Below are positions 1-64,000 of a DNA stretch of 64,000 bases, in pieces. The stretch comes from an uncultured Verrucomicrobiae bacterium (GTDB taxonomy: Bacteria > Verrucomicrobiota > Verrucomicrobiia > Chthoniobacterales > JAFAMB01), in assembly GCA_963813025.1 (NCBI GenBank), contig CAWEXO010000011.1:160001-224000 (forward strand), written 5' to 3'. Positions within the stretch are counted from its first letter, which is position 1, and every line of letters starts with the position of its first letter. Both the position numbers and the translations under genes were made by a program. A model generated the notes under the pieces. The model was given only the letters and a program-made list of their open reading frames with translations, made no database searches and was not told the DNA's origin.

Positions 1-1818
1 ACGCGGATTCAAAAGCAATTCCAGGTAATGCTTTGAAGATTCCCGGACTTCGTCCGAGATCTTCGGTCGAAGACCGCCAGCGGTACCCCGTTCGAGTAGA
101 GTCAGGAAATTCAACCCTTCGATTTTTCCGCCGAACATTTCCTCCGTCGCGCGCGAGCACTCCGGCTGAACCACAAAATTATTGTCGATCAGGAACAATC
201 CATCGTTCACCGTTTCCAGAATCTTACGAACCTGCCGGTTCCGATCTTCGACTTGACCGATCATCTTGTTGAAGCGGCTGGCAAGAAATCCGATCTCGTC
301 CCGGCTGCTGACGGGAGCCCGCACTCCGAGATGCCCGGCCGCGATCCGTTCGGCCGCCGTCACCAGCTGCAAAATGGGTCGGGAAAGGAAATGGGAAACG
401 AGAATAGTCGCCAAGATCGCGGCCAGCAAAAGGACCAATCCGCCTTCGACAACCAGGCGAACCATTCGCGATGCCGGGGCAAACGCCTCTGCCGTATCCA
501 TGCGAACGACCAACCCCCAGTCCAGATCAGGAATGTTGAGCGGCCCGAAAGAGCTGAGCGACTCACGCCCGATCTCATCGACAAAAGTCGTTTCCCCGAC
601 GCTTGATAGCTCGTCGCTTGAGAAAACCCGGTTCACGGCGGCATTCATCAGAGGCAGGCTCAGGATGGCGCTCGGTGAACCCGGTGTGCCGTTGCTCAAG
701 TACGTCCGAGTCTTGTATTCCGCCGGCAACAGGTTTAGGAACCGAGGCTCAGTGCGCAGCTTCCGATCGGGACCGACGATGTAGGTTTCCCCGGTTTCGC
801 CCAAGCCAGCCTCGGTCCAGTGCTGACTGAAGCTCACTATATTGGTGAACTGGTAAGTCCTGAGCGCGTGCACCGCGATACCGATTCGTGAGCCTGTCCG
901 GCTTACGATCGGACTACCCAAAAACATGACGGGAGCATCGTAAGCTGCCGGATAGCGCTCAAAGTCGGTGAGCGAGACAAGTTCAGGCGATGAACGAACG
1001 GCACCCGTCAAAGGCATATACCAGGCGCCCAAAAAAGCCTTCTTCAGCGCGCCATGACTCTGCCATCCTTTCAGAACATTCGTCCCAAAATCCCAAGCCT
1101 TGTTGAAGGTGTAAATGAGATCACCATTGGCATCAATCAGGATGAGATCATCATAACCGTTGCGGCGCATCACCATCTCGAACGACGATTGGTAACGATC
1201 GATCGCGCGAGCATACATCGTTTTGGCAAAGGCCTGCCGGAAATCTTTTGGCAAGTTTTCGTTAGCAGCGATATCGCCCGAGAAGTTGTTGAGGAACTTA
1301 CTGCCCTGAGGCGCCGGATTCCGCAGGATATAGACATACTGCACCAGTACGCCCTGCCAGGTCAGCGCGTCGACAGCTTCTGCCTGTTCCAGCGGGCGTC
1401 CCAGTCCTTTCAAAGCTGGGAGCAGCGACTGATCGTACTGCTCTCGCAATTGCTGCCGCAGACTATCAATAAAAGCGTCGTCGACCTTGAATCCACCAGC
1501 GTCGAGGTCGTCCAGCAGATGATCGTAGGCTGACCCCAGTTCGCCAATGGCATACCGGAAGGTTTGCAGATCGGCCTGAGTAGCCAGATCGCGGCGCTGG
1601 TTTGTCAGAAACGTATTGACCGCCAGTGAAATTGACCGGCGCAGAGTTCGCAACTCCCCGAAGCGCACGTCGCGAAGCGAAAAGATGGATAGATAAAAGG
1701 TGGTGACCGCCAACACACCCAAGAGAAGAGCGCACAGGACAATAACAAAGCAGAGCAGCTTACTTCGGATCGACGGTCCCCGCGGACGCAACCGACTTTC
1801 CCGCGAATCCGAGTCCAT
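1..1818 (-). CDS. Membrane sensor protein (TM-Cache-like periplasmic domain-TM-HAMP-PAS), 3' end outside the window; probable histidine kinase or chemosensory protein
   Basis: Not in the ORF track; read by hand from the ATG at 1818: MDSDSRESR...SIRSKLLCFVIVLCALLLGVLAV (TM1), GLGETGETYIVGPD (Cache-type), TM2, HAMP (RPILQLVTAAERIAAGHLGVRAPVSSRDEIGFLASRFNKM), PAS (ILETVNDGLFLID). Confidence 0.8.
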   Translation of the reverse strand, partial: MDSDSRESRLRPRGPSIRSKLLCFVIVLCALLLGVLAVTTFYLSIFSLRDVRFGELRTLRRSISLAVNTFLTNQRRDLATQADLQTFRYAIGELGSAYDHLLDDLDAGGFKVDDAFIDSLRQQLREQYDQSLLPALKGLGRPLEQAEAVDALTWQGVLVQYVYILRNPAPQGSKFLNNFSGDIAANENLPKDFRQAFAKTMYARAIDRYQSSFEMVMRRNGYDDLILIDANGDLIYTFNKAWDFGTNVLKGWQSHGALKKAFLGAWYMPLTGAVRSSPELVSLTDFERYPAAYDAPVMFLGSPIVSRTGSRIGIAVHALRTYQFTNIVSFSQHWTEAGLGETGETYIVGPDRKLRTEPRFLNLLPAEYKTRTYLSNGTPGSPSAILSLPLMNAAVNRVFSSDELSSVGETTFVDEIGRESLSSFGPLNIPDLDWGLVVRMDTAEAFAPASRMVRLVVEGGLVLLLAAILATILVSHFLSRPILQLVTAAERIAAGHLGVRAPVSSRDEIGFLASRFNKMIGQVEDRNRQVRKILETVNDGLFLIDNNFVVQPECSRATEEMFGGKIEGLNFLTLLERGTAGGLRPKISDEVRESSKHYLELLLNPR

Positions 1819-1829
1819 GGTCGTGCGCG

Positions 1830-3047
1830 TCATAGTTTGCCGACCAAAGCAGGTCGCCTCAGCACCTGAACAACCCTCGCCCGGCCTCCGCTGATCTGAG
1901 TGAGAAACACGGGATGATCGCTTCTCGCCGCACTTGCCTCATTCTTCGTTGCCCGGAGATCCGAATTCTGCAAAGCTTTCAGGAAGCTTTGTCCGGTCAG
2001 TTCTGGACCCGCTTTATCCAAAGCGGAAACCAGGACCCTCGCGTTGACGTAACCCTCGAGTCCAGCATAAGTAAAGTCCTGCGAACCGACACTGCGCAAA
2101 TCGTCCTGGTATTCGCGCACGACCGGGTCCGACCGATTCTCCGGCGATGGAACAACCTCTGCAATGACCATTCCGTCGGCAGCGGACCCGAGCAGCTTGA
2201 TCAGGTTCTCTGTACCGGTTGGGCTCAAACAGGCAAAGATCACGCCGGTTAAGCCTCGGGCTCGCATGGCCGAAACCAGATTGGCGCAGGGCTGATAAGT
2301 TCCGACCAGCACGACCGCCTCGGGTTTGGCCGGCACCAGTTGGTCGAGCGCGGGTTGGACATCCACCGAATTGCGAATGTAAACGCCTTCTCCGGCTAAC
2401 TCGAGTCCCCGCTGGTGGAGAGCTTCCTCGAGCGCGTTTCGACCGGCATCGCCAAAAGCGTCATCCTGTCGAAAAAGACCGATGCGGGTTATGCCGAGAT
2501 CTTTCGTCAGATGGCTGACAATCATTTCGATCCGCTGCCGGGAAGTGGGGCGATTAACGAAGACCAGCGATTGCGCGGGATCGTCCGATTCCGAGTTGTT
2601 CGTAATAGCCCCGACGAGCGGAATATTCGCTTCGCGCAGCATCGGCCGGACCGCGTCGCAAACCGCGGTTCCCACATATCCGAACAAAGCAAAGACGCGA
2701 TCCTGGTTGATCAATCGCTCGGTGTTCACGACCGCGTTCAACGGTTCGTACCGATCGTCATAAGCAACTAGCTTCAGTTTTCGCCCGTGGACGCCTCCTT
2801 GCCGATTGACTCGGCCAAAATAGGCTTCCGTGGCGAGTTTGAGAGCGGAACCGACGGCCCCGAATCGGCCTGACTGGCAATTCGACATCCCGATGCGGAT
2901 CTCATCTTTCGCCAATGGTCGATCGCGGATCAGAAACTGCGCTGGACCGAGCTGGCAGGTAAACGACGCGGCGGCCAGCAAAAAAACGCGGAGACCAGCC
3001 CTGCAGAATACGAGCTGCGTTCTTTTAAACCGGGACTCTCGCCGCAT
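1830..3047 (-). CDS. Type 1 periplasmic binding protein (LivJ/branched-chain amino acid-like)
   Basis: GGVHGRKLKLVAYDDRYEP, VFALFGYVGT and QDDAFG motifs; ends 11 nt before the sensor ATG. Confidence 0.88.
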   Translation of the reverse strand: MRRESRFKRTQLVFCRAGLRVFLLAAASFTCQLGPAQFLIRDRPLAKDEIRIGMSNCQSGRFGAVGSALKLATEAYFGRVNRQGGVHGRKLKLVAYDDRYEPLNAVVNTERLINQDRVFALFGYVGTAVCDAVRPMLREANIPLVGAITNNSESDDPAQSLVFVNRPTSRQRIEMIVSHLTKDLGITRIGLFRQDDAFGDAGRNALEEALHQRGLELAGEGVYIRNSVDVQPALDQLVPAKPEAVVLVGTYQPCANLVSAMRARGLTGVIFACLSPTGTENLIKLLGSAADGMVIAEVVPSPENRSDPVVREYQDDLRSVGSQDFTYAGLEGYVNARVLVSALDKAGPELTGQSFLKALQNSDLRATKNEASAARSDHPVFLTQISGGRARVVQVLRRPALVGKL

Positions 3048-3199
3048 TAAGATTTCAGAGCACAAGCAGGCAGGTTGAGAACCGAGAAGATATCGCCGGG
3101 AGGCATAAAGTTCAACGCCCGCATTTTTTAGGCTCTTCCGCTACGCTGCCGGAAAGTCTCGATTTTGAAAACGCGGCGGCCGTTCCGGTCGGCGTGAGC

Positions 3200-3364
3200 G
3201 TGCTGCCGAGCGCGCAGCAATTGGGTGAAATCAACCGATTGATTGCTGCAGGGAAACTGAAAACCCATGTCGCAATGGTTCTACCGTTGGCGGAGGTCAG
3301 GAAGGCGCATCAGTTTTCTCAAAGCGGCCGGACCCGCGGCAAAATTATCTTGCGGCCAGGATAG
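3200..3364 (+). pseudogene. C-terminal remnant of an NADPH:quinone oxidoreductase (MDR family)
   Basis: Reads QQLGEINRLIAAGKLKTHVAMVLPLAEVRKAHQFSQSGRTRGKIILRPG*; no N-terminal part upstream. Confidence 0.65.
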
Positions 3365-3414
3365 TCTTGCGAACCTGAGAGCGAGAACCCCGCGGCGGTG
3401 ACGTAACATATTCG

Positions 3415-3670
3415 CGATGGGCAGCATCCGATATTCCGTATCAAACCCACGCCGGGTTTGCAGCAAGCGCATTACTGCTTCCGGCGTCGGTGCTCGATCC
3501 TCGGGGTGTACGCGATCGATAAATTTTTGAAAGTCGAGCCGTTCACTCGCCTCGAAGCCGAAAAGCGAGCGACATTTTGCCGTCGCCAAATCTTGTCGTG
3601 CGGAATGTCTTACACCCACATCCCGAGGTTCGCCGATTCCGCAGCGAGGCTCATCCGCTCCTCGCTGTCA
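3415..3670 (-). pseudogene. PAS-domain remnant of a sensor kinase
   Basis: EERMSLAAESANLGMWV*DIPHDKIW...RSLFGFEASERLDFQKFIDRVHPEDR...FDTEYRML, with an internal stop and a frameshift. Confidence 0.6.
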
Positions 3671-4031
3671 CGCAGCGATCCAGCCGCCCCTTTCCACCTC
3701 GAGCGCTGAACGATTAAGCCCACGATGAGCTCCTGGCCTATGTTGGTGGTTTGGCACAGCATCAAGCTTATCAGCAGCTCCGTTTGGCAAATAAATTGGC
3801 TAACGAAAATCTCGAAGCCGCGGAGATTAACCGGGATGCATCGATGGATTGGGGCCGGTGGGGCGGATGGGGAGGCGCGGGATGGGTAAGGCTAAGATAA
3901 TGGACCGATACGGAACAGTGGCGCGCGAGCGCCCCGGAGCGCGCTCTTTACGGAAGCCATCCCGAACTCATACCAGGTTAAAGTGCGACAACGACAAAGA
4001 TAGACGTATTCTGAAACAGGTGGAATTAACT

Positions 4032-5519
4032 ATGAATCATTCGACGGAAAGGAACTTTGCGACTACGCCAAGGCAGGTTTCCAGGAAGAAAGCGCGGTTG
4101 CTGCCCCTCCTTCCTTTGGCCTTTACGCTGCTATTGGCCGCTTGTGCCGCATATGGACCCTACCACCCCAATACATCCAGTGAGCCGCTCAATTCAGTCC
4201 GGGGACCCGCCGATGGCCGCTACAAATTGGCCTTCGTCGAATTCGGTGATCAAGGTTCGGCGCTTGACACATCCCAGCGAACAGCTGCGCTGGATATCAT
4301 CCACCAAGCTCCACGCCCGATGCTTTTTGTCTATATTCACGGCTGGCAGAACAATGCAAACTCAGGCGATGTCTGCCGCTTCGAGCACTTCATTGATACA
4401 ATGTCGCGCTTTCCCGAGGTCACGGGGCGAAAGCTTAACGTGATTGGGGTCTATATCGCGTGGCGCGGCGAAGACATTACCCTACCCATAGCGAAATTTC
4501 TTACGTTCTGGAGCCGCAAGTCCGCTGGCTCTACAATCGCCGCACAAAACGGCATCCTGGCGGCGATCAGCGAACTCGCCTTGGCAGCGCGCGCCCCTGA
4601 CAAGACGTTTCACCATTGCGTGCTGTTAGGCCATTCTTTTGGCGGACTCGTGCTGGAGAATACAATTTCTCATTCTATCCTTGATGCCAGCAGCGCAGGT
4701 TCGCGCAATACCAGCCCATGGGACATGGCCGTGGCCTTTAACCCGGCGGATAGCTCTATCGGTACCCGGCAGTTGATGTCGGAACTCGACTACCTTTATC
4801 AGTACGACCCGGTACGGCATGGGTACGTCGCTCGATCTCCCGGAGCTGAAAAGGGCGACGTCCTGGGCGAAAACCGTCCATTCCTTGTCATTCTCCAATC
4901 TGAAAACGACAAAGCGACAGGTCAATTCTTTCCGATGGGCACAGAACTCTTTAATATCGTAAATCTGCGTGCCCATTGGGATAGAGTTCCTCTGCCCGGC
5001 AGCAACGGACAAAAAATGTCGGAGAGAGAATTCTATACCCATACACCCGGCAACAATAAGTACCTGGTCAATTACCACGTCGTTCCACTTGGAGGAGCTA
5101 CGCCGCCGCCAGTCCTGCGATCCGGCGAAAACAGGGCGTTCCAAGCCAATATCAGGGAGAACCACCCGAACTATACTTTTTATACGAGCGAGCATAACGA
5201 CGGCCACGAGGACCGCTTCTGCCACGGCTCAAACTATAACCCCGATGAAATACGTCCTGTTACCGGACGAGAAACATGGCGCCGGTGGCAATTTGTTTAT
5301 TCTGGAAATGCCCGCGTGCCGTGCTGGATTGTGCGCGTGCCGAAAGAGATTATTTGGGGGCATGGCGGATTATGGAGCGACAACTCTGTTGCCATGCTGG
5401 CAGCTCTCTTTCGCATCCATTTCCCGTTGACCGCTGAAGGCGGGATAGTTCCTCCATCGCCGCGTCTCGCCCCAAAAACTCCCGACCTTGAAGGACTCAA
5501 GCAGGATAGGCTGCACTAA
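4032..5519 (+). CDS. Putative lipoprotein with alpha/beta-hydrolase fold
   Basis: Lipobox LLAAC, VYIHGW oxyanion-type motif, GHSFG nucleophile elbow. Confidence 0.7.
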   Translation: MNHSTERNFATTPRQVSRKKARLLPLLPLAFTLLLAACAAYGPYHPNTSSEPLNSVRGPADGRYKLAFVEFGDQGSALDTSQRTAALDIIHQAPRPMLFVYIHGWQNNANSGDVCRFEHFIDTMSRFPEVTGRKLNVIGVYIAWRGEDITLPIAKFLTFWSRKSAGSTIAAQNGILAAISELALAARAPDKTFHHCVLLGHSFGGLVLENTISHSILDASSAGSRNTSPWDMAVAFNPADSSIGTRQLMSELDYLYQYDPVRHGYVARSPGAEKGDVLGENRPFLVILQSENDKATGQFFPMGTELFNIVNLRAHWDRVPLPGSNGQKMSEREFYTHTPGNNKYLVNYHVVPLGGATPPPVLRSGENRAFQANIRENHPNYTFYTSEHNDGHEDRFCHGSNYNPDEIRPVTGRETWRRWQFVYSGNARVPCWIVRVPKEIIWGHGGLWSDNSVAMLAALFRIHFPLTAEGGIVPPSPRLAPKTPDLEGLKQDRLH

Positions 5520-5539
5520 AGGAATTTCGGCGCCAAATC

Positions 5540-6514
5540 TGGGCACCCCCGTCACGATCCCGATCGTTGTGGGTCTGAAGGAATTACACCTGAAAGCTTC
5601 CCACCTGGGATACCTGTTCACGGCCATGGCCGTCGGCGCCGTCATCAGCGGCAGTTTCATCATTCCGTGGGCGCGCGCCGAGTATTCGCCGCAACGGGTC
5701 ACGACCGCCGCGAATTTCGTGTTGCTGCTGGTTTGCTGCCTAATGGCTTTTGTCCATCGACCCTACGTATTCTTGGTGGTTGCCGGGCTCGCGGGCATGG
5801 GATGGACCCTTTCGGCTTCCGAGCTCTGGGCAGCAAGCCAACGTGCGATGCCGGACTGGGCACGGGGACGCATGAACGCGACCATGGTCATGGTCTCGCA
5901 GGCGGCAACGGCGCTGGGCGGAATCATCTGGGGATTGGCGGCGCATCTTCTGGGGGTCGTTCCCACGTTCCTGGGAGGTGCCGTGGTGGGCACCTTGATC
6001 ATGATCGTGGTCCGTGTAGTTCCCCGCCTTCAGATCTCGATCGACATACCAAAGCCTCACGTTTGAGTCGACGCCGGTCTCCATCTTCGGCCAAGGCCTT
6101 GAGCCGGGCCGGTCGCCTGCGCACGAAGATGGGCCGGTATCCGTCACCGCCGAATTCCAGATTGATCCGACGCGCCGAAACGAATGCATCAACTTGATGC
6201 GCGACGCCCGCCTGATCTTTTTGCGAAATGGCGCCTTCCCGTGGCATTTGTACGAGGATCTTCATCAGCCGAACAAATTCCGGATGGAAGTGGTGGTGCC
6301 TTCCTGGAAGCAACACTTACTCCAACGCGAGCGGATGACAAAGCAGGAAAAGGACGTCCTGCTCAAGCTTCGTGGCTTGCGAACCGATCCCAACCCTCCG
6401 GAGGAATGGATCTTTCTGTCTGTGCAGAAGGAAGTTCTTAACAAGGCAGTTAGGACAGGGGAGACTGCCGTCCAATCACCTCGATCAATAAGCGCCTCCC
6501 CTGAGCAAGGCTAA
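5540..6514 (+). pseudogene. 5'-truncated MFS transporter (MFS_3/DUF894-like) with C-terminal soluble domain; frameshift near 6060
   Basis: QRAMPDWARGRM motif and tail MRDARLIFLRNGAFPWHLYEDL...WKQHLLQRERMTK; the N-terminal half is absent. Confidence 0.7.
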
Positions 6515-6899
6515 CTAAGTTATGCGCGACCCTTGCAGACCCGGCGAGTCGTCCTACGCGATGGGCAAGCGTTTTTCCTCGCAGGAGGTGATGAAGCAAG
6601 AAACCACGCGCAACCTAGCCGCGGACGCGAGACCGTTTGCTCAACTTCGAGGTCGGTTCTAGTTGGCTGGTGTCAGTTCACTGACACGGTTTTGGAAGGG
6701 AACTCGGCCAGACCTGGCAACACGCCACCGAGGAACTGGCGAATCGGTATCTGGTGCCGTCCGGCGAAGAAACTTCTCACTTAAGCATTTAAGCCTGCGT
6801 CAGTTCTTCCAAGTGGTGCTCGGAGCTCGGACCATGTTCCTCCACAAAATCCGCTTGGCCTCCTCCCAGGATGCGCTAATCTGCTTCTCCTCGGAAAAC

Positions 6900-6972
6900 G
6901 GTGGCCGTAGCTCAATGGTAGAGCCCTGGATTGTGGTTCCAGCTGTTGCGGGTTCGAGTCCCGTCGGCCACC
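6900..6972 (+). tRNA. tRNA-His (GTG)
   Basis: G-1 plus acceptor stem GTGGCCG/CGGCCAC, D arm AGCTCAATGGTAGAGC, anticodon arm CTGGA-TTGTGGT-TCCAG, T loop GGTTCGAGTCC; CCA not encoded. Confidence 0.96.
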
Positions 6973-7056
6973 CCGTGCTGGTGCTTCGTCACCGGGACAA
7001 CCATTCGCTGATAGCGATCGAGACTCGCCATCTAGCTAAAGCCTGTTGCGAAATGG

Positions 7057-7399
7057 TTAAATTTTTTTCGCCTTGGTCGCGATGAGTCGCTCCTTGTTTA
7101 AGGAGGCAAGTTCGCGCAAACGATCCTGAAGTTGAGACCAAGCGTCGACTCCCAGCCGGATTTGAGCCTCTAGATGGTGGGGAACATAGTAGCCGGTGGT
7201 TTTTCCGGTCTTTCCGCGATAGCTGATATATAAATGTGGACCGTGTTTAGGGCCGCCATGGTGGCAGCGGCAGTCTGGATTTCCACATCGGGCGATAAGT
7301 CTCAGATAACGATCCGTAAATGGCCGCCTGTGCCAATTGCCTAATCTGCCTGAGCAGTTGCAGCCGGGCAGCGGAAGCTTGGTTTTTGGTCGTTGGCAT
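7057..7399 (-). CDS. DUF6788-like IS accessory protein (Cys/His-rich), one frameshift near 7290
   Basis: Reconstructs to MPTTKNQASAARLQLLRQIRQLAQAAIYGSLSETYRRCGNPDCRCHHGGPKHGPHLYISY...; stop overlaps the TIR. Confidence 0.75.
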
Positions 7400-8126
7400 C
7401 GCTTCACCCACTACGACAGCGCTCATTGCCGTTCTTCACACGGGCTCGACTCATCGCCACAAGATTGTGGGCGATGATGCACCAGCCAACGTGTCTTTCA
7501 AATCCAATCTCACCCTTGTAAAAGGCCCGCCGCATGCCGAAACAGTGTTTGAGCGTGCTCAGCCGCGCTTCAATGCCTGTTCTCCAGCCTTGGCCACGCC
7601 GAAACCAGCGCTGTTTCTGTCGCGCAGCTCGGGCGGCGCTTAAGCGACCGCAGCTCGGCAGCACTACTTGCTTGACTCCCAGCTCCAAGCGCAGCCTTTT
7701 CGTTGGCACTACTCCAGAAGCCTCGGTCAGCCGCAGCCAATTCTGGTGCTCGACCGAATCGCTCCAGATGTGTTTCCAGCGCCGGCATCCACTGTTGCCG
7801 ATCGCAAAGGTTGCCCGGGGCCACAGCATAATTGCTGACCAGCCCGTTTTCGACTTCGTCGATCCGGACCAAGCGACCAAATTCATTGGGTTTGTGAGCT
7901 TTACCCTTGCGAATGACCACACTGTGGGGCTCAAAGAGGCTCAAGATTTTCTCCGGATGGCGCGTCTGTGCCTGGAAAATTCGCGCCCGACTCTGAGCGA
8001 TAACTTTCTCAACCAAGGGCAGGTAATGTTTGAGAGAAGCTTCTGCTGCAAGGACCTTCAAAGAAGTCTCCTGCCGGGCCACTTGTACTTGCCCCGAAAA
8101 AACGGACTCGAAATATGATCGGTTGG

Positions 8127-9164
8127 TTAGCTTAGTTTCTCGTGGGTTGCAAGGCAGAAGGCTGCACTTCGGGCAAGGTCGCAATCCGGCATAAACGGCA
8201 GCCTTCCCGCGCTTTCGCGCGGGCCCCTGCCATTTATTCCGTTTGCTCGTTTGCCCTTCGTTTCACCTTCTGCGGAAGGGGTAGCCATCACTTTTTCCTT
8301 CGAAAAAGTTGTTCTCTGTTTCTGTTGGTAAGCCGCTTCGTATTGGCGGGGCGTTTGATATCCTAACGCGCTGTGGAGACGTTTGTTGTTGTAGTAGACC
8401 TCGATGTATTCGAAGATGGTACTCCGGGCTTGAGCCTTGGAAGCGAAGCAGTTGGTCACCGGAAAACATTCGGTTTTTAACGTACTGAAAAAGGCTTCCA
8501 TCTTGGCGTTGTCATAGCAATTGCCGGCGCCACTCATGCTCTGGCAGGCTTGGATGACCTCCAGCGGTTTGCGCACTGCTTGGCTGGTATACTGACAGCC
8601 CCGATCGGTGTGAAAATATAGCCCCGGTGGTGGTTGGCGCAGCACCAGGGCGTTGTGGAGCGCTCTGACCACCAGACTGGCCTCCAGGCTCTCGGCCAGC
8701 TTCCAGCCCACCACCCGGCGACTAAAGAGGTCCAGAATAATCGCCAGATAAAGCCAGCCTTCGGCCGTCGCGACATAGGTGATATCACTCAGCCAAATCT
8801 GATCTGGCCCCTCGGAGACAAGCTCCGCAATCCGATTGGGTTCGGCCTCTTGGCCAGCCACGGTTGTCCGGGGACGAAAAGCACGTTTTTTCCGAGCCAT
8901 CAGCTTCTGCTCCCGCATGAGCCGAGCGACCCGATTCTTCCCCACTCGCCGGCCGGCAGCGCGCAAAGCCAAGGTGACTCGTGGACTGCCGTAACGTTGC
9001 TCATTTTGCGCGAAGATTTCCTGAATCTCGCTGAGCAATTGAGCTTCTGCTCGGGCGCGCTGGGTGACTTCCCCTTTTTTCCACTGGTAATACCCGCTGC
9101 GCGATATCCCAAGAGCGGCGCAACTTTCCTTGACGCCATACTGAACCGAGAGCCCTTCAATCAT
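8127..9164 (-). CDS. IS3 transposase OrfB (integrase core)
   Basis: YGSPRV, WLSDITY, DLFSRRVVGW, HTDRGCQY, GNCYDNAKMEAFFSTLK, YYNNKRLHSALGY. Confidence 0.93.
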   Translation of the reverse strand: MIEGLSVQYGVKESCAALGISRSGYYQWKKGEVTQRARAEAQLLSEIQEIFAQNEQRYGSPRVTLALRAAGRRVGKNRVARLMREQKLMARKKRAFRPRTTVAGQEAEPNRIAELVSEGPDQIWLSDITYVATAEGWLYLAIILDLFSRRVVGWKLAESLEASLVVRALHNALVLRQPPPGLYFHTDRGCQYTSQAVRKPLEVIQACQSMSGAGNCYDNAKMEAFFSTLKTECFPVTNCFASKAQARSTIFEYIEVYYNNKRLHSALGYQTPRQYEAAYQQKQRTTFSKEKVMATPSAEGETKGKRANGINGRGPRESAGRLPFMPDCDLARSAAFCLATHEKLS

Positions 9165-9493
9165 CGCATACCGGGATTCGGTTCTTCCCCCAGGATGCTC
9201 ATCGCTTTTTTTAAGATTTCCCGTTGGCGTTTGAGATACTCAATCTCTTTGTGCTGCTGCCGAATCAGCTCCGCCATTTCTTCAGGACTTTTCATCTCCC
9301 CGTTGATCTCGGCGGGCACTTGCTGGCCCAGATACGCCTTTTTCCAGAGGTTTAAACTGTACGCGCTGACGTCCAGCTCCCGGGCCACTTGCCGCTGTGT
9401 TTTGCCGCTGTGGATGATCAGTTCCACCGCTTGGCGTTTGAATTCTTCCCCGTATCGACGGGCCATTTTACTCTTCTTCACGGTCTCGTTCAT
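9161..9493 (-). CDS. IS3 transposase OrfA (HTH)
   Basis: RRYGEEFKRQAVEL...VARELDVS...LKRQREILKKA; ATGA overlap with orfB. Confidence 0.9.
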   Translation of the reverse strand: MNETVKKSKMARRYGEEFKRQAVELIIHSGKTQRQVARELDVSAYSLNLWKKAYLGQQVPAEINGEMKSPEEMAELIRQQHKEIEYLKRQREILKKAMSILGEEPNPGMR

Positions 9494-10717
9494 TTTACTT
9501 TGAGTTCCCGTGTCCGCCAATTCGGGGGAGGTTCAACTAATTGGCCATTTTTGAGAGCCCTAAGCACCGATAGGCCCTGAGTCCTTACTCCTTGGGTCAG
9601 TCCGATGAGCTTTTTATAGCTTTGCTTTAACTGCTCCTGGCCTGCTTGCGTACAAGTCCGGGCCGCTCGGCCAATCTCCAACACTCGATGTTTGACCGCC
9701 CGAGCATGATGGACAATGCGAAGCTCCGATTCCTGACAACCTCCGGCGATACGTTGCAAAGACCGGCTCATGACCCGCACTGAATCGGCCAGCAACGAGC
9801 TGTCGGTTGGGTGGTGAATATTCGTTTCGACCGCGGTGGTATCGGTGCGCAGCTTCTTTCCGGCAATGATGGTCGCCTCTTTGGCCTGCTCTACGATCTG
9901 CTGGTGAATCTGCTGGAGTGCCTTCCTTGCCAAAGAGCGCAAAAGCCCGACACAGATTGCTAAAATCTGGAATCGGATCCTCATAAAAGCGCGTGAAGCG
10001 TCGATAGAGAAGGCTGACTCGCAGTTCGTGGTGCAGTTCACGGTAGGACCAACCTTTGATGTGCTTAAGCACCGCACAGCGCAGCAGCCGATCCGGCGCA
10101 ATTCCTTCGCGGCCAACTTTGCCTGAGCCTGGCGAGCGGCTCGTCAAAGCCCGAGTGCTCAAAGCCAATAAGCCCGGGTCGTCAAGCAGCCCATCAACCG
10201 AATCGAGCACCGGGTCAGTAATGGTGGCTACTTCCTTGAAGAAAGCGAAAGCAAATAGAGAAGCTGGCCGAACGGTCTTACCGATCACTACCTAATCGAT
10301 ATAGTCGATTAGGTAACTCCCGACAACAACAAAATCAAAATTTCTTTGAAGAACTACTCGTTCGCCCTCCGCCGCGCCACGCCGAGGGGAAAAACCATTT
10401 CGCAACAGCCTTTAGCTAGAACGCGGGCGGGCCTCAAGAGGATGTGGATCGCCGCGGTCTCGCAGCTGTTCATAGTTTCTAACCGACCGTCCTTAAATCG
10501 TTGACGATAAGCCAGCGAGGGTGGTAAATAATGCTCAGACGTACTGCGGACTGGAGATTGCCATCATGCAAACAACGCCGAAGCCGAGCTGGATCCAACG
10601 CGCTGAGGATTGAGGACGAGGAGCGGTAACGGGGTGTTCCAGCATAAGACCGACTGGTGAGGAGCTATGGTCGGGTTGCGCACAGGCTGTGCCACCTTTC
10701 TAAGGCGAAGCCGGCGA

Positions 10718-11107
10718 TCACGCTGAATCTGCGAGGACCGAGAGTTCCCAACGGTAACCGTCCGGATCGTGAAACCACAAGCCCATGTTGGCTGAGCCCG
10801 GAGCCTCCGGTCCGATTTCGTCACCCGGATCTTCGACCGCAACGCCAGCTTGCTTCAGATGTTCGAGTGCCTTTCGCAATTTCGCCATGCTAGGCAAATG
10901 AAATGACATGTGATCAAGCGTTTTCGGCGAGGGCGTTCCCTTGAACAACACGATCGTCACGTTGGCGTTGCCGACCGCAACGCCGTCTTCAAACTCAAAT
11001 TCAGGGGACAAGCCCAACGCGCGTTCGAACCATTCCGCGCTGCGTTTTGGATTACGAACAGCCAATCCGAAATGACCGACTGTTCCTAACGTGAAAGGAA
11101 CTTTCAT
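10718..11107 (-). CDS. VOC/glyoxalase family protein
   Basis: GHFGLAV, LDHMSF, LWFHDPDGYRWEL. Confidence 0.88.
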   Translation of the reverse strand: MKVPFTLGTVGHFGLAVRNPKRSAEWFERALGLSPEFEFEDGVAVGNANVTIVLFKGTPSPKTLDHMSFHLPSMAKLRKALEHLKQAGVAVEDPGDEIGPEAPGSANMGLWFHDPDGYRWELSVLADSA

Positions 11108-11241
11108 GGTAGTTATTGTAGCCGATCGGGCGAGGAGGTCGTTGAGAAGTTTGAGCTGGAGTTGCCCATGCGGCCGGCTCCGCGCGCATTAATGTCCGAA
11201 GAAACCACCAGCGGACCAGAAGAGGGCCTCGCGCGGAGACC

Positions 11242-12369
11242 TAGTGCCTAATTGCGTAAGTTAGTTATATGTATGGCGACTTTCCCCTGATGTACCTGGG
11301 ATTTGGTCCATTCGAAGGGAGCCGCATTGTTATTGTAGTTCTTGATGAAGGTGTCGATGGCGTTGCGCAGCTTTGCCACGCTGGCGAAGTTTGCCCCCTG
11401 GAGGGCTTGGCGGCTCAAGATACTAAACCAGATCTCAATCTGGTTGAGCCAAGAAGCGTGGGTTGGAGTGAAATGGAAATGCACATTGGGGTGAGCCTTC
11501 AACCAGCGATCTTGCTTTGGCTTATGGGTCGCAAGGTTGTCTAAGACCACATGAATTTCTTTGTCGAGATTTCCGGCAACTACCTGGTTCATAAACTCCA
11601 GGAATTCCCGTCGGCGCTGGCGCCGGTAATGACCAGCCTGCACTTGGCCGCTGGCAATGTTGAGGGCGGCAAAGAGAGTGGAGGTGCCATGGCGCTTGTA
11701 CTCGTGGCTAAAACCCGTCAGCGCCCTGCCATTGGGCAAGCGAATCCAACCTTGGGCTCTTTCCAGGGCTTGAATGGCTGGTTTTTCATCAATGGCCAAG
11801 ATGAGCGCATTCTGGGGCGGATTGAGATAAAGACCGACAATGTCAGCGGCCTTGCGCACAAACTCCGGATCGGTGGAAATGCACCAGCTGCGGCGCCGTT
11901 CCAATTCAATGCCTTGTTGGCGCAAAATGCGCCAGACTTGATCGGAGGAAACATCGGCCAGACTCTGCGCCAGCAGTCGCCCATTCCAGCGCCCGTAGCC
12001 CGCCGGTGGATCTTCATCCAGCAGCGCCAAGACCCGCTTGACCGTCATTTGATCATACTTGGCCGGCTTTCCACTGCGTGGCGCGTCTTCCAAGCCAGCC
12101 AGGCCTTGGCGCACAAAGCGCCGCCGCCATTTACTCACCGTCACCTCGGGAATGCGCAGGCTCTTGGCAATCGCACGTCCACTCAAGCCCGCTGCCGCCT
12201 TCAAGATAATCTGACTCCTGACCTTGAGCCGGTGTTCGACCCGTTGCGCTCGACTCCAACCCTCCAAGAGCTTGCGCTTTTCCACAGAAAGTTTGATGCG
12301 ACCCGTTGCCATCCATCCAACAAATCATAATTTTTCATAAATATAAAGAACTAAAGCAACTAAGTACTA
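11242..12369 (-). mobile_element. IS630-family insertion sequence
   Basis: Imperfect IRs TAGTGCCTAATTGCGTAAGTTAGTTATAT / TAGTACTTAGTTGCTTTAGTTCTTTATAT, CTAG at both junctions, single transposase. Confidence 0.9.
11248..12312 (-). CDS. IS630 transposase, intact ORF
   Basis: IDEKPAIQAL, HEYKRHGT, VVLDNLATHK, TPTHASWLNQIEIWF. Confidence 0.95.
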   Translation of the reverse strand: MATGRIKLSVEKRKLLEGWSRAQRVEHRLKVRSQIILKAAAGLSGRAIAKSLRIPEVTVSKWRRRFVRQGLAGLEDAPRSGKPAKYDQMTVKRVLALLDEDPPAGYGRWNGRLLAQSLADVSSDQVWRILRQQGIELERRRSWCISTDPEFVRKAADIVGLYLNPPQNALILAIDEKPAIQALERAQGWIRLPNGRALTGFSHEYKRHGTSTLFAALNIASGQVQAGHYRRQRRREFLEFMNQVVAGNLDKEIHVVLDNLATHKPKQDRWLKAHPNVHFHFTPTHASWLNQIEIWFSILSRQALQGANFASVAKLRNAIDTFIKNYNNNAAPFEWTKSQVHQGKVAIHITNLRN

Positions 12370-12410
12370 GCGCCGCGGAGCCGCAACCAGAGCGGCCGTG
12401 CAGAGTCCAG

Positions 12411-12467
12411 TGACAGGTTGGAAGCCTGTGCCACTTTCCCGCCGTGACACCGGCATCTTTGCCCGTG
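12411..12467. repeat. REP-like GTGG-hairpin pair (same family as 53553-53614)
   Basis: Reverse complement GGAAAGTGGCACAGGCTTCCAACCTGTCA nearly equals 53553-53582. Confidence 0.75.
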
Positions 12468-12494
12468 AGCCTTCAAACTGTTCAGCTCCTCGTA

Positions 12495-12595
12495 AATCCT
12501 CGCATGAAAAAAAGATTTTCACGGACAGTAGTACGGTGTGCATGGAGGTGTTGAAAAACACCCTCGGCGTACTCCGTGACCTCCGTGCGCGACTC
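12495..12595. repeat. CACGGAG-periodic palindromic intergenic repeat
   Basis: CTCCGTGACCTCCGTGCGCGACTC (12572-12595) is the near-exact reverse complement of 23412-23435. Confidence 0.7.
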
Positions 12596-13401
12596 AATGG
12601 ACAACAACGCCGAGCCCGGTGCAGCCCAAGACCTGCGCCGCCGTAAGCGCATAAACCCTCGCACATTGGACAATATTGCGGATTGGAACAAACTCGTTCG
12701 GTCCGTGGGAGACAGTCGGTAATCCCGGCCCATAGGCGAACGCGGGAATGCCGTGAGCTGCGTAGAATCGCGTTTCGAGCAGGTCCGGGCACATCTCGAA
12801 CGTGGGTTCTTTACCGGTCAGGCTCGCGATCTGACGCGACAGAATCACGCCGGGCGGATTTTGCGCCGGAGTCGCCGCCGCGGCTTCCTCCTGAAGCGTC
12901 TCGATTTCGAAACCTACCAACGCGTCGCACAACCGACATTTTCTTCTTCGAGGTTTTCTTCGGGATTAATGCGACGATCAACCGTGAAGGAACAGAAATC
13001 GGGCGTGACGTTGAAAATCGTACCTGCTTCGACCCGCCCGCCGAGCATCAGGATCGATCTTCGCGCCGCCGCCGGAGCGATGTCCTGCTGCGTTTCGCGG
13101 AGCTCGACTTCATTCTTAATTTCAACAAGCCGCACTATTGCCGGCAGCGCGCGTTCGAACGCGTTGAGGCCTTCGAATTGCCGACCGACGTGCGCCGCCT
13201 TCCCCCTGCATGGTGGCCCGCAGCGAAATGGCTCCGCGGTTGGCATTCCAGATGACGCCGCCGAGCACATTCCTCATATTGATTCCCTGGTGGATTTTCC
13301 GATGGAATCGCGATCAAACGCTGCGTAAGATCCAGCATCGCCGGCTCGGAAAGCCGCTCGCGGAGTCGGGCTTCAAGTGGCTTCGTATTTAAGGTCTCCA
13401 T
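12594..13401 (-). pseudogene. M20 peptidase (ArgE/DapE-like) with a large internal deletion and frameshifts
   Basis: LIAIPSENPPGNQYEECAR joins directly to GGVIWNANRGAISL..GKAAH; the HxD/EE metal-ligand segment is missing; C-terminal YGPG..SHGPNE present. Confidence 0.8.
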
Positions 13402-13482
13402 TCAGCAACTCAGACCAACACTGATCTGATTGCACACGTAAAGATCTGTTTACATCCGCAGTTTGTCCGCGAATCGTTTCTC

Positions 13483-13716
13483 GTGCGAAAGAAAGTTGTA
13501 CGTGCAGCAGGACCGATCGTGGTCGGGTTGATAACTTCTTTGGTCGCATGCCAAAGCGGAGGAAATGCCACTTCGAAGGCAGAAACAACGGATCCAAACG
13601 CGGCTTTCGCCCGGGGTGGCGCGCAGACAAGTGCTCCTACCGAAACGCCGAGCGGTGTTTCATCTCGTAAAGGGGGGCTTTTGCGAGGGGCTGACACAGA
13701 AAGCCAGAGTCGGTGA
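13483..13716 (+). CDS. Small putative lipoprotein
   Basis: Basic N-terminus, hydrophobic stretch, lipobox LVAC, then a low-complexity polar tail. Confidence 0.5.
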   Translation: MRKKVVRAAGPIVVGLITSLVACQSGGNATSKAETTDPNAAFARGGAQTSAPTETPSGVSSRKGGLLRGADTESQSR

Positions 13717-13726
13717 GACATGACAA

Positions 13727-14779
13727 TCATTGAGCCGGAAGCAAAACCGCTTTCACGATTTCGCCGGAATGCATGGCTTCAAATGCGTCGTGCCACTCAG
13801 CCAAAGGCGAAATGCGACTGAACTCCGGACCGATATCCAATTGATCCGAGGAAAGCAAACGGATGACCCGTTCCCAGATCGGCCAGTTATGCGAAAAGCT
13901 GCCCTGCAATGTCACGGCTTTCTGAACTAACGGATCGAGCGAAAAATTGAACGGTTGCGGTCCCCAACCAACTTTGCTGATCTGGCCGGCAGGCCGGACA
14001 ATATCGATGGCGAGCTTCAGCGTGGCGGAAACCCCAGCGGCATCGAGCACGACATCAAAACCGTACCCATCGCGCAGCGATCGGGTCCACGCGACAATGT
14101 CTTCGCCGTTGGCGCCGAGGGTCGCGGACGCGCCGATCTGCTCGGCGACCTGCAATCGACGCGTATCCGCGGCGTGCCGATGACAACTATCTCACCGGCG
14201 CCGGCGAGCTTTGCCATCGACGGCACAGAGCAGACCGATCGGCCCAGGTCCAATGACCGCTACCGCGTCGCCGGGAGCAATGCGGGCGTTGCCGCACGTG
14301 GCGTTGTAAGCAACACAGCAGGGCTCGGTCAGGGCTGCGACTTCAAAGGGCAGCGTAACGGGAATGTGGTGCAGGACGCGTTCCGGCACTTTCGTGTAGT
14401 GCGTCATGGCGCCGTCAACTCCGAACCCAAACCCGCGCCGGCCGGGATCCAGGTTATAGAGGCCGCGATGAACAAAAGGCGAGTTTTCATCGATGAACGC
14501 CGCGGTTTCGCTGACCACTCGATCGCCTTCCTTGAAACCGCGAACGTTCTTGCCGACTTGAGCAATTACCCCACCGAACTCGTGGCCTAATATAACCGGA
14601 TAGTTTATTTTCCAGCTATGCTGCTCATAGGCCACGTGAATATCGGTGCCGCACACGCCGACCGCTTGAACGGCTAACAGCACGTCCTGATCGCCGATTT
14701 CCGGAACCGGAACTTCGCGGAGCTCCACACTGTGAGGTTCGGGCCCATAGTTAACAACAGCGGGCATCTTCTTATTCAT
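13727..14779 (-). CDS. Zn-dependent sugar/alcohol dehydrogenase (MDR), frameshifted near 14190
   Basis: GVCGTD, GHEFGG, GPGPIG; C-terminal half in the 13727-14155 frame. Confidence 0.85.
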
Positions 14780-14983
14780 GAATGATGACGAAATCTAAAG
14801 TTAAGATTTAGGAATCGTTCGTTGAGCGGCATTATCCCATGAGCCGGAGTTAAAACACGGAGTTCAAGCCAACGAGATTGTTGCGTATGGCCCGCAACGT
14901 CGCCGCTTCCAAACGAAAAAGCCGCGAACCGTCCAATGCGTTCCAAATCCGATTGCAAATTTGCGCTCATGCGAGTGAAGACA

Positions 14984-15805
14984 ATGCTTATGGACCCTTG
15001 CCATCGCCTTCAGCACCTTGGCGTTCCCGGACACAACCCTGGCGGAGGCTACTTCGCTTGGCCGCTCCTGGGGCTACGCTGGCGTCGAGCTGCGGCTCAT
15101 CGATGGCCAACTGATTGATCTTCGATGCCCGCTACCGAACGCGTCGGGTGAAGCAGACGTGCACTGCCGCCGACTTGCCGATTGTTTCCGTCGACAGCTC
15201 GATCCTTCTCACAGCCGACGATGCTGGATCCCAACTCCGTGGGTTTCTCGAACTAGCGAACGAATGGGAATCGCCAGTCATTCGCGTCTACGGCGGTCCA
15301 TTGGCCGAAGAGCCGGGGGCACGCCGGACACAGATGGAGGCTGCGGCAAGGGTGCTCCAGGGAGCGATCCCCATCGCCGAACGGCTCGGTGTGGCCATCG
15401 CCATCGAGACCCACGACGCCTTCTCGGCCTCTTCGGTGGTTGCGGAGCTGCTGGCAATGGTAGAGTCGAAGTGGGTCGGCGCCTTGTGGGACACCCATCA
15501 CCCTCACCGGATGGGAGAATCGTCCGACCGAGGTCTACGAGCACATCGGCCCTCGGGTCTTGCACGTGCAAGTCAAGGATGCCCGACGCTCAGCGGAGCA
15601 CAAAGGTGGCTGGCAGCTCGTACCTCTGGGCGAGGGAGAGGTACCGGTTCGGGAGATAATCGGATTGCTGGCTGCCGGTGGTTACGATGGGTATCTCTCG
15701 GTCGAGTGGGAAAAGTACTGGCACCCGGAGATCGAAAAGCCCGAGATCGCGCTGCCCCAGCACCTGAAAGTGCTCGCCGAATGGACACAGAACCTTGTGA
15801 GGTGA
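14984..15805 (+). CDS. Sugar phosphate isomerase/epimerase (xylose isomerase-like TIM barrel), several frameshifts
   Basis: AFSTLAFPD, GYAGVEL, IETHD, WDTHH, HVQVKD, LGEGEVP, GYLSVEWE spread across frames. Confidence 0.8.
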
Positions 15806-15825
15806 CGAGTGTCCCTCGTCCCGAG

Positions 15826-15866
15826 TGACCCGGGAACCGGGACTCGGGACTCGGAACACGGAACTG
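15826..15866. repeat. 7-nt periodic tandem repeat between convergent genes
   Basis: CGGGAAC CGGGACT CGGGACT CGGAACA CGGAACT. Confidence 0.6.
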
Positions 15867-16922
15867 CTACGCGGCGCTCGCCGCAGAGGCCCGGCTCCGG
15901 CGATACAATTCAGGCAACGGCAGGGATTTCACGACTGCCCGGCCACCGTTGGACATGGAAACCAGTACTGCCTCCGTTATAGTCGCCGCGCGATAGCCGT
16001 CCCACGCATCGGCCCCATCTACCGGAACTCCTTCGGTATTACCCGAACGCCAACGAAAAATTGCGTCAACCCAGCTCTGCAACTCAAGCCGGTATGCCAC
16101 GGCAAAGCGGCCTCGCCAATCCGGGGGGATGTCCTGGCAGATTTTCAAACCAGAGCGCACAACTGTCCGTGCAGTCGCAGCCAACTCAACTGTACCTTTC
16201 TCGCCGACGATTTCACATCGGATCTCGTAACCATATCTAGATCGCATCAAGATTTCGACGATGACAAGCGCGCCACCCTCAAGTTCCAAAATCATCACCT
16301 GCGGGTCCGGCAACTTGCCGCCAGCCGCTCGGATTGGGGAAAACCAGTTCACCGCGACCACCTCCCGGCCGAATAGCCACGGCATCACGTCAAACTCATG
16401 CACAGCCGAGCTGATCACCGTGTCTTCCGCGGTCCAGCGCGCCGGTGCGCGGAGGTTGCGGTGCGCACAATGGGCCAGCAATGGAGTGCCGGCTATTCCC
16501 GATACGATTTGTTTACGCAGTTCGACATATCCTGGATCAAATCGCCGCATGAATCCCACCTGCACAAGACGTAACCCTGCAGCCTCTTCATGACGCAGGA
16601 TAGCCTCACATTCGGTCACCGTCGGTGCGAGCGGCTTCTCGCAAAGAACTGGTTTGCGCGCGGCGATAGTCGCGATGACGTAGCCGGCATGCGTCGTGTT
16701 GCTCGAAGCGATGATCACAGCGTCCACCTCAGGCGACCAAATGAGGTCCTCAGCTGATGCGAGCGCTCTTGCACCGGGAACATGTGCGGCCATGCTTTCG
16801 GCACGCTTCAGGTCGATATCCGCGATCGCCCGTACTTCTGCTCCAGAAATCGCGGAGGCAATAATGTTAATGTGTTCGGCTCCCATATTACCGATGCCAA
16901 TCACTCCGATACCTAGATTCAT
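15867..16922 (-). CDS. iolG: Gfo/Idh/MocA oxidoreductase, myo-inositol 2-dehydrogenase-like
   Basis: GIGNMG, CEKP, QVGFMRRFD, SAVHEFD, YGYEIRCE, AWDGY. Confidence 0.75.
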   Translation of the reverse strand: MNLGIGVIGIGNMGAEHINIIASAISGAEVRAIADIDLKRAESMAAHVPGARALASAEDLIWSPEVDAVIIASSNTTHAGYVIATIAARKPVLCEKPLAPTVTECEAILRHEEAAGLRLVQVGFMRRFDPGYVELRKQIVSGIAGTPLLAHCAHRNLRAPARWTAEDTVISSAVHEFDVMPWLFGREVVAVNWFSPIRAAGGKLPDPQVMILELEGGALVIVEILMRSRYGYEIRCEIVGEKGTVELAATARTVVRSGLKICQDIPPDWRGRFAVAYRLELQSWVDAIFRWRSGNTEGVPVDGADAWDGYRAATITEAVLVSMSNGGRAVVKSLPLPELYRRSRASAASAA

Positions 16923-17184
16923 TGTGGTGGGTCCTTAAACGCCTTCTTCGAGAAGCAAGGGTTTTCGTCAGAATTCAAAGAAAAGGATCTGGTAAATATC
17001 GCGGCCAGCTTAGCACCAATGGGCGCGAGCAGTCACTACTGATAGCGCGGAAGCCGGACAGCGATGGGGTACTCGCCACGCAGCCCGATCTTTTCGACGA
17101 GCCAGAGCACAGGGGTTAAGCCAGAGAAATAGTGGAAAGCGCGTCCATGGCTCACGGTCAATTACTTCTGAAGACATATTCGTA

Positions 17185-18321
17185 TCACTTTGGAGTGGTC
17201 CCGAGATACTGATAGAGGAGGTCACGCCAAGCCGGTTCGTGAATTTTGCGCAATAACACCCGGTTTATTCCTTCACGCAGAGGACTGCCTTCCTTGAGCG
17301 CGAAGGCATAAAGTTGAGTCTCCAGATCCAATCGGATAACGATAAACTGACCGCGAAACTTGCTGCGGATGATGTTGCGCAAGAACGGCTCATCATAAAA
17401 CACGGCCTGAATCTTCCCGGCTTTGAGTGCCGCAAATAGGTCGTTTCGGGAAAAGGCCTGATAGTCAATATGGTTTTCCTCGAGGTATTCCGCCGTTGAG
17501 CTATTCGCGAATGTGCCAACACGAATCCGTCGAAGATCATCAAGACCCCGAATGTCAGACTCTCGTCCGAGTCGCTCCGCGGTGAGGATTGAAGCGATGC
17601 TTGCCGTGAATGTCGAGATTAGCACCACGCTGATTAACATCCAGGAAACGGCAATCACCCGTCCTGTTAAAGTCTTGGGAGTAATATCGCCATAGCCAAT
17701 CCCGGTCATCGTTACCGACGACCACCAGACAGCACTGCCGAAACCGGCGCTTCTTTTGCCGCCGAATTGCTCGGGGTTTTTTTTGCGCTCGCAGAGCCAG
17801 ACTAGCGCTGCCACGACCACCATGACCAACAAAAGGCCAAGCACGATTCGGACAAACGCTCGGAGGATGTGCAAACTGGCGACGGACAACCGGTCCGGCC
17901 GTATAGCGACAGCCAGACTCGAACTGTAGTAGGGCTGAGTAAAGTCGCAGACTTCTTCGCGGCGCTCCGTGATCGTCAGGGGGCCGACCGCGATATCGAG
18001 CCAGCCCTCTGCAAGACCAGCGAAATATCCGCTCAAATCTGTCTCGCGAATCTCGAAATTGAGTCCCAGTTCGCTAGCAATCTGGCGCCAGAGCTCAACA
18101 CTTATCCCGGTCCAGGTACCATCAGCGTTTCGGATGTTAAATGGCGGACCAACAGCCAAGCCGACGACAAGCTTTTTGTTGGGAATTGGCGGCAGCGGTC
18201 TTGGCGGCGGCAGGGACTCGTCGCGAGGCCCGGCGGCGATCGTCCAGGAAGCTATCAAACACAGAAGTCCGGCACACGAAGCGATTGTTCGTCTCATTTG
18301 ACTAGGCAAAAATTTTGACAT
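17185..18321 (-). CDS. GluR0-like ligand-gated channel (split substrate-binding domain around a TM-P-TM pore)
   Basis: PPF..GISVELW, LTITERRE..DFTQPY, pore WWSSVTMTGIGYGDITPKT, second lobe SPLREGINRVLL. Confidence 0.88.
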   Translation of the reverse strand: MSKFLPSQMRRTIASCAGLLCLIASWTIAAGPRDESLPPPRPLPPIPNKKLVVGLAVGPPFNIRNADGTWTGISVELWRQIASELGLNFEIRETDLSGYFAGLAEGWLDIAVGPLTITERREEVCDFTQPYYSSSLAVAIRPDRLSVASLHILRAFVRIVLGLLLVMVVVAALVWLCERKKNPEQFGGKRSAGFGSAVWWSSVTMTGIGYGDITPKTLTGRVIAVSWMLISVVLISTFTASIASILTAERLGRESDIRGLDDLRRIRVGTFANSSTAEYLEENHIDYQAFSRNDLFAALKAGKIQAVFYDEPFLRNIIRSKFRGQFIVIRLDLETQLYAFALKEGSPLREGINRVLLRKIHEPAWRDLLYQYLGTTPK

Positions 18322-18526
18322 CGTCTTGGATTCCTAAAAAAACAGGTTCGTCACCGTTGGATTACTCCTGACTAACCTCTTCTTGGACCAGACGCGATGC
18401 GATTGTGATCGAAGTGACAGCAGCGCTGCCTTTCTGTTCCAACAGACTGACGCGGTTACCGTGCAGTGGGAGGGATACTATCTCGTTCGCATCAATGCCG
18501 GTCCGGAGCGATTCCCCTATCTATCT

Positions 18527-19435
18527 TCACCGGCCTGCATTTGCGGCAATTAAGTTGAGATCGGCGATCGTTTGCGGAGGCAGTTGGAGCGTTGCAGCTT
18601 TGACGTTCTCGCGGAGATGCTTCACGGACGAGGTACCGGGAATCAGGAGGATGTTCGGGGCCCGCTGCAACAGCCATGCGAGAGCGATCTGCATGGGCGT
18701 TGCCTGCAGTGACGCTGCTGCTGCTTCAAGTGCCGATGACTGTAAAGGATTGAACCCGCCTAGCGGAAAGAACGGCACATACGCTATGCCTTGGTGCGCG
18801 AGTTCCCCGATGAATCCGTCATCGTTGCGTTGCGCCACGTTGTACAGGTTCTGCACGCAGACTATCTCGGTTACCTTCTGAGCCTCCGCCAACTGGCCTG
18901 GACTGACATTGCTCAGACCGAGATGACGAATCAATCCTTGAACTTTGAGTTCGGCAAGCACACTCAAGGGTTCTTTAACGGAAGCCTCTGATGGCCAGTT
19001 GACTCCTCCGACTCGAAGATTCACTGCGTCAAGCCTATCGAGTCCTAGATTTCGGAGGTTGTCATGAATGGAGCCGATCAGCTCTTGGCGGGACAGTGCA
19101 TGAACCCACGACTTATCATCACCACGGCGAGCGCCCACCTTACTGACAATCACCAGCCCCTCTGGATAGGGGTGAAGAGCCTGCCGGATGATTTGGTTAG
19201 TGATGTGCGGACCGTAAAAGTCGGCCGTGTCGATATGGTTGATTCCGAGTGCTACCGCCTCGCGCAGCACAGCAACGGCTGCATCCATATCGCGGGGCGG
19301 CCCCCAGACGCCCGGCCCAGCGAGCTGCATGGCACCATATCCTAACCGGTTCACGGTTATGGAAGTACCGGGCAGAGTGAAGCTGCCACCGAGATTCGTT
19401 TGAGCAGTCGCGCGGGTGTCGCTGGTCGGTTTCAT
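18527..19435 (-). CDS. Aldo/keto reductase
   Basis: RLGYGAMQL, IDTADFYG, LGLSNV, IPGTSSVKHLREN. Confidence 0.92.
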   Translation of the reverse strand: MKPTSDTRATAQTNLGGSFTLPGTSITVNRLGYGAMQLAGPGVWGPPRDMDAAVAVLREAVALGINHIDTADFYGPHITNQIIRQALHPYPEGLVIVSKVGARRGDDKSWVHALSRQELIGSIHDNLRNLGLDRLDAVNLRVGGVNWPSEASVKEPLSVLAELKVQGLIRHLGLSNVSPGQLAEAQKVTEIVCVQNLYNVAQRNDDGFIGELAHQGIAYVPFFPLGGFNPLQSSALEAAAASLQATPMQIALAWLLQRAPNILLIPGTSSVKHLRENVKAATLQLPPQTIADLNLIAANAGR

Positions 19436-19483
19436 TAGAGTAAGGAGACTCTTCTGCGAGACGCGGGGAATTGCAAAATGGGG

Positions 19484-20047
19484 CTACTCTCCCGCTTTCA
19501 AGGCCATATGCACGGTGGGAAGAACCGCATCGGCCAGCTCGTCGGCCGAATTCTTTTTTTCGCGACTCCATTGTAACGCGGCGCCGGCGATCGCCCAGCT
19601 CACCATCGTCGCCTTGAGTTCCGGGTTCTTGGCTCCACGCTGACGAAGCCCGGCCATCAAGGACTCGCGCATGACAGACTTTACCTGGAACTCAACCATC
19701 GGCTCGAATTGACGCTGGTGTTTTTGACAGCCGGAAGAGACTTCAGCCAGAAAGTCGCACGCCGCCAGGATCAATTGCCTCAACGCCGTTTCGCAAGTGC
19801 CTTCGCTTCCCGCCGTCCGCGCGGCGATCAAGGCGCCGAATCGCTCGCCCATCATGGCTTCGAGCAGGGCGAACTTGTCCGTGAAGTGATCATAAAAGGT
19901 AGCCCGGTTGAGCGTAGAGCGTTCGGCAATGTCCTGCACTGTGATGAGGTCGAAGGTTTTCTCCGAGAGCAGTGAGTGAAACGCATCGAAGAGCATCTGT
20001 CTGGTGCGCCGGATGCGCGGGTCAAGTTTCGCTGGTGCGACCGGCAT
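19484..20047 (-). CDS. TetR/AcrR family regulator
   Basis: DPRIRRTR...ITVQDIAERSTLNRATFYDHFTDK. Confidence 0.9.
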   Translation of the reverse strand: MPVAPAKLDPRIRRTRQMLFDAFHSLLSEKTFDLITVQDIAERSTLNRATFYDHFTDKFALLEAMMGERFGALIAARTAGSEGTCETALRQLILAACDFLAEVSSGCQKHQRQFEPMVEFQVKSVMRESLMAGLRQRGAKNPELKATMVSWAIAGAALQWSREKKNSADELADAVLPTVHMALKAGE

Positions 20048-20157
20048 GCATGCAGGGTAGCGTTTGACAACCTTTCCGTCCAATGATGTATTCACAACAT
20101 CTGTCGTTTTCCGATCTCACTGATGACAGTCTAAACCCAAATCGAAAGGAACCCATC

Positions 20158-20595
20158 ATGACTACCGCAAAGAATCTGACCAAAGAACCGCCGCGCAGCC
20201 CTCGTTATCACCTCGGCAATTATGCGCTCATGGCCCGCATGATAGACAAAGGCCGTGCCGATCTTCAAGGTACTGTCGGCGAATATCACTTCGCCTGTCC
20301 GCTCGACCAAATGATCTTTAACTTTAAGGGCGTACAGGCCGACGAAGTTAAGAAGCTGCTTGCTTCCGGCACAAGTGACGAGCAAGTCGTATCTTGGTTC
20401 GACACTCATGGCGAAAAGAAGACGGCCGAGGAAATCAAGGCATGGTCCAGCCAAGTCGAAGGCTACCGTCCTTATGACGATCCGGAAAAGAGAGACTGGT
20501 TTTCCGAAGAATGCGCGAAAGTGGGGCTCAAACCGGAGAATTCAACTCTGGTTGAGTACCTGGAAGCCGACGATGCCGCTAGTTTCAAAAGCTAA
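20158..20595 (+). CDS. DUF5069 family protein
   Basis: PRSPR..LG....ARMIDKGRA...GEYHFACPLD; AAGGA Shine-Dalgarno upstream. Confidence 0.8.
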   Translation: MTTAKNLTKEPPRSPRYHLGNYALMARMIDKGRADLQGTVGEYHFACPLDQMIFNFKGVQADEVKKLLASGTSDEQVVSWFDTHGEKKTAEEIKAWSSQVEGYRPYDDPEKRDWFSEECAKVGLKPENSTLVEYLEADDAASFKS

Positions 20596-20607
20596 AGATA
20601 ACAGGGC

Positions 20608-20640
20608 AGAAGGGCGGCGGACTTGCTCCGCCGTCCTTCT
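20608..20640 (+). terminator. Strong hairpin after the DUF5069 gene
   Basis: AGAAGGGCGGCGGA-CTTGC-TCCGCCGTCCTTCT. Confidence 0.55.
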
Positions 20641-21057
20641 TCGTCGTTCAGTTCGTCGCCGTAAACATCGGCGATGAAATAGCTCTCTGGCTTGCTCAAA
20701 ACCTCCTCGGTGAATTCTTTGGTAACGACTGAACCCGTCGCGTTCGGCTTTGTCGCATAGGCGGTGTCTTAAAAAAGGCAACTGACCTGCGGCGATGCCA
20801 TCATTATAGGCGAGACGGTGCAATAGTTGGCGCGGACGAAATTAGTGCTGGTTTGATGGACCGCGCTTACCTCAGTTTGGCGAGCGCGAACGAGTACATC
20901 ACTATGCTTTTTTCAAGCGCCACATCGTCAGCTCCTGCGGTTCCCCCCGCCGCCATCGCGTTTCGGCCCTGGCCGGCCGCAAAGACCCCCTACCACTAAA
21001 ACGGTCCGGACGACGCAATAAGGATAATAGCCCGCCCCACTTTATGAAGATCAATCG

Positions 21058-21378
21058 CTACAGACCGGTTTGAGACTTCAGACTATGTGCCGCTTCTTCG
21101 AGCGCATTCGGCATGAGCTGAATATTGTTGAGTACGTAGAGCATGAAATGATCAATCGGCATCGAGCGCCGAGATGCCCTCCCTGTCTCTGTCTCTTTCG
21201 CTTTCTTCTCACAACCTGCGCAGTGAAAAAGAGGCGCAGCAATAGCCCCGGGGTTCAGTTCTTCAGTATCGAACAGGGCAACTCCGTCGGCGTAATTCTC
21301 AATGACCCCTCCACAGGAATCACACTGTATTTTTGGGTGCGCCTGGCCTTCGTTATCTACCTGGAGTACAAGTGCCAT
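21058..21378 (-). CDS. Small hypothetical protein with two CxxC motifs
   Basis: CDSC and CAGC; protein-like composition. Confidence 0.65.
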   Translation of the reverse strand: MALVLQVDNEGQAHPKIQCDSCGGVIENYADGVALFDTEELNPGAIAAPLFHCAGCEKKAKETETGRASRRSMPIDHFMLYVLNNIQLMPNALEEAAHSLKSQTGL

Positions 21379-21426
21379 AAGACAAGGCTATCGGTAGATC
21401 GCTCCGTCTGCAACTGGGACGCAAAG

Positions 21427-21582
21427 AGCTCCCGCTTGACCTCCTTGATGTTGGATCAGATCTGGATCCGGACGAGCTGGCCACCTCCGCAAGGCTACCG
21501 CGCGCCCTCCGGTCAGGCGTTGGTGCCATTCCATATCCGGGCCGCGACGAAGGCTTGTGCGTAGTCGGGAGCTCATCCAGGA
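21427..21582 (-). repeat. Dispersed intergenic element, copy 1 (candidate ncRNA, small ORF or MITE)
   Basis: About 20 differences over ~155 nt (hand count) versus 48123-48277 in inverted orientation; closing stem GAGCTCCCG/CGGGAGCTC. Confidence 0.85.
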
Positions 21583-21759
21583 GCTCATCCCTACCGCCAA
21601 TCGCTTGGCGGCGCGCTACAAATTACCCAAAATCCGACACGCACTTCCGGCCGGTCAGTGGAGTCTGCGCGGATGCTTTGGTTGCGGCTCTGCTGCGCTG
21701 TGAAGACGTTGAAATCGAGACCGTTGATGTGGTGAGCTCTCCACAGGCGCGTGGCGGGA

Positions 21760-22368
21760 TCAAAGCCAGGCTCGGGCTTGCACGATGTCGTCTTGCACTA
21801 GTCCGTGCGAGGCACCGAGCATCTTGACCGTCACGTTGGCGCCGTGGTGTATTAGTTGTTGGGCGAGGCGCTGGGAGTCGCCGGGCGAAATGAGCGGATC
21901 GCGGTCACCCGTAAGCAGAAGAACCCGCCGGCCCGTGAGATCGGTCGCCGGAATATCGTCAGTAATGAACATCGGACGAAACAAGATTGCCGCGCCAATC
22001 ACCTCGGGACGAAGCAAAAGAAGGCCCTGCGCGATGTTCGCGCCGTTCGAGTAGCCCACTGCGGTAAGTGTCTCCGGGAGAATTCCGTGTTCGACACAAG
22101 TGGCCGTGACGAAATCCGCCAGCTCTTCGGAACGCTCTCGCCAATCGTCAACATCGAGAACACCCTCTGCAAAACGTCGGAAAAATCTCGGCGCTCCACT
22201 CTCGATGATCTGACCGCGGGGACTTATCACCGTCGCACCGGGCGCGATTTCACCCGCCAAAGGTACCATATCCTGTTCATCTCCGCCCGTACCATGCAAC
22301 AATAGAAGGCTGGAGCGGTTTGAGGTGGAACCCGGTCGATAGATATAGCGAAAGGGCGGCGTGCTCAT
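21760..22368 (-). CDS. Phospholipase/carboxylesterase family alpha/beta hydrolase
   Basis: LLHGTGGDE, RFFRR, GYSNGAN, C-terminal HGL. Confidence 0.88.
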   Translation of the reverse strand: MSTPPFRYIYRPGSTSNRSSLLLLHGTGGDEQDMVPLAGEIAPGATVISPRGQIIESGAPRFFRRFAEGVLDVDDWRERSEELADFVTATCVEHGILPETLTAVGYSNGANIAQGLLLLRPEVIGAAILFRPMFITDDIPATDLTGRRVLLLTGDRDPLISPGDSQRLAQQLIHHGANVTVKMLGASHGLVQDDIVQARAWL

Positions 22369-22542
22369 GATTTGGCCTTTGCTTTGAGCTATAGCGGTCA
22401 GGTGATGGATATCACTCAGGCCCATAAGATTAGAAGACGAAACATTCGCAGCCACCGCTTTGTTTGAGCGTTTCCTCTGCTTTTTTCCGCTGATCGATCT
22501 CAACCTGCAGGGCCTGATTGATCTGTTCCAAGTCGGCGAGCC

Positions 22543-22591
22543 TTGACTATTCGTAACGAATCAGTTACGGTATTCGTAACCAAATGGTTAC
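22543..22591 (+). promoter_or_regulatory. Sigma70-like promoter with two ArsR-type operator palindromes
   Basis: TTGACT-17nt-TACGGT; GTAAC-N6-GTTAC at 22553-22568 and 22576-22591. Confidence 0.7.
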
Positions 22592-22934
22592 AGCAAGGCA
22601 CCAGCAAAGCAACGCGGTTTTCCGCGCCATTGCCGATCCGACTCGCCGAGAGATCCTCAGGCTCTTGCGCGACGGTCGCCTCACCGTCGGAGAGGTCGCG
22701 GCAAACTTTCGCACCAGTCGTCCGGCAATCTCGAAGCATCTTCGTCTGCTGCGCGCCGCGGGTTTAGTGGTCTGTCACAAAGACGGCACGACCCGTATCT
22801 GTGATTTGAATGCCAAACCGTTGCGCGCCGTTAACGCGTGGCTCCGGGATTACGAAGCGTTCTGGGGAGAGAGCCTGCGTAACCTAAAGAGCTACATCGA
22901 GAAAACCGAACATCAAAGAGAGAAGAAGTTATGA
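22584..22934 (+). CDS. ArsR/SmtB family regulator
   Basis: VFRAIADPTRREIL, SRPAISKHLRLL. Confidence 0.9.
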   Translation: MVTARHQQSNAVFRAIADPTRREILRLLRDGRLTVGEVAANFRTSRPAISKHLRLLRAAGLVVCHKDGTTRICDLNAKPLRAVNAWLRDYEAFWGESLRNLKSYIEKTEHQREKKL

Positions 22935-23398
22935 ATCCGACGAATACGAGCGATATCATCGTCCAGGAAATCACAATCAGGGGGTCAGCGGAATACATCT
23001 TCGAGGCACTGACAGATCCCGGCCAGCTGGTCAGTTGGTGGGGGGCCAAAGGACAGTTCCAGACTACTCATGTAGTGTCTGACCTGCGCGTTGGCGGCAA
23101 GCGGATCATGTGTGGAATCGGCTTGAGCGGAGAGCCCTTCACCGTCGAGGGAGAATATCGCGAAATCGATCGACCCAAACTGCTCGTGTTTAGCTGGCTT
23201 CCCAGTTGGCAGGCGGATGCGACCGAGACAATGGTCTGCTTTGATCTGGAGGAGAAAGATGGCGTCACGACGGTCCGTTTGACACACTCCGGCCTTGCGA
23301 GTGAGAGTTCCCGCGCAAGTCATAAAGGATGGCCTCAGATCCTCTCCCTGCTGCAAGCTTACGTCGAGCAGGCGCCGATCCCAAAGCAGCAGAAGTAA
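22931..23398 (+). CDS. SRPBCC/AHSA1 domain protein
   Basis: IFEALTDP..LVSWW, DLRVGG, LVFSW, TVRLTH..GW; ATGA overlap with the ArsR gene. Confidence 0.88.
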   Translation: MNPTNTSDIIVQEITIRGSAEYIFEALTDPGQLVSWWGAKGQFQTTHVVSDLRVGGKRIMCGIGLSGEPFTVEGEYREIDRPKLLVFSWLPSWQADATETMVCFDLEEKDGVTTVRLTHSGLASESSRASHKGWPQILSLLQAYVEQAPIPKQQK

Positions 23399-23411
23399 AT
23401 TGATAACTATC

Positions 23412-23631
23412 GAGTTGCGCACAGAGGTCACGGAGCATGCCTTGCCGTTGATCAAGCGTTTTGTGGCAGTCGTAAGCTGAGCTTTGCTAAAATCTGGAAG
23501 CTAGATTCAAACAAACCGTGAACGAGCCTGGTTTACCCAGGATCAACGAACAAAGCTTATCATCATCTAACCAACAAAGAAGGTGTAATATTTTCAATCA
23601 TTCCGTGTACACCGTGGCCTCCGTGCGAGGT
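23412..23631. repeat. CACGGAG-periodic inverted arms between convergent genes
   Basis: GCGCACAGAGGTCACGGAG ... CCGTGGCCTCCGTGCGAG. Confidence 0.65.
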
Positions 23632-23700
23632 CCTCTTTTCCTTTAGCGATGCACTCAATGATACGATCGAGCTCGTCGAGAGTCATTTAAAGCTGACGTA

Positions 23701-24777
23701 TCAATTGTATCCGCGGTGACCGTGCCGGTGATGTAGGTCGGGCAGGTGAGCATGGCGATGAACCATTGGTTTGTGCCGGTGCCAATGTGTATGCGGTTCT
23801 CCGGGCGGATCGGTCGGCCGATGCTCGTGCTGATGATGTTCGTCGTGACGATGCGGATGCTCGTGTTCCAAGGCCTCATGGAAATGCTCGTGCTCGTGGT
23901 GCTCGGTCAAATGCAGCCAAACGCCGAGCAGCATGAGTAAAAGCGCGGGCCAGAAAAGAAGCTGGGGTACTTCACGCAGCAGCAGCAGCGAAAGGAGGAC
24001 GCCGATAAATGGCGCGGTCGAAAAGTAGGCGCCGGTCCGTGCCGTACCCAGGTCGCGCAAGGCTAAGACAAAGCAAGTAAGGCTCACCCCGTAACTGAGG
24101 AAGCCGAGTAGCCCCGCACTTGCCAAGGAGATCATCGGCGGCGCTTTCCCGCTCATCAGGAGACCGATCGCGAGATTGACTGTTCCAGCACTGAGTCCTT
24201 TGAACATGGCAATCTGCGATGGATCGAACCCGGAGACTTTACGCGTCAGATTGTTATCGATTGCCCAGCAGAAACATGCGCCGGCGATCATTAAGGCCCC
24301 CCAGGAGAAACCAAGCGCGTCACTCGGTTTCCAGGATAAGAGAAACCCTCCCGCGACAATGGCGATCATTCCAAAAAGGATACGCTTGTCAAAATTTTCG
24401 CGGAACGCAAACCAGGCGAGTAGCGTGGTGAGCACCCCTTCCAAATTCAACAATAGAGAAGTGCTGGATGCGGGGGTTGTTGATAAGCCGGCGAGCAGCA
24501 AGACCGGACCGATAATTCCGCCGCAGATGATAGCTCCAGTCAGCCACCCCCACGCTGAGCGGTCGAGCGCTGCTTCTGCTGCGGGCGCCTTCTCGCGAGA
24601 TGGCTGAATCCATCGCCACAAGGCCAGTCCCAGCCCGGAGCCGAAGTAAAGCGCGCCCGCCAATTCGATCGGTGACAAGCCATGTAGAAGAATCTTTGCC
24701 AACGGCGCGCTCGCCCCAAAAAGGAGCGCTGCGAAGAACGCGTTCCTTACCCCGGCAGAGAAGGATATGGGCTTCAC
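23701..24777 (-). CDS. DMT/EamA transporter with His-rich C-terminal tail
   Basis: Multiple TM segments, WAIDNNLTR, LGTARTGAYFSTAPF, HEHEH...PDLHHRH tail. Confidence 0.88.
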   Translation of the reverse strand: MKPISFSAGVRNAFFAALLFGASAPLAKILLHGLSPIELAGALYFGSGLGLALWRWIQPSREKAPAAEAALDRSAWGWLTGAIICGGIIGPVLLLAGLSTTPASSTSLLLNLEGVLTTLLAWFAFRENFDKRILFGMIAIVAGGFLLSWKPSDALGFSWGALMIAGACFCWAIDNNLTRKVSGFDPSQIAMFKGLSAGTVNLAIGLLMSGKAPPMISLASAGLLGFLSYGVSLTCFVLALRDLGTARTGAYFSTAPFIGVLLSLLLLREVPQLLFWPALLLMLLGVWLHLTEHHEHEHFHEALEHEHPHRHDEHHQHEHRPTDPPGEPHTHWHRHKPMVHRHAHLPDLHHRHGHRGYN

Positions 24778-24886
24778 GGATATGTGCTTTTTATGATCCG
24801 TTGCTTACATCTTTCGGACAACGTCCCAATGCCGTCCCGGGTTTTGATTTGACCGGCGATTTGGCTGGTGTCAAAAAAGATGCTGG

Positions 24887-25657
24887 ATGATCAAATTCTT
24901 GGTAAGCAGTGACTTGCCCGAGGTTGTTACCGCCTCTCGGCCGCCTTGGCCGTTCAATACCCAGTACGCTCACGCTTTCCTGCTCGGAGTGTTTCTCACA
25001 ATCGCCCCAACCGCAAGCGTCGCGCAACTTGGTCGAGCTAAGCTAACTCATCAAACTCAAGCCGGTCACGCGTTACAAAAGCCAGCCGTTATCTATGTCA
25101 CGGACTTCGCCTTGGACCCTGGTCAACTTCAGTCTTCGAATCCTGTTCAGGAAAAAATCCAACAGGGCGGTGCCTTGAGACAGCGTTTGAACCAGTTTCG
25201 TGGCCAGGACAGCAGCCCGGAGGGACGTGCACAATCGCTGGTGAATCTCATGGCGGATTCGATTGTCCGGGATTTACAGGAGAAGCAGCTCAGCGCGCAA
25301 CGCTATTCGGTGGGGCGCACACCGAGAACCGGGTGGATCGTCAAAGGCAGGTACAAAACGCTTGAGCAAGGCAATCGCGTGGCAAGTTCTGAAATTGGCT
25401 TCGGCGCGGGTTCCCCGGTAGTGGAAGTTGAGGTTACTCTGGATGAAATCCGAAACGGAAAACAACGGCCCATTCTCCTGTTTGGAACCAATAAGGAAGA
25501 CTCCAGGGCTCCCGGTGGAGCAGCCTTGGCTGCGGCGACACACAATCCCTACGCAATGGCCATCAAGTTTGTTCGTTCACGAAATGACCTCGAAAAAAGC
25601 GTTAAGCAGACGGCGAAGTTGATCGCCGATCAGATCGCCAGAAAGGCTGGTGTTTAG
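24887..25657 (+). CDS. DUF4410-like exported protein
   Basis: IYVTDF, GWIVKG..QGNR...IGFGAG; start codon uncertain. Confidence 0.65.
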   Translation: MIKFLVSSDLPEVVTASRPPWPFNTQYAHAFLLGVFLTIAPTASVAQLGRAKLTHQTQAGHALQKPAVIYVTDFALDPGQLQSSNPVQEKIQQGGALRQRLNQFRGQDSSPEGRAQSLVNLMADSIVRDLQEKQLSAQRYSVGRTPRTGWIVKGRYKTLEQGNRVASSEIGFGAGSPVVEVEVTLDEIRNGKQRPILLFGTNKEDSRAPGGAALAAATHNPYAMAIKFVRSRNDLEKSVKQTAKLIADQIARKAGV

Positions 25658-27515
25658 GGAGCCCGGACATTTCGTAGCCGATTACTGCCACGGACTCTGG
25701 AGCGCGGTCTTGGCAGTTCCCCTCCTCTTCGGCGGTTGCGTCGCTCAGCGGCAAGGCCAAGCTGCACCGCAGAACCAAGCCGAACGCCTTCTCACGCGGA
25801 CAGAACGCAGCGAGCTCCCTCCGGAGCAACGAACCGCTCAATACTTGGCCGTTTGTGAAACCGCCGAGAATCAACCGAAGCAGCGTCCCGGATCGCCGAT
25901 TTCTCCAAGCGCCGAGCCGGTCCTCATGTACGACCGTGCGTCCGCTGACTTGGCAAGCAGTTTGCCTGCCCTGCTCCGCAAACATCCGGGTTCCCGTAGT
26001 TTCGCGGTTCGTAACTCGCAGACAGGAGAAGCCTTCCTATTGCGACTTGAGTTCAGTCGTTCGGAAGAATATCGGCCTGATTTTTTTCAGCAAATTCTGA
26101 CGGCTCAGCGCGTTAAAAAGAAAGGACTTAACGTCAATGTTTCTCACGCTGGGTTTCGTGGCCCTGTTGTGGGTGTACATCACACTTTTCCCGTTGGGAC
26201 GCCGCCGCCGCGTTTCGAGCCTTTGCAAGGTTTTCGAATACCGATGACTGCGATTGTTGAGTTCGACAAGGCCAGTAAACCGACCACTGCTCGCGTTCGG
26301 CTCCTCGATCCCGACAAAGTTGAGTCTACGACTTTGGCGGGAAAACCGCGAGGGTTGGCCGCTGATTATTCCGCTACCTACGGCTCTTACCGATCGATTA
26401 ACGAAACCTGGATCGGCTTTTTGAACATGGCGCGCGGTCAGCACATGCGCGGCTCTTCCGGATTGTTGTTTGCTGACCCTTATAATTCCAAAAAAATTCC
26501 AGTGCTTTTGGTCCACGGTCTGCTCGCAACGAGTTACACCTGGAGAAACGTTGTAAACTCGCTGACCGCGGATCCTAGGATCCGCCGGCACTACCAATTC
26601 TGGGTTTTCTCGTATTCGACGGGCAATCCAATTGCCTACTCTGCTTACCTCCTCCGAACTGACCTGGCCGGCGCTCAGCAAGCGTTCAGATTCAAGCAAC
26701 TGATATTGATTGGTCACAGCATGGGCGGGATCCTGGCGCGTTTGCAGGTAACTAATTCCGGACGGAAAACCTGGGATGAGGCTTTTGGCGAACAAGCCAA
26801 CCAGCTCTACGCGGAGTTACCCGAAACGTCGCTGATCAAGCGGGCGTTGCTCTTTCGAGCTAACCCGGCAATCAAACGCGTCATCTTTCTGTCCACACCA
26901 CACCGCGGCGCTAGCCTGGCCTCTGGCGGGATCGGAGCTCTTGGCATCCGGCTGATTCGGTTACCATCCCGGATTGTCACCGCTATTCCTCAATCGTTAT
27001 TGGCAGCACTTACGCCCGATCGCAAAGCAAGAAAATACCGGTTACCGACCAGTATCAGCGGTCTGTCACCCAAGAGCCCATTGCTCATTGCGATGAACAG
27101 GCTTCCGATTGAAGCACCGCACAACTCGATCATTGGTGACCGTGGCCGGGGCGACACGCCAAACAGCTCCGATGGAGTGGTTCCTTACTGGAGTTCGCAC
27201 CTTGAGTCCGCGCAATCCGAGATCATCGTGCCGACCGATCACGGTTCGATGAAAAGCCCTCTGGCCGTCGCAGAAATCAGGCGAATTTTGCTGGAGGAGA
27301 TCGGGCAAAATCAAATGATTCATGTGCCAGTTGAACCACGCTATGGACGGACCGAAGAGCGAAACAAGCGAGCCGAGTTGAGGATGAAAGCCAGCTCCGA
27401 ACCCACATGGATCAGCGCCGCGATAATCGGCGCAAGCAGACCAAAGAATGCCAATCCTATTCCTACAGCGTCGACGACAATCGTACCCCAGAAGTTGAAC
27501 ATTATTACCCGATAG
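25650..27515 (+). CDS. Putative lipoprotein esterase/lipase (alpha/beta hydrolase); true 3' end probably near 27320
   Basis: LFGGC lipobox, KIPVLLVHGL, GHSMGG, TPHRG, SDGVVPYWSSH. Confidence 0.8.
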   Translation: MFREPGHFVADYCHGLWSAVLAVPLLFGGCVAQRQGQAAPQNQAERLLTRTERSELPPEQRTAQYLAVCETAENQPKQRPGSPISPSAEPVLMYDRASADLASSLPALLRKHPGSRSFAVRNSQTGEAFLLRLEFSRSEEYRPDFFQQILTAQRVKKKGLNVNVSHAGFRGPVVGVHHTFPVGTPPPRFEPLQGFRIPMTAIVEFDKASKPTTARVRLLDPDKVESTTLAGKPRGLAADYSATYGSYRSINETWIGFLNMARGQHMRGSSGLLFADPYNSKKIPVLLVHGLLATSYTWRNVVNSLTADPRIRRHYQFWVFSYSTGNPIAYSAYLLRTDLAGAQQAFRFKQLILIGHSMGGILARLQVTNSGRKTWDEAFGEQANQLYAELPETSLIKRALLFRANPAIKRVIFLSTPHRGASLASGGIGALGIRLIRLPSRIVTAIPQSLLAALTPDRKARKYRLPTSISGLSPKSPLLIAMNRLPIEAPHNSIIGDRGRGDTPNSSDGVVPYWSSHLESAQSEIIVPTDHGSMKSPLAVAEIRRILLEEIGQNQMIHVPVEPRYGRTEERNKRAELRMKASSEPTWISAAIIGASRPKNANPIPTASTTIVPQKLNIITR

Positions 27516-29308
27516 CATCTTTTAGCGATCGCTAGTACCTCCGTAAGACGTGAGAGATCGCTCGTCATCAAGGTTATATCCGCGGTCTCGAGCGCAACAT
27601 CGCTGCCGCCGCCCATTGCTATTCCAACGGTCGCTTCGGCCAGTGCCGGAGCGTCATTAACTCCGTCTCCGATCATCGCGACTTTGCGGCCTTGTCGAAG
27701 GAGTTCCCGGACTTTCTCGAGCTTCTGCTCAGGTAACAGATTGCCGATGGCCTCGTGAACTCCGAGCTGACTTCCGATTGCCGCCGCAGCCTCGCTGCTG
27801 TCACCGCTCAGGAGCACAGTGCGATAGCCCTTTCGCTTCAGTGCATCGATGGCTTGAACGGCTTCCTCGCGAAGCTGGTCAGCAACGGTCAACGCTCCCA
27901 AAAGCGTCGCGTTTCGGCCTACATAGATGAGCGTTTCTCCGGGCTTCGTTTCCGGCTGGAACGATCCCGCGGCGTTTGTCGCAATACGAATTCCGTTGTC
28001 CCTCAGGAGCGCCTGTGTTCCCACGATGATCTTGCTGCCCTGATCGAGACAAGTCAGGCCTTTGCCCGGGATGTACCGAAGATCAGTGTATTCGCGCAGA
28101 GAGAGCTGCGCGGCTCTGGCCTTGCGGATGACGGCTTCGCCCAGAGGATGTTCTGAGTGCTGTTCGGCGATGGCCGCATTTTGCAGTACGTCTTTGTCCG
28201 TCGCACCGTTGGTGACCCGAATTCCGGTAACCTCCGGGACGCCCATCGTTAGTGTACCGGTTTTGTCTAAAACGATGATATCAATGCCCGCGAGCTTTTC
28301 CAGATAGAGCCCGCCTTTGACGATAATTCCACGTCGGGCGGCACTTCCGATACCCGCTAAAATGGCTAACGGCGTACCAGCTGCAACGCCGCATGCCCCG
28401 GCCACTATGATCACGGCAATGGTGGAAGTGAGATTGCGCGTCACGACAAAAGTGAGGACGGCGGCCGTCAGCGCGAAGTAGACCAGACCGGCGGCGAGAC
28501 GATCGGCAATTCGCTGCGCCGGGGCTTTCGATTTTTCGGCTTGCTCGACAATCTCAACAATTTTTCCAAAGGTCGTGTCGCGTCCGATCCGCTCAGCGCT
28601 AACTTCCAACACTCCGTTCTTGTTGATGGTTCCGGCGAAGACCTTGCTGTGTTCAGTCTTTTCAATTGGAAGCGACTCGCCAGTGATCGAAGATTGATCA
28701 ACGTAACTGCTGCCTTTGGTCACTGTTCCGTCGACCGGGATTCTTTCTCCTGGACGAATCACGATTACTTCTCCGGCGGAAAGTTCTTCGGCCGGCAGCT
28801 CGCTTTCCTGACCATTCCGACGAACGGTCACGTGGCGCGGCAGTGCATTGATGAGCTTTTCGATGGCTCGGCGTCCGCCACTGACCGTATAGCCCTCAAG
28901 CAACTCCGCGAACAGAACAAAGAATGCGATAACAATTGCGGTAAAAAATTGTCCGATCGCAAGCGCCGCGAGAAGCGCGATCGTCATTGACAGTTCCATT
29001 GTCATCCGGCGCTTGCGGAGATTTTCCCAAGCCTCTCGATAGATGGGCAATCCGCCAATCACCGTTCCCGCGAATGCGAGCCAGTCCCGATGCATGAATG
29101 GGAGCCACCACCCTGTCACACTGGCCACGACGATGAGACCCATCAGAGCCAGTCGAATGTATCCCGCGGGGCCGTTCTGGTGATCATGGTCGTCATGATC
29201 GTGATCATCGCCATGGCGATGATGATGACCAGCGTCAGGTTGCTCATGGCCGTGCTCGGTGTCCGCAAGGTGGCCGGCGGGATCCATGGTTTTGCTCGTA
29301 GTCTTCAT
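27341..29308 (-). CDS. Heavy-metal P1B-type ATPase with His-rich N-terminus
   Basis: TGES, DKTGT, SEHPLG, GDGVNDAPAL; atypical M4 motif VAGACGVAAGTP. Confidence 0.93.
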   Translation of the reverse strand: MKTTSKTMDPAGHLADTEHGHEQPDAGHHHRHGDDHDHDDHDHQNGPAGYIRLALMGLIVVASVTGWWLPFMHRDWLAFAGTVIGGLPIYREAWENLRKRRMTMELSMTIALLAALAIGQFFTAIVIAFFVLFAELLEGYTVSGGRRAIEKLINALPRHVTVRRNGQESELPAEELSAGEVIVIRPGERIPVDGTVTKGSSYVDQSSITGESLPIEKTEHSKVFAGTINKNGVLEVSAERIGRDTTFGKIVEIVEQAEKSKAPAQRIADRLAAGLVYFALTAAVLTFVVTRNLTSTIAVIIVAGACGVAAGTPLAILAGIGSAARRGIIVKGGLYLEKLAGIDIIVLDKTGTLTMGVPEVTGIRVTNGATDKDVLQNAAIAEQHSEHPLGEAVIRKARAAQLSLREYTDLRYIPGKGLTCLDQGSKIIVGTQALLRDNGIRIATNAAGSFQPETKPGETLIYVGRNATLLGALTVADQLREEAVQAIDALKRKGYRTVLLSGDSSEAAAAIGSQLGVHEAIGNLLPEQKLEKVRELLRQGRKVAMIGDGVNDAPALAEATVGIAMGGGSDVALETADITLMTSDLSRLTEVLAIAKRCYRVIMFNFWGTIVVDAVGIGLAFFGLLAPIIAALIHVGSELAFILNSARLFRSSVRP

Positions 29309-29322
29309 CGCGAGGTAATGGG

Positions 29323-29601
29323 TTACTTCAGATATCGTTTAATGACTTCGATCAGCTCCTCGCCGGCAGCCGCTCTACTGGCGTTCTTCTGAGAATCGGT
29401 TTGCAAGAGGTGCAGCCGGACATGGCCCTCGAGGATTTCCGCCATCAGCGCGTTCAGAGCGCCGCGGCAGGCGGCCAAAGTAAGAAGTATATCGCCGCAC
29501 TCCCGTTCTTCATTGAGGGCCTTTTCCAAACCGTTGAGCTGGCCGCGAATGCGGCTGATTCTGGCCAGGAGTTTCTTTTTGTTTTGAATCGTGTGTGCCA
29601 T
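29323..29601 (-). CDS. CsoR/RcnR/FrmR family metal-sensing repressor
   Basis: MAHT...RISRIRGQ...EC..IL..LAACRGA...EGH. Confidence 0.9.
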   Translation of the reverse strand: MAHTIQNKKKLLARISRIRGQLNGLEKALNEERECGDILLTLAACRGALNALMAEILEGHVRLHLLQTDSQKNASRAAAGEELIEVIKRYLK

Positions 29602-29630
29602 GACTTGCGCGTTTCACGTTTCGGCGAAGT

Positions 29631-29658
29631 AACATACCACGGTATGGTATTTTTTCAA
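29631..29658 (-). promoter_or_regulatory. Promoter with CsoR/RcnR-type operator
   Basis: Minus strand TTGAAA-16nt-TATGTT with TG extension; palindrome ATACC-N7-GGTAT at 29634-29650. Confidence 0.65.
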
Positions 29659-29761
29659 GTTCGCTTCTCCTGCGCGCCCGTTCGAGCTCGAAGCGTTGTA
29701 CGGCGGCGGTGCCAAGATGATTCTTGCGGAAGAGGCTTATCGCTTTATCATATCCGGTTTA

Positions 29762-30136
29762 ATGGCATTCTTCGGTCGGCGTTTCCGTCTTTGGCTGATG
29801 GCATGGCTGGTTATAGCCCTGCCGAATGCCGGCCACGCTCAAACACTGGTTGCTATCTGCAGGCTACCTTGTGCTGCCCCGGAGAAAGCCTGCCATTCCT
29901 GTTGCGGCGATCATCAGGCGAGTTGCGGGATGACGGTCGATAAGGCCGTGACCGCCAGTCCGATCAAAGCGGTAAGCGCCAGCGGCTCCGTAGTATCGGA
30001 TTTGACGTCAGATGCGCCCGGTGATCTGCCGCGTATTTTTCTGCCGTTAGTTCTGGCGGTGATCGGACGAGCCCTCAATCTCAGTCCGCCACCCGCCATC
30101 GATTTTCAAGCTACGCACTGCGCGCGGTTGTTGTGA
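29762..30136 (+). CDS. Cys-rich exported leader-type protein upstream of the metal efflux operon
   Basis: Signal-like N-terminus, CRLPC..CHSCCGDH..C cluster, C-terminal SPPP...HCARLL; alternative start at 29717. Confidence 0.6.
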   Translation: MAFFGRRFRLWLMAWLVIALPNAGHAQTLVAICRLPCAAPEKACHSCCGDHQASCGMTVDKAVTASPIKAVSASGSVVSDLTSDAPGDLPRIFLPLVLAVIGRALNLSPPPAIDFQATHCARLL

Positions 30137-30249
30137 GAGCAAGGACCGGCCCGGGTTCCGCTTCTTTCGCGGAATGAGGTGACCGGTGCTCCGCATGCCC
30201 GGGTTCCTCCGCTCGAGGAGCCATATCTTGTATTTCGCGCTCTCACACG

Positions 30250-31671
30250 ATGAAGATCATTTTTCCTTCAGGAACATGCTCAGTGCCGGCCGTACGCGGA
30301 ACCAATAATTCCTGCGTAGGGCTCGCTCAAACCACCGAAGCAGGCTCGCTCAACCAGATAAAAGTTGGCGTGCTTCTGATCTACCTCCTTGCACCTGGCA
30401 CAACGATTCTGGCCAAGCAGCCACCGAAAACTTTCGGCGCCACGAAAGTTGATGAACTGACGTTAGACACCGTCGTCGCCGCTGCTTTGCAGAATAACCC
30501 GATGATTAAAGCTGCCCGAGCCAAATGGGAATCGGCAAAGCAAAGAGTCCCGCAGTCAGCGGCCTGGGAAGATCCGAAGCTGGGCGCGAATACGCTGCTT
30601 GGCCGGTTTGTCGACGTCTCGCGAAACGGTTTCAGCGACCAAATGGTGAGCGTCGAACAGATGATCCCGCTTTCTGGAAAGAACCGCAGCCGGGAACGCG
30701 TCGCCGCGGCAGAAGCGCTGGGGAGTTTCGAAGACTTCAGACGCCAGGAGCTGGACGTCGTTGCGAAAACGAAAGCAAGTTACTTTCGGCTAGCCAACCT
30801 CTACTCACTTTTGGATTTGAACCGCCAGGATCAGGCTGCACTCACGCAAACCCTGGCGGCAGGTAATGCAAAATTCGAAGTCGGAGCCGAGTCGCAGGCA
30901 GATCTATTAACCTCCGACGTTGAACTGCAGAAAATCATCGAAGCACGACGCGACCTTGAGCAGAAGATCTCGGACGAACAAACGACCCTGAAAGTGCTGA
31001 TGCACCGAGATCCCTTTTCGTCGCTGGGTCACCCGGTTTCGCCGGAGCCATTGCAATATGATCTTTCGTATCAGCGCTTACGAAGTCTTACCCTGGCAAA
31101 CCGCCCGGAAATTCGACAAGCGCAGGCAATGACGACCGCCGCTTCGGCCAAGGTTCAACTCGCCCACCGAGAGTGGATTCCTGATCCTTCGGTTAGTTTG
31201 GGAGCACAGCATTACAATGGTGGTTCGCAAGTCGTCAGCGAACTAAATGCCGGAGTTTCGATCAGTCTGCCGTGGTTCAATGGTAAAAAATACCGTGCAG
31301 GTGAACGCGAAGCTGAGAGCGATTTGCTTGCTGCCCAACAAACCTTCGATGGTGCGCAGACCGAGGCGCTGGGTTTGCTGCGTGACCAGCTGCAGAAGCT
31401 CGAGACGCTCCACCATCACATCGAGCTCTACCGGGATCGATTGCTGCCGAGCGCAGCTCAGACAGTTTCGGCAAATCAATCCGATTACGTGACCGGCAAA
31501 ACAACTTTGATTCAGGTGCTTATCTCGGAGAACAACCTCCGGGAGCTTAAGACAATGTATTACCAGGATACGGCGGACTACCAAGTCGCGATTGCCGAGT
31601 TAGAAGCTCTCATCGGAACAGATTTGAACGTAGCCGATCGCTCACACCGCCAGGAGCACAGCAGACAATGA
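30250..31671 (+). CDS. TolC/CusC-like outer membrane factor
   Basis: ALQNNP, EQMIPLSGK, NRPEI, ISLPWF; overlaps the adaptor start. Confidence 0.88.
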   Translation: MKIIFPSGTCSVPAVRGTNNSCVGLAQTTEAGSLNQIKVGVLLIYLLAPGTTILAKQPPKTFGATKVDELTLDTVVAAALQNNPMIKAARAKWESAKQRVPQSAAWEDPKLGANTLLGRFVDVSRNGFSDQMVSVEQMIPLSGKNRSRERVAAAEALGSFEDFRRQELDVVAKTKASYFRLANLYSLLDLNRQDQAALTQTLAAGNAKFEVGAESQADLLTSDVELQKIIEARRDLEQKISDEQTTLKVLMHRDPFSSLGHPVSPEPLQYDLSYQRLRSLTLANRPEIRQAQAMTTAASAKVQLAHREWIPDPSVSLGAQHYNGGSQVVSELNAGVSISLPWFNGKKYRAGEREAESDLLAAQQTFDGAQTEALGLLRDQLQKLETLHHHIELYRDRLLPSAAQTVSANQSDYVTGKTTLIQVLISENNLRELKTMYYQDTADYQVAIAELEALIGTDLNVADRSHRQEHSRQ

Positions 31672-33511
31672 AAACTCGTCTTTACCCGTTACCGGCAATC
31701 TTGCCCATCTTGCTCCTGGGATCTGGCCTGCTCAGCAGTTGCTCGAAGCCGGCGATAACGGCTGCTGCTGTTGATCAGGACGTCGACTACTACACCTGTA
31801 CAATGCATCCGTCGGTCCATTCGAGGACACCGGGGAAATGCCCGATTTGCTCCATGGATCTGGTGCCGGTAAAAAAGAAGAAAGTTGGGAATACCGAAAC
31901 GAAGATCGTAGCCACCGCGCAGTCGGGCGCCGGGTCCATGGGAGATATGAAGATGGGTTCGGCCGGCCAGAAACCCGGCGAATCGAGCGAATTCACGGTC
32001 CCGGTCGAAAGACAACAGCAAATTGGCGTGACCTATGCCACGGTAAAAAAGCGACCAATCCAATTTGCAATCCGTTCGGTTGGAATACTGGAGCCCGACA
32101 GCTCAAAGATCTTTGACTATGTGGCTCGGGTCGACGGTTACGTCCAGGAATTGAAAGTCAATTCACCCGGGCAACAGGTGTCGCCTGGCCGGCCGCTGAT
32201 AACGATCTACAGTCCTGACCTCCACAGCACGGAGCAGGAGTTAGTCAATCTTTTGAACGATCGCGAGCGTGCTGGCGCCAGCCGCGGTTCCGACGATCAG
32301 TTGATCGATGCCTCCAAGAGGCGACTCAAGCTTTGGAATGTGAGCGATCAGGAGATTGCCGACCTCGAGCGAAGTCGGAAACCGTCAGACCAATTAGTCC
32401 TGCGGTCGCCTTTCGACGGTGTCGTCAATGAAGTGATGAGCCGACCCGGAATGAAAGTCAAGGCAGGTGACAAACTTGTCAGCGTCCTTGACCTGTCAAG
32501 CCTGTGGGTTTGGGCCGAGTTTTACGAAAACGAGATCGGCTTACTCAAGCCAGGACAGCCGATCGACGTAGCTCTACCGGCCTTTCCAAACCAAACCTTC
32601 CAGGGATGGATTGCGGTCATCAATCCGAGTATTGATCCGACGAAACGAACGGCTCGCGTTCGAATCGATCTACCGAACCCGAAGCGTCAGTTGCGGCCTG
32701 GCATGTATGCAAACGTCGACGTGAAGATCGATGACGGAGAAGGATTAACGATTCCGGTGCAAGCGGCCCTCCCGACCGGAGAACGGATGCTCGTGTTTCT
32801 CGATCGTGGCCAGGGAAAACTTCTGCCTCGCTATGTACAGGTAGGTCGATCTTTTACGACCTTCGATGGCCAACAGGAGGAGAGTTTTTATCAAGTAGTG
32901 AGCGGATTGAAAGAAGGCGACCGGATTGTCACCAGCGCTAATTTTCTGATCGATGCGGAATCCCAGGTCCAAGGAGCGCTCAAGGATTTCCAAGGACCGG
33001 AGTCATCCGCGACGCCGGAGGTGCACAGCGAAAAGGTGGTAGATCCAGCAGGCGCCGGTCAGTCAGGAACGAAATTGTTCAGGATCTGCTCGGTTCGTAT
33101 TCCGTCATGCACGCCCGGTTGGCGGCCGATTCGCTGGCCGGGGTACAAGACTCGGCGAGCGCCTTGCTGGTTCAGCTGCGAACCATTCATGGGCAGTTGC
33201 TCGATCTTGCCCCGGATCCTGCCGCTTACGACCGAGTGCTCGATAGTTTGTATGAACTCGTGCAGAAGTTCCATCCCGCAACTCTTGAAGAAGCGAGAAT
33301 CCAATTCGGACAACTCAGCGACAAATTGATCGCGATGCTCAAGGTCGATCCCGATCTGCTCCAGGGATCTTGGAATGTGGTCGAATGCCCGATGTGGAAG
33401 AAATCGCCGGCCCGCTGGATTCAGAGCGGTGCGGAGATCAAGAATCCTTTCCTGGGTAAAACGATGACTGACTGTGGTCAGATTCAAGAGCGGTTGGGCT
33501 CCAGAAACTAA
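31668..33511 (+). CDS. cusB: CusB-like RND periplasmic adaptor with N-terminal metal-binding domain and C-terminal DUF3347-like domain; frameshift near 33080
   Basis: YTCTMHP...GKCPICSMDL, LRPGMY, ANFLIDAES, then CPM...W.Q....IKNPFLG..M..CG in the next frame. Confidence 0.85.
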
Positions 33512-33516
33512 CAGCC

Positions 33517-36500
33517 GTGGCCACGACAACTACTCAGCAAGTTGCTCCGACCTTTATCGAGCGAATCATTTCCGCGAGCGCCCGGAATCCTTTCCTGGTC
33601 GTCGTGTTGGTGATCCTCGGAATTGCCGCCGGAATCTTCGCTTTGTCCCAAACTCCGCTGGATGCCATTCCGGACCTCAGCGATGTGCAGGTGATTGTCT
33701 ATACTGACTGGGAAGGACGTTCGCCCGACCTGGTCGAAGATCAGATCACGTACCCCATCTCGACCAAATTTATCGCGGCACCGAAGGTCAAGTTTGTCCG
33801 CGGTGAATCGATGTTCGGCAAATCGTTCGTCTACGTGATTTTTCAGGACGGCACCGATATTTACTGGGCCCGGTCCCGAGTGATCGAGTACCTGAACTCG
33901 GTCCGCGGTTCCTTGCCGGAGGGTGTGAATCCGGTCATCGGTCCGGATGCCACTGGAGTCGGATGGGTCTACGAGTACGCCCTCGTGGACGAGACCGGCA
34001 AACACGATCTGGCGCAATTGCGATCCCTGCAGGACTGGAATATCCGATACGCCCTTGAATCGGTCGAAGGCGTGGCTGAGGTGGCGCCGGTTGGCGGATT
34101 TGTTAAGCAATATCAAGTCGATCTCGATCCGAACAAGCTTCTGGCCTACAACATCCCAATCGGAGACGTTGCCAATGCGATCCGGATGAGCAACCAGGAC
34201 GTCGGAGGGAAAACCTTCGAGGTATCAACGACGCAGTTTTTTGTCCGTGGTCGCGGCTACATCAAGAATGTGCAGGACTTTGAAGATATCGTCCTCAAAG
34301 TCCAAAATGGGACGCCGGTTTACTTGAAGCAAGTGGGCACTGTTCATCTCGGACCTGATCTGCGGTACGGAGTCGTCGAACTCAACGGGGAAGGAGAGAC
34401 GGTTGGTGGAATCGTCGTCATGCGTTATGGCGAAAACGCTCTGAAGGTCATTGATGGGGTTAAGAGGAAATTTGCGGAGATCAAAAAAGCGCTGCCGGAA
34501 GGTGTGCAGATTGTTCCCGTCTATGATCGCAGCACCCTTATTCACAACGCAATCGATACACTTCGAGAGAAGTTGATCGAAGAAAGCATTGTGGTTGCCC
34601 TGGTATCCATTGTTTTTCTTTGGCATGTCCGGTCCGCTCTTGTTTGCGATCATCACCCTGCCGATTGCCATCATTCTCTCATTCGTTCCGATGCTCTGGT
34701 TGGGACAGACTTCAAACATCATGTCGTTGGGTGGGATCGCCATTGCGATCGGTGCAATGATCGATGCGGCGATCATCATGGTCGAGAATGCTCACAAGGC
34801 ACTGGAGCATTTTCGAATCCAGGATGGGCATGAAGCGCGTGGCCGAGAACGGTTCGAAGTTATCTTGACGGCAGCCAAGAGTGTCGGGCGGCCACTTTTT
34901 TTCTCTCTTCTGGTCATCACCGTTAGTTTCATTCCAGTCTTCTCCCTGGAGGCACAGGAGGGAAGATTATTTCGCCCGTTGGCGTTCACGAAGACCTTTG
35001 CCATGTTTTTCGCTTCCATCCTGGGAGTGATCCTGGTGCCGGTCCTGATGGCGTGGCTCATTCGTGGAAAGATCACACCGGAAACGAAGAACCCGGTTAA
35101 TCGCTTTTTGATTTGGGCCTACCAACCACTGGTTAACTTTGTCCTTCGCTTTCGCTGGTTAACACTTTTCCTGGCTGTGGTGGTGCTCGCTCTGACCTAT
35201 ATTCCCTTCAGCCGGCTCGGGAAAGAGTTCATGCCTCCGTTGAATGAAGGGACCCTCCTGTATATGCCGACGGCAGTTCCCGGGATGTCGATTACCGAAG
35301 CAACCAAAGTCTTGCAGATCCAGGATCGCATTCTTCGGAAGTTCCCTGAGGTAGAGAGCGTTTTTGGTAAAGCCGGACAAGCTGATACGTCTACTGATCC
35401 CGCACCGCTCTCCATGTTCGAGACCGTCCTGCAATTAAAGCCGCCGCAACAGTGGCCTGCAGGAATGACTTGGGAAAAGCTGATTGCCGAAATGAACGAG
35501 GTCAGCAAGACGCCTGGTATGGCCCAGATCTTCTGGATGCCGATTCAAACGCGGACGGAAATGCTGACCACTGGGTTTCGGTCGGTTCTAGGCATCAAGA
35601 TTTTGGCCCGGAGCTCAAAGGTATTCAGGACGTTGCTGTCGCCATCGAAAAAGCGCTCTCAAATTTTCCGAACACTCGAAGTGCCTTTGCTGAGCGGACC
35701 ACAGGAGGTTATTTCCTGGATTTCACCCCGAACCGTCAGGCCGCGGCGCGCTACGGCCTGAGAATCGAAGATGTTAATCAAATCGTTGAGACCGCGATCG
35801 GCGGAAACACGATTGGAACGACCGTCGAAGGTCGGGAGCGTTATCCGATCAGTGTTCGCTATGCCCGCGATTATCCGCGATGATATCAGCCGATTGCAGC
35901 GCGTGCTGGTGGCGACTCCAACCGGAGAGCAGGTGCCGATTTCGTTGCTGGCCGATATTCAGCTATCGAACAGGCGCTCCATCGATTCGGACCGAGAACG
36001 GTCAGCTAGTCGGGTTTGTTTTCGTGGACATCACGAGCACCGACATCAATGGCTACGTCAAAGCAGCGAGCCACAAGATCGATCAGGAAGTTAAGTTTCC
36101 ACCGGGCTATTACATCCAATGGGCCGGCCAATTTCAATACCTGCAAGCGGCCGAGAAGCGCTTATCGATTCTCATTCCGTTTACCTTGCTGATTATCTTT
36201 GTCCTCATCTATTATCAACACTGGCTCAGTAACCAAGACATTCATAGTCTTGCTGTCTGTGCCATTTTCTCTCGTGGGAGCGTTTTGGCTCCTTTATCTT
36301 CTTGGCTATAACATGAGCGTTGCGGTCTGGATCGGACTGATCGCTTTAGCTGGTCTGGATGCGGAGACGGGTGTCGTGATGCTCCTCTACCTCGACCAGG
36401 CCTGGGATAAATATCGCGGGGAGGGAAGAATGAATGGGATGGCGGATTTATACGCGGCGGTTAAGGAAGGCGCGGTTCAACGAATCCGACCCAAGATGAT

Positions 36501-37182
36501 GACGGTCTGCGCAATTTTGTTTGGACTGTTGCCAATCATGTGGTCTCCGGCTTACCAGGCGGGCGCCGATGTGATGAAACGAATCGCTACTCCGATGATC
36601 GGAGGTGTCGTGACTTCCGCAATTCTGAACCTTCTGATTTACCCGGTCATTTATGTTATCTGGCGCAAGCGTCAACTACCGTCCGCCGGTTTGCCATTGG
36701 GCGAAACTCCCGCGACTAACGCCCAGGGATACAGGGGCGGGCTCAGAGGATTAGCACGTTTCTTGATCGTCGGCTTAATCGCAGCAGTCCTGTTTGGTGG
36801 TGGCTATGCTGGGTGGAACTGGTGGAGTTCTCATACGCAGGGAACTTCGCAGATCAAGGGGGTGCCGTTCGCGAGTCGGACGGCTGAGGGGCTGAAGGTT
36901 AATTTATATGGCGATCTTCACAACGGGCCAAGTGCGATTCTAATCGAGTTTAAGGACTTCGGTGGGCAGTCAAAAGACGTTGGCGAGGTGAAGACTGACC
37001 TCGCTATGAACATGACAGGAATGGTTATGCACTCGGGAGGCGACGTCTCAAAAACAAAGCAGCCAGGAGTCTATCAGGCAAAGCTGCAACTGCAAATGTC
37101 AGGCGACTGGGTTGTAAACCTATCCTGGAGAGGCCCGGCTGGCGAGGGACAGGCCGAGATCCCGGTAAGTGTGAAGCAGTGA
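33517..37182 (+). CDS. cusA: CusA-like heavy-metal RND permease with C-terminal YtkA/FixH-like extension; about five frameshifts
   Basis: LDAIPDLSDVQVI, GPDATGVGWVYEY, NIMSLGGIAIAIGAMIDA, EFMPPLNEG, DPAPLSMFET, RIRPKMMT. Confidence 0.9.
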
Positions 37183-37242
37183 TGGGTTGCGGCGCCTGGG
37201 GAACCGCTATCGACAGAGGTTCTAACTTAGAAATAAATAGGA

Positions 37243-37515
37243 CTCACACGGAGGTCGCAAAGATCGCAAAGATAAAGACAATCACATTTTTCCGATCTCT
37301 GCGATCTTTGTAATACTGATGTTGAACTTCACGCAAGTTCGCGATGATTTTCATACGGCGAGGATTTTTCGTCCTCGTCCTCGAGTAAGGCGCACGGCCT
37401 CGTGCGTCACCTCCCGGGATACGGACGGGGCCGTCCGCGCTACGCGAGTGCTCTCACTTCAACTTGGCGGCAGCCGGGTATCTTCGAGGACGAGGACGCC
37501 GACGAGACCGAGGAC
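37243..37515. repeat. Cluster of periodic palindromic repeats between convergent genes
   Basis: GTCGCAAAGATCGCAAAG...CTCTGCGATCTTTG (37243-37310) and CGTCCTCGTCCTCG...CGAGGACGAGGACG (37370-37515). Confidence 0.65.
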
Positions 37516-37556
37516 AATGCGGTTGCGGCTAATTAGAGCTCACCCTCAGACTCGAT

Positions 37557-38009
37557 TCAGCCTGACGACTTCTTAGGCGTTTTTGGCTTTCTTGTTCTTG
37601 CGGATTGATCCGGTAGAGATACGCTTTTTGCTTTTGACCGCCGGAGGGATGGCGCAGGACTTTCCGGCGTTTCTTGGTAAATGAATCGAAACGCGTCCGC
37701 GATTGCGGCATTCGCTGCGTCGGTCAATGCGCGCAGAATACCCTCGTCCTGAGTTAACACCCGGCACCCAGCAATGATTTCAGTGTGATGTTGCGAAATG
37801 GCGGCCAGCAGCGACGTCTTTGGCGAATCTGGCGCGATCAGCTTTCGATAAGATTGCTGAATGAGATCATGAACACCGGAGGACAGCAGACTCGCGTTTG
37901 CTGCCGCAAAAAGATCCTTGTAAGCTCTGAGACTCACCCCGGCGATGTCTTGCTGGCGGGCTTTGAAAGCGGTGACGGCCAAGCCGATTTTCGCAATCAG
38001 ATCCGACAT
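37557..38009 (-). CDS. Hypothetical protein
   Basis: 150-aa ORF, helical composition with basic tail; no recognised motif. Confidence 0.5.
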   Translation of the reverse strand: MSDLIAKIGLAVTAFKARQQDIAGVSLRAYKDLFAAANASLLSSGVHDLIQQSYRKLIAPDSPKTSLLAAISQHHTEIIAGCRVLTQDEGILRALTDAANAAIADAFRFIYQETPESPAPSLRRSKAKSVSLPDQSARTRKPKTPKKSSG

Positions 38010-38259
38010 GTCACCAGAGTTACTACCACGACAGGCAATTGTCAGTCATATTTCGGTGAGCCTGACGCACGAGTCGCAGGGTCTTCCGATTGCGGACGAG
38101 GCCGTTCCGCGCTACGGGTAGCCGCTTCGCCGGAATACGGCGCGGCAAGTTCCGCGCCACTGGAGTGCTTCAGGCGAAGATTGTGGCAGCCCGATATGTT
38201 CGAGGATTTGTTTGCGGCTAGGCTGCGACGTAGTATTCCCTACCTTGTTGGAGGGAAAG

Positions 38260-38694
38260 ATGCCGGCGGAATTTCTCATTGTTGACGGCCATAGCATCAT
38301 CTTTGCCTGGCCGGATCTCCGGGCTCTTCATCAGCAAAGAACTGCTAACGCGCGGGACCGTCTGATCAAACTGCTGACCGATTTCCAGGATTTTACCGGG
38401 GTGCGTGTGGTTCTGGTTTTTGATGGTCAGGGTTCATCGATCAACGAAATGAGCGAGCCAAACGGTATCCAGGTTTTCTATTCCAGCGCAGGTCGAACCG
38501 CTGACGATGTCGTCGAGCGTCTGACCGCGAAGTACTCTCAGATGTATTCGATTACGGTAGCCACGGAGGACTCGCTCGAGCAGCAAACCGCGTTGTCGTT
38601 CGGGGCTCACTGTATTGGTGCGGAGAAGCTCCGAACTTTAATCGACTCAGCGCGCAAAGAACTCGATTCTGATCTGAAGTCGCATCGACGGTAA
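38260..38694 (+). CDS. YacP/Rae1-like NYN-domain ribonuclease
   Basis: LIVDGHSII, VLVFDG, TADDVVERL, VATED; GGAGG upstream. Confidence 0.85.
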   Translation: MPAEFLIVDGHSIIFAWPDLRALHQQRTANARDRLIKLLTDFQDFTGVRVVLVFDGQGSSINEMSEPNGIQVFYSSAGRTADDVVERLTAKYSQMYSITVATEDSLEQQTALSFGAHCIGAEKLRTLIDSARKELDSDLKSHRR

Positions 38695-38712
38695 GTCCTC
38701 GACGATCTCCGT

Positions 38713-39714
38713 TCATCCGGTGAAAAGCCGGAGGCCAGGGCTCAATTCTTGATCAAGAACCTGAATCATTTGCGCCGGCGTCTCGAGGGCGGCAAGAATT
38801 CCGCAATTCTCCAAGGTCACCAAGCTGCAATGTCGCGGAATTCTCTGCAGGCGACGACCGAGCTCGATATCCTGACCAATTGCTTTATCGGCCCAAAGCA
38901 GCGTCACCGGCTGGGTTAACCCGGCAAAAATGCGTTCGAGGCAGGGATGGTCCTTGCGCCGAAGCCATTGCAGAACGGCCCGCTGGGCTCCGAACTGTTG
39001 CGCGCTCCTGGTCAGAACATCGATCGTCTCGCGATCGATTCGTTCAGGTTCGGCAAAACCAAAGCGTTTCAGCCAATCTCGGATCTGTCGTTCCGAGGCA
39101 AGGTGCCGGCGATAAAAGCCGTCGTTCCGGAGTGCTAATCTCGCGAAGGTCCGGAGGCGCTGTGGCACATAGTGCTGGAGCAGATCTCGATCGTCGACTG
39201 GCATGAACAGCACGAGCCTCTGCACCAGTTCGGGATGCTGTTCGGCGAGCAGAGCGCTCGCGACCGCCCCCAGCCCGCTGCCCACAATGGCGGCCCTAAC
39301 CTCTCCACACTTCGCTCGCAGACATTCTCCCAGCGATCGGATATGGTCCTCGAGCGAGAGATTCCGTTTTGAGCGCTCCGACTCGCCAAACCCGACCAGA
39401 TCCGGTGCGATCACCTGGAATCGATCGGCGAAGTGCGGGTAAACCTTCGACCATTCATAGGACGATGCACCCAGGTAAACACCGTGCAGGAAGATCAGCG
39501 GATCGCCTTGGCCGGATTCATGGTAAACCATTTGCCCCCGACTGGTGTACAGCATCCTCGTGGCGAAAATCGCAGGCGAAATGCTTTCGGGGATCCTGAT
39601 TTGGGTCCGGGGTTGCTTGGCCAAACGCACAGCGACGACCAGCGCACCGAGCATTCCCGCACCGAGGCCAAGGCTCAAGAGCTTTCGTTTGAGGAAACCG
39701 AGCAATTTGCGCAT
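38713..39714 (-). CDS. Alpha/beta hydrolase fold protein
   Basis: FLHG...SSYEW, APDLVGFGES; degenerate elbow GSGLG. Confidence 0.8.
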   Translation of the reverse strand: MRKLLGFLKRKLLSLGLGAGMLGALVVAVRLAKQPRTQIRIPESISPAIFATRMLYTSRGQMVYHESGQGDPLIFLHGVYLGASSYEWSKVYPHFADRFQVIAPDLVGFGESERSKRNLSLEDHIRSLGECLRAKCGEVRAAIVGSGLGAVASALLAEQHPELVQRLVLFMPVDDRDLLQHYVPQRLRTFARLALRNDGFYRRHLASERQIRDWLKRFGFAEPERIDRETIDVLTRSAQQFGAQRAVLQWLRRKDHPCLERIFAGLTQPVTLLWADKAIGQDIELGRRLQRIPRHCSLVTLENCGILAALETPAQMIQVLDQELSPGLRLFTG

Positions 39715-39745
39715 GACTTCCCTGACTCTCTCACCGGACTGCGCG

Positions 39746-40772
39746 CTAGCTGAGCAACACTTTGCCTGAGCCCGGCGTGATCTGCCCGATCACTTTGCCT
39801 CGGGTCAGGCTAACCACTTCATTTTGCTGATGTTTAGCCACCACCAAAACCATTCCGATACCCATATTGAAAACCTGGAACATCTCTTCCGGGACGATGT
39901 TGCCGCCCTTCTGAATAAGCCGAAAAATAGGAGGCACCTTCCAGGAACCGACATTAATCAGTGCGTCACAGGTGCCGGGCAGGATGCGAGGTAAATTATC
40001 GATCAGACCGCCACCAGTGATGTGCGCGGCCCCTTTAACTTTCCCTGGAGGAATCGCCGAAAGGACAGGTTCATAGTTTCGGTGAGTGCGCAGCAACTCA
40101 TCACCGAGCGTTCTTCCCAGGCTTTCGTGCTTTTTTGTCAGATCCAGTCGCATCTGGTTCAACAGAACTTTCCGGGCCAACGAATACCCGTTGGTATGGA
40201 GCCCATTGGAGGGCAGGCCGATCAATGCATCGGAGGGAACGATCCGGGAACCATCAAGCATCCTGCACCGATCAACCAAGCCGACGATGCAGCCCGCCAA
40301 ATCATACTCCCCGGCCGAGTACATGTCGGGCATCTGGGCGGTTTCGCCGCCGATGAGAGCACAGCTGCTCACTTTGCAGGCTTTGGTAAATCCGGAAATC
40401 AGCTGATCGAATACCGCTGGATCGAGGTGCTCGGCGCCGATATAATCGAGGAAGAAAAGCGGCTGCGCACCGATCACAGCGATGTCGTTGATGCAGTGGT
40501 TGACGAGATCCTGCGCGACTGATGTCATGCCTGCCCAAGGCAACCGCTATTTTTAGCTTTGTGCCGACGCCATCGATACTGGCCACGAGGACCGGGTCCT
40601 TGAATCCTCTGAAATCGGCCCGAAACAAGCCGCCAAAGCCACCGGAACGTCCAAGAACCTCCGGACCGAAGGTGGTTTTTACCTTTTCATGTAGCCCTCG
40701 TTTGACCCGATTACCGAGATCGATGTCTACTCCGGCCGCGGCGTAGGCTTTTTTCTGGCCGCTCGGCGTCAT
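39746..40772 (-). CDS. purM: Phosphoribosylformylglycinamidine cyclo-ligase; frameshift near 40520
   Basis: YAAAGVDI, GGFGGLF, DGVGTKL, PLFFLDY, GGETA, HTNGYSL, HITGGG, FNMGIG. Confidence 0.93.
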
Positions 40773-42241
40773 TTTCGACTCGGCAAAAAGTTCAGGATGG
40801 GCCAAGGATTCCGCCAGCTGCCGCGGGCGCGTCTGACGGCGTTCCATGATAAACTTGTCCAGCTCGGTATCGATCGGCACGGGGTAATGGCCGTTGAAAC
40901 AGGCCAGACAGAACTCGTTCTCTGGCAGCCCGGTCGCCCGGACCATCCCGTCTAGATCCAGATAACCGACTGAGTCGACTCCGAGATATTCGCGAATCTC
41001 TTCCTGTGAATAGCTGGTTGGCCAGGAGGTTCTTCGGGTCGGGAAAATCGATGCCGTAATAGCAGGCAAACCGATGCGGAGGACAGCTGATCCGCAAGTG
41101 CACCTCCTTCGCGCCGGCCTCGCGCAAGATTTACAACTTTTGCCCGGGCTGTCGTGCCACGCACGACGGAATCATCGACCACGACTACGCGTTTACCGGC
41201 GACCAGCTCTTTGATGAGGTTCAGTTTCACCCGCACATTAAAATCGCGAATAAGCTGGGTCGGCTGGAGAAAAGTGCGTCCGATGTAGTGGTTCCGCACA
41301 AATGCATGTTCGAAAGGAATCTCCAGTTCCTGGCTGAATCCGAGCGCCGCGTAATTGCCTGAGTCGGGGACAGGCACGACGATGTCTGCTTCCACGGGGT
41401 GCAAGCCGGGCGAGTTCCCGTCCCATCGCCACTCGCACCCGGCTGACGTTCCTGTCGCTGAATCATGGCTGTCCGGGCGAGCGAAATAGACGTATTCAAA
41501 CATGCAGAAAGCTGGGCGCTCTTCCTTGAAGGGCCATTCGGAGCGAATCCCGTTCTCGTCGATGATAACGACTTCGCCCGGCTCGATTTCGCGAATAAAC
41601 TCCGCGTGGATCAGGTCCAAGGCGCAGGTCTCGGAGGCCAGGACATAAGCGCTCCATCCAGTTTGCCCAAGGGCGAGCGGCCGAAAACCAAAAGGGTCGC
41701 GCACTCCGATGATCTCGCTTCTCGCCCATCAACACAAACGAGAAAGCGCCTTCGATCTGCCGCAAAGCAGCCAGAGCACGTCGACTGCGCCGGACTGGGC
41801 GAGCAGGTGCAAGGACTGATCTCACTATCGACGGTGGTCTGGAAAATCGAACCTTTGGACTCCAGGTCCTCCCGCAAGACCGCCGCGTTGATCAGGTTGC
41901 CATTATGCGCAATGGCCAACTGGCCTCGCGCACAATCGACCACCAACGGCTGGGCGTTCTTTAGTGTGCTCGATCCGGTCGTCGAGTAGCGCACATGTCC
42001 GATGGCTCGCGTCACCCTTGAGCTGTTTCAGCTCCTCTCGCCGAAGACCTGGGCGACCAGCCCCATTCCGCGATGAATATTGAACGGGCTGATGCGGCCC
42101 CTCCGCGGTCACGATGCCGGCGCTCTCCTGCCCGCGATGCTGCAGCGCAAAGAGCCCGTAGTAGGTCAGCAACGCGGCGTTTGGATGCCCATAAACGCCG
42201 AAAACGCCGCACTCATGTTTTGGTCTATGCGAATTTTTCAC
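40769..42241 (-). CDS. purF: Amidophosphoribosyltransferase; many frameshifts
   Basis: [60 protein letters not shown]. Confidence 0.93.
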
Positions 42242-42244
42242 CGG

Positions 42245-44475
42245 TCAGGGAGTGGCCATCAGACGCGCCAAAGAAAAATACCATGCTTTGGAAGAGTTCC
42301 TCCACACCCCACCTTAGTAGTCGACCCTGCGTCTCGATTTGTAAATCGACTACCCCCGACATCCCCAAGCCGGGAAGCGGCTACACCCAAGGCAGGCACA
42401 GATGGACTGCGCCGCAGTCACGTCCTCGGACAGAAACGCTCACTAGCAGCGCGATTGGCTCTCGTTGAAGAGAACCTGGTCCAGGCGGGCGCTCTCCACC
42501 GAGAGTTCGACAGCCGCGCCGATCCGTCGCAGCGCCGGACAAGCAGCACTCCGCCAACGCAACGGCCAAGCCGCCTTCGGAACAGTCGTGCGCACTGCGG
42601 GCAAGTGCCTCCCGGATCAGATGCCGGACCGCCGCTTGGACAGCCAGTTCCCGCTCATAATCAATCGCGGCGGCCGCCCCTCTTTCCTCCCGTGAACTGT
42701 TTTCAGATATTGCGAGCCGCCCAGTTCGTCACCGATCTCGCCACCAGGAAAATCGCATCGTCCTCTGTCTGGAACCCTTGACGCGTGATCCAGCGTTCTT
42801 CCTCGATCAGCCCCACCATTCCAACCGTCGGCGTCGGATCGACCGGACCATGGGGATTTTCATTGTAGAGGCTGACATTTCCTCCGGTGACCGGTGTGCT
42901 CAAACACCCGGCAAGCCTCCGCCAGTCCTTCGACCGACTCGCGCAACTGCCAGAAATTCTCGGGCCGGTAGGGATTGCCGAAGTTAAGATTGTCCGTCAC
43001 AGCCAGCGGAGTCGCCCCGGAGCAGGCCAGGTTCCGGGCGGCTTCGGCGACCGCGATCCGGGCTCCTTCTCGCGGATCGAGCTTGCAGTAGAGTGCGTTG
43101 CAATCGCTGGTCGCCGCCAAGAATTTGTCTGCCTCACGAACGTAAAACACCGCCGCGTCCGAACCCGGCGCGACGACGGTTCCGGCCCGGACGGTATGAT
43201 CGTATTGCCGGTAAACCCAGTTCTTCGAGGCGATGGTCGGATGCGCCAACAAGTCGGTAAAGGCTTTGCTCCGGATCAGCTTCGGCGGGCCGTGGACTAG
43301 ATCCAGTTCTCCGGGCGCTTGCGGGCGCTGAGCTTCCCGCGTTCGTAAACCGGCGCATCGTCCGCCAGCTTGTCGGCCGGAATTTCGACGACCACCGTGC
43401 CATCATTCAAAACGCGCATGAATCCGTCATCGGTGACTTCTCCGACCATCGCATAGGGCAGATCCCATTTTTCGAAGATCTGCTCGACGAGACCCTCCTC
43501 GCCCCTCGCTTGGACGATGATCAGCATCCGTTCCTGCGATTCGCTCAAGAGAATTTCGTAAGGGCGTCATGCCCGGCTCGCGTTTCGGAACACGAGCGAG
43601 ATCGATCTGGACTCCGGTGCCTCCGCGACTAGCGGTCTCGCAAGTGGAGCAGGTCAGTCCGGCGGCGCCCATATCCTGGATTCCCGCCACAGCAACCGTG
43701 GCCAGAAGCTCCAGGCAGGCCTCCAAAAGAAGTTTGCCTTTGAAGGGATCGCCTACCTGCACCGCCGGCCGATCTGCCTTGATTCCTCGGTCAGATCGCG
43801 CGAGGCAAAGGCCGCTCCGGCCAAACCATCCCGCCCGGTCTCGGCGCCAACATAGAAGACTGGATTGCCAATCCCCTGTGCCGCTCCGCGAGCAATCTGC
43901 TCGTGGCGCAGAACGCCCAGACAAAACACGTTGACTAGCGGATTGCCCTCGTACGATTCGTCAAAATAGATTTCGCCGCCAATGGTCGGGCACGCCGACG
44001 CAGTTGCCGTAATGCGAAATCCCGCTGACGACTCCGCGCAAGAGCCGGCGATTTTGGCGGTGCCGCGCGGACGAATCCCTCGATCGGACCGAAGCGCAAG
44101 CGAATCCAGGAGAAAGACCGGTCGCGCGCCCATGGTAAAAATGTCGCGAATTATTCCGCCCACGCCAGTCGCCGCGCCCTGGAACGGCTCAATCGCGCTG
44201 GGATGATTATGGCTCTCCATTTTGAACGCGACTGCCCAGCCGTCACCGATATCGATCACGCCGGCATTTTCCTCTCCGGCGTTCACCAGCACGCTTGGAC
44301 CGGTAGTCGGGAACTTTTTCAACTCCGACCGGGTATTTTTGTAGGAGCAATGCTCGCTCCACATCACCGAGAAAACACCAAGTTCGGTGAAGTTCGGCTC
44401 GCGTCCGAGAATCCCTTTGATGCGATCGTACTCGTCGCTCGACAGACCGTGCTGACGGATGATTTCAGGGTTCAC
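42245..44475 (-). CDS. purL: FGAM synthase subunit PurL; many frameshifts
   Basis: [66 protein letters not shown]. Confidence 0.93.
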
Positions 44476-44515
44476 TTTGACGTCTCACGTTTCAGGTTTC
44501 GCGTCGGAAGAAGGT

Positions 44516-44659
44516 TAACCACAGATTTCACAGATTTTCACAGATTCGGAGAAGACGAAGGCGGCTTCGGGCCAAACGCGACAGCAATTCGCGGCTTCCA
44601 ACATTCGCAAAAACTTTTGGCTAGTTTGAATCGGTGAAAATCGGTGCAATCTGTGGTTA
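44516..44659. repeat. CACAGAT-periodic palindrome between purQ and purL
   Basis: TAACCACAGATTTCACAGATTTTCACAGATT ... AATCGGTGAAAATCGGTGCAATCTGTGGTTA. Confidence 0.75.
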
Positions 44660-44676
44660 CCCTTACGTTTTACGTT

Positions 44677-45366
44677 TCACGCTGCGAGCTGCATCATCGA
44701 GCGGAATAACAACAGCCCGTCGACGCTGCCGAGGCGCGCATCCCAAGCTCGATCAGGGTGCGGCATCATGCCCAGAACGTTGCGCGCTGGGTTACAAATC
44801 GCCGCGATGTTCGCCACGCTCCCGTTGGGGTTGGATTTGTCATCAGGCCGGCCAGAGGCATTCACGTAACGAAAAACGATCTGCTCATTGGCTCCCAGAT
44901 CTGCAATTGATTCGGGAGTTGCGAAAAAGGCGCCTTCGCCGTGCGCGACCGGCATTTGCAAGAGCTGTCCGCGTTCGAATCCGACCGTAAAGGGAGTATC
45001 CTGGGTTTCAACGCGCAGCCAGACGTTTCGGCAGACAAATTCCAGAGAACGATTTCGGATCAACGCGCCGGGTAAAAGCCCGGCTTCGCAAAGGATCTGG
45101 AAACCATTGCAAATACCAATTACTGGTATTTGCGTTTCGGCTGCTTCCCGGACCGCTTGCATAATGGGTGAAAACCGGGCGATCGCGCCGCATCGCAGAT
45201 AGTCACCGTAGGAAAAACCACCGGGTAGGACGATTGCGGAAAAGCCTTCCAAACTGGTTTCCTTGTGCCAGACGTAATGCGCCTCGACGCCCAGACCGTC
45301 CGTGAGTGCGCGGAGGCAGTCCTGGTCGCAGTTTGATCCCGGGAATTGAATCACGGCGATCTTCAT
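44677..45366 (-). CDS. purQ: FGAM synthase glutaminase subunit
   Basis: [33 protein letters not shown]. Confidence 0.96.
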
Positions 45367-45614
45367 GAAGCTGCACCGGTCTCCGAGGGCGGCTCGATCG
45401 CATAGTCCTCGACGACCGGGTTGGAGAGAAGATCTCGGCAAATTTCCTCGAGCTTTTCTCTGTCGGGCGCTTCGCTGAACTCGAGTTCCAGGAATTTGCC
45501 GACGCGCACCTGGGAAATCGTTTCGAGACCGACTTCGCGGATCGCGTTGCGCACCGCCACGCCCTGAGGATCCAATACGGTTTGTTTCGGCATTACTGTC
45601 ACGTGCAGCTTCAT
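45363..45614 (-). CDS. purS: FGAM synthase subunit PurS
   Basis: [25 protein letters not shown] overlap with purQ. Confidence 0.94.
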
Positions 45615-45814
45615 CGGAGGAAATCCATACTCGGGGTCGTTGCCGGACTCGTCAAGGAGGGCTGCGGCTGACGACCCGGGCGAAAATCTCGCATTGATAT
45701 GGATCGGCGCGGACATCCTGCGACTCCTGTAATCCTGCTCATCCTGCTCCGTTCCTTCACATTCCGTCCGCTTTGAAGTAGTATTTTCCGCTCGCATGCG
45801 CTTAAGATAGGACC

Positions 45815-46677
45815 GTGTTCAGTCTGACCCTTCTCGGCAGTGGGAGTCGGGGAACTGCGCGCTCCTAGCTACCGGGACCTGCCGCGTTCTGATCGATGCC
45901 GGACTCAGCGCGCGCCAGATCTGCCAACGACTGCAGAACGTTGGTGTCTCTCCAGAGTCGATCAATGCGATCCTGGTCACACACGAGCACGCGGATCATG
46001 TGACCGGGCTGGAGGTTTTTTGCCGGAAATATCCGGTACCGGTCTACTGTAACGCCCGCACAGCGGAATCACTGAGCTATGGGGGGCTGGCGGAGCATTG
46101 CTTTTGGCGTTTGTTTGAGACCGGATCGGTTTTCGAACTGAAGGATCTTGTTGTTCAAACATTTTATGTGCCGCACGATGCGGTTGATCCTGTTGCATAC
46201 GTGTTCACCAACGGGTGCGGATCAATCGGGTATTTGACTGACTTGGGTTACGCGCCTCGACTCGCGCGAGAACGGTTGCGCGATGTTAATACCCTCGTGA
46301 TTGAAACGAATCACGACGAACGCATGCTCCAGGACGACGCTCGCCGTCCCTGGTCAGTCAAGCAACGGATCCTTTCCCGGCATGGTCATTTGTCAAACGG
46401 CGCTGCGGCCCGATTTGTCGCGGAGATCGCCGGCAACGATTTACGCCGGGTCATCCTGGGACACCTGAGCCTCGAGTGTAACACGCCCGATCTGGCTCTT
46501 GCCGCGATGGACGCGCTGGGGTTGGCCGACCTCGAGTTGCACTGTGCCAGCCAGCATCAGGTGAGTCCTGCTTTCCAAATTGAGAGAAAGCCGCGATCAA
46601 CGATGCAGGAGAAGGTAAATCCAGTTCGCCATGATCGCCGCCCCGAGAGCGACGGCCAACGGCTTTTTGATTTGTGA
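45815..46677 (+). CDS. MBL-fold metallo-hydrolase (YycJ/PhnP-like); frameshift near 45850
   Basis: LGSGS.GNC, LIDAG, THEHADH, HDAVDP, TDLG, ETNHD, GHLSN. Confidence 0.85.
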
Positions 46678-47118
46678 TCCATTCACCGGCAAACGGATAG
46701 CCGGATAGCGCAAAGTGAGTACGGCGACGGCATAAAGATCGACCAGCAGCACCGCGCAAAAAAGAAGGCACATGAGTGGGTTGAGCAGAAAAGCGCGTCC
46801 AAACTGGCCGTGGACGAGTCCGAGCGCGCAGCGCGTAGATCCGCAGGCTGGGCAAGGGATTCCAAACAGGTGTCGTAGCCAACACTTCGGCCAGGGCAAA
46901 CCGAGATACAGCCAACCTAAACAGCCGGCTCCGAAAGCGACTGTACCGGCGAGGAACCAGGCGATCGCTTGCCTCTGCGCTGCCGAGTCGGTTGCGCTCT
47001 GGTTAAAAGCCGGTTTTGAAATAAACGATTCCAAAATGCTTAGAATTTCTTCCTTCAAAGAGCAGCAGAAATCTTCGGCGTAGTGGAAACTTCGGCTGCC
47101 GCAGCTTACATTACTCAC
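46597..47118 (-). CDS. DUF2752-like membrane protein (start uncertain)
   Basis: C.LRHLFGIPCPACGSTR...AFLLNPL, C-terminal NWIY. Confidence 0.75.
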   Translation of the reverse strand: MSNVSCGSRSFHYAEDFCCSLKEEILSILESFISKPAFNQSATDSAAQRQAIAWFLAGTVAFGAGCLGWLYLGLPWPKCWLRHLFGIPCPACGSTRCALGLVHGQFGRAFLLNPLMCLLFCAVLLVDLYAVAVLTLRYPAIRLPVNGSQIKKPLAVALGAAIMANWIYLLLHR

Positions 47119-47155
47119 AAACCTCTTCGACTGCCTAGGCGAAGAGGTTTGCGAG
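47113..47155. other. Hairpin between the YIP1 and DUF2752 genes
   Basis: CAAACCTCTTCG-ACTGCCTAGG-CGAAGAGGTTTG. Confidence 0.45.
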
Positions 47156-47165
47156 CAATGCGGGC

Positions 47166-48047
47166 CTAATGAAGATCTCGTTGGGCTTGGCTAAGAGCAA
47201 AGAAAACCAGGCCGATTCCTGCGGCAAAACAGAGTAGAAATGGGGCAAGCAGAGCCACACCCGCTTTCCACGTTTCGATTTCGTGCACCCGGCGCAGCCC
47301 GGTTACACCGACGATGAGAAACCAGACCATGCTCACCAGAACGCCGATGCACGGTACAATGGTAAAAATGCTCGCGGCATTGGAGTAGCTCACAACTTTG
47401 TAGGTGGCGGCGTAGCCACGTCGATTACCGCCGACCAGCATGAGCACCAGGTGATAAATCCCGGACGCCACGAAGTTCCACGCGAGAGCCAGGAAAAAGC
47501 CGAGCACGGCGACGATTGGCAGGAAAGCAGTCGGGGTGGCCAAGCCGAGATCCGTTTCATTGGCGTGCGCCAAGCTCCGGCTCAAAGGGAAAAACGCCAG
47601 ATTGAGAAGGACCGAAACAAGTAGTGATAAGCCGATAATGATGGCGTAGAACCCGGTGGCACGCCCGATCTGCCCGTTCACCGGCAATCGGGCAAAGGTG
47701 GGACCGGGTTCAAAGAGCACTTGACGGAAAGTCGTGAAAAAAGCTTTGGTCAGAGGCATGCCTCCCGGATTCTCCCAAGCCGGAGCGGGTTCGGTCGAGG
47801 CCGCCACCAGCTGAGCCTGCGGCGCGCTTTCACTGGGGAGAACAGCAGGGATCGCCTGTCCGGCTCCTTCCGGTTCAGGCGGCGGAATCCGTACTCCAGG
47901 AAGTTCCGAAAGAGGTTTCCAGGCCGGCATCCCTTCCTGCCATGCGAGGTCGGTCGGAACGAGTTGTCCTTGTTCCAAGCGGCGTTGCACCTCTTCCAGC
48001 GAAAACGTGCCAACGTTCTGTCCGGCGCGGTTGATCCAGATTGTCAT
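47166..48047 (-). CDS. GYF_2 (DUF4339) plus YIP1-like membrane protein
   Basis: IWINRAGQNVGTFS...DLAWQEGMPAWKPL, then VLFEPGPTF and several TM helices. Confidence 0.8.
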   Translation of the reverse strand: MTIWINRAGQNVGTFSLEEVQRRLEQGQLVPTDLAWQEGMPAWKPLSELPGVRIPPPEPEGAGQAIPAVLPSESAPQAQLVAASTEPAPAWENPGGMPLTKAFFTTFRQVLFEPGPTFARLPVNGQIGRATGFYAIIIGLSLLVSVLLNLAFFPLSRSLAHANETDLGLATPTAFLPIVAVLGFFLALAWNFVASGIYHLVLMLVGGNRRGYAATYKVVSYSNAASIFTIVPCIGVLVSMVWFLIVGVTGLRRVHEIETWKAGVALLAPFLLCFAAGIGLVFFALSQAQRDLH

Positions 48048-48122
48048 GACCTCTCGCGTTGTAGAGTATCGAGGCGAAGATGCCAACGCCGAAAATGGAT
48101 GGCGGAAGGAAATCGTCGCCCG

Positions 48123-48277
48123 TCCTGGATGAGCTCCCGAGTACGGACAAGCCTTCGCCGCGGCCCGGATATGGAATGGCACAAACGTTTGACCGGAGGG
48201 CGCGCCATAGCCTTGCGGAGGCGGCCTGCTCGTCCAAATCGAGACGCGATCCAACACTAGGAGGTCAAGCTGGAGCT
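48123..48277 (+). repeat. Dispersed intergenic element, copy 2
   Basis: Inverted homologue of 21427-21582. Confidence 0.85.
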
Positions 48278-48441
48278 TGCCCCTGGCGACTTTGGGTAGT
48301 TGCGAGACAATCGCTTGAGAGCGGCCCTCGGCGCTGAAGCGCAGGCCTACTTTCTTGCACCTCCTTCCTTCTTCGCGAAACCTTCGGCGGGCACAGCCGG
48401 AGCGAGAGCAAAGATCCAACAGGTGGACCATCAAGCTCTCG

Positions 48442-49620
48442 TTACCGGCCCAAAAAGTCGCCCAGGATCGCGTATGCTTGGATCCGGTCGCACAGAATTT
48501 TGGTTGTAGCCAAAATCGGAACCGCCAAAAGCATCCCGGGAACTCCCCAAAGCCAGCCCCAAAAGAGGAAAGAAAGAATGATCGCGAGCGGATTAAGGGT
48601 CATCCACCGGCCAAGAATATGAGGAGTGATAAAGTTGCTCTCCGCCGCATTGAGAAGCAGGTAGAGAGCTGGGCAGAGACTCGCGTACCAGACGCTGTCA
48701 AACTGGATCAGCGCCGCAACGGCCACCATCGCGATCCCACAGGCTGAGCCGATGAAAGGAATATAGTTCAAGAGAAAAGCGACCGCGCCCCACATCACGC
48801 CATTGTGCAAGCCCAGCAGAGTCAGGCCCAGACCGACACAGAACCCGAGGCCAAGGTTCAACAGGGTTACCGACGTCAAATAACGCGAGATTAACCCCTG
48901 AATTTCTTCCGCAATCTCCACGACGCGCCGCTTATCATCAAATGTCGGGACGGCCTTCACGATTTTCAACAGGGTCGAGCGTTGGTGGGCCAGGAGGAAA
49001 TAGCCCAGGACAAGAACAACAACGACCCTGGCGAGAAATGCGGGCGTTTGACTAAAAAGAATCTGTAGAAGGGAATTCTGGCGAAAGGCGACCAGCATGG
49101 CCGCAGAACCCTCGTTTGAGCGCACCAGCCGTTCCACCTGCTGGGAGGTTCGGCCTAGCTCATGCCAGGGTCCGAGTAAAAAGGCGGTCTTACTCTGAAT
49201 CTTCCCGATATATGTCGGGAAATCACTCATAAAGGCAGCCAACGGTTGCTTCACCAACGACCCAACGCTGAGCAGACAAATTAGCAGAATCAGCACGGCC
49301 AGAACGGACCCGAGCGGCGCGGGAATATGAAACTTTCGGAGAAAGCGAACAATCGGCATCAAAAGAAAACTCATTAAGACCGCCAGGACAACCGGCAGAA
49401 CGAATTCGGAAGCGAAATACAGCGTGTAAAAAACTGCTAAAATAAATAAGCCGCTTATCGCGATTGACTTAATACTGGCGGGAGAAGCAGCGGCAGTTTG
49501 CACCGACTCCGGAAACGGAGTTGGCGGTGCTTCGCCCGGCTGCTCCACCGGAAGATCAGTCCCGGCCAGCGAAGGATCGCGTTTTTCTAAACTGGCCAAG
49601 CCGCTATTCATCCCAAACAA
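48442..49620 (-). CDS. AI-2E family transporter
   Basis: LLNYIPFIG, ITPHILGRWMTLNP, FWGWLWG..GMLLAVP. Confidence 0.88.
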   Translation of the reverse strand: MFGMNSGLASLEKRDPSLAGTDLPVEQPGEAPPTPFPESVQTAAASPASIKSIAISGLFILAVFYTLYFASEFVLPVVLAVLMSFLLMPIVRFLRKFHIPAPLGSVLAVLILLICLLSVGSLVKQPLAAFMSDFPTYIGKIQSKTAFLLGPWHELGRTSQQVERLVRSNEGSAAMLVAFRQNSLLQILFSQTPAFLARVVVVLVLGYFLLAHQRSTLLKIVKAVPTFDDKRRVVEIAEEIQGLISRYLTSVTLLNLGLGFCVGLGLTLLGLHNGVMWGAVAFLLNYIPFIGSACGIAMVAVAALIQFDSVWYASLCPALYLLLNAAESNFITPHILGRWMTLNPLAIILSFLFWGWLWGVPGMLLAVPILATTKILCDRIQAYAILGDFLGR

Positions 49621-49740
49621 GTATACCAGACAAGTTTCAATCGCGCCGGGCGCCTTCGCTGGTTGTGAAAATTGTCATGTGCAATGGGCCTCATAAGGCG
49701 TCAACTGGGGAGGAGGTCTCTGGAGGATGTCGAAGGCATG

Positions 49741-50052
49741 TCAATAGAAGGTGATAGTCGACTCCCCCACCCGGTGGATTGAAGTGGGTGGTCCAAAGTC
49801 TGGGTGCGGCAGGTCAGAGATCCGGCGAAGTTCAAACTTACCAATCTGCCGATTTGGACCGGGATTGATTGCCATCAGAATTAAATCAGCCGCTGTTTCG
49901 GCCAGCTCCGGTTCATTCCGGCTACGTCCGTAAGGGTCGACGATTTTCACCTTGGCCACGCACCGCAGAACCTCCCCTGGCTGATCCGATTGACTGCCAT
50001 GGCCCGTGCCCGTCAGTTCGGCCGTAGACTCAAAAAAAGCGAACTCGCTCAT
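49741..50052 (-). CDS. Hypothetical protein
   Basis: 103-aa ORF filling the gap between the AI-2E gene and ligD. Confidence 0.4.
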   Translation of the reverse strand: MSEFAFFESTAELTGTGHGSQSDQPGEVLRCVAKVKIVDPYGRSRNEPELAETAADLILMAINPGPNRQIGKFELRRISDLPHPDFGPPTSIHRVGESTITFY

Positions 50053-50190
50053 CTCAGCTTGGACGAACCAAATTGCTCGTCATTCAGATTCGTGCGCCGG
50101 AATAAAAAGCCCCATATAATAAGCTCTAAGGATCCACCAGGGCGACTACTTTTTAGCGCCCCTTGGACCAGATCCACCCCGCCGTTTCCA

Positions 50191-51735
50191 ATGAAAAAAT
50201 CGATTCGCCAGCTCCAGGCCTACCGGGAAAAGAGGAAGTTTGCGAAAACACCGGAGCCAGAGGGGAAAATTCAGCCCGCCGGAAAACACCCCCGCTTTGT
50301 TGTCCAAATGCATGCCGCGACGCGTCTGCATTACGATTTTCGGTTGGAAGCTGACGGTGTGCTGAAGAGCTGGGCAGTACCCAAAGGTCCATCGCCCAAC
50401 CCCAAGGACAAGCGTCTCGCCGTGCAAGTCGAAGATCATCCCCTCGATTATATCGACTTCGAAGGCATTATTCCCGAAGGAAATTACGGAGCAGGCCAGG
50501 TGATCGTGTGGGACCGCGGCTTTTTTGAGCCGGTCGGCGATCCGGTTTCAGCCGGAATAGAGAAGGGGCACGTAACGGTGATCCTCCAGGGCGAAAAACT
50601 GCAAGGCGAGTTTGCGCTCGTCCGTCTCAAGAACGATGCCGACAAACGCAATTGGCTGCTCATCAAAGCCAACGACGAATTTGCTTCGGCCGAGCCTCTC
50701 ACCGATCACCGCTCGGTACTGTCGCGGCGGACTCTGGCCATGATTAAAAAGGAGAAGTCGCCAAAGCGCTGGATCAGCCGGCGAAAAAAAAATACCGAAA
50801 AGAATACCGTCATCCCGGCCGAATTCAGCCCCATGCTCCCGCAATCCTCTTCGGCTCCGTTCGACGACCCGGACTGGATCTTCGAGCCCAAGTGGGACGG
50901 ATACCGCGCGATTGCCATTCTGCAACCCAACGGTTTCAAATTGGTTTCGCGAAACGCCAAGTCTTTACAGGATCGTTTCCCGGAAATTGTGAACGCCTTG
51001 CGCGAATCAGGATTGACCGGCTTGCTGGATGGGGAAATCGTCGCGGTCGATACTCAAGGGATCCCCCGTTTTCAGCTGCTGCAGAATTCGGCTGCTACGC
51101 CGGCTGAGTCGATCATTTACGAAGTATTCGATGCGCCTTATCTCGACGGCGAAAACCTGACCGGTTTCCCGCTGCTGGAGCGGAAGGAACGATTGCGGAA
51201 ACTTCTGCCGGCCGGCGCCAATGTTCGTTACAGTGATCATGTGGTTGGGCGCGGTCGGGACTTTTTTGCCGTCGCGACGCGACGCGGTTTAGAAGGGATG
51301 ATTGCCAAGAAAGGCGCCAGTCTCTATGAGCCGGGGAAGCGCACGAGCAATTGGCTAAAGATCAAAGCCAGAGCCCAGCAAGAGGCGATCATTTGCGGTT
51401 ATACCGAAGGCAAAGGGTCACGAAGCCGTTTCGGTTCTATCATCCTCGGTGTCTACGATGACCGCGAGCGACTGCGCTACGCGGGGCATACCGGCACGGG
51501 ATTTACGGAAAAGACAATCGATGATCTGCTCGGCAGGTTTAAACTTTTGATCAGTGCTCAGTGCCCGTTTGCCACCCGCCCCAAGACTAATGGCAAAACG
51601 TTCTGGCTCGAACCCAAACTGATTTGCGAAGTCGCATTCCAAGAGTGGACCGGCGAAGGTATTATGCGGCAACCCGCTTACCTGGGTTTGCGGGACGACA
51701 AGAACCCGGCCGAGGTCAGGCGAGAACCATTGTAA
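50191..51735 (+). CDS. ligD: NHEJ DNA ligase D, phosphoesterase plus ligase domains only
   Basis: FVVQMHAATRLHYDFRLE..GVLKSWAVPKGPS, EDHPLDY, EPKWDGYR, LDGEIV, EGMIAK, WLKIK, GLRDDK. Confidence 0.9.
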   Translation: MKKSIRQLQAYREKRKFAKTPEPEGKIQPAGKHPRFVVQMHAATRLHYDFRLEADGVLKSWAVPKGPSPNPKDKRLAVQVEDHPLDYIDFEGIIPEGNYGAGQVIVWDRGFFEPVGDPVSAGIEKGHVTVILQGEKLQGEFALVRLKNDADKRNWLLIKANDEFASAEPLTDHRSVLSRRTLAMIKKEKSPKRWISRRKKNTEKNTVIPAEFSPMLPQSSSAPFDDPDWIFEPKWDGYRAIAILQPNGFKLVSRNAKSLQDRFPEIVNALRESGLTGLLDGEIVAVDTQGIPRFQLLQNSAATPAESIIYEVFDAPYLDGENLTGFPLLERKERLRKLLPAGANVRYSDHVVGRGRDFFAVATRRGLEGMIAKKGASLYEPGKRTSNWLKIKARAQQEAIICGYTEGKGSRSRFGSIILGVYDDRERLRYAGHTGTGFTEKTIDDLLGRFKLLISAQCPFATRPKTNGKTFWLEPKLICEVAFQEWTGEGIMRQPAYLGLRDDKNPAEVRREPL

Positions 51736-51866
51736 ATGCCACAAATCAAAAAACGCCACAAATGCCACAAATAGAGGATCGTTCATTCGGACCTGTGGAT
51801 CGCGCGAAGAACGCTCTCTTTATTCGTGGCATTTGTGGCATTTTTTGATTTGTGGCATTTACAATG
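51728..51866. repeat. Long GCCACAAAT-periodic inverted repeat
   Basis: 26-bp perfect arms CATTGTAAATGCCACAAATCAAAAAA, extending imperfectly to about 46 bp. Confidence 0.85.
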
Positions 51867-51916
51867 TTGCTACGGCGAAGCAATCGATAGACTGTTAGCA
51901 AACTATCGTAACCCCT

Positions 51917-52135
51917 ATGACAAAGGAAATTCATCGACTTGACTATGTTCGCGAGGGTACCCGCTACACCATTCATGTGGAACAAGCAGACGATGGTGTT
52001 CGCTGGGGAACATGGAACTGCCAGGAATGCAATACCGGCGGCTCGACTAATAAACCCGCCGCCGACATTGACAGTGCCGTTGATGCGGCGAAAGCCGACC
52101 TGGAACGGCATCACACGATTCACCACAAGGTTTAA
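51917..52135 (+). CDS. Small hypothetical protein with CxxC and C-terminal His cluster
   Basis: WNCQEC ... HHTIHH. Confidence 0.6.
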   Translation: MTKEIHRLDYVREGTRYTIHVEQADDGVRWGTWNCQECNTGGSTNKPAADIDSAVDAAKADLERHHTIHHKV

Positions 52136-52138
52136 ATA

Positions 52139-52245
52139 TTGCGAATGCCACAATAAAAGATCCTGCCTTCGAACCCGCAAGCAGTGCGAAAAATGACCTC
52201 ATCTTTTGTGGCATTTGTGATTTTTTTTGATCTGCGGCATTTACA
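52139..52245. repeat. Degenerate second GCCACAAAT-family palindrome
   Basis: AATGCCACAA ... TTGTGGCATTTGTGATTTTTTTTGATCTGCGGCATTTACA. Confidence 0.7.
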
Positions 52246-52276
52246 CAACATTCCGTTGGCTTTCACAGAGAACCGG

Positions 52277-52418
52277 TCTTGGAGTGCACTCGGCTTGTCG
52301 CCGCTGTCGGACCGGAGCGCGGCCTTCAATCAAGAATTCGGCACTCGCTGTTTCGTTCTCGGTCTAAGCCGCGCTCCGCGCTATCTCAAAGCGGCGACAA
52401 GTCGCACGCACTCCAAGA
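52277..52418. repeat. REP/REPIN-like long hairpin
   Basis: TCTTGGAGTGC..CTTGTCGCCGCT..CGGAGCGCGGC pairs with GCCGCGCTCCG..AGCGGCGACAAG..GCACTCCAAGA. Confidence 0.75.
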
Positions 52419-52481
52419 CATGCTGTTAATTGGCATGGGCTTGGAAAGTGAAAAGCGGCCGTTTTAACCGGGTTGTTTCCA

Positions 52482-53453
52482 TCAAAACTTGCCGGGTGTC
52501 TGAAGTAATTTCTGCACTTCGGGGCTTTGATAATTCGCCGGAGTAATCAAGACTGGCGGCAATTCGACTTTCTTTTTCTCAACCGCTTGATGTTTCCGCG
52601 CCATATCGATGTAACCGACACCCTGGTAGCCCATCTGGTAGGGATCTTGCGCGATGATGGCCTGGATTGCGCCATTGGAAAAAAGAGGAAGCACTTCCGG
52701 GCTCGGATCGAACGTGACTACTTTTACCTTCTTCTCCAGGCCTTTTGCTTTCACTGCCTGACAGATTCCGACCGCTGTTGGCGCGCAGGCGGAGAAGAAG
52801 CCCGCAATGTTTGGATTTCCGTTCAGCAGATCGGCCGCAATGTTCAATGAGGTCGCGGCGTCCGCATTCGTCCATTGGGTTGGCAGCACCTTCATGTTCG
52901 GGTACTTCGCGATGGCGTCGCTGAACCCGGTGCTTCGCTTCGAACTGACTGAACCGGCCTGAATGCCGAGGTTCGCCACCAAACCTTTCTCGCCCAGGAG
53001 CTTGGCCATCTCCTGGCCCGCTCGGAAACCTCCATCATAGTTATCGCAGGTCACGCTGGCTTCCGGCAGATCGCTGTCAATGCCGGAATCCACCATGACA
53101 ACCGGTACTCCACTCTGGATCGCGTCCTGTACCGGTGGAATCAGGGCTTTGGAATCGAGCGCCGCCAGCAGGATGCCAGCCGGCTTGGATCGGGCAACGT
53201 TCCGGACCAGGTCGACCTGGCTGGCAATCTCGGTCTCGGTAGCAGGACCTTGATAGTCGATCTTGTAGCCGAGTTCTTTCGCCCGATCTTTGGCTCCTTT
53301 GACCAGGAACAGGTAAAACGTTGCCGAAGTCGATTTTGGGATGAAAACAATCGTTCCTTGATTCTGCGCCTGAGCAAAGAGGGAATCATGGGGAACACTA
53401 AAGCTGCAGAGGATGACGAGAAGGAAGAGGACTGCGGGAATGCGCTTTCTCAT
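52482..53453 (-). CDS. Sugar ABC transporter substrate-binding protein (RbsB-like)
   Basis: GVPVVMVDS, CDNYDGG, VTFD, AQDPYQMGY. Confidence 0.9.
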   Translation of the reverse strand: MRKRIPAVLFLLVILCSFSVPHDSLFAQAQNQGTIVFIPKSTSATFYLFLVKGAKDRAKELGYKIDYQGPATETEIASQVDLVRNVARSKPAGILLAALDSKALIPPVQDAIQSGVPVVMVDSGIDSDLPEASVTCDNYDGGFRAGQEMAKLLGEKGLVANLGIQAGSVSSKRSTGFSDAIAKYPNMKVLPTQWTNADAATSLNIAADLLNGNPNIAGFFSACAPTAVGICQAVKAKGLEKKVKVVTFDPSPEVLPLFSNGAIQAIIAQDPYQMGYQGVGYIDMARKHQAVEKKKVELPPVLITPANYQSPEVQKLLQTPGKF

Positions 53454-53552
53454 TGTATTTGATGGGGGGTTCCAAGAAGCTTTTCTATCCATCGGATAAG
53501 GCAAGAAATCAATTTGTAATGGGTGATCGTTTGTCCCCGAGTGCTGCCGCTC

Positions 53553-53614
53553 GGAAAAGTGGCACAGGCTTCCAGCCTGTCACGTTTCCCGGACCGGCAG
53601 GATGCCGGTTCCAC
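53553..53614. repeat. REP-like GTGG-hairpin doublet inside the ABC operon
   Basis: GTGGCACAGGCTTCCAGCCTGT ... ACCGGCAGGATGCCGGTTCCAC. Confidence 0.75.
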
Positions 53615-53628
53615 GACGGCCCCGATCT

Positions 53629-54606
53629 CTAAGTCTGCCTTCTGAACTGATCGATTGAGACTGCGGCGACGATGATGATACCGCTCACGACGTATTGCCA
53701 AAAGGCATTCACACCCAAGATGTTCAATCCGTTCCTGATCGTCGTCGCGATGATGGCGCCGATCAGGGTCGCCAAAATGTTTCCTTCGCCCCCAAATAAG
53801 CTGGTGCCTCCGATCACCACCGCGCCGATCGCCAGCAGTTCGTAACCGTTGCCGCCGGCGGGCTGGATCGTCGCTAAACGGGCTGATTCGATAATGGACG
53901 CTACTCCCGAAAGCAGACCGCAGGCAATGTACAGGGTCAACCGGACTGCTTTGGTATTGATCCCGGAGAGACTAGCCGCTTCGGCGTTGCTCCCGATCGC
54001 ATAGGTAAAGCGCCCAAACCGAGTATAGCGACAGATGAGGAACCCGACGAGGTAAACCACGAGCAAAATAAAGGTCGGAACTGGAACGAGGTTGAACAAC
54101 CGTCCCTGGCCGATCCACAGATAACGCTCGTCGAGGCCGAAAATCGGGATGCCTCTTGACAGAATCAGGGCCAATCCCCGCGCTATGCCCAGCATCCCCA
54201 ACGTCGCAATAAAGGGCGGCACGCGGAGGCGCGTGACGAAGATTCCATTGCACAGGCCGAGTACACCACCAGCAAGGAGGGTTGCGGTCAAACACAAAAA
54301 CAGGTTTGACGTTGCCTGAAAAACCAATCCGCCGACTACTGCGGAACACGCAAAGACTGACCCTACCGAGAGATCGATTCCGCCAGATAAAATGACGAGT
54401 GTTTGACCGACCGCAATTATCCCAATCACCGCGGTCTGTAACGTGATCTCCGAAATATTCCCGAAAGTCAGGAAGTAGGGCGAAAGGAAGGAGAGCACTA
54501 ACCACATCGCCACCAAAATCAGCAACATCGAGATCGCTTGATTCCGAGCGAATGTCCGAAGCGCTTTGATCAGGCTAGTGCGCGCTGGTTCCGAGCGGCT
54601 CGCCAT
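53629..54606 (-). CDS. Sugar ABC transporter permease (RbsC-like)
   Basis: GGIDLSVG, PPFIATLG, AIGSNAEAASLSGI, YEL.AI.AVVIGGTSLFGG. Confidence 0.92.
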   Translation of the reverse strand: MASRSEPARTSLIKALRTFARNQAISMLLILVAMWLVLSFLSPYFLTFGNISEITLQTAVIGIIAVGQTLVILSGGIDLSVGSVFACSAVVGGLVFQATSNLFLCLTATLLAGGVLGLCNGIFVTRLRVPPFIATLGMLGIARGLALILSRGIPIFGLDERYLWIGQGRLFNLVPVPTFILLVVYLVGFLICRYTRFGRFTYAIGSNAEAASLSGINTKAVRLTLYIACGLLSGVASIIESARLATIQPAGGNGYELLAIGAVVIGGTSLFGGEGNILATLIGAIIATTIRNGLNILGVNAFWQYVVSGIIIVAAVSIDQFRRQT

Positions 54607-54626
54607 GTTTAGTACACCGTCTACGG

Positions 54627-56126
54627 TTAACCGCCGCCCACCGCGCCGAGACAGTAGCGAGTGATCTCTTCCCTTGTTGTCTGGCGCGGATCCAACTCGG
54701 CAACTACCCGATACTTCGACATCACCAGAATGCGGTTAGCAATGTCGAGAACTTCGGGAATATCGCTGGAGATGAAAATCACCGCGGCGCCCGGTCTTTC
54801 TTTAAATTGACGGATCATAGCGTAAATCTCGCTGCGTGCGCCGATATCAATTCCGATTGTCGGCTCATCGAGAATAAGAACGCGACACCGAGCAGTCAGC
54901 CATTTGCCGAGTACTACCTTTTGTTTGTTACCGCCGCTCAGGTATTTGGCCGGCTGCGCCGCGCCGCCAGTCTGAATACGCATGGATTTGATCGTGTCGC
55001 GCACCAGCCTTCTTTCCGATCTCGTCGAGAAGACAAGCCCTCGTCCCTGGGCGAGGCGCGCCAGCGTGATATTTTCCGCGACACCCAGATTGAGACACAA
55101 GCCTTTGGCATCCCGATCTTCCGGCACATAACCGATACCGAGGCGAACGGCATCACGAGGACTCGCCAGTCTGGCGGGTCTTCCCTGAAAAGAAATCGTG
55201 CCGCGATCGATCCTGTCTGCTCCAAAAATTGCGCGAGCAAGCTCCGTTTTCCCGGAGCCGGTCAGCCCGGTTACTCCGAGAATTTCATTTTCATGGAGAA
55301 CCAGATTCAAAGGAGTGGAAAACTTCCGGTTCTGAATCCGATCGAGCACGATCACTGATTGGTTCTGAGAAGGCTTGCTTCCAGCTGAATGGCTGATCAA
55401 CGCTTTGCCAATCATCAGCCGGATGATTTCGTCCATCGCCGTGTCTTTGAATGTCCGCGTCGCGATTACTTTCCCGTCTCGCAGAATCGTAACGCGATCC
55501 GCTATCTGCCTGATTTCCTCCAATTTATGGGAGACATAGATGATGCCGATATCCCTGGATTTCAGCTGCCCGATGATCTCAAAAAGGATATCCGTTTCGC
55601 GCTTCGTCAGCGCTGCCGTCGGTTCATCCATGATGAGCACACTGGCATTCTTGGAAAGCGCACTCGCGATTTCCACCATCTGCTTTTTTGCCACGCTCAA
55701 ATCTTTGACCCTGGCTTCGGGTTCGATGTCGAACCCGAGGCGCGCCAGGATCTCCTTGGCCCGTCGATTAATGGCTCGCCAATTGACTAACCCGGAACGC
55801 TGCACGGTAAACTGCCGAAGAGCCAGGTTCTCAGCAACGCTGAGATGAGGAACGAGGTGGAAACTCTGGTAAATGGTAATGATTCCCAGATCTTCGGCGA
55901 TCTTCGGACCATAATGAGCTGGGATTTCTCTCCCATTGATCTCGATCGTTCCGGAGTCGCACCGGTAAGCCCCCGAAAGCAATTTTATCAACGTTGATTT
56001 GCCGGCGCCATTTTCCCCAAGCAAAGCGTGGACCTCTCCGCGCCCAAGCTCAAAGCTGACATCTTTTAAGACCTTCACGCCGTAGAAAGACTTGTTCACG
56101 GCGCGCGCGCTGACGAGTGATCGCAC
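54627..56126 (-). CDS. Sugar ABC transporter ATP-binding protein (RbsA-like)
   Basis: GENGAGKST, MDEPT, LSGGNKQKV, LDEPT. Confidence 0.93.
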   Translation of the reverse strand: MRSLVSARAVNKSFYGVKVLKDVSFELGRGEVHALLGENGAGKSTLIKLLSGAYRCDSGTIEINGREIPAHYGPKIAEDLGIITIYQSFHLVPHLSVAENLALRQFTVQRSGLVNWRAINRRAKEILARLGFDIEPEARVKDLSVAKKQMVEIASALSKNASVLIMDEPTAALTKRETDILFEIIGQLKSRDIGIIYVSHKLEEIRQIADRVTILRDGKVIATRTFKDTAMDEIIRLMIGKALISHSAGSKPSQNQSVIVLDRIQNRKFSTPLNLVLHENEILGVTGLTGSGKTELARAIFGADRIDRGTISFQGRPARLASPRDAVRLGIGYVPEDRDAKGLCLNLGVAENITLARLAQGRGLVFSTRSERRLVRDTIKSMRIQTGGAAQPAKYLSGGNKQKVVLGKWLTARCRVLILDEPTIGIDIGARSEIYAMIRQFKERPGAAVIFISSDIPEVLDIANRILVMSKYRVVAELDPRQTTREEITRYCLGAVGGG

Positions 56127-56207
56127 TAGAGTCCTTTTCGATGTAGATGAATCAAGTTTTTTTATGCGGTTTTTTCCACTGATTCCATTCTTCGCCTTTC
56201 AAGAACT

Positions 56208-57308
56208 CTACGGCTGTCCAAGAAAGATCCCGAGGCGCCGCAACTGCTGAATTCTGTCGCAGAAGATTTTGAACGTCGCCAGGATGGGTACTGCGAGCAA
56301 CGTACCCGGCAGGCCCCAGAGATAGGCCCAGAAAAGAAAGCTGAGGACGATGGCGATCGGATTCAGCGTCATCCAACGCCCCAGGATAAGAGGAGTTGCC
56401 AGGTTCCCTTCGATCATTGCGCAGAAGAGATAGGCGAGCGGCGGAAGTAAAGCGTACCAGACCGAATCGAAATGGATGAGAGAAACGATCGCCATCGCGA
56501 TTATGCCCCCAGTGGCTCCGACAAAGGGAATGTAATGGAGCAAAAACGCCGCGAAACCCCAGAGCAAAGGATGCGGCAAGCCAAGCAAGCCCACGCTTAT
56601 CCAGACGCTCGCCCCGACTGCGGCATTAATCAGCGTAACCGACGTGAAATAGCGCGCTGCGATCTGCTCGATCTCGGCCGCGAGTTCTATCACGTTCTGC
56701 TTCTCCGGACCGCCTGGGATCATGTCGACCAGCTTCTTCAAAAAACGGGCACCGTAGAGCAGTAGAAAGAAAGCCAGGACATGCACGATGATCAGCATCG
56801 CCAGGATGTTTGGCGCTTGCTTCAGGGCAATCTCGACAAAGCTTGGTCCGCTGATGGTTACCTGGGGATTATGACTCGGGTTGAGCCAGCCGCCGACCCG
56901 ATCGATAGCCGGAGTGCTCCTTTGCAGCCCCTGTAGAAAGGGCGCCAACCGTTCGTGAAGGTGATCCAGGTAGTCGGGCAGTTCGGGCTCAAACCTCGCC
57001 AGGGAGGCGCATAAGGCACTGAAAAGGCAGATCAGAATCGTCAGAAATCCGAGTGTCCCAACCAGCGGCGCCATAAACGTCGACAAACCTCGTTTTTTCA
57101 GCCAGCGGGTGACCGGCGTCAGCAGAAACCCGAGAAAACCGGCGAGGACGATCGGCAAAAAGAGATTAACGGCGAGCTTGAGCGTGTAGAAACAAGCGAG
57201 AACAAACAGGCCGATGACCGAAACGATGAACCAAAGCCGAACAGCGCCGCCCAGTCTCTGGATGCGTGTTTCATGCGGTTCGACACTGGGGGGAAAAGGA
57301 TCTTCCAT
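56208..57308 (-). CDS. AI-2E family transporter (paralogue of 48442-49620)
   Basis: YIPFVG, TPLILGRWMTLNP, LWG..GTLLAVP. Confidence 0.88.
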   Translation of the reverse strand: MEDPFPPSVEPHETRIQRLGGAVRLWFIVSVIGLFVLACFYTLKLAVNLFLPIVLAGFLGFLLTPVTRWLKKRGLSTFMAPLVGTLGFLTILICLFSALCASLARFEPELPDYLDHLHERLAPFLQGLQRSTPAIDRVGGWLNPSHNPQVTISGPSFVEIALKQAPNILAMLIIVHVLAFFLLLYGARFLKKLVDMIPGGPEKQNVIELAAEIEQIAARYFTSVTLINAAVGASVWISVGLLGLPHPLLWGFAAFLLHYIPFVGATGGIIAMAIVSLIHFDSVWYALLPPLAYLFCAMIEGNLATPLILGRWMTLNPIAIVLSFLFWAYLWGLPGTLLAVPILATFKIFCDRIQQLRRLGIFLGQP

Positions 57309-57485
57309 GGCTTTTACGGAACGTCACTTGGTACGCTCGAAAAGAAATAATTCAAAGCGCTCGGCTACATGAGATCCTAAAGAACGCTGGGAGCATATTG
57401 AAAGAGGAATCGGCCGGGCGGCGCTACGCGAGTGCGCTCGCTTGGACCGTTTTGACCGGTGCGGCAGCCGGTTCTACGCTTTTGC

Positions 57486-58526
57486 GTGAAAGCATCTGTT
57501 TATTACGGCAAAGGAGACATTCGTGTCGAAAGTGTTCCCGATCCTGAAATCAAGGACCCGACTGACGCGCTCGTACGAATTACGCACGCCTGCATCTGCG
57601 GTTCCGATTTGTGGTTTTATCGCGGTTACGAGCCGGACTGGAAACCTGGTTTTCGAACTGGCCATGAGTGGATGGGCATCGTTGAAGAGGTTGGGAAAGA
57701 GGTCAAAACTGTCAAGAAGGGAGATTGGGTCTTGGCACCTTTCGCATTCAGCGACGGCAAGTGCGAATTCTGTGAAAAAGGCCTTTTCACAAGCTGTGTG
57801 CACCGCGGATTCTGGGGAGGAGAAAATCCGGGAGGACAAGCCGAAGCCATCCGAGCGCCCTTTGCCGATGGAACCTTAGTCAAGATTCCGGAAAACGCCG
57901 CCGGCGACGACGCCATCCTCACTCGCCTTTTGCCGCTCACCGACGTGATGGGCACCGGCTACCACTCCATCGTCTCGGCGCATTTGCAACCCGGCAAAAC
58001 AGCTATCGTCATCGGAGATGGTGCGGTAGGACTATGCGCGGTCATCTCGGCGACGATTCTCGGCGCGGGACGCATCATTCTTATCGGGCATAATGCCGGC
58101 CGGCTGAAGCTTGGACAGAGGTTTGGGGCCACCGACATCATCAGTAGCCGCGACGATAAACATGTTGTCGCCGAAGCCGTACAGATGACTGAAGGCGGTG
58201 CCGAGTCGGTAGCGGAATGCGTCGGCTTAAAATCCTCCTTTGATCTTGCTATCGCGGTTGCCCGACCGGGCGGTGTCGTTGGGTTCGTCGGGGTTCCTCA
58301 TGTCACCGAACCGATCGACCTTGATCGAATGTTCAGTCACAACATTTCCTTGCGCGGTGGGGTTGCACCGGTACGGGCCTACATTCCTGATTTAATGGAC
58401 CAGGTACTGGCCGAAAAAATTGACCCATCGCCGGTTCTGGAAATGAGCGTCGATCTTGAGGGTGTTCCGGAAGGTTATGCCGCGATGGACTCACGCAAGA
58501 AGATCAAGGTCATGGTCAAGCCATAA
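57486..58526 (+). CDS. Zn-dependent alcohol dehydrogenase
   Basis: CICGSD, GHE, C.FC...C, DVMGTG, GDGAVG. Confidence 0.9.
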   Translation: MKASVYYGKGDIRVESVPDPEIKDPTDALVRITHACICGSDLWFYRGYEPDWKPGFRTGHEWMGIVEEVGKEVKTVKKGDWVLAPFAFSDGKCEFCEKGLFTSCVHRGFWGGENPGGQAEAIRAPFADGTLVKIPENAAGDDAILTRLLPLTDVMGTGYHSIVSAHLQPGKTAIVIGDGAVGLCAVISATILGAGRIILIGHNAGRLKLGQRFGATDIISSRDDKHVVAEAVQMTEGGAESVAECVGLKSSFDLAIAVARPGGVVGFVGVPHVTEPIDLDRMFSHNISLRGGVAPVRAYIPDLMDQVLAEKIDPSPVLEMSVDLEGVPEGYAAMDSRKKIKVMVKP

Positions 58527-58675
58527 TTGATTTGAAAGGCTTGCGTCGTCATCGCCGAACCTTTGACTAACTCCGCCGACTGCCCGGCAGTCAGGGGAAT
58601 CCCCGAGGGCAGAGGGGGCGTAGTATGCTTCGACGACAAACTTTCCGTGTCGCAGAGGTTCGTGAAAGTTGCTCA

Positions 58676-59490
58676 ATGAGCAGACGTTGGCCCAAGCTTT
58701 TGTTGGCAGTAGCTGTCGGTTTTGTCCTGGTGGAGTGCAAGCAGGCAGCACCATTGCGGCCGCAGTTCGCCTACGTAGCAAACTCTTACAGCGGCCTCGT
58801 GTCGGCCTACAGCATCGGTACCAACGGCGCCATGACGCCTGTACCGGGTTCGGCGTTCGGAGATGCCGGAGCGGTCGGGCAAATTTCAGTGGCGGTCGAC
58901 TCCACGTCCAAGTTCGCCTATGTGGCAAACTCTGCCAGCAAGAACATCTCGGGTTTCAGCATCGAATCCAATGGCGTCCTTACGCCGGTCCCGGGGTTCC
59001 CCTTCGTAGCCGGATACGATCCTAATTCAGTGGCGGTGGACCCCACGTCCAGGTTCGTCTACGTGGCGAACAGAGCTAGCAGCAACGTCTCGGCTTTCAG
59101 CATCGGTTCCGACGGGGCTCTGACCCCCATTCCAGGATCGCCCTTCGCGGAGGATACGATCCCTACTCAGTGACAGTGGACCCCACGGCGAGGTTCGTCT
59201 ACATAGCAATCTTTGATAATAACAACATCTCGCTCTTCGGCATCGGTTCCGACGGGGCCCTGACCCCTGTCTCTGGTTCGCCCTTCGCAACGGGAGCCGG
59301 GCCGGTTTCGGTGGCAGTGGATCCCATGGCTGAATTCGCCTATGTCGCAAACATTGACAGCAATGACATCTCCGCCTACCGCATCGGCTCCAGTGGGACG
59401 CTGACAACCGTCCAAGGCTCGCCCTTCCCAGCGCGGGAAAAGCTCCCTTCATTGGCCATCACGCGACTGCTGCCTTCGCCTCGCGACTGA
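58676..59490 (+). CDS. Lactonase-like beta-propeller repeat protein; frameshift near 59165
   Basis: Repeats of SVAVDP..RF.YVAN....ISAFSIGSDGALTP..GSPF; N-terminal signal-like segment. Confidence 0.75.
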
Positions 59491-59567
59491 AAATGCGAAT
59501 CGATAAAAGCGCCGATTTCACGAAGCTCGTCCCGAGCCGGTTCAGTTAGGATTACTTCGTAATCCAC
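59490..59567 (-). pseudogene. N-terminal remnant of a ParE/RelE-type toxin
   Basis: MDYEVILTEPARDELREIGAFID, then similarity stops; no antitoxin gene seen. Confidence 0.45.
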
Positions 59568-59638
59568 GACTGCACTCCAAGACGCACGGCCTCCTGGAAT
59601 TTTCAGACGGAGTTCTACTGCCAAAGGCTCGGGTTGGG

Positions 59639-60202
59639 TTAGCCTTCCACAATCTTCTTCAGCAGATTAAAAGCTTGGATCTGTTTCCCTTGTTCCAATA
59701 TCTCCATGGCTTCGCGAACTCGCTTTTTCAGGTCGTCGAGCGACTGGGACGCAGCCGACCGTTCGCTCGGGGAAGAAGCGGGGAGCTGCACCAGTTTATC
59801 AGCCACTAGCTTTTCCGTTTGCTTCTCGGGAGACTTTCGATCGTCCACTACTGGCTCGTTTCTGACGGACGCTGTTTCCGGCTTGGTCTTCGCTTCAGGC
59901 TTGGGGGTGGAAGTTGATGTAAGCGTAGAATCAATCAGCTCAAATTTTACGCCAACTACCCGCTCGTCCGCAAAACGCTGCAGTGACTTCGGGAAAATAA
60001 GATACTGACGCGATCTGCCCGGTTCGAAACCGACAGTCCCATAGTCGGTCTTCGCCCCGGATGCTTCCTGGTGGATGGTCATAACTCGATGCTGTCGTAT
60101 AGCGGTCTGCAACGCTTTGTCTCTGGCCGGGTCACTCAAGACCAGATAGATCTCCGGTTTGCCGCATTCGTCGACGATTTTTGCAAATCGCACTGTTTTC
60201 AT
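59639..60202 (-). CDS. Hypothetical protein
   Basis: Globular N-terminus, low-complexity linker, helical C-terminus. Confidence 0.65.
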   Translation of the reverse strand: MKTVRFAKIVDECGKPEIYLVLSDPARDKALQTAIRQHRVMTIHQEASGAKTDYGTVGFEPGRSRQYLIFPKSLQRFADERVVGVKFELIDSTLTSTSTPKPEAKTKPETASVRNEPVVDDRKSPEKQTEKLVADKLVQLPASSPSERSAASQSLDDLKKRVREAMEILEQGKQIQAFNLLKKIVEG

Positions 60203-60325
60203 GTGCGGGTATTCCAATCGGGATCGGGGTGACTTGACTCGATCATTTCAAGTGTCCCCTTAGGCGAAAACCACATGCATTCAAGGCTGGCCGCGGTGCG
60301 ATACAGTCGCAAAGACAAAGAATAG

Positions 60326-60994
60326 TCACCTCTGGGGAGGCAAACCCTGCACCCTTTGCTTTCTCGCCAGGATATAACCTCGGCGAGTCTGAGCTTCGAC
60401 GTCAGGATAGGGATCTCGCTCGACGATTTCTTCTACTTCAAATCCCGCGGACCGAAGCGAGTCAGCCACCTCCTCCGTACGAAAAAGATGAAAATCGATT
60501 GATACGGCTTGTCCCCACAGCTCCTCAAAATGAAGAATTTCATCTCCGATATGGAATGCCAGCAGCAGAAGACCACCCGGTCGAAGCACCCGTCCGATTT
60601 CGGACAAGACAAGGAGATGCTCGCTGGGGGGAATATGAATGATCGAATAGAAGGCAATTATGGCGGCCCATGTCGCATCGGCGGAATCCAGGGCATACAT
60701 GTCGCCTTGCCTGAACTCTATACCTGGATTCAGCTGTACCGCTCGTTCGACCAGCTCAGGCGATAGATCAATACCGCAAATCTCTACCCCGTGCTCGTGG
60801 AGGTAACGGGCTACGTGTCCGGGACAACAACCGAGATCGCAGACCGATCCGGTACCTCTGACTCGGACTGCGAATTGGTCCAGCAATCGCCGGTCCAACG
60901 GTTTGTGCTGCAACTCATTATAGATCCGGCTGACATACTCGTCAGCTAGACGATTGTAGCTACGCCGGATCTTTTTCTTTGTTTCGTTGTCCAT
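60326..60994 (-). CDS. Class I SAM-dependent methyltransferase
   Basis: VCDLGCCPG, GIDLS, FYSIIH, LRPGG. Confidence 0.88.
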   Translation of the reverse strand: MDNETKKKIRRSYNRLADEYVSRIYNELQHKPLDRRLLDQFAVRVRGTGSVCDLGCCPGHVARYLHEHGVEICGIDLSPELVERAVQLNPGIEFRQGDMYALDSADATWAAIIAFYSIIHIPPSEHLLVLSEIGRVLRPGGLLLLAFHIGDEILHFEELWGQAVSIDFHLFRTEEVADSLRSAGFEVEEIVERDPYPDVEAQTRRGYILARKQRVQGLPPQR

Positions 60995-61094
60995 CAGGTG
61001 TGCATCCTTTGCGGGCCGCGGAGCTTATCGCTTTCTGGCGTCAGAAACCGCAACTATTTGTAGGATTATGATGAAGCCTTTGGTCGTTGCTCTC

Positions 61095-61360
61095 TGTGTT
61101 ATGTTTGGTTCTAGACATGGCGGCGCGTTCGTACAGGTTGGGAGCGGCCATGAGCACTAAGCCTCGAAGCGCCAGGATCCAGCCGAACAGCGAGATCATT
61201 ATCGCCGCCACGCTCGACCAGTACTGGTGAAAAGCGATGATCAGCAGTCCGTCGAACAGCAGCAGCGCGCCCGCGAAACCACACGAATACGCCGTTTTTG
61301 AAGAATTCGGATGCGAACGCGCCCATCCCGGACGCGCGCAGCGCGGAAACTCCATTTGTT
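61095..61360 (-). pseudogene. Membrane protein remnant
   Basis: GALLLFDGLLIIAFHQYWSS..AIMISLFGW...RG, frameshifted and lacking both ends. Confidence 0.45.
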
Positions 61361-61486
61361 CGAGCAAACGAGTTGGATACCATTTTCGGATCTAAAGCTG
61401 CTGTTGAGGCGTGGCTTGCGGCAGTGACTAGCTATGTATAAAGCTGTGGGGCGTATGATGATGTCGTTCGAGCGGAGTTCGTTCCA

Positions 61487-62128
61487 ATGCTCTTCAAGTT
61501 GATTACTGCGACCGTTCCAAATGACCGCCGCGCCAAATTCAGCGAAAGTCAGGCATCAGGATGGAGCGGATTGGAATCAGTGCCCGGCTTTGTCGCACAG
61601 ATAGGAGGCTGGGTTAATGATCGCCCCGACTGTGCCGTTATCGTAGCCTACTGGAAAAACGAACAGTCCTATGCCGATTTCATGCGGGAACAATATGATT
61701 CGTTTGCCGATCGCCAGCGTGATACCTATTCCGCGCTGCGGGTCAACACCGGTCATGTCATTTTGACGATCAAAGAAGCAGATCCGCGAGTCGCGATTGC
61801 GGAGACCGGGGTCATGCGGGTCTCGGATATCACTTTGCGGCAAGATTCTTCGCCGCTGTTTCTAGCCATGCAATTTGATATTTGGCGGCCTGGATTGATC
61901 TCCAATGGCGAGATGCTCGGTAACACGCTCTCCCGTTTGGGACGACTGCCGGATCGCTTCGCTAGTACGACCTTTTGGAGTAGCAGTGACGCTCTTCGCA
62001 ACTTTCTAGAGACTGTCTATCCCGTGCTCAGCGTTCAGGCAAAATTGAAGGATCATGTCGGGGAAATGGTGAGCTACCACATCCCTCTGGAACCTTCGTG
62101 GAGCATGGTAGCACCGCAATCTCGCTAA
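61487..62128 (+). CDS. DUF4937/YdbC-like protein with two ABM-like halves
   Basis: FSESQ..WSGL..VPGFVAQIGGW...AYW..EQSY..FM; second half with WRPGL and TFWSS. Confidence 0.6.
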   Translation: MLFKLITATVPNDRRAKFSESQASGWSGLESVPGFVAQIGGWVNDRPDCAVIVAYWKNEQSYADFMREQYDSFADRQRDTYSALRVNTGHVILTIKEADPRVAIAETGVMRVSDITLRQDSSPLFLAMQFDIWRPGLISNGEMLGNTLSRLGRLPDRFASTTFWSSSDALRNFLETVYPVLSVQAKLKDHVGEMVSYHIPLEPSWSMVAPQSR

Positions 62129-62189
62129 GTGTCGATTGCAGTTAAATCGTAGACTGGATCACTTCCGGGCCGGATTATTGTTCGCCAGG

Positions 62190-62506
62190 GTGGTGCCGCA
62201 TGAGCGTTGCTGAGGCCGTAAGATTCCCGGAAGGTTCCGCCCGGTCTTTCGACGTGATCTTCTCCGCAGTCCAGGAACGACTGAGCGCTTACCTGAAGCA
62301 GACGTTTGGGCTATCGGCGAAAGCAAGTTCGCAAACGGCGCAGGAACTCCTCGGTCGGATCATTTACCCGCGCTTCCCGCGCGCTTTGTTTTGGCCTCGA
62401 TGCGCTTTCTGATCAGTTGGACAAGGAGGCCATCAGAGCGAACTTCGATCTCAAGCCTGTTCGCAAAGCCGTCGCAGAATCAATCGACTCGCAAGGGCGC
62501 GCGTGA
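62190..62506 (+). pseudogene. C-terminal remnant of a TetR-type regulator
   Basis: RMSVAEAVRFPE..RSF..IF...ERLSAYL; no HTH upstream; frameshift near 62390. Confidence 0.45.
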
Positions 62507-62622
62507 GCTGGGTTTCATCCCTGGGATGCGGTAGCCCACGACATTTCTGATCGGATCCGATGTTTATCTTGTTTGATTGCTTTGAATTCGCAGGGTGGAT
62601 GTTGATCGTTGCGCTCCAGGAG

Positions 62623-63315
62623 CTAAATCAGCTTGGTCCGGAAAAGTGTTGATCGGGGGATCTCGGAGCCGCTGCCAGCCGCCGAGCCTCGCCTGGGTCG
62701 GCGAACGATTCTCACCTTCCCGCTGCTTCCGCCTCCGCAGAAGAACTGATCGCGGCCATCGGACTCGAGCCCCGACACACCTACTCCAGGCGACATCTCG
62801 AGGCTCTCCAGGACCTCTCCCGTTCGAGGATCGACTCGCCGCAAATCGCTCTCGTCACCTTCCCAGGTGCCGTGCCAAAGCTCGCCGTCGATCCAGCTGA
62901 CCCCGGTGACGAAGCGGTTGGACTCGATGGTGCGAAGAATCGCCCCTGTCTGGGGATCGACTTGATGGATCTTCCGATCCTGCCCCACCCAGAGTGTCCC
63001 TTCGGCCCACGCGAGCCCCGAGTGACCGCCGCCGAGGGGCGCCGGAATCGTGGCGAGCACACGGCCCGTCTTCGAATCGATCTTCTGGATGCGATCCTCG
63101 GCGATTTGAAACAGGTGCTGGCCGTCGAAAGCCGTTCCTGCGTGCGCGCCGACATCGATCGAGCGCAAGATCTTCCCGCTCGCAGGATCGAAGGCATTCA
63201 GCTTGTCTCCGGACGCAAACCAGACGTGCTGACCGTCAAATGTGACCCCATGCACACTGTCGACACCCGGAAAGGGTCCGTACTCCCGGACGATTTCGGC
63301 CGCTGATCGGTTCAT
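62623..63315 (-). CDS. Glutamine cyclotransferase-like beta-propeller protein
   Basis: VHGVTFDG..VWFA, AGTAFDG, SGLAWAEG.LWVG, FVTGVSW.DGELWHGT. Confidence 0.75.
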   Translation of the reverse strand: MNRSAAEIVREYGPFPGVDSVHGVTFDGQHVWFASGDKLNAFDPASGKILRSIDVGAHAGTAFDGQHLFQIAEDRIQKIDSKTGRVLATIPAPLGGGHSGLAWAEGTLWVGQDRKIHQVDPQTGAILRTIESNRFVTGVSWIDGELWHGTWEGDESDLRRVDPRTGEVLESLEMSPGVGVSGLESDGRDQFFCGGGSSGKVRIVRRPRRGSAAGSGSEIPRSTLFRTKLI

Positions 63316-63324
63316 GTTTCCATC

Positions 63325-64000
63325 CTAGTCACTGGGCAGTGGAGCGGGGAGTAACAAGGTCGTCGTGAATCCCGGCACGGGCGGGGTCATCCAACGACGC
63401 GCTCGCCCGCGACCAAACGACTGCACCTTGCCTGCTGCCGCAAGCGAATCGAGTGCCCGCTGTACCGTGCGCTGGCTGGCTCCAAGCGCAAGCGCCAGGG
63501 CCGAGCTTGACCACGACTCACCGTCAGCAAGGAAAGCGAGCACCGCCGCATGCTCCTCTTCAACGGGCTGTGCCAGCACGACGACCTTGCATGCGCGGCG
63601 CGGCACCAGCGCAAATCCTCGCTTCGTCGCGCTCACGCCGGCCAGCGTCCGGAGCGTCGTGCGTAGCCGCCCGATTTCGACTCGCAACCGCGCGCGATGC
63701 GATTCATCGGCGAGCTTCGCTCGGAATGCCCGCGCGAGCAGCGTGCCCCTCGGCACGTCTCCGGGCCACGCCTCGCCGAGCGCGCGTGCCAGCGCGAACA
63801 ACACCGGACGCCTTGCGAGCGAGACCACCGTGCGTTCGTTACACACGACATGACGGCACGCATCCACGACGAGCGCCCTCGATGCCAGTAACGCTTCAAC
63901 CTCCTCAAGCAGGAGGAGTCGCTCCTCCCCACGGGCGATCAGGCGCGCCGCGGGCGTGTCCAGAACGAGGGATGCGCTTTCGACCTCCGCCGTCAGCGCA
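63325..64000 (-). CDS. HTH-domain regulator, 5' part outside the window
   Basis: LARRPVLFAL, DESHRARLRVEIGRLR, C-terminal HTH WSSSALALALGASQRTVQRAL; frame open to the edge. Confidence 0.8.
   Translation of the reverse strand, partial: ALTAEVESASLVLDTPAARLIARGEERLLLLEEVEALLASRALVVDACRHVVCNERTVVSLARRPVLFALARALGEAWPGDVPRGTLLARAFRAKLADESHRARLRVEIGRLRTTLRTLAGVSATKRGFALVPRRACKVVVLAQPVEEEHAAVLAFLADGESWSSSALALALGASQRTVQRALDSLAAAGKVQSFGRGRARRWMTPPVPGFTTTLLLPAPLPSD

Follow-up and report, generated by a model that had tools for sequence, protein, structure and literature searches.

The closest described systems are the GTAG-type REP, REPIN and REPtron sequences with their RAYT (TnpA-REP) proteins (Bertels and Rainey 2011, PMC3116915; Ton-Hoang 2012, PMC3333891; Corneloup 2021, PMC8266576; Di Nocera 2013, PMC3733652). 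The element described here resembles them in several ways: i) a GTAG tag is joined to a palindrome; ii) the palindromes form an inverted doublet with a spacer; iii) copies are dispersed and occur in mosaic clusters; and iv) a RAYT gene is flanked by the same REP. Twenty-four GTAG families have been published, and the present REP may be among them; such repeats are reported from Verrucomicrobia (O. terrae). For E. coli it has been published that RAYT cleaves at CT and that strands are transferred from one REP site to another (PMC3333891, PMC8266576). Certain repeat dimers (A. variabilis GTAG-15, T. roseum GTAG-23, H. neapolitanus CGTC-1) lie inside other palindromes (Di Nocera 2013, section 7, PMC3733652), and a hairpin dimer at a fixed place within another palindrome is also found here. 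Two further systems invite comparison with the element: the Ssn nucleases with their NTS/SRM hairpins, in which oriented hairpin repeats are tied to small single-domain GIY-YIG genes (Chenal 2025, PMC11893778), and classical MITEs of the RUP, Correia/NEMIS and ERIC type, which like the element are about 90 nt long, non-coding and present in many copies with roughly inverted ends.

The preliminary description reported a similar pair of ~155 nt in the window (the whole 64,000-nt stretch that was analysed), and alignment of copy 1 (21427-21582, minus strand) with copy 2 (48123-48277, plus strand) indeed gives 18 mismatches and one gap over 156 columns. Rather than being present twice, the inner unit has 22 full-length copies in the genome under study (G000, 80%-complete), the two of the window among them. 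The spacer plus right REP occurs 48 times, with an insert in 14 copies, without in 27 and unclassified in 7, and the insert-free form of the outer repeat is thus present in at least 27 copies. Some copies are interrupted, duplicated or truncated. Both window copies are intergenic, each between co-oriented genes, and inspection of both loci upheld the earlier statement that they are oriented oppositely relative to the flanking genes; genome-wide, a rough automatic count gives a mixed orientation to neighbouring genes. Two matches were seen in viral contigs.

The components of both copies are listed in the table. The weaker similarity said to extend upstream is not homology: next to copy 2 lies host sequence preceding a GYF/Yip1 gene, kept to window position 48114 in the sister species (G001), where the element is absent, and next to copy 1 lies a separate repeat module. 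This module also precedes a sub-family of insert-free copies (C5:298570, C1:190633, C14:439090). Copy 1 combines both flanks of a short sub-family with a 12-nt head duplication common to several other long, insert-bearing copies. A clean empty genomic site was not found, both window loci being synteny breakpoints in G001.

Table. Components of the two copies and adjoining repeat modules, in window coordinates
Feature	Position	Strand	Remarks
Neighbouring repeat module, other REP-like family, outside the element	21640..21703	-	30 genome matches over >=70% of length
Neighbouring repeat module with GNRA-type hairpin (21594-21611)	21594..21641	-	23 genome matches
Copy 1, GTAG head and left-REP 5' arm, with 12-nt head duplication	21569..21595	-	
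Copy 1, nested 89-nt doublet	21480..21568	-	Ends certain to within 1 nt
Copy 1, doublet, left hairpin	21542-21568	-	
Copy 1, doublet, variable middle	21507-21541	-	
Copy 1, doublet, inverted right hairpin	21480-21506	-	
Copy 1, left REP, displaced 3' arm	21470..21479	-	
Copy 1, REPIN spacer	21442..21469	-	Nearest are three insert-free copies, alignment score 48 of 52
Copy 1, inverted right REP, truncated	21427..21441	-	GTAG tag and outer arm lost
Copy 2, left-REP 5' arm	48123..48136	+	GTAG head lost; abuts host upstream sequence
Copy 2, nested 89-nt doublet	48137..48225	+	HMM match C11:208137-208225
Copy 2, left-REP displaced 3' arm and REPIN spacer	48226..48262	+	
Copy 2, inverted right REP, degenerate tag	48263..48287	+	
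Downstream module, found after most copies	48288..48314	+	Consensus of copies
Degenerate single hairpin, same family as the insert's ends	48360..48396	+	7 genome matches

In its outer part the element is a REPIN, with a spacer of ~28 nt enclosed by two inverted REPs, each a GTAG tetranucleotide 5' of a short palindrome; each window copy has lost one of the two tags. The intact left REP has 33 copies in G000 and 176, 113 and 111 in three relatives, with none in the reversed control. The same REP flanks a RAYT gene in G000 (C13), in G027 (C163) and in G001 (L346). A Pfam Y1_Tnp search of G000 missed the cognate gene there, and none of 30 plus 25 Y1 loci from the family contained the REP; it was a weak match beside the REP in G027 that led to the gene. 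In G027 the REP stands on either side of a 154-aa protein, whose score of 79.1 bits against NCBIfam REP_Tyr_transpos falls just short of the cut-off of 80. The G000 protein (C13:20967-21416) was placed by its 51% identity to that protein and by its motifs, HIH and Y..NPVR. An insert-free REPIN copy lies directly upstream of this intact HUH/Y1 gene (C13:20827), and is among the closest relatives of the arm and spacer of copy 2.

What distinguishes the element from other GTAG REPs is that in 22 copies a foreign 89-nt doublet, made up of two inverted hairpins, splits the four-base loop of the left REP. Removal of the doublet restores the intact REP exactly, with a junction ambiguity of one base only and, unlike classical MITEs, without any target-site duplication. 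The rejoined host is present as an exact 17-mer for 17 of 61 host contexts, and complementarity of the host stem is maintained across the insert. Each hairpin consists of a basal stem, a bulged G, a 4-bp stem and a GNA/GNA internal loop. The left and right hairpins present the G.A face of this loop on opposite strands, which fits a DNA element and not one RNA. Again in contrast to MITEs, the ends are kept as two separate hairpins and do not form a terminal duplex: at two positions where each hairpin pairs with itself, end-to-end pairing is broken in all 74 rows of the insert alignment. Conservation in this alignment is 0.94 and 0.90 against 0.47 in the variable middle, although the search patterns themselves account for part of the conservation of the hairpin letters. 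The middle varies from ~10 to 45 nt in length; as a target guide this least conserved part gave no consistent match by eye. Among 79 distinct left ends in metagenomes, 60 have the right end within 70 nt. As DNA, the insert by itself shows no folding advantage over shuffled sequences (z -0.03 to 0.23, standard pairs only).

In related Verrucomicrobiota the doublet recurs, with the same ends, within several repeats that are unrelated to one another; at least six host contexts were seen, some of them unrelated to GTAG REPs. This differs from the published nested dimers, in which the REP is the guest: here the GTAG REP is the host, the guest belongs to another hairpin class and is found in several unrelated hosts, and empty hosts are present. 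On the insert tree, inserts group by host class (5 changes against 18.4 when shuffled), which indicates that entry into a host was rare and that most inserts spread with their host. The inserts of G000 form one clade (support 99/99), whereas the long copies as a whole do not (AU p 6e-8; 11 changes against 11.9 shuffled).

These observations are probably explained by two-layer, non-coding parasitic DNA, in which a RAYT copies the REPIN and a passenger doublet is exchanged between copies through the REP arms. In the outer layer, the RAYT of G000 would copy the REPIN as single-stranded DNA; the passenger would move between copies by conversion or strand transfer via the short REP arms, after having entered host repeats a few times in the history of the family. 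Of the four possibilities raised in the preliminary description, the last, a non-autonomous mobile element, proved apt, in the form of a composite of dispersed repeats. The interspersion of long and short copies does not by itself fix the direction of change within G000, gain or precise loss. It fits equally well a history that began with the long form and repeatedly gave rise to the short one by precise deletion of the doublet, through slippage across the hairpins at the one- to two-base overlap, and the single clade of G000 inserts agrees with this too. Such a history is nevertheless improbable: the copy at the RAYT gene is short, short copies in G001 share the spacer while inserts there are only degenerate or partial, and in G027, G024 and G029 split REPs are far fewer than intact ones.

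The source of the passenger may be sought beside small GIY-YIG genes. Its hairpin type recurs in relatives between the 3' ends of tRNA or tmRNA genes and one clade of such genes, whose proteins match Pfam GIY-YIG and have UPF0213 and SLX1 as best solved relatives (PDB). A hairpin finder scored 15 of 30 loci of this clade (10 of the 30 were already known from the family, and other-family loci gave 7/20), compared with 22/200 random windows, 2/13 UvrC loci and 3/30 RAYT loci. The association is a correlation. Sequence likeness of the insert to the GIY-YIG flanks is modest (13-19 bits, 3 of 33 loci), and no insert adjoins a GIY-YIG gene among 152 loci searched. The doublet would derive from the hairpin region of a tRNA/tmRNA-linked GIY-YIG cassette. 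Other partners and origins were considered: four-helix-bundle genes had the hairpin at 0/10 loci; the 3' end of tRNA-Pro had the doublet at 0/30 loci (of 47 listed matches, in 41 of 401 class genomes); and no tRNA of G000 has the doublet directly after it.

The Ssn system offers a plausible model for the insert's ends in its strand-specific recognition (PMC11893778), but the SRM pattern matches 0/22 copies and 0/10 GIY-YIG loci, the hairpins here carry the GNA/GNA internal loop, and the genes of the clade stand behind tRNA or tmRNA ends, the word "tRNA" being absent from the main text of PMC11893778. A more specific proposal, which we hold only tentatively, is that the doublet represents, in non-autonomous mobile form, a GIY-YIG cassette that is tRNA-anchored and does not belong to the Ssn/SRM class, and that it inserts precisely into hairpins of other selfish repeats and then hitch-hikes on their RAYT transposase. 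The doublet could also be independently mobile as a parasite of REPINs, with a small GIY-YIG nuclease reading the hairpin on single-stranded DNA and nicking it, and repair inserting it at a C-rich site in exposed hairpins or repeats. The variety of hosts and the tie to one clade speak for this, as do the base 3' of the junction, which is C in 56 of 61 contexts, the single hairpins of the insert family found in other repeats at a fixed junction (the same four preceding bases in 15 of 21), and the precedent of a related enzyme class that cuts single-stranded DNA beside its own hairpin (PMC11893778). It is unlikely all the same: inserts group by host class, the clade was not found in G000 despite its 22 copies, an autonomous copy with the doublet's exact ends was not found, and SsnA has been demonstrated to cut, not to join or mobilise.

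The elements do not form a small protein gene, nor are they a conserved RNA. The codon-like signal first noticed in the pair is correct as far as it goes, since the two translations hold and synonymous changes make up 7 of the first 13 (with 0.27 expected, p is about 0.04 when one frame is considered and about 0.2 when all six are), but it vanishes over the 22 copies: 40 of 146 changes are synonymous (0.27, expected 0.27), substitutions are spread flatly over codon positions (74/61/63), and the net length change breaks the frame in 9 copies. By inspection of translations, start and frame are kept in 8 of 22 copies and broken in 14. The proposed ATG lies within the REP stem and varies with the stem in relatives, and the length of the middle ignores frame. 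A family of small proteins or dual-function RNAs therefore has virtually no chance of being the explanation. Two further coding assignments were rejected: AGGAGG as ribosome site of a 106-aa ORF, which is ~60 nt too far upstream, and a 422-aa ORF through copy 2, the extension of which is not kept in G001.

A multi-copy regulatory RNA, such as a CsrA/RsmA-binding sponge or a transcript-stabilising RNA under selection, would find a CsrA encoded in G000 and GGA motifs in the copies; the window copies, lying between co-oriented genes, may be co-transcribed, and REPs can affect mRNA stability according to passages of PMC3733652. The RNA features fared poorly over the wider set. The stems named earlier can be drawn, but the GNRA-type hairpin among them belongs to the neighbouring module, and the "closing stem" is merely the pairing of the two inverted REPs. 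Two-sided changes number 2, 1 and 0 in the three proposed stems, in which 20, 35 and 11 cells are broken, and RNA folding of the whole element is not clearly above shuffles (z -1.67 and -0.09). The GGA triplets, held to be conserved, occur in the middle of only 14 of 74 inserts, 7 of them from G000. Rfam returned nothing on the element, at the gathering score for the window or at E up to 5 for five loci, in line with the first impression that no known RNA family is represented; neither a covariance-model match nor the conserved GGA loops of a Csr/Rsm-type or other Rfam sRNA were found. Together with the mixed orientation to neighbours, the imperfect copies and the opposed G.A faces, this makes a regulatory RNA very improbable. 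In the two-layer parasite that we favour, any effect on transcripts would be incidental.

We found no description of this composite in the literature covered, the main texts of mainly open-access papers. As a REPIN alone the element is ordinary, and the nested passenger is the useful part. When just two copies are in view, a repeat mosaic can pass for a structured RNA or a small gene, as this case also illustrates. The ends of the passenger are defined, hosts without it exist, a RAYT is resident in the genome, and relatives supply candidate GIY-YIG partners, so that it lends itself directly to work on two questions: by what route modules are acquired and exchanged in REP mosaics, and whether hairpins are dispersed by the small GIY-YIG nucleases to which they belong, a hypothesis raised by Chenal 2025 (PMC11893778). 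If the reading as a GIY-YIG cassette were true, the doublet would parasitise REPINs and would testify that a GIY-YIG nuclease of 80 residues is able to spread DNA.

The two window copies, reported in the preliminary description as one element present twice, are alike, with 18 mismatches and one gap over 156 aligned columns. The window corresponds to C11:160001-224000 of the source genome, G000 (4.4 Mb assembly, 80% complete). A BLAST search of this genome gives dozens of full and partial matches; 22 near-full copies could be aligned, and the long matches to an HMM of the inner unit likewise number exactly 22. DNA matches to the element occur in 12 of 36 other genomes of the family and in none of the 24 genomes searched outside it. 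The exact inner-unit pattern was found in 13 stretches among species genomes, every one titled Verrucomicrobiae or Verrucomicrobiota.

The element is a composite. Its consensus starts with GGTAG, ends with CTACC, and runs from a left REP through a ~28-nt spacer to an inverted right REP, the arrangement of a REPIN. In the long copies 89 nt, a doublet of inverted hairpins (the insert), interrupt the left REP within its four-base loop; the short copies are insert-free. Among 48 copies of the spacer plus right REP, the left REP is intact in 27, split by the insert in 14 and unclassified in 7. Intact left REPs number 33 in G000 and 176, 113 and 111 in the relatives G027, G024 and G029, and are present in 16 of 43 family genomes (reversed control, 0).

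Features of the window, including five repeats of other families with 13 to 67 overlapping genome matches
Feature	Position	Strand
Copy 1 of the element	21427-21582	-
89-nt doublet, copy 1	21480-21568	-
Copy 2 of the element	48123-48277	+
89-nt doublet, copy 2	48137-48225	+
Degenerate single hairpin of the insert family	48360-48396	
106-aa ORF	21058-21378	-
Multi-copy repeat, other family	20771-20827	
Multi-copy repeat, other family	37334-37498	
Multi-copy repeat, other family	51731-51864	
Multi-copy repeat, other family	52276-52427	
Multi-copy repeat, other family	53552-53583	
Gene-length multi-copy stretch, probably an insertion sequence	11236-12536	
Gene-length multi-copy stretch, probably an insertion sequence	8145-9827	

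The left REP of the element is absent from the three Y1 genes that a Pfam search finds in G000 and from all 55 further Y1 loci. Pfam Y1_Tnp at its cut-off misses the clade of REP-associated transposase-like HUH/Y1 enzymes (RAYTs) to which that of the element belongs. A weak match in G027 leads to a 154-aa HUH protein that has the element's REP on either side and scores 79.1 bits on NCBIfam REP_Tyr_transpos (cut-off 80). Searching G000 with this protein gave five matches. The RAYT match at C13:20967-21416 has an open frame with HIH and Y..NPVR motifs; an insert-free REPIN copy and another left REP lie upstream of it and a stem variant downstream. This locus is a REPtron as defined in PMC3733652 and PMC3333891. 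G000 also has at least six other RAYTs, as genes or remnants, and their REP families differ (C14:454612, C15:124764, C11:605054, C8:135332, C5:185083 and C11:985715), the additional RAYTs at C14, C15 and C11 being near-identical paralogues. At L032 (G000:C5:183910-187140) long REP arrays surround the RAYT gene and repeat the gene's own 3' end. Elsewhere, at G000:C11:436200-438360, an IS110-like transposase gene has a long copy of the element on one side and, on the other, a fragment of the repeat module that neighbours copy 1.

A small-protein family and a structured RNA had also been proposed. Both translations of the window copies were correct, and 7 of the first 13 changes are synonymous as counted. 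Across the 22 copies, the same frame has 40 synonymous changes among 146 single-base codon changes (0.27; expected 0.27), and the best of six frames reaches 0.34 versus 0.26. The net length breaks the frame in 9 of the 22 copies, and start and frame are kept in 8, with translations judged by eye; the coding reading is not borne out. The three proposed stems have 2, 1 and 0 two-sided changes versus 20, 35 and 11 broken cells. Within G000 the split REP stem itself gives 1 versus 19, so the two-sided-change test alone has little power. The Rfam check returned no match on the element. The element could possibly act as a CsrA sponge, since CsrA is encoded in G000, but GGA occurs in the middle part of only 14 of 74 inserts. 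The 106-aa ORF directly downstream of copy 1 carries two CxxC pairs and has no Pfam or NCBIfam match.

A metagenome scan found at least 124 matching stretches; 80 of these, taken for examination, have 79 distinct left ends, with the right end at most 70 nt away in 60. Among the hosts of the insert are GTAG REPs of several stem types, a further GTAG family, a hairpin unrelated to these and short tandem repeats. In 17 of 61 host contexts, joining the flanks directly yields a 17-mer that occurs exactly elsewhere, and in 56 of 61 a C follows the junction on its 3' side. Pairing of the host stem is kept despite the insert, and each of its 8 pairs has two-sided changes. In an alignment of 74 inserts, pattern-selected from the examined loci, RNAalifold predicts two separate hairpins and nothing more. 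The two hairpins have a mean column identity of 0.94 and 0.90 and the middle one of 0.47, the hairpin figures being partly built in because many of their letters were set by the search patterns. All 74 rows lose end-to-end pairing at two positions at which each hairpin pairs with itself. The two ends present the G.A / A.G face of their internal loop on different strands, the left end on the bottom strand and the right end on the top. On the other side, the bare insert folded as DNA no better than shuffles. Single ~30-nt hairpins of the insert family lie within other REP-like repeats, with a fixed junction, at about 27 places in G000; 15 of 21 strict matches share the same four preceding bases. 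At L193, L219 and L022 one end is the exact inverted mirror of the other, the outcome that template switching would produce.

Hairpins like those of the insert may flank small GIY-YIG genes, and this association was tested. A strict hairpin finder scored at 6 of 17 small GIY-YIG loci, versus 0 of 13 UvrC, 1 of 30 Y1 and 0 of 10 four-helix-bundle loci. The positive loci belong to a single clade of genes behind tRNA-Gly, tRNA-Tyr or tmRNA. At L122, L124, L128 and L141 the space from the tRNA end to the start codon holds two inverted hairpins that have the same bulged G. A profile of this clade has matches in 56 of 301 genomes of the order and none in G000. A looser finder scored at 15 of 30 clade loci (8 of 10 in the family, 7 of 20 in other families); its controls were 22 of 200 random G000 windows, 2 of 13 UvrC and 3 of 30 RAYT loci. 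At 3 of 33 GIY-YIG loci a hairpin resembles the right end of the insert in sequence (13-19 bits), and no insert lies beside a GIY-YIG gene among 152 loci. Thus, the link is structural and correlational. SsnA cuts single-stranded DNA next to its hairpin, and mobility is put forward purely as a hypothesis in Chenal 2025 (PMC11893778). The SRM pattern of that paper matches 0 of 22 element copies and 0 of 10 GIY-YIG loci; the element is therefore not classed as an SRM.

A tRNA or tmRNA is present at 14 of the first 17 small GIY-YIG loci. Other small GIY-YIG clades also follow tRNAs directly (Met, Asn, Val, Lys, Gln; L118, L120, L121, L123, L131, L136, L140, L156, L158 and others), frequently in tandem with tRNA fragments that are repeated, but they lack the GNA/GNA hairpin. 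L402, L405, L407, L415, L416 and L418 have a conserved three-part hairpin region between tRNA end and GIY-YIG start codon, and behind some of these genes a tRNA 3' fragment is repeated, resembling an integrated cassette.

The long copies do not group as a clade in a REPIN tree built from the arm, spacer and right REP that long and short copies share, with 41 rows and 52 columns (AU p 6e-8; 11 changes versus 11.9 shuffled); adding the downstream flank gives 9 changes versus 11.8. A tree of the insert itself places the 7 G000 rows in a single clade (99/99), and inserts group by host class (5 changes versus 18.4, with 24 of 74 rows unclassified). Copy 1 shares its upstream module, its arm variant and its spacer with a short sub-family, yet has the 12-nt head duplication of other long copies. 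The insert would rarely have entered new hosts, would then have spread together with the host, and may have been exchanged among copies via the REP arms. CT stands on either side of the insert junction; in E. coli, TnpA-REP has been shown to cleave at CT and to transfer strands from one REP site to another (PMC3333891, PMC8266576). Alternatively, the insert may have been lost precisely and repeatedly; a clean empty site was sought in the sister species G001 and none was found, both window loci being synteny breakpoints. In the stretch from the GYF/Yip1 gene to ligD (window 48115-49900), G001 has neither the element nor the gene for the AI-2E transporter, so copy 2 marks a boundary of a segment that was gained or lost.

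REPINs with RAYTs are already known (PMC3116915), and PMC3733652 describes GTAG repeats in Verrucomicrobia and repeat dimers nested within other palindromes. The main texts searched hold no description of a REPIN with a nested doublet or of its hairpin sequences. The outer part of the element is thus a REPIN, of a known kind, and the nested 89-nt passenger is a new variant.
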